52,362 bases of DNA from a virus (lineage: Duplodnaviria; Caudoviricetes): positions 1-52,362 of IMG/VR virus record IMGVR_UViG_3300043673_000008; one strand, 5' to 3'. Positions 1-52,362 of the stretch are shown here, piece after piece (positions within the stretch are counted from its first letter, which is position 1; the number at the start of each line of letters is the position of its first letter). Made by a program: the position numbers and the translations under genes. The notes under the pieces are model-generated. The model saw nothing but the letters and a program-made list of their open reading frames with translations, was not told the origin of the DNA and did not search any database.

Positions 1-150
1 ATTTGACCGGGGCGAATTTGACCGGGGCGAATTTGACCGGGGCGAATTTGACCGGGGCGAATTTGACCGGGGCGAATTTGACCGGGGCGAATTTGTCCGG
101 GGCGAATTTGACCGGGGCGAATTTGACCGGGGCGAATTTGTACAGGGCGA
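1..150 (+). repeat. 15-bp tandem repeat GGGGCGAATTTGACC, about 10 units
   Basis: Directly visible; variant units TCC-GGG and TAC-AGG. Confidence 0.97.
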
Positions 151-485
151 AAAACTCTGAACAAGCGCTTGCTCAAACCATAATTGTCCCTGACGGCGCA
201 TTAGCTGTGTGGAAAAAATGCCAGCGCGGCATTCTTGTGCACTTACTAATCCCTGTTGAGGCGAAGCGTTCTAACGCCCATGGCCGCAAATGCCGCGCCG
301 AATATGTCAAGGTGCTTGAGGTAATCGGAGCTGATGTTGGAGTGTCATCACATGACGGCAAAACGGAATATCGCCAAGGCGAAACTGTTCGTTGCGACAA
401 ATGGAACCCTGACCGCTGGACGGAATGCGGCGGAGGTATTCATTTTTTTCTGACCCGGATCGAAGCGGAGAATTATACATGCTGA
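1..485 (+). CDS. Pentapeptide-repeat protein, 3' part, with DUF5758-like C-terminal domain; continues from 52034 across the contig junction
   Basis: A-N-L-(T/S)-G repeats followed by KCRAEYVKV and ECGGGIHFF motifs typical of phage pentapeptide proteins. Confidence 0.85.
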   Translation, partial: LTGANLTGANLTGANLTGANLTGANLTGANLSGANLTGANLTGANLYRAKNSEQALAQTIIVPDGALAVWKKCQRGILVHLLIPVEAKRSNAHGRKCRAEYVKVLEVIGADVGVSSHDGKTEYRQGETVRCDKWNPDRWTECGGGIHFFLTRIEAENYTC

Positions 486-661
486 TTACCCTGACGCCAT
501 ACGAGCTTGGCACGGTGCGCTATGCACTTGACCAGCACATTGCCACTATGCGCCCCTTGATTGCGGACGGGGAGCGGGCGGGACTATCAGCACTCTTGCC
601 TGAGTTTCGCAGGCTGGTAGCTGATATGGAAACCATACTTGCGAAACTGGATGAGGTTTAG
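479..661 (+). CDS. Hypothetical protein
   Basis: ATG overlaps the upstream gene end, GGAG upstream, tight packing. Confidence 0.6.
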   Translation: MLITLTPYELGTVRYALDQHIATMRPLIADGERAGLSALLPEFRRLVADMETILAKLDEV

Positions 662-663
662 CC

Positions 664-1092
664 ATGCCCGAATTCCTATTGAACCAACCGCCTGAAACCG
701 CGCATCCGTTCTATTCGCTTGATCCGTTTGCGCGCGGCTATATTGAGGCGATGTTTTTCACGAATGGCGATACAGGGGACGAGCGCGAAACTCTATTGAA
801 TGATTGGGGCGTGGAAAAGCTAACACGCGAGGCGGTTGCCAATATCGCCCGCGACTGTGCCGAATTCCAATCCCGCGAAGCTTTTCACCTGTCGGTTGCC
901 TATTCGGAACGTAACTATGAAGCGGCCCAGGCAGGGCGAGACTTTTGGTTTACGCGCCAAGGGCACGGGGTTGGGTTTTGGGATCGAACAGAACTAGACG
1001 CGGACGATTTGGGCAAGCTTTTGACCAATGCCGCGAAGGAATTTTGTGAGGCTTCTGTGGAAGCTTATCGTGGTTGGATTTATTACCGGTAG
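664..1092 (+). CDS. Conserved phage hypothetical protein (GRDFWFTRQGHGVGFWDR motif)
   Basis: 142 aa ORF with GAGG RBS; motif recalled from phage early proteins, function unknown. Confidence 0.75.
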   Translation: MPEFLLNQPPETAHPFYSLDPFARGYIEAMFFTNGDTGDERETLLNDWGVEKLTREAVANIARDCAEFQSREAFHLSVAYSERNYEAAQAGRDFWFTRQGHGVGFWDRTELDADDLGKLLTNAAKEFCEASVEAYRGWIYYR

Positions 1093-1110
1093 TCAGAGAG
1101 GGAAAGTATC

Positions 1111-1548
1111 ATGGGACAATCATATCGCAACTACAACGCGCCCAACCGGGCGCAGAAGGTTTCAATCACTTGGTCGATGGAAACGCCGGAGGACGATTGC
1201 ACGGACGGTCCCGACGAAAGACAGGACGGATTTTGGCCCAGCCATGATCCCAAAGCAGCGGGATATTGCCCGGCTGACAAGTTTGAGGCTTTGCAACGGG
1301 AATGCGAAAACCTGATGAAGGGTTTTGTTCGTGGCGATTGGTCTTATGTCGGCGTGGTAGCGGTTGCGCGCATTTCCATTCCGATAGGGGGCGGATCGTT
1401 CATCACTCATACCCTGCGCAGCCCTGGCCTTTGGGGGATCGAAAGTTATTCGCCCGAATATCACAAAGAGGTTTACGAAGAACAGAAGACGGAGCTTTTG
1501 GAGCAGTTGAAAATACTGGCCGCAGCCATTCAATCGGATGCGCCATGA
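1111..1548 (+). CDS. Hypothetical protein
   Basis: 145 aa ORF, GAGGG RBS. Confidence 0.7.
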   Translation: MGQSYRNYNAPNRAQKVSITWSMETPEDDCTDGPDERQDGFWPSHDPKAAGYCPADKFEALQRECENLMKGFVRGDWSYVGVVAVARISIPIGGGSFITHTLRSPGLWGIESYSPEYHKEVYEEQKTELLEQLKILAAAIQSDAP

Positions 1549-1727
1549 AGCACGAAACGACAGAGGCGCTGCTATCGCGCCTCGCACATGAGCGCGATAT
1601 TCTTTGGGCGTGCATATTGAACGTGGAGATTGGCTATCTCTGGCAACGCCGGTTTTTCTGCGAGCATCAATGGGAAAATATGGGGTTGCACGATGATTGC
1701 AAACTCTGTGGGGAGGGTCGCGCATGA
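1545..1727 (+). CDS. Small hypothetical protein with CxH/CxxC motif
   Basis: ATGA overlap with upstream stop. Confidence 0.5.
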   Translation: MKHETTEALLSRLAHERDILWACILNVEIGYLWQRRFFCEHQWENMGLHDDCKLCGEGRA

Positions 1728-2000
1728 TCGAGGAACGATACTTGAGGTTTCAGCGGACACAACGGCTGCACAGCCCTCCGCTGGGATCGAGTGGCCCGGT
1801 TTTCGGGTTTTGGCAGTGGGTGCAATATCTTTTTAGAAGGAATGAGGAATGATTTTAGTTCTAGTGTTAGCCGCGCTCGCCGAGGTGGCAATTGCGGCGA
1901 TCGAGCTATTCTGCTTTCTGGCCCGGTTTGGCTTCCACCTCGCCCACCTATCGTTTAATCCGCACCTAGTCCAGCGATGGAAGGGCGGGCGCTGATTGCG

Positions 2001-2036
2001 AAAACCGGGCTTCGGGAAACTGAGGTCCGGTTTTTT
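2001..2036 (+). terminator. Rho-independent terminator closing the early region
   Basis: AAAACCGGGCTTCGG-GAAA-CTGAGGTCCGGTTTT stem followed by T run. Confidence 0.8.
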
Positions 2037-2213
2037 CACGCCCTGGGGACGGTCAGGACGGCGATTTGAGGGTTGAGCGGTATGGTAGCATGGGTAGGAA
2101 TTCCTGCCGTCCAGGGCTTCGGGCTAAGGGTGCAGGGGTTGGCAAATCCCTATAGGCGGTATTTTCAAGTCACATCCCTGACGCCGGAATGAACATGATG
2201 GTTCTAGTCGGAG

Positions 2214-2760
2214 TAACCCCTTGATAAAGGAAAAAGTTAGAATATTACAAGGCACAACAGAATAGAATGAATAGTGTGACCAATCATGGTGTTGAATGGT
2301 GTGCTGTACTGTACCTAGGGCAAGGATGTGGGGGTCTAAGGCGTACTCTTAGGGAAATGCCATTAGTTCCAGACCCCTGCAATGCCGTTCCCCACGCGTT
2401 AACCATAATTCAGTAAACACGAATTATTACCAATTAATACAGAATTGGTTAATCCATAGCTAACCCATTGACTGCCTCAATTAAGCCTTATTTCTCCCAA
2501 TCCTGTCAAAATTGTGTTCATCAATGGGTTAGCTATACCACATTAACCCTGATGTAGTTAACCCGATGCTATTGTCCATCGACCATGGTGTAGTTAACTG
2601 TAACATCATTAAAGATCGTTAACTAGTTCATGGTTAATATATGCTTGCGGGCCGGTGTATTTTAACTAATTCATGGTTACCGGTGCCGGGGACCCCTTAG
2701 GGGCTTCTCAGTTCCCGCATCCCCTTGACCATTAACCAGAATTGAGTTAAGCTATACCCC
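2214..2760. promoter_or_regulatory. AT-rich non-coding control region (candidate packaging site, origin or late promoter)
   Basis: No ORF; TTAA-N11-TTAA repeats, 16-bp inverted repeat 2456-2471/2521-2536, IHF-consensus match 2214-2226. Confidence 0.6.
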
Positions 2761-2769
2761 CACAGAGGT

Positions 2770-3231
2770 ATGATCATGCGGAAACGCGAAACCCTTGACG
2801 AGTTCACCGATCGCGCGATCGCTGCAACCGACGCTGGCAAGTTCATTCCGCCGATCGTCTATCTGCCGAAGCGGCTTCGAGCGAACGGGGTGCGGCTGAC
2901 GGTGGACAACATCTGCGTCACCACCAATCCTCCGACAATCAAAGAGAACCACCTCCGTATCCTCGACGCTGATCCGCTCGGCTTCCTGATGGCGGTGATG
3001 CATGGCCAACCGATCCCCAGCTTTCATGTCACGACGGAAGGCTCAATTAGAGTGGAGTACCAAGTCCCTTGCTTCGACACGCGCGTCCAAACTGCGAAGT
3101 GGCTCGCGCACAAAGTAACGCTGCGGTCGAACGATCATAAAAGCGGCATACCTGTCGATGAAGGTGACGGCTGGAACGATCTAGTCGAGAAGCGCAACGC
3201 CAAGGAACGCGAGACCAATAACAACCCATAG
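2770..3231 (+). CDS. Putative terminase small subunit
   Basis: Directly upstream of TerL; DPLGFLMAVM...RVQTAKWLA helical motif resembles TerS proteins. Confidence 0.55.
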   Translation: MIMRKRETLDEFTDRAIAATDAGKFIPPIVYLPKRLRANGVRLTVDNICVTTNPPTIKENHLRILDADPLGFLMAVMHGQPIPSFHVTTEGSIRVEYQVPCFDTRVQTAKWLAHKVTLRSNDHKSGIPVDEGDGWNDLVEKRNAKERETNNNP

Positions 3232-3284
3232 GTTGTAGAAGATCAATCTTCTAACAACATGATTACTTAAGAAGGAATATCCGC

Positions 3285-4868
3285 TTGGCCTATAAAAAAC
3301 CGATCAAGCGCACCGAACGCGAATGGGCGGCCCTCAAGCATTGGCTCGAAAACCCGACCGACGCGATCAAGGACTGGTTCAAGGTCACGCCAGATGACTG
3401 GCAGGGGGACGTGCTTAACGGGCTGTTCAAGCCGACAAGCACGGTGATGGACCGCATCGCGATGAAGGCGGCGCATGGCCCCGGAAAAACGGCGATCGAC
3501 GCTTGGGCCGGGCTTATATTTCTGAACTGCTATGAGAATTGCCGCGTGGTCGCAACCGCGCCGACATTCGCGCAGCTTCACGACGTTCTCTTTCCTGAAT
3601 TCGCAAAGTGGTCGAACAAGCTTCCAGAAAGGATGCAGGATGAATGGGTTATATCTGGCGGGCACATTCGCCATAAGCTCGCCCCATACGATTGGTTCGC
3701 TGTGGCGCGGACAAGCAATCAGCCCGCCAATCTTCAAGGCTTTCACGGCAGCCATCTGCTCATTCTCGCCGACGAAGGCTCCGCGATCCCACCTCCCGTC
3801 TTCGAGGTCATCGAGGGGGCATTGTCGGAAGCGGGCGAAGATGGCAAGGTCGCGAAGCTGCTGGTAGGGGGCAACCCTAACTTCAACAGCGGCGAACTGC
3901 ACGACGCGTTCTATAAGAACCGTGATCTGTATGATCGAATTACGATCACGGGGGATAAGCCCCTGCTCACCAAGCTCGAAGTCGAACAGGGCGGATACCA
4001 CGAAGATCATGGGCGCGTGTACTATAGCCCTAGGGTGAAGAAGAAGTATTGCGACATCATCGCGAAGAAGTATGGCATCGACAGCGCGGTGTACGACGTG
4101 CGCGTGCGGGGCATCTTCCCGCGCATTAGCGACGACGCGATCTTCCCGTTGGAATGGGCGGAACGCGCCGCGCTCAAAACGCCGCCTCCATTCGATAACG
4201 TGGCCGATGGCTTCTCGGTGATCTGCGATCCCAGCCGGGGCGGGGCAGCCGAGACCGCGATCGGGGTCGCTCGCAAGGGATGTCTTGTCGAGATTGAAGG
4301 TCATAAGGGGATGACCAGCGCGCCCCAGGTCAGCAATCAAGTTCACGAAGTCGTGCTGCGCTATAAGGCGATGGGGCTGCACCTCAACGAGATTATTGTT
4401 GATCAGCCCGGTGTCGGCGGCGGTGTCATTGATAACCTCAGACGGGATTTCAACTATCCAGTCCGTGGTTATGACGGCGGCAAGCCGCTCGTAAAAGGCG
4501 TGGACCCGGATGAAGACTGCAAGATGTTCGCCAATCGGCGCGCACGGGATCATTGGGCGCTGAGGCGCAAGCTCGAACAGAACACGCTGCCGATCCCTTA
4601 CGACGAGGTAATGCTCGCGCAGATGGCGAGCATCAAGTACCACTACAACAAGACGGAGAAAATTCAGGTCGAGGGCAAGCAGGACATGAAGGACCGGCTT
4701 GGGCCGGAAGCCTCCCCTGATCGCAGCGACGTGCTGGTGATGGCGAGCGCACCCTATTACAGCGGCAGCGAAGTCACCTCAGTTAACATTACGGAGGAAG
4801 ACATCGTCAGCGGGGATGACCGGCCCACCACGGAATATCGCGAGGCTATGGACATGGGGCTGGTTTGA
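3285..4868 (+). CDS. terL: Terminase large subunit
   Basis: Walker A AAHGPGKT, Walker B LILADEG, nuclease motifs ICDPSRGG and SPDRSD; TTG start. Confidence 0.95.
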   Translation: MAYKKPIKRTEREWAALKHWLENPTDAIKDWFKVTPDDWQGDVLNGLFKPTSTVMDRIAMKAAHGPGKTAIDAWAGLIFLNCYENCRVVATAPTFAQLHDVLFPEFAKWSNKLPERMQDEWVISGGHIRHKLAPYDWFAVARTSNQPANLQGFHGSHLLILADEGSAIPPPVFEVIEGALSEAGEDGKVAKLLVGGNPNFNSGELHDAFYKNRDLYDRITITGDKPLLTKLEVEQGGYHEDHGRVYYSPRVKKKYCDIIAKKYGIDSAVYDVRVRGIFPRISDDAIFPLEWAERAALKTPPPFDNVADGFSVICDPSRGGAAETAIGVARKGCLVEIEGHKGMTSAPQVSNQVHEVVLRYKAMGLHLNEIIVDQPGVGGGVIDNLRRDFNYPVRGYDGGKPLVKGVDPDEDCKMFANRRARDHWALRRKLEQNTLPIPYDEVMLAQMASIKYHYNKTEKIQVEGKQDMKDRLGPEASPDRSDVLVMASAPYYSGSEVTSVNITEEDIVSGDDRPTTEYREAMDMGLV

Positions 4869-4886
4869 TGCTAGACAGCTTCGACA

Positions 4887-5165
4887 ATGACCGATGAACA
4901 GTTCCACACGATCAACCGCAAGCTGGATTTCATCTTCCGGCTGCTTCTCATAAGGGAGAAAGCACTGATGGCTACGCTTAAGGATATCCAAGACGAAATC
5001 GCCGCCGAGACCTCGCTCGACACGGGGCTGCTGGTCCTGATCAACAAGCTGGTCGCCAACCAGAACGATCCGGTCGCGCTCCAAGCCATCCTGACGGGGA
5101 TGCAGGCCAACATCGCGCCGCTCGCCGCTGCGCTCCAAGCCAACACCGGAGCCCCGGCTGCTTAA
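4887..5165 (+). CDS. Hypothetical helical protein
   Basis: 92 aa ORF with phage-like codon use; alternative start at MATLKD has a GGGAG RBS. Confidence 0.65.
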   Translation: MTDEQFHTINRKLDFIFRLLLIREKALMATLKDIQDEIAAETSLDTGLLVLINKLVANQNDPVALQAILTGMQANIAPLAAALQANTGAPAA

Positions 5166-5205
5166 CTCCCTTCTCCCCTGCCAACGGGGAGTGGGGTAGT
5201 GGATC

Positions 5206-5235
5206 AAGGCCACCGGTAAAACGGTGGCCTTTTTC
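5206..5235 (+). terminator. Rho-independent terminator
   Basis: AAGGCCACCG-GTAAAA-CGGTGGCCTT followed by T run. Confidence 0.85.
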
Positions 5236-5250
5236 TTTAACTGTGCTATG

Positions 5251-5377
5251 GTGCCGCTTCACTTGTCCGGTCCTGCGTTTGCGCGCGGACCAAGGCACTT
5301 GAGATCGAGACCCGGCGAACCCAGCGTCGCACCCCGCAAAGGGTCCCATGCATAAGGCAGCCGGGTCTCACCCTCAA
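5251..5377. ncRNA. Candidate structured RNA element 1
   Basis: Nested stems GTGCC/GGCAC, GGTCC/GGACC, TTGAG/CTCAA, GAGACCCGGC/GCCGGGTCTC, ACCC/GGGT. Confidence 0.35.
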
Positions 5378-5550
5378 ACTCTCCAAAACTTTCGCGCTAA
5401 GTCATTGTTCTTCTGGAACCGTTTCAACGACTTATTTGCTTTCTACAGCATAATTAGTGTACTTTGTTAACCATGTTGTTCCAGATTGATCAAGGAATTG
5501 GTCATTTTACCAGAGAGCCGCCTTAGACCCCCACTTCCCTGACGACGGCA

Positions 5551-5627
5551 GGGACGTGACCGCTCCCGTGTGAGAGGGGAATGTTTCGACACGTTCAGCG
5601 GATATGTCTTGACAGACGACACGTCCC
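5551..5627 (+). ncRNA. Candidate structured RNA element 2 (portal leader)
   Basis: GGGACGTG/CACGTCCC closes a multibranch fold with CCGCT/AGCGG and three small hairpins. Confidence 0.35.
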
Positions 5628-5684
5628 GCTTTCCGCGACCCCTGCTCCGATCTCCGCTATAATGGCGGATCACACGGGGCAATC

Positions 5685-7178
5685 ATGTCAAAACGGAAAA
5701 CGAACGCGCAAGGTCGTCCGCGCGCCATCGAGGGCGAGCAGCTTGTCGTAGGCAACGACCTGCTGGCAACGATGATCGACCCAAAGCAGGGCGGCGTCTA
5801 TTTTCTCACGATCGACGAGATCGTCGCCCGCAAGGGCTGGGCCACCTACAAGGAAATGCTCCATGACGATCAGGTGAAAGCTTGCTTGGAGTTCAAGAAA
5901 ATCTTGGTTGTGGGCCGCGCCTTCGAGTTGAAGCCCGCCGATGACAGCTCAGCCGCCGCGTTGCAGGCGAAGTTCGTCGAGGAAGTCTTCTCCCGGCTCA
6001 ACATCGAGGAAGTGCTGCACAACGCCCTGACGGCGTTTGAGTTCGGTTACAGCCTCGCGGAGCAGGTTTTCGAGCGCGACATATGGGACGCGAGGAACGA
6101 CGGAGACGGCAAGCAATATGTTTTCCTCAAGAAGCTGCAACACCGCGATCCGCGCGATCTGGTCCTCAAGATGGACTATCACGGAAATTATGTTGGCATG
6201 AAGCAGTGGGGCGTGGCGGGCGTGCCTAAGGGCGTCGTCGAGCTTGCGCCGGAAAAAACCTGGCTTTTCACGCACGACAAGCGTTTCGGCAACCTATATG
6301 GTCAGTCGGACCTGCGCGCCGCCTATCGCTCGTGGTGGGCGAAGAAGTTCGTGATCCAGTTCTGGAACGTCTATCTCGAACGCTTCGGCGCTCCGATGAC
6401 CAAGATGACCTATCCGCTGGGCGCTAGCGACCAGTTGAAGACTAACCTCAAGACGATCCTCTCTAACCTGTCGAGCAAGACCGAAATCCTCGTGCCGGAA
6501 GGCGTCAACGTCAACCTCGTAGAGGCGACGCGCGGCGGCAACGCGGGCTACGAACAGGCTCTCAGCTTCCATAACAACTCAATCGCGCGTGCCATGCTCA
6601 TGGTGGCGCTGCTCGGCGCGGATGGCGACGCCAACCGGCAGACGGCCAGCACCAGCCAGTCGTTCCTGCACGTCCGCATCCTGTTCAAAGTCGCCGACCA
6701 AATTAGCCAGAAGCTCTCCGCGAGCCTCATGGAGCAGGTTATTCGCCCCCTGCTCGACCTGAACTTCGAGACGCCAGCCTATCCCGATTTCATCTGGCAG
6801 GATTACGGCCAGTTCGAGGGTATGGCAGTCGCCGACGAAATCCGTCAGCTTCATGCAGCCGGTATTATTGAAATGGATCAGCGCGACGTGAATTACGTCC
6901 GTTCGATCCTGGGCCTGCCGTTGCGCGACGAACTGGATGACCCGGATGAAGTGATCCGTCCGCAACCGCTGCCGCCGCCCGGCGGCGGGGCAGGTCAGCC
7001 GCCTGCGCCGGAAGACGGCAACACGCGCGCCGACAAGGGCGGCGGTAAAGGCAAGCCCACGGGCAAGCAGCCCGGCACAAAGGGCGGCACGCCTAAGCCC
7101 GCGCAGCGCGAGACGACCAACTCGCAAAAGCATTTCGCGCTCGTTCTGAGGGAAGTTGAAGAAGAAGCGGCGGAGTAA
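5685..7178 (+). CDS. Portal protein (Mu gp29/DUF935-like)
   Basis: Position after TerL; FGYSLAE and FWNVYLERFGAP motifs; Pro/Gly-rich C-terminal tail. Confidence 0.9.
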   Translation: MSKRKTNAQGRPRAIEGEQLVVGNDLLATMIDPKQGGVYFLTIDEIVARKGWATYKEMLHDDQVKACLEFKKILVVGRAFELKPADDSSAAALQAKFVEEVFSRLNIEEVLHNALTAFEFGYSLAEQVFERDIWDARNDGDGKQYVFLKKLQHRDPRDLVLKMDYHGNYVGMKQWGVAGVPKGVVELAPEKTWLFTHDKRFGNLYGQSDLRAAYRSWWAKKFVIQFWNVYLERFGAPMTKMTYPLGASDQLKTNLKTILSNLSSKTEILVPEGVNVNLVEATRGGNAGYEQALSFHNNSIARAMLMVALLGADGDANRQTASTSQSFLHVRILFKVADQISQKLSASLMEQVIRPLLDLNFETPAYPDFIWQDYGQFEGMAVADEIRQLHAAGIIEMDQRDVNYVRSILGLPLRDELDDPDEVIRPQPLPPPGGGAGQPPAPEDGNTRADKGGGKGKPTGKQPGTKGGTPKPAQRETTNSQKHFALVLREVEEEAAE

Positions 7179-8432
7179 ATGAAAATCCTGGGGGCAGACG
7201 GCGATGAGATCGTCCTGATCGACAGCGACAAGCTGCGCGGTCCACCGGGCAAGGATGGAGCTTCCATCACTGGTCGGCCCGGCGCGCGTGGCCCGCAGGG
7301 ACAAATTGGACTGACCGGTAAGCCCGGTAAGTCAATTTCAGGAAAGGATGGCGTCGATGGTCGCTCGATTATCGGTCCAGCGGGAAAAGATGGGAAAGAC
7401 GGTGCGGATGGTCGTGATGGTGTCGATGGCAAGAATGGCCGCGACGGCAAGGACGCTGTTCTCCCTGGCGGAGGCAAACCCGGTGACACTCTCACGTTCG
7501 GCCCCAGCGGCGCACCCATTTGGGCCGGTATCGCTCCGGTAAGTCCGTTCGCCGGTCCCGGCAACCGCACCAAGTTCAACTTGATCAATTCGCGCCTCTC
7601 GGCGCTAGAAGCCTCCGGTTCGGGTGCCACTTGGGCGACATCGACCTGGGTTGGCAGCGGCTACCAGCCGATCGGCAATTACGCGAACAGCAGTGACGTG
7701 TCGAGCTTCTATGCTCTCAAGACCTCGGTGCCAGTCACCGCGTCGTTCGCTGCCAGCGCAGACGTATCGAGCTTCTACGCACTCAAAACCACCGACGCTC
7801 TGAAAGCGGCGAGCGCCGACGTGAGCAGCTTTTATGCGCTCAAGACTTCTGTTCCCGCCACGGCGTCGTTCGCCGCCAGCGCAGACGTATCGAGCGCTAA
7901 CGCGACGTTCGCGCAATCCAGTGCCCTGCTCACCACTAGCATCTATGTCTCGTCGAATTACCAGCCGCGCGGCTTCTTCGTTACCAGTGATGCGAACTAT
8001 AGCAACAGCACCTATATTGGCAGCTTCTATGCGCTCAAGACTACCGTGTGGCAGCCAGTCGGCTTCTATGTCACGTCCAACGCGACCTATGCCGACAGCA
8101 CCGCGATCAGCAGCACTTATGCGCGCTTCATGGGAAAGACCGAAACATGGAGCCTTGCCGCCCCTGCCTCGCGTACAATCGCCAATAGTATCGGCTGGTC
8201 GTTCTGCACGACCAGCACCACGATCACCAGTGCCTTCATTACGATGCCGACCTCTCCGATCGACGGGCAGGAATACGTTTTCGGTACGGTGGGCGCGATC
8301 ACCTTCATAACGCAGACAGTCGGCCCTGGCAGCGTCCAGTTGCTCCGCAACCCTTTGACTACGGCTGCGGCGGGCGCGGCGGCAGCATGGAAGTGGACCC
8401 TTGCAAACACGACATGGTTTCGCGTCCGGTAA
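7179..8432 (+). CDS. Collagen-like, Ser/Thr-rich virion fibre or decoration protein
   Basis: G-X-Y triplets in the N-terminal part, repeated SADVSSFYALKT units, beta-rich C-terminus ending WFRVR. Confidence 0.75.
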   Translation: MKILGADGDEIVLIDSDKLRGPPGKDGASITGRPGARGPQGQIGLTGKPGKSISGKDGVDGRSIIGPAGKDGKDGADGRDGVDGKNGRDGKDAVLPGGGKPGDTLTFGPSGAPIWAGIAPVSPFAGPGNRTKFNLINSRLSALEASGSGATWATSTWVGSGYQPIGNYANSSDVSSFYALKTSVPVTASFAASADVSSFYALKTTDALKAASADVSSFYALKTSVPATASFAASADVSSANATFAQSSALLTTSIYVSSNYQPRGFFVTSDANYSNSTYIGSFYALKTTVWQPVGFYVTSNATYADSTAISSTYARFMGKTETWSLAAPASRTIANSIGWSFCTTSTTITSAFITMPTSPIDGQEYVFGTVGAITFITQTVGPGSVQLLRNPLTTAAAGAAAAWKWTLANTTWFRVR

Positions 8433-8490
8433 ATGCCGCGACCGGGAGACCAAATTGCGCTACAATGCTCACCAACATGGACGAAATTCG

Positions 8491-8607
8491 ATGACACTTT
8501 TAGCGTCTCTCCAAGCAATTGCGACCGCTTTGGCGGACATTCTCTCGAAGACTGCCTCGGTGAAGGCGGCTCTCACCGACCTCGGGACCTTTCTCACTAC
8601 GGTCTAA
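8491..8607 (+). CDS. Small hypothetical protein (possibly frameshift-linked to 8639-8779)
   Basis: 38 aa amphipathic ORF MTLLASLQAI. Confidence 0.4.
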   Translation: MTLLASLQAIATALADILSKTASVKAALTDLGTFLTTV

Positions 8608-8638
8608 GGCCAGCGCGCTGCTGCGCAGCGCGAAGAAT

Positions 8639-8779
8639 ATGGCGGAAGTCAGCACGGCCCTGGACACGATCCTAGGAATGCTGACGCCGCCTCGAAAGCG
8701 CCGGGCTTATCCTCGGCAAACTCAATCGCGACAAGACGCGATTTTGAACCACAGGTTCCACGGACCCAGGAGTGAATGA
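8639..8779 (+). CDS. Small hypothetical protein with YPRQTQSR motif
   Basis: Translated by hand; 46 aa, below the ORF-track cutoff. Confidence 0.4.
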   Translation: MAEVSTALDTILGMLTPPRKRRAYPRQTQSRQDAILNHRFHGPRSE

Positions 8780-8780
8780 A

Positions 8781-8921
8781 ATGATCAACGATCCAATTCC
8801 GCCCGCTGTCGAAGCTGTCGCCGTGTCCTATTGGGCTAAGGGCGTCGCGCTCGTAAAGGGCTATCCGAAGACCACGCTCGGTATCCTTGTGCTGGTCGTG
8901 CTGTTTTTCGTCATCTTTTAA
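8781..8921 (+). CDS. Small membrane protein
   Basis: 46 aa, AGGAG RBS, C-terminal hydrophobic helix LGILVLVVLFFVIF. Confidence 0.55.
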   Translation: MINDPIPPAVEAVAVSYWAKGVALVKGYPKTTLGILVLVVLFFVIF

Positions 8922-8930
8922 GGAACTTCG

Positions 8931-9440
8931 ATGGGACGCTTCTATCCGCGTAACGCGCAGTCGCGTGATGGCGCTCGTCAGGGGCCGGATCATATTTCCG
9001 GCAATAGTCCACGTCAGCAACGTAGTAAGCGTGATGATGACGTGAACAACTTGTATGGTCGCGCCTCTACCTTCGCTCTGGCTTCGACTGGTGCGAACAG
9101 CGTCGCCGCGTCCAGTTTGGTCGCGGGCTTCAACGGCGTGGTGTTCACCCTTACCGGTGCAGATCAGTGGGCAGGCGATGTCGCTGGCTCGCTCAAGATC
9201 AACTCTCTGATCGCCGGGTTGTCCGGTTCCGGCGCGGCTGGCTTGCAGGCGTCTCTGAACGCCGCCGCCTTCTCGCTGGACATCAGCATGCGGAAGTTGA
9301 ACGTCAAGTTCCCGGCCACCGCCGCCTATTCGATCGGTGCGAGCCAGTCCTACAATTGGACCTTTCCAGAAGATTTCTTCATTTTCAAGGCCGGTGCGGT
9401 GACTGTCACCAGCGCCATGGTCGTCACCTTCGGAGCTTAA
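8931..9440 (+). CDS. Putative virion structural or decoration protein
   Basis: Ala/Ser/Gly-rich beta-type composition, in head module, AAGGA RBS. Confidence 0.6.
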   Translation: MGRFYPRNAQSRDGARQGPDHISGNSPRQQRSKRDDDVNNLYGRASTFALASTGANSVAASSLVAGFNGVVFTLTGADQWAGDVAGSLKINSLIAGLSGSGAAGLQASLNAAAFSLDISMRKLNVKFPATAAYSIGASQSYNWTFPEDFFIFKAGAVTVTSAMVVTFGA

Positions 9441-9441
9441 A

Positions 9442-9765
9442 ATGGCCGGTGCAGGCGAGCGTTTCAGTATCGGTTCGATCTCGGCGGCGACTTCGCTGAT
9501 GATCTGCCAAAACGATTATCTGCCCACGCGGTTCCCGCTGGGCGGCTTGAACCTCTGCTTCAATGCGAACTCCAATTGGCTCGGCACAGTGTCTGTGGAC
9601 AACGGTGTCGGCATCACCGACATCACGTCTCTGCTGACCAACGCCGGTTCTGTCGGCGGGGCCGCTGGGCAAAAGCTTTTCCGTGTCGTGAATTTCTACC
9701 CCTGGAAGGTTTGGCTCAATGTGTCCTCCGTCGCGGGCAATGTAAACTATTCGGTGAGCATGTAA
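9442..9765 (+). CDS. Putative virion structural protein
   Basis: 107 aa, coupled to neighbours in the head module. Confidence 0.6.
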   Translation: MAGAGERFSIGSISAATSLMICQNDYLPTRFPLGGLNLCFNANSNWLGTVSVDNGVGITDITSLLTNAGSVGGAAGQKLFRVVNFYPWKVWLNVSSVAGNVNYSVSM

Positions 9766-10799
9766 TGACCAAGGGTATTGCCACAACCCTAACAGACCGG
9801 GAAATCTTCGCGGTTGGCACTTGGAGCGGCTCGCGCAAGGTCGTCGCGGATACCGCGTTCCTCGACCAGATCGTCGCGAGCTATGAGAACCTGAATTCAA
9901 AGGTCAACGGCTTCGCCATCCCGATCAAGCTGGGCCACAACAAGAAAGTGGGCGAGCCCGCCTACGGATATGCGACCAACGTGCGTCGCGAGGGCAGCAC
10001 CCTGATCGCCGACTTTACCGACATGGCCCCCGAAATCGTGGACGCCATTCAGCAAAAACGCTACAATGCTGTTTCAGTGGAGTTGTGGCCCGAAATCGAA
10101 TACGCGGGCGTCAAATTCTCTCAGGTTCTCAGCGGCGTTGCGCTTCTCGGGGCTGAATGGCCCGCCGTCAAAGGTCTCCAACCACTTTATGCGTCAGAGT
10201 TTACCGGCGACGGTGCGCTCACGCTCTCGAAAGAGGAAGTCGAAATGCCGAATTTCACTCAGGAACAGCACGAAGTCCTTCTGGCCGCAGCCGTTGCCGC
10301 CGCCGTAAGTGACGCGGGGACGAGCTTCACCGCCCAGGTCGCCGAACTGTCGGCCCAGGTTACCGCCGCCGCTGCGCGCGCCGACACCGCCGAAGCCGCT
10401 CTCGCGCTGTTCGCCGAGGAAGCCGAGAAGAAAGACATCGCCGCGATCATCGAAGCCGCCGAGAAGGCTGGCAAGATCGTCCCGGCAAACAAGGCCAGTG
10501 TGGTCGCGTTCGCGGAAACCCTCCGCAAGTCGATTGCGAAGCCGGAAGACCGCAAGGTCGCTATGGCGTCGTTCAAGTCCTTCGTCGAAGCTCTGCCCAA
10601 GAAGGTGGACTTCACCGAGGAAGCCCGTTCCGAGGGCGAGCGCCCCGGTGGCGAGGCAATGACTGCGGGTCAGGAAGTCGTGAACCGCGTCGCCAAGCTT
10701 CGTCAGGCCGACAAGGGTCTATCCTTCAAGGATGCGATGGCGCAGGTCTTCGCCGCCGACGACGATCTCAAAAACCGTTATGCAGAGGAAAATCGCTAA
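9765..10799 (+). CDS. Mu-like prohead protease/scaffold; probable internal scaffold start at 10245
   Basis: EIFAVGTW, PIKLGH, YNAVSVE, VALLGAEWPAVKGL motifs; Ala-rich coiled-coil C-terminal half with GAGGA RBS before ATG 10245. Confidence 0.88.
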   Translation: MTKGIATTLTDREIFAVGTWSGSRKVVADTAFLDQIVASYENLNSKVNGFAIPIKLGHNKKVGEPAYGYATNVRREGSTLIADFTDMAPEIVDAIQQKRYNAVSVELWPEIEYAGVKFSQVLSGVALLGAEWPAVKGLQPLYASEFTGDGALTLSKEEVEMPNFTQEQHEVLLAAAVAAAVSDAGTSFTAQVAELSAQVTAAAARADTAEAALALFAEEAEKKDIAAIIEAAEKAGKIVPANKASVVAFAETLRKSIAKPEDRKVAMASFKSFVEALPKKVDFTEEARSEGERPGGEAMTAGQEVVNRVAKLRQADKGLSFKDAMAQVFAADDDLKNRYAEENR

Positions 10800-11176
10800 T
10801 GTACTCGAACAACCAGCGCAATGAGGCTTTCGTTGCCAGCGGCGATCTCTCCGCCTGCGTCAACCGTATCGTCTCCCAGCTTGCCGACTTCAAGGTCGGT
10901 CTCGCCACGGCGGGCACCGGCTTCGGCGTCCTTGCCAATGAGCCGAAAGACAAGGAACATGCCTCCGTCGCCACCGATGGCGTCGTGATGGTTCGCGGCG
11001 GTGCCGCCCTGACTGCCGGTCAGTACATCACCGCTGCGACTTCGGGCTGGGGAGTGGTTGTTACCTCCGGCGCGGGCGCGGAAGTCGTCGGTCGCGTCGA
11101 GGCCGGTTGCGCCTCGGGTATGCTCGCTGCCGTCAAGCTGGGCCAGTTCTACCGCGCGAATAGCGTCGGCAACTAA
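10799..11176 (+). CDS. Capsid cement/decoration protein (DUF2190-like)
   Basis: Size, Gly/Ala/Val composition, position between scaffold and major capsid. Confidence 0.75.
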   Translation: MYSNNQRNEAFVASGDLSACVNRIVSQLADFKVGLATAGTGFGVLANEPKDKEHASVATDGVVMVRGGAALTAGQYITAATSGWGVVVTSGAGAEVVGRVEAGCASGMLAAVKLGQFYRANSVGN

Positions 11177-11188
11177 TAGGAGTTTTCA

Positions 11189-12139
11189 ATGCCTCTGCAA
11201 ACTGGCCGCGACCTTCATGTCGATCAGGTTCTCACCAACTACGTGGTGGGACGGCGTCCGCCCGGCTTCATCGCCGATCAGATCGTCCCTGTCTTGCCTG
11301 TCAGCAAGCGCTCGAACCTGTACTACAAGCGCAACTACAAGGAAGGCTTGATCTATACGCCGAATATGGACCGCATGGCTCCCGGCGCTGCGGCTCGAGA
11401 GGTCTTCTGGACCGTGTCGAGCGACACCTATTATGCCGAAAAGTTCGGCCTGGGCTCCTACTGGACGACCGAAGACGCGGTGAACGCGGATGAAGTCTTG
11501 CAGCTTGATCAGGAGACCGCCGAATTCGTCACCGATCGCCTGCTCATTTCGTATGAAATGCGCGTCGCCAACGCGATCGGCACCAACGTCTTCACCACGA
11601 CCCATGTGAACACCGCTTGGTCGAATACCACCGGTTCGCGCCCCTACGACGACATCACCAATCAGATCGAGTTGTTCCGCGAGCAGAACACCCTGCGCCC
11701 GAACGTGGCGATCATCCCCGAGAAGGTGATGCAGAACCTCCGCAAGTCGGATCAGCTTCGCGACCTCCTGTTCGGCGATCGCGGCGGCGTGCCGACCAAC
11801 GAGCAGCTTCAAGGGTTGTTCAACATCGCCAAGGTGCTGGTCCCCGAGACCTTCGTGAATACCCAGGGTCCCGGTGAAACCTTCGCCGGTTCCGGCTCCA
11901 TCAGCGCCGCCTGGGGCGATCAGATGACTTTCCTGTATGTGGCCGGAGCCCCCGGTCGCAAAGTGGACACCTTCATCCAGGGTTTCCGCTGGACCGACCC
12001 CGCGCTGGGCGTGCCCTTCGCGATCCGTCGCCTGCCGTATAACGCCAAGCGTATGCGCCAGGACATCGACGCCATCTACTATCAGGCCGAGAAGATCGTT
12101 TCTTCCGAACTCGGCTTCCGTGTGGACAGCCTCGTGTAA
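11189..12139 (+). CDS. Major capsid protein
   Basis: VDQVLTNY...FIADQIVP N-terminus, RPNVAII motif, strong AGGAG RBS. Confidence 0.9.
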   Translation: MPLQTGRDLHVDQVLTNYVVGRRPPGFIADQIVPVLPVSKRSNLYYKRNYKEGLIYTPNMDRMAPGAAAREVFWTVSSDTYYAEKFGLGSYWTTEDAVNADEVLQLDQETAEFVTDRLLISYEMRVANAIGTNVFTTTHVNTAWSNTTGSRPYDDITNQIELFREQNTLRPNVAIIPEKVMQNLRKSDQLRDLLFGDRGGVPTNEQLQGLFNIAKVLVPETFVNTQGPGETFAGSGSISAAWGDQMTFLYVAGAPGRKVDTFIQGFRWTDPALGVPFAIRRLPYNAKRMRQDIDAIYYQAEKIVSSELGFRVDSLV

Positions 12140-12183
12140 GATTGATCGCAACGGCCCCCGCTTCCCCCGCCGTGCATCGACAG

Positions 12184-12222
12184 CAACCCGTCCCTCGAAA
12201 GAGTGGACGGGTTGTCCGTTTT
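12184..12222 (+). terminator. Terminator-like hairpin after the capsid gene
   Basis: CAACCCGTCC-CTC-GAAA-GAG-T-GGACGGGTTG followed by TCCGTTTT. Confidence 0.65.
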
Positions 12223-12261
12223 CGTGGTATGGCGACCGCATCAGGTGGGGGAATTCCAACA

Positions 12262-15171
12262 ATGCAAATTACGTTCGCGTGCGGAGCTATGCCGTTCGGT
12301 CCTGAGACGCCTTCCAGAGCGAGCCTGGGGGGCTCCGAGACGGCAGCCTTGATGATGGCTAAGGCGGTAGCGGCGCGCGGCCACGAGGTCACCATGTTCT
12401 GCAACCTGCCGCCTGAGGGCAGGCCAGACTTCTTTCCCTCCGGCGAGAAGCACACCGATGGCGTCCGCTATGTGGACCTCAAGCATTACCAGAATTTCAC
12501 CACAATTCACGCCGTCGATTTGTTGATCGTCCTGCGCGACCCAAATCTGATCGCCATTCCCGCCCAGGCCAAGAAGAAGGTCTTGTGGGCGCACGACATC
12601 TTCACCAAGCGTGGCATGGGTCGGGCGCTGGATCAGATCGCCTTCACCTTCGACGAGATTTGGGCCGTCAGCGAGTGGCATAAATACCAGATCGCGGAAG
12701 CCACCGGCTATCCCGAGAACCGGATCGTTGCTCTGCGCAACGGCATCGTGAAGTACGCCGACATCATTGACATGCCGCGCGCCGAGAACCAGCTTGTCTA
12801 TGCGTCGCGCCCGGAGCGCGGCCTCGAAAACCTCGTGAAGCCGGGCGGCGTCATGGAGAACCTGCCTGAGTTCAATCTCGTGGTCGCCATGTATGAGCAT
12901 TTCCCCAAGGATATGGAGGAATTCTACCGCTATATCTTCGACTGCTGCCGCCGCCTGCCGAACGTCACCCTGCTCGGCGGCAAGCCCAACGCGGAACTTC
13001 GCCAAATTATCAAAGAAAGCGCGGGCTACATCTACCCGACGCAGTTCGAGGAAACTTCCTGTATCTTGGCGCGCGAGTGCCTTGAACAGGGAACGCCGTT
13101 CCTGACTACTAGCGTCGGCGCGTTGCCGGAAACGCTCGGCGACGAAGGCATCTATTTCGAGGATTATCTGTTTGCTATCGGGGTAAAAGAGCCCGAACGC
13201 GGCTCTACCGGCTGGTGCCAGTTGTTCGCCAGTTTTGTGCGCCATTCGTTGCGCCAGAAGGAAAAGATCGACGAAATCTGCGCGCAGGGCATGATGCGCG
13301 AAGACCTGTATTGGGATGGCGTCGCCGAAATGGCGGAGCCGCACTTCGCCGCGCCGTTCGGCACGCCGTTCTCTCGGCTGTGGTCTCTCATTCAGGACGG
13401 CGACGTGATCCCTGCACGGGCATTCTATTCCTCGATCGAACATGACACGCACCTCCTGGGCGGCATCGCCGAAGAACTCAAGCTCTACGACTTCATCAAC
13501 GGTGACATCGGGGCCTACTACGACAAGTTCTACCGCATCAAGGACGTGGAAACGACGGAGCTTCATTTCACCGATCAGGTCACCGGACCGCGCTGCGCTG
13601 CGATCGCCGAACAGATCGCCACCCTACCGCCCGGTAGCACCATCTTCGAGTATGGCTGCGGCCCAGGCCACGTCCTCGCGCCGATGGCGAAGCTGTTCCC
13701 GCAGCATCAGTTCATCGGCTATGACTTCTCTGAGGCTGCCGTGGGCGTTGTCAATGCTGGGGCCGAGGCAACCGACCTGACCAATCTCGTAGCGAGGGCT
13801 ACTCCGTTTGGCCCCTCTAATCCTGAGTTCAAGGGGTTCGACGCGGTGATCTGCTCCGAAGTGTTGGAGCATGTGGTAGAACCGTGGAAGCTTCTGCAAG
13901 AGGTCGAGGCGTTCGCTAAACCGGGCGGACTTATGATCATCACAACGCCGTTTGGCGCATGGGAGCCATTGAGCTACGAGAGCGACGGTGGCAAGCGCTG
14001 GCGCGAACGCTTCCACCTGTGGAGTATCGACCGCAATATGTTCAAGGCAATGTGCGACGGCGACAAGCCCGAGCAGAAAGCCATGATGATCGTCGCCCAT
14101 CCCGCGACGGAGTGGATGCGTCCGATCGGCAACTTCCTGTTCACCTATCGCGCCGACCATCGCCCGACCAAGTCCGTTGACCCATACGTAAAGGCGCTCG
14201 CCCATTGGACGCGTGAGACCTGCGCCGCCGTGGTGATCGCCTACAACAATGAGGACACGATCCTGCGCCTGATGAACAGCCTGGACCGCAAGGTTCAGTA
14301 TGTGCAGATCGCCATGGGACCTTCGACAGATGGCACCTATGATCTCCTGATGGGCTGGTTTCAGACCCATCCGTGGATGCGCTTCAACATCGTTGACGTG
14401 CCGAAGATCGAGCCGTGGAAGTTCGGCTTCGATGACGCCCGCAACGCCAGCACCAAGGACATTGCCGCCGACTGCGAATGGATGCTATGGATCGACACCG
14501 ATGAATACCTCTCGGGCGAAATTAGGAAGTATCTGCGTCCGTCGTCGATGGATGGCTACCTCGTCGCCCAACATCACTTCACTGTCGAGCCGCGCGGCAA
14601 TCCTCCCGAGATCGACCGCCCTGCCCGCCTGATCCGCAGCGATCGCGGCTATAAGGCATTCGGCCATATCCACGAGCATTTCGAGGTGCCCGAGGGTGGT
14701 CCAGGCCGCTGCATCCTCTTGAACGACGTGGACATCGGCCATGTCGGCTATGTCAACGAACAGACCCGGCAGGGGCGGTTCTTCCGCAACTTCCCATTCC
14801 TTGAATGGGAACACTCCACGAACCCGGATCGGAAGCTGCACAAATTCCTATGGTTCAGGGACATCATCCACAGGATGCGGTTTCAGCAGGACCCGAAGGC
14901 CCGCACTGCACTCGCCGAGGAAGCCGTTTCATACTATAATACGCACCAAATCGAAATGGGCGCTTTCGGGCCGGGACTGTTCATGTCCCTCAAGTATCTG
15001 TCAGAAGCCTATGCGGCTCTCAATCGGGGTACGCCAATCAAGGTTCAGGTCATGCTCGACGACCGGAACGCAGTGATCGAAGGTCGGTTCGAGAGCTATG
15101 AGCAGGTCGAGAAGGTCGTCGGCCAGCTTCTCGCAGACGAGTTCAAAACCCGCAACGACAGGTACTATTGA
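12262..15171 (+). CDS. Tri-domain GT-B (GT4-like) / SAM methyltransferase / GT-A (GT2-like) fusion
   Basis: LGGSETA, YASRPERGL, FEETSCILARE (GT-B); FEYGCGPG, CSEVLEH, KPGG (class I MTase); IAYNNE, FDDARN, WIDTDE, HIHEH, HVGY (GT2). Confidence 0.9.
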   Translation: MQITFACGAMPFGPETPSRASLGGSETAALMMAKAVAARGHEVTMFCNLPPEGRPDFFPSGEKHTDGVRYVDLKHYQNFTTIHAVDLLIVLRDPNLIAIPAQAKKKVLWAHDIFTKRGMGRALDQIAFTFDEIWAVSEWHKYQIAEATGYPENRIVALRNGIVKYADIIDMPRAENQLVYASRPERGLENLVKPGGVMENLPEFNLVVAMYEHFPKDMEEFYRYIFDCCRRLPNVTLLGGKPNAELRQIIKESAGYIYPTQFEETSCILARECLEQGTPFLTTSVGALPETLGDEGIYFEDYLFAIGVKEPERGSTGWCQLFASFVRHSLRQKEKIDEICAQGMMREDLYWDGVAEMAEPHFAAPFGTPFSRLWSLIQDGDVIPARAFYSSIEHDTHLLGGIAEELKLYDFINGDIGAYYDKFYRIKDVETTELHFTDQVTGPRCAAIAEQIATLPPGSTIFEYGCGPGHVLAPMAKLFPQHQFIGYDFSEAAVGVVNAGAEATDLTNLVARATPFGPSNPEFKGFDAVICSEVLEHVVEPWKLLQEVEAFAKPGGLMIITTPFGAWEPLSYESDGGKRWRERFHLWSIDRNMFKAMCDGDKPEQKAMMIVAHPATEWMRPIGNFLFTYRADHRPTKSVDPYVKALAHWTRETCAAVVIAYNNEDTILRLMNSLDRKVQYVQIAMGPSTDGTYDLLMGWFQTHPWMRFNIVDVPKIEPWKFGFDDARNASTKDIAADCEWMLWIDTDEYLSGEIRKYLRPSSMDGYLVAQHHFTVEPRGNPPEIDRPARLIRSDRGYKAFGHIHEHFEVPEGGPGRCILLNDVDIGHVGYVNEQTRQGRFFRNFPFLEWEHSTNPDRKLHKFLWFRDIIHRMRFQQDPKARTALAEEAVSYYNTHQIEMGAFGPGLFMSLKYLSEAYAALNRGTPIKVQVMLDDRNAVIEGRFESYEQVEKVVGQLLADEFKTRNDRYY

Positions 15172-15644
15172 TGTATGCCACGATCTCCGATGTCTTCAAG
15201 CGCTACCCGCTGGTCGAGAACGTCGTCGGCGCGGGCGTCGATCAGGTCGGCAGCGTGGACGTGTCGTCTGTCTATATCGCGGATAGCGAGAGCATCGTGA
15301 ATGCTTACCTCTCGCGCCGCTATGTTCTGCCGTTAACAATCGAGCCGATCCTGACGTGGATCACAAGCGACATTGCAATTTACAGGCTGTTCGAGGACAA
15401 GCTGCCGCGCTTCCCCGATGCGATCGAGAAGCGTTATACGGCGGCTATGTCGATGTTGAGCAACATCCAGCTTGGTAAGATTGACCTGACGCTCTCGTTG
15501 CAGCAGGTCACTAGCGGCGGCGATCAGGATGCCTGGACCAGCGCCTCAAGCTGGGTCGGGCCGGTCTTCCAGCCCGCCGAGAGCATCACCAATGTCCAGT
15601 GTATCCACGATCCGTTTATGTGGACCGATCGCAGGAGCTTCTAA
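15171..15644 (+). CDS. Head-tail adaptor (Mu gp36/DUF1320-like)
   Basis: MYATISDV, VNAYLSRRYVLPL, DIAIYRL, RYTAAM motifs. Confidence 0.85.
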   Translation: MYATISDVFKRYPLVENVVGAGVDQVGSVDVSSVYIADSESIVNAYLSRRYVLPLTIEPILTWITSDIAIYRLFEDKLPRFPDAIEKRYTAAMSMLSNIQLGKIDLTLSLQQVTSGGDQDAWTSASSWVGPVFQPAESITNVQCIHDPFMWTDRRSF

Positions 15645-16249
15645 TGCCTGTGATCGAGATTAAGCTTGAAGGCTTCGACGAGCTTCTGGCGGCTACAGGG
15701 AAGCTCCCCAAGGCGATATCTTCCCAACTCCCTGCCCTGTTCCGCAGCCTTGGCGTCGCCCTGGTGGACAACGTCAAGAGCCGTATCATCAGTCGTGACG
15801 GTGGGACCTGGGCGGGCGCGTCCAAGTGGGCGCGGGCGAAGACAGGTCAAAACTTCCCGACCCTCCTGGGCGCGGAGAAGTATGTCCGCATGTCGGTCAG
15901 CGGCACCACGCTCAAGGTCTTCGGTCAGACCGGCAAGTCGTGGACCCTAACCCAGCATCACGAGGGTTTCCAGAACGAGCTTTCCAGCGCCGATGAGGAA
16001 CGTGATAGCGCCGGGCGCATTGTCCTTCAAATCAAGGACCCGGTCCCACTGAACCTTTATGCCGAATACCGCAAAAAGCGGGACGGCTCTGTCGTGCCGC
16101 GCGCCAGCGTGTTCTGCTTCGTGCCGAAGCGCGCCGGGCAGACGCCCGCCCGCCGCATCTGGCCTACCGAGGCCGAAGCCAACGAGATCGCCCAGCCGAT
16201 TGGCTCGCGGTGGCTGGAAAAGGTCAAGCAGGAAGCCGGGTTCAAATGA
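15644..16249 (+). CDS. Neck/virion morphogenesis protein (Mu gpG-like)
   Basis: Position; GGTW, HHEG, PARRIW motifs. Confidence 0.65.
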   Translation: MPVIEIKLEGFDELLAATGKLPKAISSQLPALFRSLGVALVDNVKSRIISRDGGTWAGASKWARAKTGQNFPTLLGAEKYVRMSVSGTTLKVFGQTGKSWTLTQHHEGFQNELSSADEERDSAGRIVLQIKDPVPLNLYAEYRKKRDGSVVPRASVFCFVPKRAGQTPARRIWPTEAEANEIAQPIGSRWLEKVKQEAGFK

Positions 16250-16695
16250 CTAACTTCGTAAATTACAAGCAAATCCTGATCGACTTCCAAACGGCACTTG
16301 CAGGGGCCACCCTGATCAATGGCTTGGTCTTGAAGAAGGTCTTTAAGAACGCGCAGGATATGGACTTCGACTACGTCAACATGCCGTTGGCGGACTGCCG
16401 CCTCAAGCACAACATCCCTTTGAATATGGCTGGGAACAGCTACTACGCCGACCTGATGGTCGAGGTTGAGATCGCCTGCTTTGACATGACCTCAAGGGAC
16501 AAATGCGCTACAATGCGCGATGATTTGACGAACGCAGTGCAGCGGTTCTTCCAGCAGAACCCTCACTTCTCGGCGTTTGTCGATACGGTCCAAATTGGGG
16601 CCTGCCAGTTCGAGACGGGGGAAACCAAGGCACAAGGCGAGTTTATCGCGGCGGCCGTCTTGGAATTCCACGTCAAACTCTATTCGGAGACATAG
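16246..16695 (+). CDS. Putative tail terminator
   Basis: Size and position before the tail tube gene. Confidence 0.6.
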   Translation: MTNFVNYKQILIDFQTALAGATLINGLVLKKVFKNAQDMDFDYVNMPLADCRLKHNIPLNMAGNSYYADLMVEVEIACFDMTSRDKCATMRDDLTNAVQRFFQQNPHFSAFVDTVQIGACQFETGETKAQGEFIAAAVLEFHVKLYSET

Positions 16696-16698
16696 TCA

Positions 16699-17799
16699 AT
16701 GCCCAGCGGTAACGGCGGTCAAATTGCGTTCGCGAAGGTGGCCTCGCTCTATAGCACGGTCAACACCATCAATATTTGGGCGAACTTTTCCAGCGAGACG
16801 CTGGAACACAAGCTTGCGGAACTGAGCGAGACTTCGATCAACGGTCGGCGCGATCAGCCGAACGCCTATAAGGGCATCGACAGTGGCGCGGGCGATATCG
16901 TCATCGAGCCCAACCCCAACTTCTTGGGTCACCTCCTGACTTCGTGGTATGGCAGCGCCGTCTATACGTCATCGACGGTTTGCGGCGTCACCTCCACCGG
17001 TGCCAACAGCAGCCAGTTCGCTGGGGCGCAGGTCAACTACCATCGCTTCCAACCGTCGCAGACCGCTTGGAGCGGCTTCACCTATCTGGAACCCTACAAC
17101 GTCATGGTCTATCGCGACGTGGGTTCCGCGTGGCTTTTCCAGGGATCAATCATCCCATCGCTCAAATTCGACCTCAAGGCGGGCGCGTTGCTGAAAGTGA
17201 CTGCGACCGTCATGGCGCGTCAGGTTAACCTGATCCAGCGCACCGCCGCGATCCAATCCCTCGTATCCAGTGGCGGTCGCCCGTGGGTTTGGGATCAGGC
17301 GTCTGTCGAGCTTTCGACCGACACCTCCTGCGCCAACCTCGCCGCCGCCACCAACTTCGAGGAACTGACCTTAGGCTTCGATCTCCCGCATACCGGTGTC
17401 ACGCTTCTGAATGGCACCAAGAATTACGGCGAGTTCCAGCCCTCCAACTTTCGCACGCTCAAGATCGACGGCACCATGTCGTTCCGCGATCAGGCCAGCT
17501 ATCTGACCTTCAAGGCTTACGAGGCCGTGCGCCTTCGCGCCACTCTCTTGAACGTCAATTCCCTGCTCCTGCTGGGCAATCCGGCGTCCGCCGATCAAAC
17601 CCTGTTTCAGGGCTACTTCGGTCTTCGCTTCCATGTTCCGTCGATGATCTTCACCTCTTGGTCCGCGCCGATGCCCGGCCCGAACCGGATCAGCGTGAAG
17701 TTCGCCGCCCGCGCTCAATATAGCGAGAGCGAAGGCTTCTCGTCCGTCGCGGAGCTTATCAACGTCGTAAACAGCGCGGCCTACACGACCACGTATTAA
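16699..17799 (+). CDS. Major tail tube protein
   Basis: Position before the chaperones and tape measure; siphovirus tube-like beta composition. Confidence 0.8.
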   Translation: MPSGNGGQIAFAKVASLYSTVNTINIWANFSSETLEHKLAELSETSINGRRDQPNAYKGIDSGAGDIVIEPNPNFLGHLLTSWYGSAVYTSSTVCGVTSTGANSSQFAGAQVNYHRFQPSQTAWSGFTYLEPYNVMVYRDVGSAWLFQGSIIPSLKFDLKAGALLKVTATVMARQVNLIQRTAAIQSLVSSGGRPWVWDQASVELSTDTSCANLAAATNFEELTLGFDLPHTGVTLLNGTKNYGEFQPSNFRTLKIDGTMSFRDQASYLTFKAYEAVRLRATLLNVNSLLLLGNPASADQTLFQGYFGLRFHVPSMIFTSWSAPMPGPNRISVKFAARAQYSESEGFSSVAELINVVNSAAYTTTY

Positions 17800-17844
17800 A
17801 GCATCAAGTGGCCGCGTGGGGCGGCTATCACCAGGGGGAATAAA

Positions 17845-18216
17845 ATGAAAGCGGGCTTTTCGCTCACCAAACGCTTTGTGCCTAGCTTCAATGGGAACAA
17901 GGACCTTCCGACTGAGCAGCAGTTGATCGCCGTACTGGCGATGCCGGAGGTGCAGGACGTGTTCGCGATCCTTGAGCGCCTCTCTGCGGCTGGCTTCAAG
18001 GCCGGTGAAGCGTCCTCGGTCTCCATGTCTCAGGCCACGCAGATCGCCAAAGAGGCCGGTCAGTTCATTCCGAAATATGTGAAGCTGGATAATGCCGAGG
18101 ACTTCTCGGTCGGCGACGTGATCAAGTATCCGCCGTACTTCCCGCTCGCCACCGAACTCCTGTTCGCGCTTGTTGACTTCGCCCAGCCGAACGAGGCCGA
18201 CGTAAAAAACTCCTAA
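17845..18216 (+). CDS. Tail assembly chaperone (gpG analogue)
   Basis: Between tube and tape measure; ends at slippery heptamer A-AAA-AAC (18204-18210). Confidence 0.8.
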   Translation: MKAGFSLTKRFVPSFNGNKDLPTEQQLIAVLAMPEVQDVFAILERLSAAGFKAGEASSVSMSQATQIAKEAGQFIPKYVKLDNAEDFSVGDVIKYPPYFPLATELLFALVDFAQPNEADVKNS

Positions 18217-18479
18217 AGGCTGCCCGCTTCTGCGGCCAGCCGAGTGGAGACCTGCTTATTGGAGAACTGCGCACCGCAGAACAGCGGATGGTCAGTTTCT
18301 ATGTGAGTTGGTTCAGTCGCGTCTATCAGTCAACCGAGAGCGGTTGGTCCGTCGCGCGTACTCCCGACAATAGGTCAGTCTCCGAGCAGGACGCATACTT
18401 TTGGTTTGCGCTGGAAATTATTGCGCGTGAACTGAACACAATGCGCGCCTTAGAACTCGCCAACATGCAGAGCGCCTAA
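18204..18479 (+). CDS. -1 frameshift extension of the tail chaperone (gpGT analogue)
   Basis: The -1 frame is open from 18207 into the 18288-18479 ORF. Confidence 0.75.
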   Translation, partial: KKLLKAARFCGQPSGDLLIGELRTAEQRMVSFYVSWFSRVYQSTESGWSVARTPDNRSVSEQDAYFWFALEIIARELNTMRALELANMQSA

Positions 18480-18480
18480 T

Positions 18481-21054
18481 ATGGACTTGGGAATTATCGT
18501 CACTGCCTTCAACAATGCCACCGGACCTCTGAATGAGATCGACAGTGGTGTGAAGAAGCTTGGTGTTAGTTCGCAGGAAACCGCGAACCGTCTCAAGGCA
18601 ATCCAAGTCGTTATCGGCGGTATCCTGCTCGAAAAGTCCGTCGAGCTTGGAAAGGCTTTTTTAGAAGCCTCAATCTCCATTCAGAACCTTGACGCCCGTA
18701 TGGCGTCGTGGACTGGTGGCGCGCAGGCTTCCGGCGCTGTTCTCGAAGAATTCAACCGCAAGCTCGGCGCGTCAGGCGTCGGCATCGACAAGATGGGCGA
18801 CGCTTTCATTAAGCTGCGCACCGCTGGTGTCGGCGTCGATGTAGCAAAAGCCACCATCGAGAACCTTGTCAACGGTATCGCCGCAGTGGGGACGGGCGAT
18901 ATCGCAGGTAAGCTCGACGCAGCCTCGTCCGCGTTTCAGTTGTTCATTTCGCGCGGCGTCGTCGGCGGCAAGGAACTGCGTTCCATTATCACGGATACTG
19001 GCTTGACAGTCAACGAACTCGCCAAGGCGATGTTCGGCGGAACCGATGCAGTTGCAAAGTGGAACGAAGGTCTCAAGGACAAGACCATCAGCGCGACTAT
19101 GCTGATCGACGCCTTCAATAAGGCAGCCCAAGAGAAGTTTGGCGGTTTCGTCTCCCTGCTCGGCTCTACCGTTGGCGGCGCACTCAACCGGTTCAAATCT
19201 GATGTCACCCTGGCATTCGGAGAATTTGGAAAGGATAGCGGAGCCAATAATCAGCTTGCTGTTATCTTTCAAAATCTCGACACCGCCGTCGTCCAGTTCA
19301 TCAAAGATATTAAGCCGGATGACGTTAAGAAGTTCGTGATGGTTGTTGGTGATATTGCATCTGTCGCCTATCAAGCTGCGACTATGCTGGTCAATGTCGG
19401 TGCCGTTGTTCTCGGTCTCTTGGATATTGCCGCGCGTTTCACGAATTCCCTACCCAGCGGAATGAAGGACGGTCTTATTGCAGGCGTCTTCTTGGGTCCT
19501 AAATGGGGTCTTGTGGTCGGCGCTCTTGAGCAAGTTAATTCCACTATCGCCTCCACGATCCTGTCCTACGATAAGCTAATGTCGAAGGTTGGTATCACGC
19601 AATCTATTCGGGATACCCATAAGTCCGCGATCGCGGGCGACGAAAAGGATTTGGCGAGCGCCTTATCTAATCCTGCGGGAAGTCTTGCCAAGTGGGACGG
19701 GAAGGATACCAGTTCTAATGCTTCTGGCTTCGTCGCTAAGATTATCGGTACGAAAGAGCAAATCCAAAAGGTCATAGACGATAACATCAAATTGGCTAAT
19801 GAGCGGCTCAAGGTTGGTGGTATCACGCCAGACGATCAGCCGAAGAAGGATGTCTCTGGTAAAATCCGCGATGCGCGTGAAGCTTTCGCCTCGACCTTCG
19901 CGTCCGTCAGCGGCAGGGATGCGGAACTGGAAACGAAGACGGCTGGTGACACCATCGCCACTCAAATCCAAGCCATCAAGAACACCACGCAGGGCTGGGC
20001 CGACACGCTGATTAAGGCGAAGGATGCCCTACTCGCTTCCAAATTACCCCATCAAGAGATCGCTGACGACATCGCCAAGATCGGCGTTCTGCAAAAGCAA
20101 ATTAACACCGATACCGATAAGGCAATCGCGCAGGCCATCCGGCTGAATGATCTCAAGACGGATCAGTTCAATACCGAGCAGGCTTCGCTGCGTCTCCAAT
20201 TGACGCGGGAAACCGAGAAGGTTGACCTGGGAAATAACAAGTCGTCCTCCCCGACCTTCAACGCTCTGAGTAGCACTGGCGGCGGACAACTGATGGAGCA
20301 GGTTGCCCAGCAGCGGCAAGTCCTGACCGATAGCATAGCAAAATATACGGCGGATATCAGCAAGCTCACGAAAGAAGCCGTCGCTACACCGGAGAACGCT
20401 GGTCAAATTAACCAGACTATTGCGGTATATCAGCGCGCCATCGACGCTTCGCAGAAAGCTGTCAACAGCCTCACTGCCGAGAGTGCGCTCTCGACGCAGT
20501 TTTGGGGCAAGCTCGGCTCGACGATCTCAAACGATGTCGGCGGCGCGATCAGCGGGCTGATCCAGGGTACGATGACGTGGCATCAGGTCGGCATGAAACT
20601 GTTCGGCGACCTCGTCAACATGGCCGTGGAGTACATCGCCAAGCTTGCTGAAATGCAAATTTTGCAGGCCGCGATGTCTGCCGGTGGTGGCGCTGGGGGT
20701 GCGGGCGGCGGTCTCATGTCGATCATCGGCAGCATCCTCCCGATGATGGGCTTCGCCAACGGCGGCACATTCAGCGGCCATATCACTCCGTTCGCCAACG
20801 GCGGCTTAACTAATGGCCCTACCCTGTTCGGGATGATGGGCGAAGCTGGCACCGAAGCCGTCATGCCCCTGACCCGCGTTGGCGGCAAGCTAGGCGTCCA
20901 CGCCTCGGGTGGCCAGAACCAAAGCAACTACCATATCCATGTCAACGCCATCGACACTCAGAGCGGCTTGCAGTTCATTGGTCAGCATATCTCGGCGATC
21001 GACGCTGGCTTGCAGCAGAACCAATCTCTCAATCGTCGCGCGGGGAATTACTAA
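18481..21054 (+). CDS. Tape measure protein
   Basis: 857 aa, helical, Ala/Gly-rich; C-terminal FANGG...MGEAGTEAVMPL. Confidence 0.92.
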   Translation: MDLGIIVTAFNNATGPLNEIDSGVKKLGVSSQETANRLKAIQVVIGGILLEKSVELGKAFLEASISIQNLDARMASWTGGAQASGAVLEEFNRKLGASGVGIDKMGDAFIKLRTAGVGVDVAKATIENLVNGIAAVGTGDIAGKLDAASSAFQLFISRGVVGGKELRSIITDTGLTVNELAKAMFGGTDAVAKWNEGLKDKTISATMLIDAFNKAAQEKFGGFVSLLGSTVGGALNRFKSDVTLAFGEFGKDSGANNQLAVIFQNLDTAVVQFIKDIKPDDVKKFVMVVGDIASVAYQAATMLVNVGAVVLGLLDIAARFTNSLPSGMKDGLIAGVFLGPKWGLVVGALEQVNSTIASTILSYDKLMSKVGITQSIRDTHKSAIAGDEKDLASALSNPAGSLAKWDGKDTSSNASGFVAKIIGTKEQIQKVIDDNIKLANERLKVGGITPDDQPKKDVSGKIRDAREAFASTFASVSGRDAELETKTAGDTIATQIQAIKNTTQGWADTLIKAKDALLASKLPHQEIADDIAKIGVLQKQINTDTDKAIAQAIRLNDLKTDQFNTEQASLRLQLTRETEKVDLGNNKSSSPTFNALSSTGGGQLMEQVAQQRQVLTDSIAKYTADISKLTKEAVATPENAGQINQTIAVYQRAIDASQKAVNSLTAESALSTQFWGKLGSTISNDVGGAISGLIQGTMTWHQVGMKLFGDLVNMAVEYIAKLAEMQILQAAMSAGGGAGGAGGGLMSIIGSILPMMGFANGGTFSGHITPFANGGLTNGPTLFGMMGEAGTEAVMPLTRVGGKLGVHASGGQNQSNYHIHVNAIDTQSGLQFIGQHISAIDAGLQQNQSLNRRAGNY

Positions 21055-21632
21055 TGGCTCTCTTGGTATTTCCCCTACCGATCTATGCGATGATGACGCG
21101 CGAGAAGGCGTGGAACGACGACAGCAACATCTATGATAGCGGCGACGTACAGGGGTTCTCCAATTGGGTGCGCCCGCTCTATCGCTACACGATGCCGGTC
21201 TCGCTCTACAACGAGATCAGTCAGAATTCCCTATGGAATTTTTGGGACAAGGTCAAGGGGCGGATGACGCCATTCCTGATGAAGGACCCTTACGATAACG
21301 CCGTGAACTCCGCTGTCGTCGCCAATAGCGGCTTCGTGCAGGGGGGCAGTCTTTATATCTGCGACGCGGTGAACAGCTTCCCGGTGCGCGCCGACACCAC
21401 GACCATCGGCTCACTGTGGAGCGTCTTGAGCGGCTTCGTCACGCTCGGCACGCAGTTCAGCTACTCTCAGGATAGCGGCATCCTGACCGTAAACACCAAG
21501 GCTCTCAACGACGTGTGGGCCGTGCGCAGTGTCAGCTACTACAAGAAGGTGAAGTTCAACTCTCAATATACCGAGACCGCGATCATGTGGAATACCTTCG
21601 CCACCGCGCTCACCTTCATCGAGTTGCCGTAA
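21054..21632 (+). CDS. Distal tail protein (DUF2460, GTA-like)
   Basis: NWVRPLYRY and GRMTPFLMKDPYD motifs; follows tape measure. Confidence 0.75.
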   Translation: MALLVFPLPIYAMMTREKAWNDDSNIYDSGDVQGFSNWVRPLYRYTMPVSLYNEISQNSLWNFWDKVKGRMTPFLMKDPYDNAVNSAVVANSGFVQGGSLYICDAVNSFPVRADTTTIGSLWSVLSGFVTLGTQFSYSQDSGILTVNTKALNDVWAVRSVSYYKKVKFNSQYTETAIMWNTFATALTFIELP

Positions 21633-22513
21633 TGTCGGTCTATCCTCAGGTCTCGCCCAACTCCGCATATTTCACCCGTCTGCAAGGCGACACCGTCGAT
21701 CTAACGGAGCTTATCGACTTCGAGCTTCCTGGCGGCACAAGCTTCCGCTGGACGACCAGCAACCACGAAATCACATATACGCTCTCCGGCGTTCTGACGA
21801 ACTACAAGACGTTCCCAGGTATGACGCCGGGCGGCTTGCAGCAAAGCAATAACATGCAGGTCGCTGCGGTGAACTTCATCATGCAGAACACAGGGTCGGC
21901 AATCCGAGACCTCCTGCTGAATGACTTCGCCCAGGCTCGCATCAAAGTTGGTCGCGTCTTCATCAGCACGCCTGACCTCGGGCGCATGGAAGTGTACAAC
22001 GGGCAGGTCGGCGACTTCACTTATAACCGCACGCAGGTCACCGGGCAGGCGCGCAACATCTGGAAGTCGTTGAACATCCAGTGGCCCTACTACACCTATA
22101 TGAACAACTGCGTGTGGCGCTTTGGCAGCGTTGGCTGCGGGATGAACACCACGTCGCTGACAGTTGCTATCACGTCGGTCAATGTCGGATCAAGCACACA
22201 GCTTGCGATCCTCTGCGCCAGCGGGATGATCACGCGGTCCTATGCGAACGATCGCTTCGACTTCGGGCGGTTGACCGTGACGGCTGGGGTGAACAGCGGC
22301 ATCGTCCGCACCATCCGCCAGCATAGCGGCGACCTCATTACGCTGGCGAACGCCCTCCCGTTTCCAGACTTCACCGGCATCCAACTGGCCGTTTTCCCAG
22401 GTTGCCGCAAGCGCGTTCTGGAAGATTGCAAATCTCTCTACAACAATGACAAGAACTTTATGGGGTTTCCTTGGATCACCTTGACGCCCCTGCCCCGCTT
22501 CCGTGTGAAGTAA
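21632..22513 (+). CDS. Tail hub protein (DUF2163/BR0599-like)
   Basis: CVWRFGSVGC and PGCRKRVLEDC...NFMGFPWI motifs. Confidence 0.85.
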   Translation: MSVYPQVSPNSAYFTRLQGDTVDLTELIDFELPGGTSFRWTTSNHEITYTLSGVLTNYKTFPGMTPGGLQQSNNMQVAAVNFIMQNTGSAIRDLLLNDFAQARIKVGRVFISTPDLGRMEVYNGQVGDFTYNRTQVTGQARNIWKSLNIQWPYYTYMNNCVWRFGSVGCGMNTTSLTVAITSVNVGSSTQLAILCASGMITRSYANDRFDFGRLTVTAGVNSGIVRTIRQHSGDLITLANALPFPDFTGIQLAVFPGCRKRVLEDCKSLYNNDKNFMGFPWITLTPLPRFRVK

Positions 22514-22938
22514 GCTGGCAGGACATCATCTGCAATCGCGCGATGGAATGGCTGAATACGCCATACGTTCCGCGTGCGCGCGTGCTTGGGGTCGGCATTG
22601 ATTGTGGCACCCTGCTCTATGATTGCTATGACCGCGTTGTCGGTCCTCTCGCGCCTATGCCGACGAACTACGCGGTGGATTGGGCGGCGCATTGCGATGA
22701 CGAGAAATACTTGGACTTTATCCAGCCCTATGTTAAAGAGGTTCCAGTGGTGACGCGTGGGGGCTTTACTCTTTATCATCTTGGTTTGGCATACGCGCAC
22801 GCAGCCATCTACCTTGGCGGCGGCAAGTATATTCATGCCTGGGGCAGGCAGGGCGCGGGAGCCGTGACCATCACTCCTGAACGCGTGCTGCGTCATTTGA
22901 ACCACGAACATCAACCCAAACATTTCGAGCCGAAATAA
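22471..22938 (+). CDS. NlpC/P60 tail-associated peptidase
   Basis: WLNTPY, GIDC, HAAIY, YIHA motifs; start codon uncertain. Confidence 0.85.
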   Translation: MDHLDAPAPLPCEVSWQDIICNRAMEWLNTPYVPRARVLGVGIDCGTLLYDCYDRVVGPLAPMPTNYAVDWAAHCDDEKYLDFIQPYVKEVPVVTRGGFTLYHLGLAYAHAAIYLGGGKYIHAWGRQGAGAVTITPERVLRHLNHEHQPKHFEPK

Positions 22939-25900
22939 TGGCAGCGTTTGTTCCATATCTTGTTGTCGGCGCGGTAGGCTTGATCGGCGAATGGCTGATT
23001 GGGCCGGGGAAGTCGAACAAGTCACCGATGCCGCAGTTGAACCAATCGCTGCGGGGCTCGCCGATCTATGTCACCTTCGGCACGAACCGCGTCGATGCGC
23101 AGGTTGTGTGGACGGCGAATTGGAAAGCCGTGCGCGGCAGCGGCAGCAAGAAGGGCGGTGGCAGTGGTGGGCTCGGCTCGGCCAAGGCTGGCGCTCAATC
23201 CGGCTACACCTACTTTTGGGACGTTGTATTGCACTACGGCTTCGTCGATGTCCCCTGCTTCATTGGTCGCGGCTGGGTTGGCAACGATCCGGTGCGGCGC
23301 GATCAGATCGAGACGTTCGACGCCGGTATCCCCGGTGCCGACTTCACCCTGATAGGCAGCCACTATACATCGGTCAATTCCAATACCGTCAAGCTCTATT
23401 ATACCGAAGCCAACGTCAATCCTGGCTACCCTACCGGCGACACTCAGCTTGAAACGTGGCCTTACTTCGCCTCGCAGACCGGATTGAATTGTGCGTGGCC
23501 CAGCACCTTTTGGATTGGCTTTCGCCAGTTCAACCTTGGTCAGTCCGCACAGCTTCCGCAGCTTGGTCTTGAACTTGTACCAACGAACATCCTTTTCGCG
23601 CCGACGCTCGATGGTTTCGAGGGTCTTACGTCCAATGCGCTCAGTAATTATTTTCAAGGGGCGTCATACAATGAGGACGACAGCGGCGTCGTATGGGTCG
23701 GGCAGGGAGGCGGCGTTGCCCCGAATGTTCTGTCATTTGTCACTCCAGCAAATACTGGCTTAGTAGCCGTCACGCTGACACAGTTTCAATCGGACGCCGT
23801 CGCTCTTAGCCTTCCACTCGCGAGCGACGCCAGCTTCTCGTGGGTGACGACCCTTTTTATCCCCGGTACGCCATATGCCTATGTGATGGCGGAAACTCTG
23901 CATGCCGCCAACCAACTCAATTGCCTGGGGGTCTGTTATAAGATTGAGACCAACGGGACGATCTCGCGGCAGGGTGGCTTTAGTTTCCTCTACGCCGTGT
24001 TGAGCGGCGGACGCCTCTTTGATGCTCATGTCGCGGCGATCGGCTGCATCGGCAACCAAGAAGTCTCTATCGCCTATTGGTCGGCGACGACCGGTTCAGG
24101 TGACGGCTTCACGAGCAACCGTGCGACATGGCTGATGTCCCTGCCGAACCCGACGACGATCCTTGGCAGCACCACCATCAACACGGGACTGCCCCCGAAG
24201 TTCGCAGAGATCACCGAGGTCGGCCAATCCTTCCTCTGTAACCGCAGCAACCGCAATTTCACCGATGACTTCCGCACTCATATCCCCGGCGGCTTCGTCG
24301 ATGCGCAGGATGGCACGAACTATTGGTTCTTCCGCTATGTCTCGGCGGAAGAATTCGCGTGGCAGGCGGCGCACTCGGCTGGCACGATCGGCTACAATGC
24401 CTATATGGCTGGCCTCGCCTCAACCTATCCGAGCGGCTGTATGTTCGGTACTAAGTTCGGCGGCGGCAGCTATAGCGGCATGGCCGCGCACAACGATTAC
24501 TTTCAGGACGTGGACGGCAGCAATATGGTGCCATTCGCCGATGAAGGGTTTAACAAGGCTGGGATCATCAGTGGTAGTCCCTATGACTGCTATTACCCGC
24601 CGAACGCCAGCGATAGCGCGCACGCCATGATCACTCGCCCCTATAGCGATGATCATTATAGCTGCCGCGTTCGCATGTTCCTGAATTACGGCGACCATGC
24701 CGTCTTGTCCACGACGATCACCGGGCCGTATGCGACGCAGGCGGACCTCGGCGAAGGTTCGTCCCTACCCGTCCCAAGCAGCATCATTCCATATCTGTCG
24801 TCGAGCTTCGGCATCTATGTCGCCATTCAGTATGATGGGTCGAGCTTCAACCCTGGCCGCACCACTTCCCTGTTTGGTCAGATCGACCCGCATGGTCTTG
24901 ACGTGACGCCCGCCTATATCATCAAGCGCATCTTGACTAGCAAAGTATGGGGTTTCCAGACGGACGCCCTGTTCGGTTATTCGATTACGGATGCGACCAT
25001 CAATCAAATAAGTTATGAGGACGCGGTGCAGTATTGCGTCGATAATGGCATCTATGTCTCGGTGACGTACAACGGGCAGGACAGTATCCTTAATACTATC
25101 AATGAACTTCTGTCGCTCTACAATGGCTACGTCGTAGAGCATGGCGGCGTGGTCTATTTCGGTGTAGTGCGTGCGAACGACGTGCCTATGCGGACGATCG
25201 ACAACACGCGGTTGATCTCTCCTGGTCCTGGCAAGCCTCCCGTCAATGTCACTAAGGGTGCAGCACAGGACGGCTACAACATTGTCGAGTTCCAGTATCT
25301 CGACCGCAGCTTGGAATATCAGCAGAACCAAATATGGGTGAGCGACGAGGTTGATATCGACTTCACCGGTCCGCGCGTCAAGACCTATCAGGCTAAGTTC
25401 GTTATGTCCGGTTCGACCGCGTTCCAATGCGCTGAGCGCGCACTATGGAGTAATCTCTATGGTAAAGACAACTACGCCTTCCAGCTTGGTGTCAAGGACG
25501 CAGACCTTCGCCCCGGTATGCAGGTCACTCTGGTTGATAGTTTTGACAATACGCTCTCTGCTGGTGTCCAGGCGATCATCACCGAATGGAAAGAGAACAA
25601 GCGGTTCACGTTCGACGTGAAGGCCGTCCGCGTCTATGACGACCACCTCACCTCGACCCATGCTTTCACTGATACCGGTACGCCCGGTCAGGGCATCGGT
25701 AGCATGGTTCAGGACGTAGCCCCGCCGATCGCGATGCGCGCCTACGAACTTCCGACGCAGTTCCAGCAATCCCAGGCGTTCATGTATGTCGGCTACAATC
25801 AGGGCAGCCTAATTATGGGCTCGCAGCTTTGGCTGTCCGCCACCGGTACGACCTTCACGCAGGTTGACGACGTGCAGCCCTTCCCGATCAGCGGTCTCCT

Positions 25901-26768
25901 GGCGCAGCCGCTCCCTGTCCGGCCCTGCGGTTACGTCGAGAGGGGTATAAAGATCGTTATGATGCCGAGCAGCCTTTACAGTGTGGCGACGCCGACCTTC
26001 GTGCAGACCAGCGACATCGAGGACACCGCGATGAGCGCGCGGCAGGCTGGCCTGACCTGTATGATCGTCGGCAGCGAAGCCATCGCGATCGAGGGCGCGG
26101 TTCTCACCGGACAGAACCAATATACTGTTGCCAAGGCTTATCGCGGCTGGGGCGGTACGCCGATCTCGGCTCAGAATAGCGGGGCTTACTGGCATCACCA
26201 TGGCGACGGCATGTTCGCGCATCCCATCGGTATCGCCGATATCGGCAAGATAATTTATTACAAGGTACTGCCGTACAACTTCGCGGGCGATGTCCTGTCA
26301 ATCTCGTCGGTCACCGCCAACACTTATATGATCCGTGGTGATTACTGGCTGCCGCGCGAGCAGCCGCCGACCCGGCTCTATGTCGCGAGCGCCCCGTCGT
26401 GGAGCCCGAATTCGCCGATCATTGGACCATTCATCACAGTGACCAGCGGCGGCAGTGACATCATTATGAAATGGCGCAACTCCGCCAATGAAGAAGGCTT
26501 CGGGTTCGGAGGCTTCGGTAATGCCGGGGCAGGGCACTTCACGGCGGACGTTACGACGCCGAGCTATCGCGTTGACGTGATGTCAGTCAACGGTGTCAAG
26601 GTATCCTCTTTCGTAGTCAATACGGGCTATTTCGACTATACTGTCTTGCAGAATATCGCCGACTTCGGCAGCCCGGCTGGCAAGCAACTCGCGTTCAAAG
26701 TGACGCCATTCAATTCGCTGGGCGACGGCTATGTGGCGGATACAACCTCAATCTCAATGACGTGGTGA
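22938..26768 (+). CDS. Central tail tip/host-specificity protein (GTA megatron or lambda J-like)
   Basis: 1276 aa; PIYVTFGTNRV N-terminus, TPAYII, EFQYLDRSLEYQ, RGWGGT, YYKVLPYN motifs. Confidence 0.85.
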   Translation: MAAFVPYLVVGAVGLIGEWLIGPGKSNKSPMPQLNQSLRGSPIYVTFGTNRVDAQVVWTANWKAVRGSGSKKGGGSGGLGSAKAGAQSGYTYFWDVVLHYGFVDVPCFIGRGWVGNDPVRRDQIETFDAGIPGADFTLIGSHYTSVNSNTVKLYYTEANVNPGYPTGDTQLETWPYFASQTGLNCAWPSTFWIGFRQFNLGQSAQLPQLGLELVPTNILFAPTLDGFEGLTSNALSNYFQGASYNEDDSGVVWVGQGGGVAPNVLSFVTPANTGLVAVTLTQFQSDAVALSLPLASDASFSWVTTLFIPGTPYAYVMAETLHAANQLNCLGVCYKIETNGTISRQGGFSFLYAVLSGGRLFDAHVAAIGCIGNQEVSIAYWSATTGSGDGFTSNRATWLMSLPNPTTILGSTTINTGLPPKFAEITEVGQSFLCNRSNRNFTDDFRTHIPGGFVDAQDGTNYWFFRYVSAEEFAWQAAHSAGTIGYNAYMAGLASTYPSGCMFGTKFGGGSYSGMAAHNDYFQDVDGSNMVPFADEGFNKAGIISGSPYDCYYPPNASDSAHAMITRPYSDDHYSCRVRMFLNYGDHAVLSTTITGPYATQADLGEGSSLPVPSSIIPYLSSSFGIYVAIQYDGSSFNPGRTTSLFGQIDPHGLDVTPAYIIKRILTSKVWGFQTDALFGYSITDATINQISYEDAVQYCVDNGIYVSVTYNGQDSILNTINELLSLYNGYVVEHGGVVYFGVVRANDVPMRTIDNTRLISPGPGKPPVNVTKGAAQDGYNIVEFQYLDRSLEYQQNQIWVSDEVDIDFTGPRVKTYQAKFVMSGSTAFQCAERALWSNLYGKDNYAFQLGVKDADLRPGMQVTLVDSFDNTLSAGVQAIITEWKENKRFTFDVKAVRVYDDHLTSTHAFTDTGTPGQGIGSMVQDVAPPIAMRAYELPTQFQQSQAFMYVGYNQGSLIMGSQLWLSATGTTFTQVDDVQPFPISGLLAQPLPVRPCGYVERGIKIVMMPSSLYSVATPTFVQTSDIEDTAMSARQAGLTCMIVGSEAIAIEGAVLTGQNQYTVAKAYRGWGGTPISAQNSGAYWHHHGDGMFAHPIGIADIGKIIYYKVLPYNFAGDVLSISSVTANTYMIRGDYWLPREQPPTRLYVASAPSWSPNSPIIGPFITVTSGGSDIIMKWRNSANEEGFGFGGFGNAGAGHFTADVTTPSYRVDVMSVNGVKVSSFVVNTGYFDYTVLQNIADFGSPAGKQLAFKVTPFNSLGDGYVADTTSISMTW

Positions 26769-26772
26769 TAGG

Positions 26773-27564
26773 ATGACGACCCCCGACAATCAATTGCCGA
26801 TCCTGACGACTGGCGCGTCAAATTGGGATAGCGACCTCGATGCTGCCATGCAGATCATCGAGCGCGGCTACCATGTGACCGCTCAGGCTGGCATCGCCGT
26901 AAACACCGGCAACGTCCTGTGGCAGAACAGCGGCGGCTTCTTCTTTCCGTTCGATCCGAATTCCACCGCGATATTCCCCGCCGCCATGGCATTTACCGCC
27001 GCAAACTCCGGCGACAGCGTCCAGCTTCTCTTGCGCGGCATCGTGCGATCTCTGGCGATCAACTCCCCTGCCGTCCCAGGTCTGCCGATCTATGTCTCGA
27101 TCCTGACGCCGGGCTTGATCGTTGCGACCAATAGCGGGACGAACCGCAAGGCAGGGTATGGTCTGCCGGGCTACGGGGTTCTGTTCAATCCGGCCAACGT
27201 ATTCGACGGCGTCGCGACTTCATACGTCCCTACGTTCTCTGTGCAATCCTCGCAGATCGCCGCTGTCGTCGGCTCTGTGCATACCTTCACCATGTCGCTG
27301 GGGGCGAACCAGGGTTGGAACCGGCGCGTGCGGATCAATGCCGCCAGCGCCACTCATGTCGAGATCAAGTTCTTCGCGGACGCGGCGCGCACCGACCTGC
27401 AATACCAGACCGCCAGCGGCGGCGTCACGGGCGTCGGCAGCTTCAACGATCGCGCCGGTTGGCCGCTCGATAGCAACAGCGGAACGATCTACGGGTCGTG
27501 TCAGGTGTTCTCGTGGGACGTGACCACCGACACGATCAATATTCAAGGACATTGGGAGGTTTAA
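26773..27564 (+). CDS. Putative tail fibre or accessory structural protein
   Basis: Follows tail tip; beta-rich, Ser/Thr/Gly-rich. Confidence 0.6.
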   Translation: MTTPDNQLPILTTGASNWDSDLDAAMQIIERGYHVTAQAGIAVNTGNVLWQNSGGFFFPFDPNSTAIFPAAMAFTAANSGDSVQLLLRGIVRSLAINSPAVPGLPIYVSILTPGLIVATNSGTNRKAGYGLPGYGVLFNPANVFDGVATSYVPTFSVQSSQIAAVVGSVHTFTMSLGANQGWNRRVRINAASATHVEIKFFADAARTDLQYQTASGGVTGVGSFNDRAGWPLDSNSGTIYGSCQVFSWDVTTDTINIQGHWEV

Positions 27565-28974
27565 GTGGCAGAGTGGTTTGTAGATGCCTCGATCAGCGGT
27601 GGCAACGGGACTGACCCTGCTTCGGCTTTCCCGAGCGTTGGCTCGATTACTTGGACGGCGGGAGACCGCGCCTGGGTGCGCAACACGCATTACGAATTCC
27701 TGGGCTCGTCCGTCTATCTCGGCACTGCCATGGGCAGTCCGAGCTATTTCTCGCAGTGGCATAACGTGATCGGCTGGCCGCAGTCCGACGATCCGTGGTA
27801 CGACATTCGCCCGGCGCGCGGCACGACTGTCGGCTGGGATGCCGACGTTCCTTCTACCGCCGTCTATTCCGTGTGGGGAATTAAGCAACCGACCTTTGCC
27901 ACCTCCGTCAGTGCGAACATTGGTATTGGCTTCCTCCTGCCGGTCGGCGGCAGTGTGTTCAATGTCTGCTTGCAGAACAACGGCAACATTATGAATATGT
28001 GGTCGTCGCAGGGTGACCAATGGCAGCGCTATCTCGACAACGTCACCTTGCTCTGCAACAGTGGGACGTTCCCTGGCGGCGGCTCCGTGGCGATGCGGTT
28101 CAATGCCTCTCTCGGCAAGATCACCATTCCATGCAGCACCAGCGGCACGTTCGGCACCGCGATCATTGGGTCCTCGATGGCCTCGATGCGTCACCTCGTC
28201 ATCCCGGCTCCCGGTATCTTCCCTTATCTTTTGGATTGGAGCGGCTCGAACATGCTACACATTGGGCATATCGAAGTGCAATGCGCCAGCTACAATCTTG
28301 CGTTCGGTGCCGTCACGCCGCTGATCAGCGGCCCCAACATCACCACGGACGGCATGTTCCACGTTGGCCGGATCAGCGGCAAGCGCCCAGCGGTCGGCGT
28401 GGCTTCCACCGGCATCCTGGGGTTCAACGGTATCCAGATCGACGACTATTTCGGGGACGGCCCGATGATCAATCCCTCTCCAACGCAACCCTCTACGCGG
28501 GTTGCGTCGATCAACGAAGCGGCGTGCGACATTGGCTCCGGCGCTGTGCGCGCCATGATCTACAACGTCGCCAGTGTAGTAGCTGCGGCCCAGCGTTATG
28601 CTGGGGTTTGGGGAAACAAGCCTGTCATGCGGGGCTACTTCGACGTGGCCAGCGGAACCCAGCTTGAGGTGCGCGTTCCACTCTATATTACGGGCGTCGC
28701 ATCGCTGACTAACGGCACGCTGATGGCGCACCTGTTCGCCGCTGGGACAAAGGGCACGGTCTGCAACTCGGCCACCCTGCTCGTCGGGACGCCCGCCGCG
28801 TGGAGTGGGTCCCTGATCACGGCTGGCAGCGCGTGGATTTTCAAGAGCGTCTTCCATCCGACCGAGACCGCTAGTCAGGTTCCGTTTGAAATCTTTCCTC
28901 CCGTCTTTACTCAGGCCACCAGCGGGCTGGCCCTGACGGGCGCGGCCTACTTCGGCCAACCCTATAAGGTGTAA
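27565..28974 (+). CDS. Putative receptor-binding or tail spike protein
   Basis: WFVD...GNGTDPASAF N-terminus typical of beta-helix proteins; GGAGG RBS, GTG start. Confidence 0.6.
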   Translation: MAEWFVDASISGGNGTDPASAFPSVGSITWTAGDRAWVRNTHYEFLGSSVYLGTAMGSPSYFSQWHNVIGWPQSDDPWYDIRPARGTTVGWDADVPSTAVYSVWGIKQPTFATSVSANIGIGFLLPVGGSVFNVCLQNNGNIMNMWSSQGDQWQRYLDNVTLLCNSGTFPGGGSVAMRFNASLGKITIPCSTSGTFGTAIIGSSMASMRHLVIPAPGIFPYLLDWSGSNMLHIGHIEVQCASYNLAFGAVTPLISGPNITTDGMFHVGRISGKRPAVGVASTGILGFNGIQIDDYFGDGPMINPSPTQPSTRVASINEAACDIGSGAVRAMIYNVASVVAAAQRYAGVWGNKPVMRGYFDVASGTQLEVRVPLYITGVASLTNGTLMAHLFAAGTKGTVCNSATLLVGTPAAWSGSLITAGSAWIFKSVFHPTETASQVPFEIFPPVFTQATSGLALTGAAYFGQPYKV

Positions 28975-28976
28975 TC

Positions 28977-29180
28977 ATGGCTGGCCGTCTTGGTGCTTAT
29001 GTGCCCGCTGCAAGTCAAGTCGCCAACGGAAACCTTGGCGCGGAGCAAGTCGGAACTGCCCCTTCTGGCGGCGGTGGCGGCGGTGGATCGTCTGGCTCCG
29101 CGCTTAACCGCTTGTTTCCGACTGAGGCTTCGCTGCGCTCGTTTCCGAAGGACGCGATCCGCTCGTACCCTCGCGCCTAA
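28977..29180 (+). CDS. Small Gly-rich protein
   Basis: 67 aa ORF coupled to the upstream gene. Confidence 0.5.
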   Translation: MAGRLGAYVPAASQVANGNLGAEQVGTAPSGGGGGGGSSGSALNRLFPTEASLRSFPKDAIRSYPRA

Positions 29181-29189
29181 TCGTCTATA

Positions 29190-29477
29190 ATGTCAGCTTC
29201 AACCCACCAGGATCGCACAACAATGTCAGGTATTCAGCACGCCCAAAACGTCGTAGTTTTGGCGGTTCCGGTCGCATCATGGTGGACCCACGCCCCGGAG
29301 ATTTGCACGACCGCTGCGGCGTTCATGGCGTTTCTCTACTACCTTCTGTACTTCGCCAAGGAAATCGCCATCTGGCGCAAGGGCTGGCATACCGTCCACA
29401 CCACGACCGTCAGCGAAACTGTGACGGAGGATCATAAGGTCGTCGCTGGGAAATCTCCCGATGTTAGCCAACCTTAA
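29190..29477 (+). CDS. Putative holin or lysis membrane protein
   Basis: Hydrophobic helix, first gene of the lysis cluster. Confidence 0.5.
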   Translation: MSASTHQDRTTMSGIQHAQNVVVLAVPVASWWTHAPEICTTAAAFMAFLYYLLYFAKEIAIWRKGWHTVHTTTVSETVTEDHKVVAGKSPDVSQP

Positions 29478-29760
29478 AACCGGCACTCTCAAATTCCTCG
29501 AATTCGCGAATTGCCTTGACGACGACAGTAAAAAGCTGTCGCCGGTAAAGATCAATGCGTGGGGCGCGAACATCGCTGTCTTCTCCACATTCGCGGCAAC
29601 CGTGTTTGGCTGGACAGGGGGGCACCTTCAAGGTATTGAGAGCCTGTGGGGCGGAACGATGACATGGCTTGCTCAAGCCCACGTCGTTCATCATTTCGAT
29701 AAGCGCGAACGGAACATCAACGAAGCGCGCTTGATCCAAGCTGGGGGAAAAGATGTTTAA
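29461..29760 (+). CDS. Putative holin-like membrane protein
   Basis: Two hydrophobic segments, in lysis cluster. Confidence 0.45.
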   Translation: MLANLKTGTLKFLEFANCLDDDSKKLSPVKINAWGANIAVFSTFAATVFGWTGGHLQGIESLWGGTMTWLAQAHVVHHFDKRERNINEARLIQAGGKDV

Positions 29761-30112
29761 GCTGTTGTGGTCCGCCGTTCTCGGCGGCAATCCTGCGTCG
29801 TGGGGCATCGCCGCCCTGGTCGCGGTCATGGTGCTGGGCTCAACCTTCGGGGCTGGCTTCTACGAGGCGACCAGGGTTCAGGCTACGGCAACGGCATCCG
29901 TGGCAGTTAAGTCCGCCAAGGCCCAGGAGAAGCACGATGTCGCGCAGCACGCTGCCGCCGTCGTGGTCTCCAACGACACTCGGAAGGCCGACGTGATCCA
30001 CGACACGAAGATCGTCACGCTGATCCAGACGATCCACGATCAGGCCGCGCCTGCGGTCTGCGACCTGTCGCCGAGCGACGCCGATGCACTGAACAAAGCC
30101 GCATCATACTAG
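29753..30112 (+). CDS. Putative i-spanin (Rz-like)
   Basis: N-terminal TM helix, helical periplasmic part, C-terminal Cys; precedes a lipoprotein gene. Confidence 0.65.
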   Translation: MFKLLWSAVLGGNPASWGIAALVAVMVLGSTFGAGFYEATRVQATATASVAVKSAKAQEKHDVAQHAAAVVVSNDTRKADVIHDTKIVTLIQTIHDQAAPAVCDLSPSDADALNKAASY

Positions 30113-30120
30113 GGGTTTCA

Positions 30121-30369
30121 ATGAGAACTGTTTTCGCCATGGCGCTCTGCGCCATGCTATCTGCTTGCGCGTCCGCAACGCCCGTCGTGATGGGCCACTG
30201 CGAGTTGCCCGAAGCTCTTGCACAGAAGTCAATCCCCCTTGATCCCGTGACGCCCGGCATGTCGCTCGGCGCGCAGATCATCCAATGGGTCAAGGATCGC
30301 GGCCACGCGGCGCGGTCCGACAAGCACGCCGACGACCTGATCGACTATGTCGGGAAGCAGTGCCAGTGA
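30121..30369 (+). CDS. Putative o-spanin lipoprotein (Rz1-like)
   Basis: Signal peptide with LSAC lipobox. Confidence 0.7.
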   Translation: MRTVFAMALCAMLSACASATPVVMGHCELPEALAQKSIPLDPVTPGMSLGAQIIQWVKDRGHAARSDKHADDLIDYVGKQCQ

Positions 30370-31217
30370 GACGGCACCTTATCATCCCTGACACTCAAGT
30401 TCGCCCGGGCGTCCACCTCGATCACCTCGATTGGATCGCCCAGGCCATCGTCGATTATCGTCCCGATGTCGTGGTGCATATCGGCGACCATTGGGACTTC
30501 CCGAGCTTGAATAGCCACGACCAGCCGGGCTCCGCTCCGCTTGAGAACAAGCGGTATATGGACGACCTGACGATCGGCAACGCCGCGTTCGCGCGCTTGG
30601 TTAAGCCGATGGAGGACGAGATCGCGCGCACCAACAATCCAAAGCTCCATCGCAAGGGTTGGAGACCGCGCAAGATATTCTGCACCGGCAACCACGAGAC
30701 GCGGGCCGACCGCGTGGCGAACAACGACCCGAAGCTTCTCGGTTCTATCGGCTCGGAAAACTGTGACGTGCGACACTTCGAGAGACATCCATTCCTTGAA
30801 GTCGTCGAGGCGGACGGTATCATCTATAGCCACTACTTCCAGTCGTCGCATAGCAACCGTCCGATCGGCGGTACGATCGTCAATAAGCTTGGCAGGATTG
30901 GATCATCCTTCGTCCACGGTCATGTGCAAGGTCTGGACATGGGCACCAAGATCATGGGCAACGGCAAGACCCTTTGGGGCTTCCAGGCTGGCTCCTGCTA
31001 CACCCACATTGAGGATTATCGCGGCGCGCAGGGGCAACGTCACTGGCGCGGCATCTTGGTGCTGAACGAGGTCGGCAACGGCGAGTGCAGTCCGATGCCC
31101 CTGACCCTCAACTACCTGTGCCAGAAGTACAACCCCAAATACAAAGGGCGCGATTTCGCCCTGTTCGATTACATGGTCGATAAGTACCCGGGCCAAGATT
31201 GGGTTCACCTCAAATGA
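30366..31217 (+). CDS. Calcineurin-like metallophosphoesterase
   Basis: PDTQ, GDHWD, GNHE, SHYF, HGH motifs. Confidence 0.88.
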   Translation: MRRHLIIPDTQVRPGVHLDHLDWIAQAIVDYRPDVVVHIGDHWDFPSLNSHDQPGSAPLENKRYMDDLTIGNAAFARLVKPMEDEIARTNNPKLHRKGWRPRKIFCTGNHETRADRVANNDPKLLGSIGSENCDVRHFERHPFLEVVEADGIIYSHYFQSSHSNRPIGGTIVNKLGRIGSSFVHGHVQGLDMGTKIMGNGKTLWGFQAGSCYTHIEDYRGAQGQRHWRGILVLNEVGNGECSPMPLTLNYLCQKYNPKYKGRDFALFDYMVDKYPGQDWVHLK

Positions 31218-31699
31218 ATACTTGGCAGGACTACGCCTATCCGCTGATCAAGAAGTGGGAGGACTTCCGCGCGAAGCCTTATCTCTGCCCGGCTGGCGTC
31301 TGGACGATCGGCTATGGCACCACACATAAGCCAAGCGGATCGCCGGTCAAGGGCGACGATCCCGAGATCGACGAGGCAACTGCGACAGCTTATATGGAGG
31401 TACACTGCGAACGCCTCCTCGCGCAAATTACCGCGCTCGTGACCGTTCACCTCACATGGTTCGAGTTGGCCGCGATGGTCGCGCTGACCTACAACATCGG
31501 CGTCGGCATCCATGACGGTCACACCGGGGACTTCGCCGACAGCAGCATCGTGCGGTGCGCGAACGCGCAGGACTATAAGGGCGCGGCTACACACTTCCTC
31601 GATTGGGACAAGGCACATATCAAAGGCGTTCTGCAAGTCGTGCCGGGTCTCCTGGCGCGGCGTCAGGACGAAGCAGCATTATTTCTGCGAATAGCGTGA
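31214..31699 (+). CDS. Endolysin, GH24 lysozyme
   Basis: WEDFRAKPYLCPAGVWTIGYG and GLLARRQDEAALF motifs. Confidence 0.92.
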   Translation: MNTWQDYAYPLIKKWEDFRAKPYLCPAGVWTIGYGTTHKPSGSPVKGDDPEIDEATATAYMEVHCERLLAQITALVTVHLTWFELAAMVALTYNIGVGIHDGHTGDFADSSIVRCANAQDYKGAATHFLDWDKAHIKGVLQVVPGLLARRQDEAALFLRIA

Positions 31700-31831
31700 T
31701 GACTAGGCGGGGGCGCGTAGTGGGCAAAAAGAATAAGAAGAACGACGACGCTCCCAAAGACAGTTGGAAAATCATGGACCCGGATTTCGACAACATCGAG
31801 ATCGAGGAACTTGATTTGAGGGAGCAATATC

Positions 31832-33286
31832 GTGGCAGGGGCGCTGATAACGACTGATCTGGATTTCCAGACGCGTTATCTCAATTGGGTTCAAGATCGA
31901 GAATATGACGGGCTGTTCGCTGACGCGGGCACCGGCAAGACGCGTATGATCCTGCGCCGTGCGGAGATCGCGCACGCGGCTGGCAAGATCGACGCCCTGC
32001 TCGTCTTCGCCATCAATTCCGTCAAGACCAACTTCGTCGCCTGGGATCACCAGCTTGAGGACGACGAGGCCGACGCGGTTACCACACACCTCGGCGACGA
32101 CAACGTCGTCAAGGCCGTGTGGATGGCAAACGCAACCGCCAAGGATCGCAAGGCATGGGAGAGTTGGGAGCAGAAAATCGCCAAGACAGATAAGCTGATT
32201 ATTCTCGTGGTGAATTTCGAGGCCCTGCTCTCCAAGCAATTCTTCGCCTTCCTGATGGAATTCCTCAAGACCTATCGAACCTATATGGCTGCCGACGAAA
32301 GCACCCGCATTGGGGAAAGCGGCTCCGACCGAACCAGAAACATCATCAAGCTCGCCCCTAAGTCAATCATGCGGACGGCGGCGACGGCCAGCCCAGTCCT
32401 CAAGCGCCCCACCAAAATCTATAGCCAATCCAAGTTCCTCTCGCCCAAGGCGCTGGGGTTCTCGTCGTTCTATTCGTTCCGCAATCGCTACTGCAAGATG
32501 GGCGGTTATGAGGGGCGGCAGATCGTTGACTATCAGCACCTCGATGAACTCTCTGACCGCATCGAGGGTTGGAGCTTCAAAGTCAAGATTGAGGACGTGC
32601 GCGCCATGCCGCCGCGCGACTGGAAGAAGCACTATTGCTACATGACGCCGGAGCAGGCCCGCGCCTACAAGACCATGCGCGAGGAATTCTTTGCCTTAGC
32701 CGAGGGCGCGGAGATAACCGCTAGCATTGTCCTGGCGCAGATGACCCGGCTGCAACAGATCACTGGCGGCTTCATCAGCAAGGATGGCGTCGAATATCAA
32801 CTGATCGAGCCGAGTAAGAACCCGAAGTGTCTAGAAGCGTTGAGCATTGTCAAAGACGCCCCTGCTCAGTGCCTCGTGTGGTTTCGCTTCATTCCAGAAA
32901 TGGAAGCGATGTCAAAGCTCTTGGAGAGCAAAGAGATCAGTCACGTTCTATTTAATGGTGACTGCGATGCCCAGGAGAAGCTGACGATCCGCAAGCAGTT
33001 CCAGCGCGGCGCATGGGACGTTCTGCTCGGGACCAGCAGCAGCGGCGGCGTCGGGATAGACGAGTTCAAAGTGGCGCGCGACGCGATCTTCTTCTCGAAC
33101 GACTTCAACACCGAGACCCGTTTCCAGACGGAGCGCCGTTCGTGGCGCATTGGTGTGACCGAGCCGACACGCTACCACGATTTGCTCGTCCCCAATTCAG
33201 TGGACACGAAGATCATAAAGGTGTTGAACACCGATGCGAAGCTAAGTGCCAAATTGTTGAGGGAGAATTGGCAATCATGGCTTTGA
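31832..33286 (+). CDS. SNF2-family (SF2) helicase
   Basis: AGTGKT, ADES, TASP, QTERRSWRIG motifs. Confidence 0.9.
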   Translation: MAGALITTDLDFQTRYLNWVQDREYDGLFADAGTGKTRMILRRAEIAHAAGKIDALLVFAINSVKTNFVAWDHQLEDDEADAVTTHLGDDNVVKAVWMANATAKDRKAWESWEQKIAKTDKLIILVVNFEALLSKQFFAFLMEFLKTYRTYMAADESTRIGESGSDRTRNIIKLAPKSIMRTAATASPVLKRPTKIYSQSKFLSPKALGFSSFYSFRNRYCKMGGYEGRQIVDYQHLDELSDRIEGWSFKVKIEDVRAMPPRDWKKHYCYMTPEQARAYKTMREEFFALAEGAEITASIVLAQMTRLQQITGGFISKDGVEYQLIEPSKNPKCLEALSIVKDAPAQCLVWFRFIPEMEAMSKLLESKEISHVLFNGDCDAQEKLTIRKQFQRGAWDVLLGTSSSGGVGIDEFKVARDAIFFSNDFNTETRFQTERRSWRIGVTEPTRYHDLLVPNSVDTKIIKVLNTDAKLSAKLLRENWQSWL

Positions 33287-33600
33287 GCCCTGACATCACG
33301 CAGGCATTTTGGGAATTCGGAAGCGCGTGCTTCCAGCTTCTCAATGTGCGGGCGATCCGCGCATCAAAGGGTATCAGTGGGGTTCATTGGATACCGACCG
33401 CGTTCTTCGGGGCATGGGGCGTCTATAACCTTTGGTTTTACACGGTATTGAACTTGCCTCTGGCCTATTGGGCTGGGTTGTTCATTACGCTCGTCAATGG
33501 CGTCTGGTTGGGGCACGTCGCTTATTACACACGGGGGAATTGGTATGGAAAATGCAAACTCTGGTTTGACGCTGCTCGCTCGCGAGTTTCGCGGTCTTAA
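33277..33600 (+). CDS. Three-helix membrane protein, PQ-loop/SemiSWEET-like
   Basis: Three TM segments with NVRAIRASKGISGV loop. Confidence 0.5.
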   Translation: MALSPDITQAFWEFGSACFQLLNVRAIRASKGISGVHWIPTAFFGAWGVYNLWFYTVLNLPLAYWAGLFITLVNGVWLGHVAYYTRGNWYGKCKLWFDAARSRVSRS

Positions 33601-33952
33601 GGATCGCAAGGAAGCTCTCGAAGCCGAACTGAAAAAGCTGAACGAAGACATCAAAAAGATCGAAGTCGAACGTCTTCCGGCCATGATGGACCAGAACGAC
33701 GTTGAGAAATTTACAGTGGAAGGCGTCGGTACAATCTTCCAACAAGTGAAGGTGTACGCCCACGTCAAGAAGGAAGACGAGGCGCGCTTTCACGAATGGC
33801 TTCGGGAAACCGGTAATGCCGATCTGATCAAGGCATACGTGTTCCCGCAGACACTTGCCAGTTTCGCCAAAGAACAGCTTGAGCAGGGGACCGATCTTCC
33901 AGATTTTCTCACTGCTCACAAAGTACCTACCGCGATGTTGCGGAGGAAGTAG
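33545..33952 (+). CDS. Coiled-coil protein of the replication module
   Basis: Heptad N-terminus, WLRETGNADLIK motif, GGGGA RBS. Confidence 0.7.
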   Translation: MENANSGLTLLAREFRGLKDRKEALEAELKKLNEDIKKIEVERLPAMMDQNDVEKFTVEGVGTIFQQVKVYAHVKKEDEARFHEWLRETGNADLIKAYVFPQTLASFAKEQLEQGTDLPDFLTAHKVPTAMLRRK

Positions 33953-34028
33953 GAGCGTAATGAACGATCAAGGCTCAACGGTCGCGGCATATCGCCTCGA
34001 CTAGAACAAGCAACGTGGAGAGTGCAAA

Positions 34029-34931
34029 ATGGCAAAAGCAAAAGAAGCATCAGTGAAAGTCACCGAACAAGCGGTGGCGATCGTGAAGCCGAAGACCGTC
34101 ATGGCGACGGGTCCTTCGTATCTCGAAGGGTACAAGGGAAAGACGGGCGCGGAGGACATTAAGTCCAACGAAATCAATATCCCTCGCCTCAAGGTCGGTC
34201 AGGACATGAGCAAGGAAGTCCAGTCCGGTGACGTTGATCGCGGGGATATGTTCCTCAACGTCAGTGGTGAGACCATCCTGACGGAAGGCGAGCGCCTGCC
34301 GTTCGTGATCCTGGCCCGGTTCAGGGAGATCATCCTGTGGCGTCCTCAGAAGGACGGCGGCGGCATCCTGGCTCGCGCCATCGCGACCAAGACCGACGAC
34401 GGCGTCAAGTACGCCTGGGATCAGCCCGACACCGAGTTCGATGTCAAGGTCGAAGGCAAAGTCAAGGTGACATGGAAGACTGGCAAGTACGCCGACGAAG
34501 ACGGCTTGTTGGAATGGGGCAGCGAAATCCCAGGCGATAAGGAGAGCGGCAAAGCCGCGACAGAGCATCAGAACTATATCGTCGTGCTTCCGACGCGCGA
34601 CAATATGGTGGTCGCCCTGTCGTGTGCGCGCACGGCCCTCGGCAAAGCCAAGGACTTCAACGCCCTGCTCAAGATGTCGAGCAAGCCTGTTGTCTCGCGG
34701 CTGTTCACGGTCGAGACGGTGGACGACAGCCGCGATGCCCACGACTTCAAAAACATCAAGTTCCGGCCGAACCGGGATGCGATCGAAGACGTGACCGACG
34801 CGAACGCGGCCTTCGTCAATGAGGCTGCCTTCGGCCTCTACAACGACATGGCCTCGTCCTTCGCTGGCAAGACCATCGTGGTTGATCAATCCGATGGTGG
34901 CGATCAGGCCCCCTCCGACGAGCGTGCCTAA
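34029..34931 (+). CDS. Putative ssDNA-binding or annealing protein
   Basis: IPRLKVGQDMS motif, acidic C-terminal tail, lies between helicase and primase. Confidence 0.55.
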   Translation: MAKAKEASVKVTEQAVAIVKPKTVMATGPSYLEGYKGKTGAEDIKSNEINIPRLKVGQDMSKEVQSGDVDRGDMFLNVSGETILTEGERLPFVILARFREIILWRPQKDGGGILARAIATKTDDGVKYAWDQPDTEFDVKVEGKVKVTWKTGKYADEDGLLEWGSEIPGDKESGKAATEHQNYIVVLPTRDNMVVALSCARTALGKAKDFNALLKMSSKPVVSRLFTVETVDDSRDAHDFKNIKFRPNRDAIEDVTDANAAFVNEAAFGLYNDMASSFAGKTIVVDQSDGGDQAPSDERA

Positions 34932-36437
34932 ATGAAATCCTTCGCTGATCTCTTTCGGGGTCGCGAAGATGTCTATGGTACGTATCCTGACGTGCGCAAC
35001 GTGGCTGCCACTGATCGTGGTAAGCGCGTTGCTCGCGCCAAGACTGTAACAGAAGGCGTCTCCCCGGCCATTTGGCCAGAGCTTTGGAAAGGTCATCTTT
35101 CCGGGGAGCGTCGTCTTGGCGTGTCGCCAATCCTTCCCGATAGCACATGCTGGTGGTTCTGCATCGACGTGGACTTCTATCAGGAAGTCGGTCTCTATGC
35201 CGATATCGCCGACCGTATCAAGCACTGCGGCCTGCCGCTGGTGATGACAAAGTCGAAGTCAGGGGGTATCCACCTCTGGTGCTTCTTCGCCAAGCCAGTC
35301 CTCGCGGCCAAGGCGCGCGAGACGGCGAAGGCGTTCATCAAGAAGCTCAAACTTCCGGCCGACCATATCGACATCTTCCCGGCACAAGACAAGGTCGATG
35401 CCGCGAGTATCGGCAATTGGGTCAACCTGCCGTACTTCGGCGAGACCTGCCCCTGCCTGGGAGAAGATGGTGAGCAGACACTCACCCTGCAAGAATTCCT
35501 AGAATATGCGAATAAGCGCATTCAGCATATATCTGACCTCAACGTAAAGGCTTCCGAGAAGGCCGAGGCGCGCAAGTCCGGTGCGCCGCCGTGCATCGAC
35601 TATGCCAAAGAGCATGGGGTCCCTGACGGCTACCGCAACAATTTTATGATGCATTACGCCGTCTATGCGATGAAGGCTAACCCTGACAACGTCCGCGAGG
35701 ACTTGGACGACTTCAACGACGGGCTCGACGATCCGCTGCCGCGCGAGGAAATGCGCCCTATCATCAAGAGCGCGACCAGCGGGAAGTACAAGGGCTATCT
35801 CTGTAAGAAGGTTGAGGGTCTGTTTTGCGACAAGCGCGAGTGCCGGATGCGGGAGTTCGGCATCGGCGGCGGCAATATGGACGACCTAATCGACATTGAG
35901 AAGATCGAGAAGATCGACGGCGAAGAACCGGTCTATCGCGTTACGATAGACGGCAAGCGGTTCCAACTGACCCTTGAGCAGATGTTCACCTACGTCAACT
36001 TCCGCCGCGTCGCCTTCGGTGCGCTCGACCGCTACCTGCCAAACTTCAAGCAGCCGGAGTGGGAAGACTTTATGAAAGATCGCATCGCGGCGATGGACAT
36101 TCAGGAGGCGGCTTCCGACACGCAGAGTAAGGATCGCGTCGTCAAAATCTTCGAGCGGTTCTGCGAAGGTACGACAGCCGAGAGCTTGAAGATCGCAGTA
36201 GAACGCGGGCTGCCATACTTCGATGGCAAGAACATCATCTTCCGTGGTGATGAATTTATGATGCAGGTCGATCGCCAGTTGAACAAGCTGCCGCGCAATC
36301 AGACTTGGGCGATCATGCGCGACCACGGCTGCGTGATGATCGAACACATGATCGAGAATGTGAAGATGCCCTTTTGGTGTTGGGTGGCCGATGGGCGTCC
36401 GCTTTGGTTCAACCCGGATAAAGGGGAACAGGTATGA
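34932..36437 (+). CDS. AEP-superfamily primase with Cys-rich C-terminal domain
   Basis: FCIDVD, SKSGGIH, GNWVNLPY catalytic motifs; APPC...RNN...C-x7-C-x4-C. Confidence 0.8.
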   Translation: MKSFADLFRGREDVYGTYPDVRNVAATDRGKRVARAKTVTEGVSPAIWPELWKGHLSGERRLGVSPILPDSTCWWFCIDVDFYQEVGLYADIADRIKHCGLPLVMTKSKSGGIHLWCFFAKPVLAAKARETAKAFIKKLKLPADHIDIFPAQDKVDAASIGNWVNLPYFGETCPCLGEDGEQTLTLQEFLEYANKRIQHISDLNVKASEKAEARKSGAPPCIDYAKEHGVPDGYRNNFMMHYAVYAMKANPDNVREDLDDFNDGLDDPLPREEMRPIIKSATSGKYKGYLCKKVEGLFCDKRECRMREFGIGGGNMDDLIDIEKIEKIDGEEPVYRVTIDGKRFQLTLEQMFTYVNFRRVAFGALDRYLPNFKQPEWEDFMKDRIAAMDIQEAASDTQSKDRVVKIFERFCEGTTAESLKIAVERGLPYFDGKNIIFRGDEFMMQVDRQLNKLPRNQTWAIMRDHGCVMIEHMIENVKMPFWCWVADGRPLWFNPDKGEQV

Positions 36438-37030
36438 GTAGTTGGGATAAAGAATGGGCAATGTGTTATAGCGGGCGTCGCGTCTTCCCGTTCGAGTTGA
36501 AGGTCGCCGACATTGATATTCGCGACATTGCGCACGCCACCTCGATGCAGTGCCGCTACAACGGGCACGTCATCAGGTTCTACAGCGTCGCGGAACATAT
36601 GGTCCATATCAGCGCCGCGATCCTCCTGGCTACGGGGAACAAGACCCTTGCTCTCCAAGGGCTGCTCCACGATGCAGGGGAAGCCTACACTGGCGACTTC
36701 ACGCGACCTGTGAAGAACTCTTTGCGGGAGGTGGGCGAGGTTTTGAAGGCTGCGGAGGATCGCAACGAGGCGGTGATCGCCCAGCGGTTCCGGCTACCAT
36801 ACCCCTTCGACCCGATCGTCAAGGACTATGATCGGCGCATTATCGTCAACGAGAAGTCAGAACTGTTCGGCCCGAACAAGCCGTGGGATTGGGACCTGAC
36901 GCCTCTCGACATTATCATCCGGGCCTGGGAGCCCGCCCGCGCTGAGGAAATGTACCTTGAGCAGTTCGGCAAGCTGACAGGCGAATGGTTTCATTGGATG
37001 GACCTGACCGACACAATCCCGGCAAATTAA
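36434..37030 (+). CDS. HD-domain 5'-deoxynucleotidase (YfbR-like)
   Basis: RYNGH, YSVAEH, LLHDAGEAYTGD motifs. Confidence 0.88.
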   Translation: MSSWDKEWAMCYSGRRVFPFELKVADIDIRDIAHATSMQCRYNGHVIRFYSVAEHMVHISAAILLATGNKTLALQGLLHDAGEAYTGDFTRPVKNSLREVGEVLKAAEDRNEAVIAQRFRLPYPFDPIVKDYDRRIIVNEKSELFGPNKPWDWDLTPLDIIIRAWEPARAEEMYLEQFGKLTGEWFHWMDLTDTIPAN

Positions 37031-37031
37031 A

Positions 37032-38534
37032 TTGCACACGGTAAAGACCTTCGGTCCACCGGGGACGGGCAAGACTACGCGATTGATCGCCCGCGTGCGG
37101 GAGGAAGTCAATCGTGGGGTCTCGACCCGCGACATGGCATATCTCTCGTTCTCCGTCGCGGCTAAGGACGTGATCAAGGAACGCCTGCACCTCAAGGATA
37201 CCGATGTTCGCTGGTTCCGCACCATCCATGGTGCCTGCGCCAAGTCACTCGGCCTTAGCGGCTGCATTCTCGACAGCAGGAATTACGTGGAGTTCGAGAG
37301 GGTGACCGGCATGAGGATTACGCCGGATGACTACGACCAAGAATTTGGAGGGACCGACTTCAATGTCGCCCTCCGAGCCCACAACCTCTCGCTCAACATG
37401 GGTCTCCCCTTGCTCGAAGTGGTCAGGATGCTCCCTGACCACCCGAACCTTCAAATTACGCGGTTGACCCGCTTCATTGAGGACTACACCAAGTTCAAGC
37501 AGCAGCGCGGCCTGTTCGACTACACGGACATGCTGACACATTATGCCGAACGCGGTGAACCCCTCCCCATCCGAGTTGGGATCGTGGACGAAGCGCAGGA
37601 CAATAGCTGGCTCCAATGGCGCTGCGTGGGTAAGATGCTGGCGAATTGCGATCGCGTTTACATGGCGGGCGACGATGATCAAGCGATCTATACCTTCATT
37701 GGGGCGTCTGAGTATGGCTTCCTTGAGCATGATGCCGATGAAGAAGAAGTACTGAAACAATCGTTTCGAGTACCGCTTCTTATTGGCAACAAGGCGGACA
37801 ATATAATCGGTCGCATCGCCCACCGCAAGGATAAGGGGGTCGTCTGGAAGGACGACGCGGGCAGAGTAACCCGGATCAACCGGGACGCCATGGACATGGA
37901 TTGGAAGCGGCTGATCGCCGAATTCCCCAGGACTGAGGACGGCCCCGGCATCATGGCCCTGACCCGGCACCGCAAGGGGGCGCTGGACTTCTCCAAGGAC
38001 CTGAGGATGCGGGGCGTGCCTCATTCGCTACACGGCGAGACGATGAACACATGGCCAGAAGCCCGCCTGCTCCACAGCATCTATTCGCTGAACGATCGCA
38101 AGTCAATTACGCCTCGCGCCGCGATCATGCTCTGCAAGGCGTTAGGTAAATCCGACACGCAATTCCGCGACCTGTCAAGACGGGATCGGGTGGACGAGAT
38201 AGACGGAGTAAGTCTGCGTTCACTCTCGTGGCTGGAAGAATTTTCGTCCAGTTTTAAGACACGCTCGCGCTTCAAGGCTTTGTCAAGGTTGGTTAGGAGC
38301 GAGGGCTACGAGGCGCTGGCTAAGGACCCAGTGATCACGGTCTCGACGATGCACGGATCAAAAGGCAAGGAAGCCCCGCTGGTTATCATCAGCCCGGAAT
38401 GTACAAACATTGTGAAGCAGAATGCTCAGACGCCGACCGAAATTCGCTTGGCTTACGTGGCACTGACGCGGGCCATGCAGCAATGCCACCTGATCATGCC
38501 GCGTACCGAGAACTACATACATCATTTCTTTTAG
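37032..38534 (+). CDS. UvrD/Rep-like SF1 helicase
   Basis: GPPGTGKT, DEAQD, GDDDQAIY, HGSKGKE, YVALTRA motifs. Confidence 0.92.
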   Translation: MHTVKTFGPPGTGKTTRLIARVREEVNRGVSTRDMAYLSFSVAAKDVIKERLHLKDTDVRWFRTIHGACAKSLGLSGCILDSRNYVEFERVTGMRITPDDYDQEFGGTDFNVALRAHNLSLNMGLPLLEVVRMLPDHPNLQITRLTRFIEDYTKFKQQRGLFDYTDMLTHYAERGEPLPIRVGIVDEAQDNSWLQWRCVGKMLANCDRVYMAGDDDQAIYTFIGASEYGFLEHDADEEEVLKQSFRVPLLIGNKADNIIGRIAHRKDKGVVWKDDAGRVTRINRDAMDMDWKRLIAEFPRTEDGPGIMALTRHRKGALDFSKDLRMRGVPHSLHGETMNTWPEARLLHSIYSLNDRKSITPRAAIMLCKALGKSDTQFRDLSRRDRVDEIDGVSLRSLSWLEEFSSSFKTRSRFKALSRLVRSEGYEALAKDPVITVSTMHGSKGKEAPLVIISPECTNIVKQNAQTPTEIRLAYVALTRAMQQCHLIMPRTENYIHHFF

Positions 38535-38546
38535 AGGGGGACTACA

Positions 38547-38918
38547 ATGAGTGCAGTGAAACACGATGCCGGGAAAGCCCCGGTTTATCAGGGTTTTTTG
38601 AACCGTTTCCCGCGCGCCATCATGGCGTGTGCCTGGGTCTCGGAGTACGGGTTTCGGAAATATGGGACATTCGACGGCTGGGAAAAGGTGCCGGATGGCC
38701 TGAACCGGTACACCGACGCCAAGGCTCGCCACATGGTTCTTCAATCCATCGAAGGTTCGTATGACGACGGCGACAGCGGCCTCGCACATGCGGCACAGGA
38801 GTTTTGGGGGGCGGCGGCGCGACTGGAAATGCTTCTGCGCAACGGGGAAATCGAAATGCGCCGGGGCAATGAAATCGTCGATGGCAAGCCGGTTTTTGGA
38901 ACTGCAAAAAAAGTTTGA
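38547..38918 (+). CDS. DUF5664-like dATP/dGTP diphosphohydrolase
   Basis: KHDAGK, YGFRKY...W, RYTDAKARH, DSGLAHAA motifs. Confidence 0.78.
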   Translation: MSAVKHDAGKAPVYQGFLNRFPRAIMACAWVSEYGFRKYGTFDGWEKVPDGLNRYTDAKARHMVLQSIEGSYDDGDSGLAHAAQEFWGAAARLEMLLRNGEIEMRRGNEIVDGKPVFGTAKKV

Positions 38919-38988
38919 GCAATATTGCTCATTCCGCTTGACCACACTCCTGCGAGGTGTAGGAGTGTCGCCGGGCAGAAAAACAAGT

Positions 38989-39147
38989 ATGAGTGGGGCG
39001 ATAGTGGCAAATCCAGACGGTTCATTTCCGTTGTTCGGCAAGCGCATCATGCCGCCGCAGACCTCCATTCATCCGCGCGTTCGCAAAGGGCGCACGGTCT
39101 ATCCAAAGGTCAACACGGCCAAAGCGCCAAAGGGGAAATCCAAATGA
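38989..39147 (+). CDS. Small basic protein
   Basis: 52 aa, overlaps the next start codon. Confidence 0.4.
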   Translation: MSGAIVANPDGSFPLFGKRIMPPQTSIHPRVRKGRTVYPKVNTAKAPKGKSK

Positions 39148-39446
39148 GTACCGACATCTGCGCGGCGCGCAAAGAACTCAAAACAGCCATTTTCCTTCTC
39201 GACAATCGGGGCAATCCGAACGACGTGCGGCGGCGCGTGAAGACCGCGCTCGACCAAATGACCCGCACGGTCAACAAGAAGGCCGTTAAGCTCGGCAACA
39301 AGATGACCTCTGCCATCCGATCGCAGATCATCTTGATCCTCGAAAGCGGCGAAGAATTGGCTGACGTGGAGATCAGTGAGCGGATATTCGGCAATGCAGG
39401 GGGCTCTGGCAGGGTTTCGGAGATCAGAAGCGAGTTGGCAAAGTGA
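39144..39446 (+). CDS. Hypothetical protein, possible C-terminal HTH
   Basis: AGGGG RBS; DVEISERI...GRVSEI motif. Confidence 0.6.
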   Translation: MSTDICAARKELKTAIFLLDNRGNPNDVRRRVKTALDQMTRTVNKKAVKLGNKMTSAIRSQIILILESGEELADVEISERIFGNAGGSGRVSEIRSELAK

Positions 39447-40039
39447 TCCTCTTTCTCGACACCGAGACCACTGGCCTCGTAACTAAGTCCCAGGATTTCA
39501 TGGCCCAGCCCGGCATCTGCCAGATCGGTGCCGTGAAGCTCTTGGAGCCCGGCGATAGGGATCGCGCTGGCGACGTGGTCTCGATGCACCACGAGGTTGA
39601 TAGCTTCTACACTCTGGTCAACCCGGAGTTTGTGAAGTGGGAAGATGGCGCGATGAAGACCCACGGCATGTCGCCTGAGACCGTCAAGGACGCTCCGACT
39701 TTCTTCGAGATCGGGCCTGCCCTCGCACGCTTCGCGATGGGCTGCCGGGCCTGGGCGGGCTACAACATCAAGTTCGACAAGGACGTGCTGTGGTTTCAGC
39801 TTCTCAAGTATGGCCTTGAGCGCAGCTTCCCCTGGCCTCCCGAGGAAATTGAAGTTATGAAGCTCACCAACAAGGTGATGGAGCAGCAGGGCAAGCGCGG
39901 GACGAAGAACCCGAAGCTACAAGAGGCATACCAGCATTTTCTTGGTACGCCTCTTATAGGAGCGCATGACGCGCTGTCAGACATCAGAGCAACAGTAGCG
40001 GTGTGGGGAAAGATCAATGAGATCGCGAACAAGGTGTAG
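39443..40039 (+). CDS. DEDDh 3'-5' exonuclease (Pol III epsilon-like)
   Basis: LDTETTG, YNIKFD, AHDALSD motifs. Confidence 0.92.
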   Translation: MILFLDTETTGLVTKSQDFMAQPGICQIGAVKLLEPGDRDRAGDVVSMHHEVDSFYTLVNPEFVKWEDGAMKTHGMSPETVKDAPTFFEIGPALARFAMGCRAWAGYNIKFDKDVLWFQLLKYGLERSFPWPPEEIEVMKLTNKVMEQQGKRGTKNPKLQEAYQHFLGTPLIGAHDALSDIRATVAVWGKINEIANKV

Positions 40040-40232
40040 TAGCGCAAGCGCCTATCAAGGGTGGGTCGTGCCATACTGCAACGGAGGAAAGCCCTGTGAC
40101 GCCTGCATCGACAAATACCTCACGAAGCAGGCCGAGAACATCATGCACAATCAGTTCGAGAGTGATCCGATGATCGTTAGGGAGATTGGCTCGAAGATGG
40201 TTGAGGCTTTGGGGAAGCGACAGGTGGGGTAA
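40017..40232 (+). CDS. Small Cys-containing protein
   Basis: 71 aa with CxxC motif. Confidence 0.45.
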   Translation: MRSRTRCSSASAYQGWVVPYCNGGKPCDACIDKYLTKQAENIMHNQFESDPMIVREIGSKMVEALGKRQVG

Positions 40233-40331
40233 CTACCGATTTAGAGTGGGGCTCTAGTAGTCCTCCGTGGAGGGGATCGCACGTCCCCACCTGTGCTGTA
40301 CTATTTATCTACTATCTTCTGTGGAATTGCA

Positions 40332-43157
40332 ATGATTATTTTGGACGCCCACACCGACTACAGCTTCATGCGGGGTTTCGGCACGCCGGAACAATGGCTT
40401 AACCGTGCCAAAGCTGTCGGCGTTAAGACTTTGGGCATCGCCGATTATTGTTCCACATGGGGTCACGCCCCATTTCAGAAGGCGTTCAAGGGCAGTGGGA
40501 TCAAATTGCTGTATGGGGTTCAAATTCCTGTGGTCAGCCTGCTGGACAAGGACCCACGACATTCTCTCGTGACGCTTATCGCCAAGGCAAGCACCGATGA
40601 GCTTTATGCCGCGATGACGCAGGCTCAGAGCCAAACGTACTATCGCCCCCGCCTCACTTGGCGTCAGGTCGGCGAACTCAAGGATTGTGTGGTTATTATA
40701 AATGAATTGCTCCGGTCTCAGGTGAGAAGTGTCCCTTCGACTGCTTTCGCCGCCCATTCTCTCGAACATGATTTGAAACTCCCCAGGGTACTGGCCTATG
40801 GGCCATGCTATCCAACGCCAGAAGACCATGTTGGCTTCGAGATTTTTCAAGCGGCGTCAGAAAATCACCGTATCGGCGAGATTTCAAGTGAAAAATTCCA
40901 TCTTCTGACCCAAGGCGAGCAGAATTCCCGCTTCGATGGGTACTGGCCCTCGACCATGGCCGAGATCGACGCGGTCTGCATCGCGGAACCGCCCCACGGC
41001 AAGCTGCTGGACATGGGTGTTCAGGGCAACAAGGCCGCGAAGCTTGGTCGCATGGCGATTGGCGGCGCGCTCAAGCTGGGTCTCGCTGGGATGGACCAAG
41101 GCGATACCTACCCGAGGTTCTTCGATGATAGTTATTATCTGCGCCTCGAAGAAGAACTCGCGATCATCGCGGACAAAAAGTTCGAGGACTACTTCTTCTT
41201 CGTCGCGGAGATCATCGGTTGGGCCAAGGAACGCATGTTCGTTGGACCGGGGCGCGGATCGGCGGGGGGCTCATTGTTGTGCTACCTTTTAGGTATTACG
41301 ATGGTGGACCCCCTGCAGTTCGGAACCCTGTTCGAGCGGTTCATCGACGTGACGCGCTCCGACCTTCCCGACATCGACATCGACTTTCCCGACACCCGCC
41401 GCGAGGAAGTGTTCGACTATATGAAGCAGCGGTGGGGCGCGGCCCACGTCGCCCGCCTGGGTACGCTCTCCCTGCTCGGTGGCAAGTCCGCCATCAACAT
41501 GGTCGCACGGGCGACCGAAGTTCCGTTCGAGGCTTCGCGCGAGATCGGCAAGTTCACCGAAGGCGCTGGTCAGGGCATCACAATCTCACCGCAATGGATA
41601 TTCGATCATGTTCAAGAGGTTCAGCCTATACTTGCTCGCTATCCTTCTCTCCGCCTTGCAAGCGTTGTTGACGGCCATGTCAGTCATCACGGCGTTCATG
41701 CTTCTGGTGTGGTTGTTACTGACGATCCTGTTCGGCGCTATGGGACTGTTGACAAGCTTGGCATCTTATCTATGGACATGCGCACAGCGGAAGATATTGG
41801 TCTGGTCAAGCTGGACGCGCTTGGCCTTAGAACGCTCTCTGTAATCCAAGAGACTTGCGACCTTATCGGGATCGACCCGAAGACACTTTACAATCTCGAT
41901 TGGAATGATAAGACGATCCTCGACGGCGTATTCAATGCAGATCATGTCACGGGTATCTTTCAGTTCGAGGGACACGCGACGCGAAACCTGATGAAACAAG
42001 TTCGCGTCGATCGGTTCGACGACCTGTGTGCGCTCACCAGTTTGAGCCGCCCAGGTCCGCTCGTGGGGGGCGCGGCAGGGGGCTGGGTGAAAGCGCGGAA
42101 CGGCGAGGCCGTGGGGGCCATGCTTCACCCAGCCCTGGAAGAAACCTACGGCGTCATCTGCTATCAAGAACAGTTCATGTGGATCGCGCGGGACGTTGCC
42201 GGGTTCGACATTCCTCAGGTCAACGGGATGCGGCGCGCAGTCTCCAAGAAGGACCCGGAGAAACTTAGGGGTTACCGTGACGCCTTCATCACGGGAAGTA
42301 CCGCCAAGCTCGGCGCTGATCGAGCCGCCGAACTATGGGAAGAAATCTGCGAGTTCGGGTCATACGCCTTCAACAAGGCACACGCCGTCGCCTACTCGAT
42401 GATCAGTTTTATGACCGCGCACCTCAAGCATACTTATCCATTGCAGTTCGCCGTCGCCCAGCTTCGCAACGCGGCAGACGACGATCAAATCAAGAACCTG
42501 TTGCGCGAACTCACCGAGGAAGGATACAAATATGTCCCATTTGACGCAGAACGGTCTGCCGCTTCTTGGAGCATTCGCGACGGGGTACTTTTTGGCGGCT
42601 TTGATAGCATACGCGGCATCGGTACAAAGACCGCTGATCGTCTTATCGTCGCTCGTGATAGTGGCCGTGGTGGTTGGCTTGATAAGCTGACCGACGCGCA
42701 GCGCATCAAGATCGAGAAGGCCGAATTGCGCTGGACTAGCATCAGCTACTTCTCGGAGAAGTACGTCGAGCTTTACAAGAACCCTGATACGTTCCGATCG
42801 GAGAACACCCCGAAGGGGATCAAGCCTCCCGTGTTTCGGATCAAGGATATCCCCGATGCCAAGGGTAACTATGCCTTCATCGGCAGGATCACGAAGCTCA
42901 ATGTCGTTGACGACGACGCCCCTGATCGCGTGGCGAAGCGCGACGGCAAGAAGCGGGGCAAGGATCACACCTTCATCAACGTGAGTGTAGAGGATGACAC
43001 TGGCGAGATCAGCGGCACGATCAACCGCTTCAAATATGATCAGTTCCAGTGGCTGGTCGATCTGGACCGCAATGGCAAAGATTTTTTATTCCGTGGAAAC
43101 ATCATAGAAAGTGGACGACGTTGGTTGTTCTATGATAACGTGATCGAGTTGAAGTAG
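40332..43157 (+). CDS. dnaE: DNA polymerase III alpha subunit (family C)
   Basis: PHP HTDYS; GPGRGSAGGS; FERF; PDIDIDF; KLDALGL; YAFNKAH; HhH and OB-fold EDDTG. Confidence 0.95.
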   Translation: MIILDAHTDYSFMRGFGTPEQWLNRAKAVGVKTLGIADYCSTWGHAPFQKAFKGSGIKLLYGVQIPVVSLLDKDPRHSLVTLIAKASTDELYAAMTQAQSQTYYRPRLTWRQVGELKDCVVIINELLRSQVRSVPSTAFAAHSLEHDLKLPRVLAYGPCYPTPEDHVGFEIFQAASENHRIGEISSEKFHLLTQGEQNSRFDGYWPSTMAEIDAVCIAEPPHGKLLDMGVQGNKAAKLGRMAIGGALKLGLAGMDQGDTYPRFFDDSYYLRLEEELAIIADKKFEDYFFFVAEIIGWAKERMFVGPGRGSAGGSLLCYLLGITMVDPLQFGTLFERFIDVTRSDLPDIDIDFPDTRREEVFDYMKQRWGAAHVARLGTLSLLGGKSAINMVARATEVPFEASREIGKFTEGAGQGITISPQWIFDHVQEVQPILARYPSLRLASVVDGHVSHHGVHASGVVVTDDPVRRYGTVDKLGILSMDMRTAEDIGLVKLDALGLRTLSVIQETCDLIGIDPKTLYNLDWNDKTILDGVFNADHVTGIFQFEGHATRNLMKQVRVDRFDDLCALTSLSRPGPLVGGAAGGWVKARNGEAVGAMLHPALEETYGVICYQEQFMWIARDVAGFDIPQVNGMRRAVSKKDPEKLRGYRDAFITGSTAKLGADRAAELWEEICEFGSYAFNKAHAVAYSMISFMTAHLKHTYPLQFAVAQLRNAADDDQIKNLLRELTEEGYKYVPFDAERSAASWSIRDGVLFGGFDSIRGIGTKTADRLIVARDSGRGGWLDKLTDAQRIKIEKAELRWTSISYFSEKYVELYKNPDTFRSENTPKGIKPPVFRIKDIPDAKGNYAFIGRITKLNVVDDDAPDRVAKRDGKKRGKDHTFINVSVEDDTGEISGTINRFKYDQFQWLVDLDRNGKDFLFRGNIIESGRRWLFYDNVIELK

Positions 43158-43184
43158 CCGCGTGGGGCGGTAGGGGAGGGCTCA

Positions 43185-43394
43185 ATGATCTATCTTTTGG
43201 TAGTGCTGGTGTCGATCATGTCGGTCGATCAGAATATACAAAACGAAGTCCACTCTGAGGTCTTCGTTGATAAAACGGATTGTCAGATCACCGAGGGTCG
43301 TATTCTGACCCAGGCGATGCACGATCCTAAGATTGTAGGCTGGCTGATGCCAGATGCATGTCGTGAAGTGGGGACGATCGCCAAGAAGGCGTAA
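43185..43394 (+). CDS. Small exported or membrane protein
   Basis: Hydrophobic N-terminus, GGAGG RBS. Confidence 0.55.
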   Translation: MIYLLVVLVSIMSVDQNIQNEVHSEVFVDKTDCQITEGRILTQAMHDPKIVGWLMPDACREVGTIAKKA

Positions 43395-43408
43395 CAAAGG
43401 GGACTACA

Positions 43409-43693
43409 ATGTTCAATCTGAAAGACGTACCGCTCGAAGCGGCGGATCAAGCTCGCGTGCGTGATCTGAACGACAAGACTGCTGGCATCCAACGCATGAT
43501 GCAGATGTTCGTCGAGACCGGCGAGCGCCGGATCGCAGAGTTGCAGGGTCAAGGCCGCAAGTTGTTCGAGGAACTGTCCGAGAAATACGGCCTCGACCTC
43601 AATCATGTGGTCTATCAGCCTAGCCTCGATGGCACCAAGCTTATCCCGACCCATGTGAACCTAGGGGGCAATAATGCTGGCAACGCCCGATAA
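43409..43693 (+). CDS. Hypothetical coiled-coil protein
   Basis: 94 aa, GGGG RBS. Confidence 0.65.
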   Translation: MFNLKDVPLEAADQARVRDLNDKTAGIQRMMQMFVETGERRIAELQGQGRKLFEELSEKYGLDLNHVVYQPSLDGTKLIPTHVNLGGNNAGNAR

Positions 43694-44192
43694 CGCTGCC
43701 TGCAACCTCTGCCTATTCATCATCCCATGTGAGGACAGTACAGACGGTAACGGCAAGTTCGGCTGCGCAACCTGTGAGACCGACGCTTTCGTTGGTGACG
43801 TTGGCGACATCAAGACGATGCTGCCGAGGGACTGGCAAGACGTTAAGGTCTATTATTATGATATCGGGACATTCGTTGACGACATCGACCGGATGCCTGG
43901 GTTCGTGGTCAGCGCCAATGCCAAGCTGGAATACTCCGACGAAGGCGTGACGCATATTGCGTTGGTCGAAGGCAATGTCGTGCCGGAGCCCAGCGATCCG
44001 TTCTATTTCACCGCCCACCAAATCCAGGGTAACTCCATGATGCTCATGTGGAGTGGGACACGCGGCGTCTATCGGCTGATGCACTGTAAGACGTGCGCGC
44101 ACACTTTTATGAAATGGCTGGAAGCTATGCAGGGGGAATGGTACGATGCTGAAAGTCGCGGACTTCAAAGCAAAACCAACACGCTCAACTGA
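43674..44192 (+). CDS. Hypothetical Zn-finger protein
   Basis: Three CxxC motifs. Confidence 0.55.
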   Translation: MLATPDNAACNLCLFIIPCEDSTDGNGKFGCATCETDAFVGDVGDIKTMLPRDWQDVKVYYYDIGTFVDDIDRMPGFVVSANAKLEYSDEGVTHIALVEGNVVPEPSDPFYFTAHQIQGNSMMLMWSGTRGVYRLMHCKTCAHTFMKWLEAMQGEWYDAESRGLQSKTNTLN

Positions 44193-44613
44193 GAGCGCCG
44201 TCGAGAAGGCGTGGGCGGCGACGTGGAAGAAGCTGGGCGTCTATTCGCGCCACATGAGCGACCACGTCCCCGGCCTGCCAGATCGCTACATCGCGGGCGG
44301 CAATTGGGTGGAGTTCAAGTCACTATTCCGCGTGCGCGGTGGCTTCACTTATGGCGAGGGCTTATCCCCCGAGCAAATCCGCTGCTGTCACGCCCTGCAT
44401 CAGGCGGGAGACAATGTCTTCTATTGTGCCCAGCTTGACGGCTGGCAGTGCGGAAAGAAGTACGTCTTCCTGCCATGGTCGAAGTTCTGGCTTAAGCTTG
44501 GCGAACCACTCCAAATGAACCTGTTTGAGGAAGACATCTTCGACGCGACAATTGAGAGCCGCGAGAAGCTGACCAGATTGTACATCAGTAAAACTACGCC
44601 GGTGACGTTTTGA
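44146..44613 (+). CDS. VRR-NUC/PD-(D/E)xK nuclease
   Basis: GLPDRY...WVEFK...LSPEQ motif. Confidence 0.82.
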   Translation: MLKVADFKAKPTRSTESAVEKAWAATWKKLGVYSRHMSDHVPGLPDRYIAGGNWVEFKSLFRVRGGFTYGEGLSPEQIRCCHALHQAGDNVFYCAQLDGWQCGKKYVFLPWSKFWLKLGEPLQMNLFEEDIFDATIESREKLTRLYISKTTPVTF

Positions 44614-44867
44614 AAGAGTTGTGCGACGACTGGAATGCGACGCCGACGAAGCATTCCGGCTTCCTCGATGGGTATCCGGGCGACAAGAAACGCCGGATGA
44701 TTTGGCAGTTCTGGTTCGCTGACGGTTCGTACTTGGTGATCCGCAATGCGAAGCAAGGGCTTCGGCTGACGGAACGAATGATGAAGGCTGGACTGATCAA
44801 GCCCAGGTTTGGCGACGGCATCCGGGCCGCAATTGTAAGGAACAACGTCAATGCACAAAGTCATTAA
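44610..44867 (+). CDS. Hypothetical protein
   Basis: Coupled TTG start overlapping the upstream stop. Confidence 0.45.
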   Translation: MKELCDDWNATPTKHSGFLDGYPGDKKRRMIWQFWFADGSYLVIRNAKQGLRLTERMMKAGLIKPRFGDGIRAAIVRNNVNAQSH

Positions 44868-45035
44868 AATGTACCCGAACGAACTGGAAGACCAGAGCAC
44901 GTCGGCGACACGCTGGACAGCATGATGACGCGCTCACTGACCAAGCGCGGTCTCGATGTCACCAAGGGGTACAACTACCATTACGACGATAAGCTGGACT
45001 GCTGGGTCGTCAGCGGCGATGCACTCCATGAGTGA
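44851..45035 (+). pseudogene. Small gene broken by a 1-bp frameshift (or assembly error)
   Basis: MHKVIKMYPNELED continues as PEHVGDTLDSMM...LHE* if one C is added in GAAGACCAGAG near 44890. Confidence 0.4.
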
Positions 45036-45426
45036 TGATCATATTCAGAACGTGCGACCGATGCTATCGCTGCGCACGCCATACCACCTGATCCCGAAGT
45101 GGTGGCTGGATCATGTCGAGCCCAAGATCAGTAGGGTCAATGGTTCGCGCTGCTGGTACTGGAACGGGATGCTCGACGGCAACGGCGAGGCGTGCTGCAA
45201 GCTAACCAACCCGGAGACAGGGCGTCGTCAGGTCCATCAGTTAAAGCGCATCATCGCGGGCTGGTGGTGGGACCTCAAGAAGCATTATGAAATCCTGCAC
45301 GCCTGCGGCAACCAGAACTGCCTGAACCCGCACCACTGGTATGTGACGGCAACGAACTGGCAGCAGCACGATCGCGCCGCGATCCTCAAGAAACGCAAGA
45401 CCGCAATAGATAGGCACGCCCAATGA
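45028..45426 (+). CDS. HNH/His-Cys box endonuclease-like protein
   Basis: CWYWNG and ILHACGNQNCLNPHH motifs. Confidence 0.75.
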   Translation: MSDDHIQNVRPMLSLRTPYHLIPKWWLDHVEPKISRVNGSRCWYWNGMLDGNGEACCKLTNPETGRRQVHQLKRIIAGWWWDLKKHYEILHACGNQNCLNPHHWYVTATNWQQHDRAAILKKRKTAIDRHAQ

Positions 45427-46145
45427 GCGTTTCTATTCGCAAGAGACTGATGGGCGATTACGCGCTAGATAATTGGCACGAGCATCGCGTCGATCGTGAG
45501 AACTTCATCATCTACGTGGGGAGCGATCCGCGCCAGGAGCAACAGCACGCCGGCGAAGCGGGCGTCGAGCATCATATGGCCGACCGGCTCGAATTGAACC
45601 TCAATATCCTGCACCACCTCGACGACAAGCGCCCAGTCTTGATCAAGATGGGAACGTGTGGCGGGTGTTGGGAGCCCGGTATGCAGATGTTCGGTGCGAT
45701 CCTGACCGCCAGCAACCCGATAACCGTGGTTGGAGTTCGCCACAGCCGCTCTATGAGTTCGATCATCCCGCTCGCAGCCGACCGCTTCCTTATGCGCCCG
45801 CCCACAGAGTTCATGTATCACTATGGAACTTGGGGCTTCGACGGGCTGGCGGGGGAAGAAGCCTGGACTGCGTTCGAGCAGTTGAAAAAATCCAACGACA
45901 TGATGCTGCGTCTCTACGTGGCCCGTCTCAAGGAACAAGGCAAGATGCGGTTCAAGCACCCTGCCTTCATCCGCCACGCGATTGAAGACAACATGCGGCG
46001 CAAAGTCGATTGCTTCCTGTCCACGGATCAAGCGGTGGAGTGGGGCTTCGCCGATGGCGTCGCGCTAGGCGTCGTCGATCGGATTACCAAGAAAAACGTC
46101 AAACGTCGTGCTGCCATGATGGCGGTGCTTAGGAAGGGGAAGTAG
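45423..46145 (+). CDS. ClpP-like serine protease
   Basis: GTCGG, RSMSSII (Ser), FMYH (His), DCFLSTDQAVEWGFADGV (Asp) align with the ClpP pattern. Confidence 0.8.
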   Translation: MSVSIRKRLMGDYALDNWHEHRVDRENFIIYVGSDPRQEQQHAGEAGVEHHMADRLELNLNILHHLDDKRPVLIKMGTCGGCWEPGMQMFGAILTASNPITVVGVRHSRSMSSIIPLAADRFLMRPPTEFMYHYGTWGFDGLAGEEAWTAFEQLKKSNDMMLRLYVARLKEQGKMRFKHPAFIRHAIEDNMRRKVDCFLSTDQAVEWGFADGVALGVVDRITKKNVKRRAAMMAVLRKGK

Positions 46146-46340
46146 ATGTCACAGGTCAAGTGGATGATCGCGAATAAGATCACACAACAGCAATGGAATA
46201 TCGCCGTTGGACTGCTGCATAATGGCGGGACGCACCCGACCTTTCGTGCGATCCGCAAGACGCTGGCTCGGCTCAAGCGCGGCGACAAGAATTACGGCAT
46301 GTGGCACGGCTGGCGCAACTCACCACGAGTGCAGAGTTAA
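46146..46340 (+). CDS. Small basic protein
   Basis: Adjacent start, AAGGGG RBS. Confidence 0.5.
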   Translation: MSQVKWMIANKITQQQWNIAVGLLHNGGTHPTFRAIRKTLARLKRGDKNYGMWHGWRNSPRVQS

Positions 46341-46379
46341 TGGATTTTTCGGGGTTTAACTCGCCAATTCTGGCGATTA

Positions 46380-46721
46380 GTGGGGAATAAGAAAATGGAA
46401 ATGAAGGACTTCAACAAGAAGCTGCGCAACCTCGAACCGGGGCGCAAGCTCGTCTATCACACGGGCAACCTTGCGGTTGATCGCATACAGGACGATGAAC
46501 TCAACATGATCGGTGCGCTGGCGCTCGCCGTCGCCGAACTCAACGTCGGCGCAGTGTTCCAGAAGCGGATCACGGCTCGCATCTTCGATTATGAGGTACG
46601 CGTGTTCCGTCGCCTCGGGCTTCGGGTCGATGGGAACGGTGCCTATCAGGAAGTGCAGCGCCTCGCACGCCTCTATGCCAAGGACGCCCGCGAGAGCGCC
46701 TTGGAGCCGGTGGCGCTGTGA
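46380..46721 (+). CDS. Hypothetical protein (VYHTGNLAVDR motif)
   Basis: 113 aa ORF; start uncertain. Confidence 0.6.
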   Translation: MGNKKMEMKDFNKKLRNLEPGRKLVYHTGNLAVDRIQDDELNMIGALALAVAELNVGAVFQKRITARIFDYEVRVFRRLGLRVDGNGAYQEVQRLARLYAKDARESALEPVAL

Positions 46722-47101
46722 ACCACAAGCACCTCACAATCCAGCACGCCCAGGATCATCAGCCTTGGACGGTGCCATACGCCGCCGCAATTGACGTTGC
46801 CGCAGAGACCGGGACAATCCCCCATATTCTCGCCACGCATACGGCGTTACACGCCATGAAGTCAGTGGGGAAACTGGCTACTGTTTTCGAGGCGCTGGAT
46901 CATAGTCGCAACGTGGGCGCGGCGGGGCGTTCCGAATACATGACATATGAACAGCTTCTCACCATCAGGGCCATGAGCGCAGACCTTCTCACGGCTGCCC
47001 TGCGCTTCGCCAACCTCTACCACTTCGATCTAGCCGAGGTTCTATTAGCACGGATCAAAGAGAAGAACGGCATCGAGCTTGAGCCCATGTCTAATGAGTA
47101 G
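46718..47101 (+). CDS. MazG-like all-alpha NTP pyrophosphohydrolase-fold protein
   Basis: HAMKSVGKLA...ADLLTAALRFAN...DLAEVL pattern; acidic metal ligands look degenerate. Confidence 0.55.
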   Translation: MNHKHLTIQHAQDHQPWTVPYAAAIDVAAETGTIPHILATHTALHAMKSVGKLATVFEALDHSRNVGAAGRSEYMTYEQLLTIRAMSADLLTAALRFANLYHFDLAEVLLARIKEKNGIELEPMSNE

Positions 47102-47145
47102 TGAAAGGTTTTATTAACCACCGCTCAATTCGGTCTTGACACCGC

Positions 47146-47167
47146 TGTTCTGGGGGAGCAAATTAGC
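47146..47167 (+). promoter_or_regulatory. TGTTCT-N7-CAAATTAGC motif, copy 1, behind TTGACA
   Basis: Same motif at 51301 and 51344. Confidence 0.5.
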
Positions 47168-47374
47168 ATGGAAGGCACATTCACTGGATTTGTGCAGTCG
47201 CTTTGGGGATTGGGGATCACATTGTCTATCACGCCGACAGGCGATCGCATTGTAATCTCTGCCAGCAGGCAGGGAAAGACGTGCGACGTTACCCTCAATG
47301 CAGTCCAGCTTATGGAAGCGACGCTTGATGTCGCCTCCGTCGAACTCGGGGAGTTGATCAGTGCGCTGCTCTGA
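47168..47374 (+). CDS. Hypothetical protein
   Basis: 68 aa, GGAG RBS. Confidence 0.55.
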   Translation: MEGTFTGFVQSLWGLGITLSITPTGDRIVISASRQGKTCDVTLNAVQLMEATLDVASVELGELISALL

Positions 47375-47600
47375 TCTCGCGTGGACCGAACTGTGGACCG
47401 ACTTCAACCGGCTCACGACCGATACCATCCGCATCCGGCGCGAGCCTCTTGCGGAAGTGATCGCCTGCAACGGCGGGATTATGCCCGATGGCCTGATCGC
47501 GCGCCTTCCGCGCGACGATAGCAAGACCGTTGAAGTCGTTCGTCACGCACTCTTTACGTTTCTCAACCACCACGGCGCTTTGCGCTGTGATCAACTTTAG
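47361..47600 (+). CDS. Hypothetical protein
   Basis: GTG start with GGAG RBS. Confidence 0.45.
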   Translation: MRCSDLAWTELWTDFNRLTTDTIRIRREPLAEVIACNGGIMPDGLIARLPRDDSKTVEVVRHALFTFLNHHGALRCDQL

Positions 47601-47727
47601 GAGCGGATTTTCCAATGATGCCGATCATAGCCGAATGGAAAATTATCGCCTTGTGCCACCGGCATATCAGTGGCGCATCGATGCTGCAAATCCGCCGCGT
47701 CGAAATCGCCTAGGAAGGGAGCGGTCA

Positions 47728-47913
47728 ATGGACGATCTCATCAGGCGACTGAAGGAATACGCCGAACTAGCTGGCAAGGATCAGATGTGCGTCATGGACA
47801 CTGACGATCTGCGCGCAGCCGTTCGCGCTGCCGTCGAAGACCATTCATGGATGTTTCTCACGGGACCGGGTGATGCGCCGGAGAAACAGATTATTGAGCA
47901 TGAGGGGGAATAA
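47728..47913 (+). CDS. Hypothetical protein
   Basis: MDDLIRRL start with GGGAG RBS. Confidence 0.5.
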   Translation: MDDLIRRLKEYAELAGKDQMCVMDTDDLRAAVRAAVEDHSWMFLTGPGDAPEKQIIEHEGE

Positions 47914-47920
47914 CAACACC

Positions 47921-48595
47921 ATGATCCCCAAAGAACCCGCCGCCCTTAATCCGCTTGATGAAGCCATTCGCGTCGGATGCTTTGCCGCTGACGTACATCT
48001 AATATGTTCATGGCCTAAATGCCAATGCACACAGATTCCAAAAGCCATCAAAGCCGCCCTCTCGCACAATCCGGTTGGAGAGGGGGAAATGCGGGAGATT
48101 TTGGCGGATGTTTGCAAGGGATCAGAATACGAAGCTCCCTTGCGCGGTGGAGGAAAACTATTCTTTTGGCAAGAACTCGCTCTCGCCGCCATATCCGAAC
48201 TCCCCCGCCGCGTGGGTGCGACACCGGACAGGGAGAGTGTGATTGAGGAAATTGCCGCCGAGCGGAAGCGCCAGGTCGAGGTTGAGGGCTGGACGCCAGA
48301 ACACGATGCCGAGCATTGGCAGGGTGAGCTTGCGGCTGCGGCTTCTGTCTATGCTCTTGCCGGCTCTATTTCAGACGCGGACATTGAGGGCTCCATCCGT
48401 GGCTGTCACCCGCTTGGTAGGACCGACATCGAAGTTGCAGACGCCATAAAGGCGTTCTGGCCTTGGGATTGGAAATGGTGGAAGCCGAAAGATCGTCGCC
48501 GCAATCTGGTCAAGGCCGGCGCACTGATCGTGGCTGAAATCGAACGTCTCGACCGGCTCACCCCCACCCCACCCGCTGGAAAGGATAAGAGATGA
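47921..48595 (+). CDS. Phage hypothetical protein with ERxRQ...GWTPEHD...WPW domain
   Basis: Widespread phage accessory domain ending LVKAGALIVAEIERLDR. Confidence 0.75.
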   Translation: MIPKEPAALNPLDEAIRVGCFAADVHLICSWPKCQCTQIPKAIKAALSHNPVGEGEMREILADVCKGSEYEAPLRGGGKLFFWQELALAAISELPRRVGATPDRESVIEEIAAERKRQVEVEGWTPEHDAEHWQGELAAAASVYALAGSISDADIEGSIRGCHPLGRTDIEVADAIKAFWPWDWKWWKPKDRRRNLVKAGALIVAEIERLDRLTPTPPAGKDKR

Positions 48596-48722
48596 GAGAG
48601 AAACCAGGCTTTAAAAAATGGTGGGAAAATCTTGGTCGTATCTATTCCTACCAAGTAACACCGAGGGAGCTTTGCGCAGCGGCTTTTGCAGCCGGACTTC
48701 GTGAAGGAAGGAAACCCAACCC

Positions 48723-48944
48723 ATGACCAACCCCGGCGAGACGGTGGATATTCGCGGCATAGTTAAAGCTGCCAGAGCCGTTGCGCGCGATCCTGGCTCG
48801 GCAGACCTTCGCGGCGCACTCAAGGGTATGTTGAATGTTTATGACGAACTCACCCGCCTCCGCGCCATCGCGCCGGTGACGGAGGAAATGGTGGAGCGGT
48901 TCTGCCGGGACTTGCTCGCGCTGACCACTCCTGTATTATTGTAA
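48723..48944 (+). CDS. Hypothetical protein
   Basis: AGGA RBS; VTEEMVER motif. Confidence 0.5.
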   Translation: MTNPGETVDIRGIVKAARAVARDPGSADLRGALKGMLNVYDELTRLRAIAPVTEEMVERFCRDLLALTTPVLL

Positions 48945-48969
48945 CTCAAACCACCGAAGGAACCGCACA

Positions 48970-50547
48970 ATGCCGAGAATGGACACAGACCTTTCCGCCA
49001 CGCAGATCGTCGCCTTTGGCGTGGCTCTCGGCGGTATTGCACCGCCTGTGGCTCCTGTGGGATCGACGACACCGCCAGCGGGCACTGACCCGAACGTCTA
49101 TCCCCTGATGCCGGATACCGGCGCGACGGGCGACATCACGCTGGGCGTGGCGATCGCTGGTGTGACCAAGGCGTTCGCGTTTCGGGTTTCTAATCCGCCC
49201 CAGGCGACAGTCAAGTCACAATTCAACATCGCCATGAACATCAATACGCCGGGGGCCAAACTCCTGGCGCAGAACATCGTCGTAACCAGCAATGCTGGCG
49301 AGGGGCAGGGGCAGCTTATCACCATCAACGGGATATTCGGCGACGCTCCTATCCTCTACCTGATCGGCTCTGGCTCCGGGTTGCAGGATTGCTTCATCAG
49401 CGGCATGACTTACGGTGGCCTGCCATACTATGATTTTAGCCTGGACAACAGCCGCAGCAGCGTTGCTGACTTCGATGGCGTCTCCATATACAACTCGTCG
49501 CACGCGCAGACGCTTGTAATCGGTCCGTGGCAAACTCCTGCGGTGCCTGTGGCCCCGGTTGCGGTGGATACCGCAATGGGAGCGTCGCTGACGCCCTCAG
49601 GCGGCGTCGCCTCGCCAGTGTCGGGCATCCTTTCGGCTCTGGCAGCGATGCTTCTCGCCGGATCAATCCTTTCGATCCCGGCTGGTGCATATGTTGGGAC
49701 AACCACTGTTGGGGTTGTCTCCACGATCGACGGCGCTGGTATGGGTAAGACGATCTTCAACCTGACCGGCCACGCCCTCTCGCAGAACAAATCGGCGTTC
49801 CTGTCCCTGGTGGGCGGCGCGACATACTCCAATATGTCGGTGACCGGCTGCGTCCTGGCAGATGCGCTTGGGGCCAATGGTGCCGCGTTTCGGGACGAGA
49901 GTAATAATGAAGGCTTCAACCTCCTGAACATCGAGGCTTACGGCAACGACAACGGTATCCTCACGTTCGGCTCGGATATCAACCTCACCGGGTGTAACTT
50001 CCACGGCAATGGCAGCACCGAGCCATCCGGCATCGGCCACACGCACAACAAGTATGTTGGCGGTAATGGCAGCGTCATCACCAATCCCGATGGCACGGTC
50101 ACCATCACTCCATCGACTAATCACCTGACCATGAAGTCCTGCATCGGTTCGGCAGCGAACGGCGGACACGACACCAAGAGCAGGGCTGGCTATACCAATA
50201 TACTGAACGACAACTCGACGACAGGGGGCAATGGTCGCAATTTAGACGTGCCTGATGGCGGCGTGGTTTCGGTCTCAGGGGGGACTTGGACGATCCCTGC
50301 TGGCTCAGCTAACCTCGTCTGGTTCGGCCATTCGACCGAGAGCAAGAACAATGCAGCGACGGGGAAGTCGATCACCTTCACCAATCATGCCTTCGTCAAC
50401 CTGACCGGCCAGCCCGGCTATATGGTCTTTGGCGACAGCACAGTGATCGTGAACTTCGTAGGCTGTACATGGCCGCAGGGCATGGCGGTGTTCCAGGGCG
50501 CTCCTACGATCATCATGGATGGCGTGCCATACGTGATACCGGCATGA
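48970..50547 (+). CDS. Right-handed beta-helix (pectin-lyase-like) protein
   Basis: IPAGAY, NDNGIL, GHTHNKYVG, GHDTKSRA, DVPDGG motifs. Confidence 0.7.
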   Translation: MPRMDTDLSATQIVAFGVALGGIAPPVAPVGSTTPPAGTDPNVYPLMPDTGATGDITLGVAIAGVTKAFAFRVSNPPQATVKSQFNIAMNINTPGAKLLAQNIVVTSNAGEGQGQLITINGIFGDAPILYLIGSGSGLQDCFISGMTYGGLPYYDFSLDNSRSSVADFDGVSIYNSSHAQTLVIGPWQTPAVPVAPVAVDTAMGASLTPSGGVASPVSGILSALAAMLLAGSILSIPAGAYVGTTTVGVVSTIDGAGMGKTIFNLTGHALSQNKSAFLSLVGGATYSNMSVTGCVLADALGANGAAFRDESNNEGFNLLNIEAYGNDNGILTFGSDINLTGCNFHGNGSTEPSGIGHTHNKYVGGNGSVITNPDGTVTITPSTNHLTMKSCIGSAANGGHDTKSRAGYTNILNDNSTTGGNGRNLDVPDGGVVSVSGGTWTIPAGSANLVWFGHSTESKNNAATGKSITFTNHAFVNLTGQPGYMVFGDSTVIVNFVGCTWPQGMAVFQGAPTIIMDGVPYVIPA

Positions 50548-50617
50548 AGCTCACCACATTCGTTTGCCTATTGATCGTGGCAGCGTGGGTTCTGGTCGCC
50601 GTAACGGTGGCCGGGCC

Positions 50618-50911
50618 ATGATCGGGAGGATCACGTTGTTGCTCGGCATTGCTCTACCTATGACATATTGGGCTGGGCATTCTGTTGGAGCAAATTCAGC
50701 TTATGATGTTGGGTTTGATCGCGGATGGTACAGTGGAATAGACCGGGGGCACGATGAACAATCGCGCGCCGACATTGATCAGATCGAGAGTGGGAGCGCC
50801 CGCACCGAGACTGTGATCCGCAAGCGCGGCATATGCTTTTATGCTCGAAATCTCTGCGATACGGAGGGTGACCATCCACATGCTCGGCGGGTTTCCAATG
50901 TCCAGCGCTGA
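50618..50911 (+). CDS. Small membrane-anchored protein
   Basis: N-terminal TM segment followed by G-Y/F-xxG repeats. Confidence 0.5.
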   Translation: MIGRITLLLGIALPMTYWAGHSVGANSAYDVGFDRGWYSGIDRGHDEQSRADIDQIESGSARTETVIRKRGICFYARNLCDTEGDHPHARRVSNVQR

Positions 50912-51119
50912 TGGTGATGTTCCCGCTCATGTGACCGAAGAACTAGGAAGCTTTGGGCTGCGTGTGATCGTTTAAGACCGGCGCTGGACACTATTGCGTC
51001 GAGTTAGCCTCGCCAGACGGCATCGGAACGTGTAAATGAAGTTGGCCGGGGAGCAAGAGCGATCCTCGCGCTATGGGGAACAATCGCTCGCAACTACGTC
51101 ATTACCTGAGGGGACTACG

Positions 51120-51293
51120 ATGTCGAACGGCAAGGAAAATACAGTCACAGTTCATAGCGTTAAGGCTGCGCTCGAAGCAGAAGTGAAGCGCAACGTCGTC
51201 GGTGGCGACATGAGAGCAAAGCTGTCCGATCGGCGCGCATGTCAGGCCCAAGCAGTCTATCTGCGCAAATTGATCGACAAGATTTTTTCCTAA
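51120..51293 (+). CDS. Hypothetical protein
   Basis: AGGGGACTAC RBS motif shared with the genes at 38547 and 43409. Confidence 0.55.
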   Translation: MSNGKENTVTVHSVKAALEAEVKRNVVGGDMRAKLSDRRACQAQAVYLRKLIDKIFS

Positions 51294-51298
51294 TCGCG

Positions 51299-51365
51299 TG
51301 TGTTCTAGGGGTCCAAATTAGCCTTTTGCCTCGCCGCCCCATGTGTTCTGGAAACGCAAATTAGC
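51299..51365 (+). promoter_or_regulatory. Tandem TGTGTTCT-N7-CAAATTAGC motifs, copies 2 and 3
   Basis: Direct repeat in the intergenic region before the early genes. Confidence 0.5.
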
Positions 51366-51657
51366 GTCCAGGGTCGATGGTGCGCGGGGCTATCGGTATG
51401 GTTAATTCGTCTTCATCGTCAATTGGTTAGCGCTTGTTAACCTTAATCCACAGTAAGGTTAATGTACATTAGCTTTGGCACGCGGTTTGCTCCCTGCAAG
51501 TGGTGCGCCGGTTCATGGTCAATTGCTAAGATTTAATCCGTATACGTCCCTTGACTTATGTTCCGCACGAGTAAGGAAAAATTTACCAGCCGCGCAACAT
51601 AGCTTTGCATCGCGGCGGATTGGTCCCTATATTCGACTATCAACAGTGGGGACGAAA

Positions 51658-51873
51658 ATGATCCGAGATATTAAAACAGAAGTAGCCAGCCTGCCGCCAT
51701 CGGGCCGCGCGTTGTTTCTCGCGTTTGGTTTCGCGCGCCGCGTTGGCCAGCCTGTCTATATGTACCGCACGCCCAAGGGCTTTTGTTTCGACGTGGCCTC
51801 GCCGGTTATGGGAGAACGCTGGGTGGCACAGCCTGATGGAAAGTTTTTGCATATTTCCGGGCCGGTCACATAA
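51658..51873 (+). CDS. Hypothetical early protein
   Basis: GGGG RBS, 71 aa. Confidence 0.5.
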   Translation: MIRDIKTEVASLPPSGRALFLAFGFARRVGQPVYMYRTPKGFCFDVASPVMGERWVAQPDGKFLHISGPVT

Positions 51874-51935
51874 GCGGTAACGCTTTGTTAAGACCTGCCG
51901 CGCTATCATCATCCTGTCAACAGAGAGGCCATTAC

Positions 51936-52034
51936 ATGAAACCGCTAAATCATACCGCCGAATATACCAAGCTCATTCTTCAACAGCTTTATGCCGCCAA
52001 GTTGGCTCGCAAAATCAAGCAGGGGGCTATTTAA
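51936..52034 (+). CDS. Small hypothetical protein
   Basis: GAGG RBS, 32 aa, TAATG coupling to the next gene. Confidence 0.45.
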
Positions 52035-52362
52035 TGAATATTATGGTGACAATCCCTTTCTTATCTTGGGCTCACAGAGCCCCACTGTCATTTGAAATTG
52101 ACGCTTCTATAGAAGCCCAGTTTCATTTGCGCGCGGCCCTTGTTCAGGCAATAAAGTCCGGGGCGAATTTGACCGTGGCGTATTTGTCCGGGGCGAATTT
52201 GTACAGGGCGAATTTGTCCGGGGCGAATTTGTCCGGGGCGAATTTGACCGGGGCGAATTTGACCGGGGCGAATTTGACCGGGGCGAATTTGACCGGGGCG
52301 AATTTGACCGGGGCGAATTTGACCGGGGCGAATTTGACCGGGGCGAAAAACTCTGAACAAGC
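52034..52362 (+). CDS. Pentapeptide-repeat protein, 5' part (joins 1-485)
   Basis: MNIMVTIPF...[18 protein letters not shown]; open to the end of the contig. Confidence 0.85.
52157..52346 (+). repeat. 15-bp tandem repeat, about 12 units
   Basis: Same unit as 1-150. Confidence 0.97.

Follow-up and report, generated by a model that had tools for sequence, protein, structure and literature searches.

The complete or almost complete loss of orthodox Type II palindromes was described by Rusinov et al. in 2018 for about one-tenth of viral genomes (PMC6286503). Site avoidance in that survey was far stronger in non-temperate phages and nearly limited to orthodox Type II sites. The word GANTC is clearly depleted in approximately half of 33 pelagiphage genomes, and this trait partitions the phage tree (PMC9516812, Microbiome 2022). 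The authors of that study proposed that these phages evade a restriction-type defense tied to the CcrM mark; a restriction–modification (R-M) system was not found in the SAR11 hosts of the GANTC-depleted pelagiphages. Other phages of Alphaproteobacteria (ΦLM21, Φ2LM21, Φ3LM21 and vB_OspM_OC) encode GANTC methyltransferases (PMC5537653, PMC7139368). In alphaproteobacterial chromosomes GANTC is under-represented with a log2 observed-to-expected ratio (O/E) of -1.78 ± 0.59 (O/E ~0.29, ~3.4-fold), and intergenic sites are kept for regulation (PMC3973325; PMC8919816).

Here we examined a siphophage genome of 52,362 bases and 57% GC that constitutes a whole IMG/VR record (the window, labeled G000 among its relatives; CheckV completeness 61%). 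An exact search of both strands returned one single GANTC, a GATTC (Table 1). Base composition alone predicts 196 sites. Sequences shuffled with preserved dinucleotides contained 260.9 ± 16.3 sites, with at least one site in 100 out of 100 shuffles, and Markov simulations (30 each) contained 265 ± 16 (order-1) or 236 ± 18 (order-2). Shuffling synonymous codons pooled over the 68 called ORFs (n = 200) gave 111.8 ± 8.3 sites (minimum 89), and shuffling codons inside each gene gave 98.9 ± 8.5 (minimum 75). With 1 site observed and 112–261 expected, these exact counts bear out the original prediction, which had claimed near-total avoidance with a lone site at 48034 and had proposed Markov and codon-shuffled nulls as a check; the depletion was upheld under all of them. 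The resulting O/E of ~0.005 lies far below 1 and also below the ~0.29 published for alphaproteobacterial chromosomes, a value that stands in for that of the phage's own host. The chromosomes avoid the same word in the same direction, but the depletion in the phage is 100- to 260-fold and the non-coding DNA has been cleared too (3,286 bases; 0 GANTC, ~12 expected). Within the 51 ORFs that encode 100 or more amino acids, all three reading frames were affected (observed/expected: GAN·TCN 0/33.9; xGA·NTC 0/30.8; xxG·ANT·C 1/40.8). Control words of like composition occurred at approximately normal frequency (TCNGA 137/157; GTNAC 132/151; CANTG 216/201).

This depletion has left a footprint in codon and amino acid usage. 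Serine residues following Asp or Glu are encoded by AGC (40) or AGT (17) and never by TCN, even though TCN accounts for 634 of all 1058 Ser codons. The exclusive use of AGY at these positions had been noticed in the original prediction by eye and is confirmed here (57/57). Likewise, none of the 281 Arg or Gly codons that precede an NTC codon is AGA, CGA or GGA, as compared to 209 of 2187 Arg and Gly codons overall. The proteins themselves are affected as well: Asp/Glu-Ser dipeptides occur at 0.47–0.54 of expectation in the purged genomes G000, G003, G004 and G010, at 0.61–0.73 in relatives with intermediate GANTC content, and at 0.87–1.02 in the unpurged G001 and G002. The reversed dipeptides, Ser-Asp/Glu, range from 0.75 to 1.21 in the same records. 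Given this loss of Asp/Glu-Ser dipeptides, selection against GANTC is both old and strong.

Table 1. Coordinates of features in the 52,362-base window.
Feature	Position	Strand	Remark
Terminase large subunit (TerL)	3285..4868	+	Marker for gathering and treeing related phages
RcGTA-like distal tail module	21054..26768	+	Domain matches
Replication module	31832..43157	+	Domain matches; without DNA methyltransferase
HNH-like ORF	44956-45426
Two ORFs (47530-47913 and 47870-48595)	47530..48595	+	Hold 4 of 21 survivors of nearly purged words
Sole GANTC (GATTC) of the genome	48034..48038	+	Frame xxG·ANT·C of ORF 47870-48595

The predicted proteins of the tail module match DUF2460, Phage_phiJL001_Gp84_N with Phage_BR0599, NlpC/P60, and Phage-tail_3 with Rcc01698_C. 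The replication module encodes a DnaB-like helicase, a Pam3_Gp34-like protein, a primase, an HD protein, a UvrD-like helicase, a MazZ-like dGTP_diPhyd_N protein, an RNase T-like exonuclease and a DnaE-type Pol III alpha; PurZ was not found in G000. ORF 12142-15171 contains a predicted SAM-methyltransferase domain flanked by glycosyltransferase domains. Several ORFs of this phage match nothing of known function.

GANTC is not the only word that is missing. While the depletion anticipated by the original prediction is real, its focus on this single word was too narrow, because GANTC is one among ~25–30 purged sites. Nineteen of the 64 hexamer palindromes have no copy in G000, and 23 of the 43 testable ones (codon-shuffle expectation of at least 8) occur at or below 0.1 times expectation. 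Several degenerate or otherwise composed words are depleted to a similar extent (observed/expected: RGATCY 0/43.9; GTMKAC 1/37.7; GWGCWC 2/43.1; TCCNGGA 0/22.2), and CTCTTC is likewise missing or nearly so. Among GANTC-free hexamers with a two-strand expectation of at least 16, this degree of depletion (at most 0.1 times expectation) was reached by 22 of 56 palindromes as opposed to 32 of 3560 non-palindromes. The 25 GANTC-free hexamers with zero copies comprise 19 palindromes, and the remainder are contained in RGATCY, GTMKAC or CTCTTC/GAAGAG; we take these zero-copy words to be specificities of known restriction enzymes. On the other hand, some palindromes are present at normal or elevated frequency (CGATCG 49/29; GAATTC 23/22; GATC 433/315), hence the purge is not a blanket aversion to palindromes. 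Restriction-type words, palindromes for the most part, are the specific target of the depletion, which does not reflect a general k-mer bias.

In this respect G000 resembles the phages of Rusinov et al. (PMC6286503), in which the same elimination is stronger if the phage is non-temperate, but is distinguished by the many sites that are eliminated at once (23 of 43 palindromes, GANTC and degenerate sites). Pelagiphages share with the G000 clade that GANTC avoidance is switched on or off by lineage. However, they are mostly podoviruses of SAR11, whereas G000 is a 52-kb siphophage of 57% GC in which ~25 hexamers are also purged; the accessible part of PMC9516812 makes no mention of hexamer purging. 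Two cultured phages of Rhodobacterales share the GANTC purge, as counted on 25-kb stretches: Roseobacter phage RDJL6 (OK283306.1) contains 2 GANTC (89 expected), and Rhodobacter phage RcRudolph (OP009285.1) contains 4 (79 expected). Like G000, both combine the GANTC purge with GTA-like tail genes, and their whole records contain no match to PF01555 or PF05869. In contrast to G000, they lack only 3/32 and 1/32 hexamer palindromes, respectively, and, apart from distantly similar tail hub proteins (~25% identity), they are unrelated to G000. Our literature search found no published statement of GANTC scarcity in these two phages.

To place the purge in its phylogenetic context, we gathered 11 related records by TerL, which together with the window form a set of 12. 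GANTC O/E is 0–0.02 in five of these records (G000, G003, G004, G010 and G016), 0.17–0.56 in five others, and ~1 in the remaining two, G001 (181 sites) and G002 (184 observed, 190 expected). In the TerL tree the unpurged G001 is nested in a starred four-row clade beside three purged rows. Across the G000 clade as a whole TerL identity is 45–76%, and members with near-zero, intermediate and normal GANTC content are all present. The sets of purged hexamers, 10–23 in number, differ among the 10 records that reach 27 kb. GTAC, for example, is purged in G005 (1/213) and G008 (0/103). Thus, not only GANTC but also GTAC, CGATCG and other sites are switched on or off by lineage. This mosaic fits patchy, mobile restriction systems and not a methylase that is universal to the host class. 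Such independent switching of individual sites among relatives may be useful for inferring host restriction repertoires from phage sequence and for host prediction.

We also searched for methylase and integrase genes. No match at E ≤ 1 to the methylase families PF01555, PF00145, PF02086, PF05869 or PF02384 was detected in G000, although in a record that is 61% complete a DNA methyltransferase may reside in the unseen part. Similar caution applies to the predicted SAM-methyltransferase domain of ORF 12142-15171. ΦLM21, Φ2LM21, Φ3LM21 and vB_OspM_OC deal with the same site actively, by methylation, where G000 does so passively. No integrase (PF00589) was found in G000, and a search of 185,579 species genomes for prophage relatives returned none; G000 is probably a virulent siphophage. 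The unpurged G002 (O/E 0.97) is temperate, encodes an integrase, and carries a beta-class N6_N4 methylase (PF01555) whose target may differ from GANTC; it scores 79 bits against a cutoff of 830 for the CcrM equivalog. Two more methylase carriers, RcCronus (0.64) and DMCA (0.21), are also unpurged; the DMCA enzyme was identified by tblastn and record annotation instead of the PF01555 search. Conversely, PF01555 is missing from all five purged phages that were searched over a whole record of 46 kb or longer (G000, G003, G004, RDJL6 and RcRudolph). Methylate or purge is nevertheless not a clean rule, because four of nine methylase-less phages are unpurged (G001, 1.1; G005, 0.47; R5C, 0.62; Polewnik, 0.54). 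Of these, G001 is represented by a fragment of 42.6 kb, which may miss the relevant end.

The host of G000 can be approached only indirectly. The Atlas assignment goes no deeper than Pseudomonadota. Remote matches of the tail hub protein (22–30% identity) point to phages of Dinoroseobacter, Rhodobacter, Roseobacter and Brevundimonas, but also to phages of Pseudomonas, Acinetobacter and Stenotrophomonas. Within G000 itself the RcGTA-like tail module is the sole hint at a host class. Together with the like purge in RDJL6 and RcRudolph, this module makes Alphaproteobacteria a plausible guess.

Taken together, we consider it likely that G000 is a methylase-less, probably virulent phage that practices passive anti-restriction by recognition-site loss, with GANTC as one of ~25–30 Type II-like targets. 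According to this model, host restriction enzymes would be evaded simply because their recognition sites have been lost; selection would have stripped the genome of all of these targets including GANTC (HinfI-type), almost wholly through synonymous codon choice and partly through loss of Asp/Glu-Ser dipeptides. Among them GANTC accounts for the most lost sites, since with four specified bases it is expected ~200 times. The agent that selects against GANTC would be a nuclease in the host population that cuts the unmethylated site; our analysis turned up neither a host nor such an enzyme. If the hosts are indeed Alphaproteobacteria, as the data suggest more weakly, CcrM would already methylate GANTC in their chromosomes, so that they could maintain this nuclease at little cost. 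The purge in G000 is therefore a strong case of an already known type of site removal and not a new kind of system. It provides a very clean measure of how far passive anti-restriction can reach, including its footprint on proteins.

The original prediction attributed the avoidance of GANTC to strong selection for escape from a defense or regulatory system that reads its methylation. Escape from a GANTC-directed defense fits the data; the emphasis on CcrM and GcrA does not. A regulatory cause instead of cleavage, in which GcrA or other methylation-sensitive host factors sense (hemi)methylated GANTC on phage DNA, or in which such sites couple the phage to the host cell cycle, appears unlikely. 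It is true that GANTC is the CcrM target and ~3-fold under-represented in alphaproteobacterial chromosomes (PMC3973325, PMC8919816), but the depletion in G000 is ~60-fold deeper than this published host value. The Caulobacter phage DMCA, with a GcrA gene adjoining its methylase, demonstrates that phages do engage this circuit; yet GcrA (PF07750) was found in none of 17 records searched (the window and 16 related ones), and G000 contains no CcrM-like methylase either. RDJL6 and RcRudolph have purged GANTC but only few hexamers, which shows that pressure on GANTC is separable from the general purge and leaves room for a CcrM-linked cause. In G000, however, GANTC follows the pattern of ~25 further words that are purged although nothing connects them with CcrM, and relatives with normal GANTC content occur inside the purged subclade. 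Finally, against a nuclease a phage gains the same from a methylase as from the loss of all sites, whereas against a reader of methylation the two solutions work in opposite directions.

A methylation-dependent defense, in which a CcrM mark placed on GANTC in one host exposes phage DNA to an m6A-GANTC nuclease in the next, would spare a siteless phage because it remains unmarked, and would likewise select for total site loss. This is another way to understand the methylation-reading system of the original prediction, and we consider it very unlikely. Phages that encode an N6_N4 methylase retain GANTC at levels that are normal or resemble those of hosts (G002 184/190; RcCronus 51/80) and would thereby destroy themselves under this defense, and a host with CcrM would be unable to harbor the nuclease. 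Moreover, GANTC methylases are reported to be common in alphaproteobacterial phages (PMC7139368, PMC5537653). Slightly less probable still is that the phage encodes a GANTC nuclease directed against host DNA and has lost its own sites to spare itself. The HNH-like ORF and the ORFs without assigned function are candidates for such an enzyme, but the HNH-like ORF is common to the unpurged G002 and G005. Among 254 BLASTP clusters, none is present in at least two of the three purged whole records (G000, G003, G004) yet missing from G001, G002 and G005. Self-sparing would also leave unexplained ~25 further purged sites that differ between relatives. An origin of the depletion in base composition, codon usage, mutation bias or faulty assembly is effectively refuted: we found no support for it beyond the low count of CTAG (36; 52.5 expected), a word that is rare in bacteria generally, none of 200 synonymous shuffles fell below 75 sites, the control words are normal, G001 (181) and G002 (184) have normal counts despite similar GC content and codon usage, and codon-pair and dipeptide effects could not arise from an assembly artifact.

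Passive anti-restriction in G000 may be one side of a broader picture, which we regard as possible but doubtful. CcrM could be the "M" half of a class-wide barrier: since it already shields the chromosome, solitary nucleases that cut GANTC in its unmethylated form could spread with no need for a partner methylase. If so, GANTC would be the most widely restricted word in Alphaproteobacteria, and phages would fall into two camps, namely carriers of GANTC methylases that are often temperate, such as G002, and phages that have erased every GANTC at the expense of half of their Asp/Glu-Ser dipeptides. The G000 clade would then provide a natural system to date and test this arms race. These observations also bear on the question raised by pelagiphages as to what selects against GANTC when a restriction system for this word is not apparent in the hosts.

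Finally, the surviving sites are unevenly distributed. The two ORFs at 47530..48595 contain the single ATCGAT (47677) and the single GANTC (48034) of the genome as well as two of its three GCCGGC (48359, 48515). Homologues of these ORFs were absent from five whole related records, and a C-terminal domain match in this stretch leads to PHROGs of unknown function. Their GC3 is 0.56–0.58, as compared to 0.7–0.8 in core genes. We infer that this stretch is a recent acquisition from which the sites have not yet been cleaned, and the clade may therefore be useful for estimating the speed of purging.

By exact search, the window contains a single copy of GANTC in 52,362 bases (GATTC at 48034), in agreement with the original prediction; base composition alone predicts 196. 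Shuffles preserving dinucleotides (n = 100) contained 260.9 ± 16.3 copies, and Markov simulations contained 265 ± 16 (order 1, n = 30) or 236 ± 18 (order 2, n = 30). Synonymous shuffling, which preserves all proteins as well as overall codon usage, left 111.8 ± 8.3 copies when codons were pooled (n = 200, minimum 89) and 98.9 ± 8.5 when they were exchanged within genes (n = 200, minimum 75). The count is therefore 1 against 236–265 in the Markov nulls and 99–112 in the codon-shuffled nulls, which confirms a highly significant depletion. Both halves of the site are lost (GAWTC: 1 against 84 expected; GASTC: 0 against 112), non-coding DNA contains none of about 12 expected copies, and the three reading frames contain 0, 0, and 1 copies against codon-shuffle means of 33.9, 30.8, and 40.8. 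Control words of the same composition occur at near normal frequency (observed/expected: TCNGA, 137/157; GTNAC, 132/151; CANTG, 216/201; GANTG, 366/339).

Codon-pair data show that GANTC was removed by the synonymous route, which is available for every occurrence of this word. Serine following aspartate or glutamate is encoded by AGY in 57 of 57 cases and never by TCN, as had been noticed by eye, whereas TCN accounts for 634 of all 1058 serine codons. Similarly, the arginine and glycine codons AGA, CGA, and GGA are used at none of 281 positions ahead of an NTC codon, compared to 209 of 2187 overall.

About 520 proteins in the collection searched are related to the terminase large subunit (TerL), and many of these are encoded on contigs of 46–56 kb. 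From about two dozen related contigs we retrieved IMG/VR loci, with whole or large records for eleven, and counted GANTC by script. Relative to base composition, GANTC is near zero in the window (observed/expected 0.005) and in the related records G003 (3/168), G004 (1/171), G010 (0/73), and G016 (0/56), intermediate in G009, G008, G007, G005, and G006 (0.17–0.56), and normal in G001 (181/162) and G002 (184/190). Markov simulations produced the same grouping. Purged and unpurged loci are intermixed on the TerL tree: a starred clade of four rows unites the purged window, L008, and L004 with the unpurged L009 (a locus of G001), and the purged loci L016 and L021 (0/69 and 0/70) branch near L014, a locus of G002 (83/73). 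Selection reached beyond synonymous change, at the cost of Asp/Glu-Ser dipeptides. Their frequency relative to expectation is 0.52 in the window, 0.47–0.54 in the purged relatives G003, G004, and G010, 0.61–0.73 in the intermediate records, and 0.87–1.02 in G001 and G002, which are unpurged. For Ser-Asp/Glu, the reverse order, the same records range from 0.75 to 1.21. The pressure against GANTC is therefore old and strong.

GANTC is one of many words purged from the window. Nineteen of the 64 hexamer palindromes have zero copies, and 23 of the 43 with an expectation of at least 8 occur at no more than 0.1 times the codon-shuffle null (GCCGGC, GGCGCC, CGGCCG, CCGCGG, GACGTC, GTCGAC, CCCGGG, ATCGAT, CAGCTG, TTCGAA, GAGCTC, TCATGA, TCCGGA, AGGCCT, CTCGAG, GGGCCC, CTGCAG, GGTACC, CGTACG, CACGTG, AACGTT, AGATCT, and GGATCC). 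Degenerate sites are purged too (observed/expected: RGATCY, 0/43.9; GTMKAC, 1/37.7; GWGCWC, 2/43.1; TCCNGGA, 0/22.2). Of 53 hexamers absent from both strands, 28 include GANTC, and the remaining 25 comprise the 19 palindromes plus AGATCC/GGATCT (RGATCY), GTAGAC/GTCTAC (GTMKAC), and CTCTTC/GAAGAG. We take the absent words to be known Type II/IIS specificities (BstYI/XhoII, AccI, and EarI among others; REBASE). When hexamers containing GANTC are set aside and only those with a two-strand expectation of 16 or more are considered, depletion to 0.1 times or less affects 22 of 56 palindromes but only 32 of 3560 non-palindromes. The purge is also selective among palindromes: CGATCG (49 observed against 29 expected), TGATCA (31 against 20), and GAATTC (23 against 22) are not depleted, and AAGCTT, TCGCGA, and GCGCGC occur at or above normal frequency. 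GATC is enriched (433 copies against 315 ± 14 in codon shuffles and 196 by composition), with RGATCY nevertheless absent. In relatives, including the loci L001 and L002 and record G002, GATC also reaches 2–3 times the compositional expectation. The non-palindromic pair CTCTTC/GAAGAG, with no copy on either strand against about 18–24 expected on two strands, is the only absent hexamer pair outside palindromic or degenerate-palindromic sites, and its absence may be the mark of a Type IIS enzyme.

Purged hexamers number 10–23 per record in the ten records that reach 27 kb, one of which is the window, and each record has a list of its own. CGATCG, enriched in the window, is absent from G002, G004, and G006. 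GTAC is another word that is purged on and off in this clade: by composition it is almost gone from G005 (L044–L046; 1/213) and G008 (L064–L065; 0/103), and in the window it is mildly low (85 against 116 in codon shuffles).

The window is a strong case of restriction-site avoidance, including the GANTC depletion already reported in phages of Alphaproteobacteria. Of 33 pelagiphage genomes, roughly half are described as GANTC-depleted and cluster by this trait; the authors suggested that the phages thereby evade a restriction-like system built on the GANTC mark (PMC9516812). Our searches of article texts found no other published account of GANTC depletion in phages. Site elimination is presented as an established answer of non-temperate dsDNA phages to orthodox Type II systems (PMC6286503), GANTC methylases are reported to be common among phages of Alphaproteobacteria (PMC5537653, PMC7139368), and the chromosomes of these bacteria are reported to be about 3.4-fold depleted in GANTC (PMC8919816; PMC3973325).

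Most likely, the DNA of this phage is unmodified and survives restriction by way of its missing recognition words. For GANTC, the data lean toward a nuclease that cuts the unmethylated site, because only against such an enzyme would carrying a methylase and having no sites serve equally well. The Pfam family PF01555 is absent from all five purged phages that were searched over a whole record of 46 kb or more, and GANTC sites are kept in all three methylase carriers. The rule to either methylate or purge is not clean, since four of nine phages without a methylase are unpurged. As a yardstick we examined eight known phages picked from match lists, which do not constitute a survey.

GANTC content of known phages (25-kb stretches; 50 kb for DMCA)
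Phage	GANTC observed/expected	Methylase
Roseobacter phage RDJL6	2/89	no PF01555 or PF05869 methylase
Rhodobacter phage RcRudolph	4/79	no PF01555 or PF05869 methylase
Caulobacter phage DMCA	34/162	carrier (tblastn match and record annotation)
Rhodobacter phage RcCronus	51/80	carrier
Dinoroseobacter phage R5C	53/86	
Brevundimonas phage Polewnik	49/90	
Pseudomonas phage KT1	61/94	
Acinetobacter phage Effie	102/87	

In its 25-kb stretch (KR935217.1:1-25000), RcCronus has no copy of 19 of the 32 hexamer palindromes with an expectation of 4 or more. It is a cultured case of the hexamer purge, although it has kept GANTC and carries a methylase.

The clearest unpurged relative, G002, is a temperate phage with an integrase and a different replication module: the others' module with helicase, primase, and DnaE is missing from it. 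It alone among 17 records matches PF01555, by way of a 394-residue beta-class N6_N4 methyltransferase (L031 1438-2622) that follows a small ORF of winged-helix-like type; G002:C1:38580-38984 is the second locus noted in this record. Among solved structures the methyltransferase is best matched by CcrM (E = 8.5e-22), and with 79 bits it falls far below the cut-off of 830 for the CcrM equivalog, leaving GANTC specificity putative. Its best phage match, with 50% identity, is the methylase of Caulobacter phage DMCA, which is encoded two genes downstream of a GcrA gene. The second unpurged record, G001, is a 42.6-kb fragment in which no methylase was seen.

The original prediction had proposed escape from a defence or regulatory system that reads GANTC methylation. 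Escape from a defence is consistent with our data, but the focus on CcrM and GcrA proved too narrow: loss of GANTC for regulatory reasons may apply to phages such as RDJL6, in which this word is purged almost alone, yet it explains neither the hexamer purges in the window nor the unpurged relatives. A GANTC nuclease encoded by the phages themselves has no candidate gene, since BLASTP comparison of three versus three genomes revealed no gene, be it for a nuclease or for a specific anti-defence function, that is common to, and found only in, the purged ones. A nuclease that depends on methylation is contradicted by the normal site density of phages with their own methylase. Finally, we can exclude composition or artefact, given that no synonymous shuffle fell below 75 copies, control words are near normal, and G001 and G002 have normal counts. 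With a nuclease that cuts unmethylated GANTC as the favoured agent, this clade provides a good natural system for asking what restricts GANTC in its hosts.

The window represents a tailed phage (linear by record class, 61% complete by CheckV, GC content of 57%). No tRNA gene, no tyrosine integrase, and no DNA methyltransferase of the families PF01555, PF00145, PF02086, PF05869, or PF02384 were found in it.

Features of the window
Feature	Position
Terminase large subunit	3285-4868
Portal	5685-7178
Head protease (head maturation protease)	9576-10799
ORF of 1009 aa with GT4-type and GT2-type glycosyltransferase domains and a SAM-methyltransferase domain	12142-15171
Tail tube	16699-17799
Tape measure	18481-21054
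RcGTA-like distal tail module (DUF2460; Phage_phiJL001_Gp84_N + Phage_BR0599; NlpC/P60; Phage-tail_3 + Rcc01698_C)	21054-26768
Lysozyme	31199-31699
Replication module: DnaB-like helicase, primase, UvrD-like helicase, RNase T-like exonuclease	
Replication module: DnaE-type Pol III alpha	40293-43157
HD-domain ORF (YfbR-like/HD_3), in the replication module	36434-37030
dGTP_diPhyd_N ORF (MazZ-like dATP/dGTP diphosphohydrolase), in the replication module	38547-38918
Clp-protease-like ORF (PF00574, E = 2.8e-10)	45423-46145
ORF with ~110-aa C-terminal domain	47870-48595

A blastn search with 6.3 kb of the window found nothing among 50,697 phage records, and tblastn with Pol III alpha, portal, TerL, tail protein, hub protein, and primase gave only remote matches (21–35% identity); neither search identified a close named phage. 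With TerL, either as a single protein or as an alignment of 26 rows, we found no relative and no prophage copy in 185,579 species genomes, and Atlas searches for the host returned only "Viruses" and "Pseudomonadota". A cyanophage, suggested by a Pam3_Gp34 domain and the excess of CGATCG and GATC, was rejected because GCGATCGC occurs in only 8 copies and no other pointer emerged.

The 1009-residue ORF, which lies amid the structural genes, is kept in five of six whole records and, judging by its domains, may serve in glycosylation of a virion protein. The HD-domain and MazZ-like ORFs, both without homologue in five whole relatives, form a pair that we consider reminiscent of the gene set for 2-aminoadenine (Z) genomes. 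Such a genome was discarded as an explanation, since the window contains no homologue of PurZ (PF00709)/adenylosuccinate synthetase, and sites are purged alike whether or not they contain A. The Clp-protease-like ORF lies late in the genome, away from the head protease, and also lacks a homologue in the five whole relatives.

The survivors of the nearly purged words are unevenly distributed, with 4 of 21 inside 47677-48515: the sole ATCGAT, the sole GANTC, and two of three GCCGGC. The two ORFs that hold them (47530-48595) have a lower GC3 and no homologue in five whole relatives, features that suggest a recently acquired segment in which the removal of sites is still incomplete. The second of these ORFs ends in a domain that recurs at the termini of numerous PHROG families whose function is unknown.
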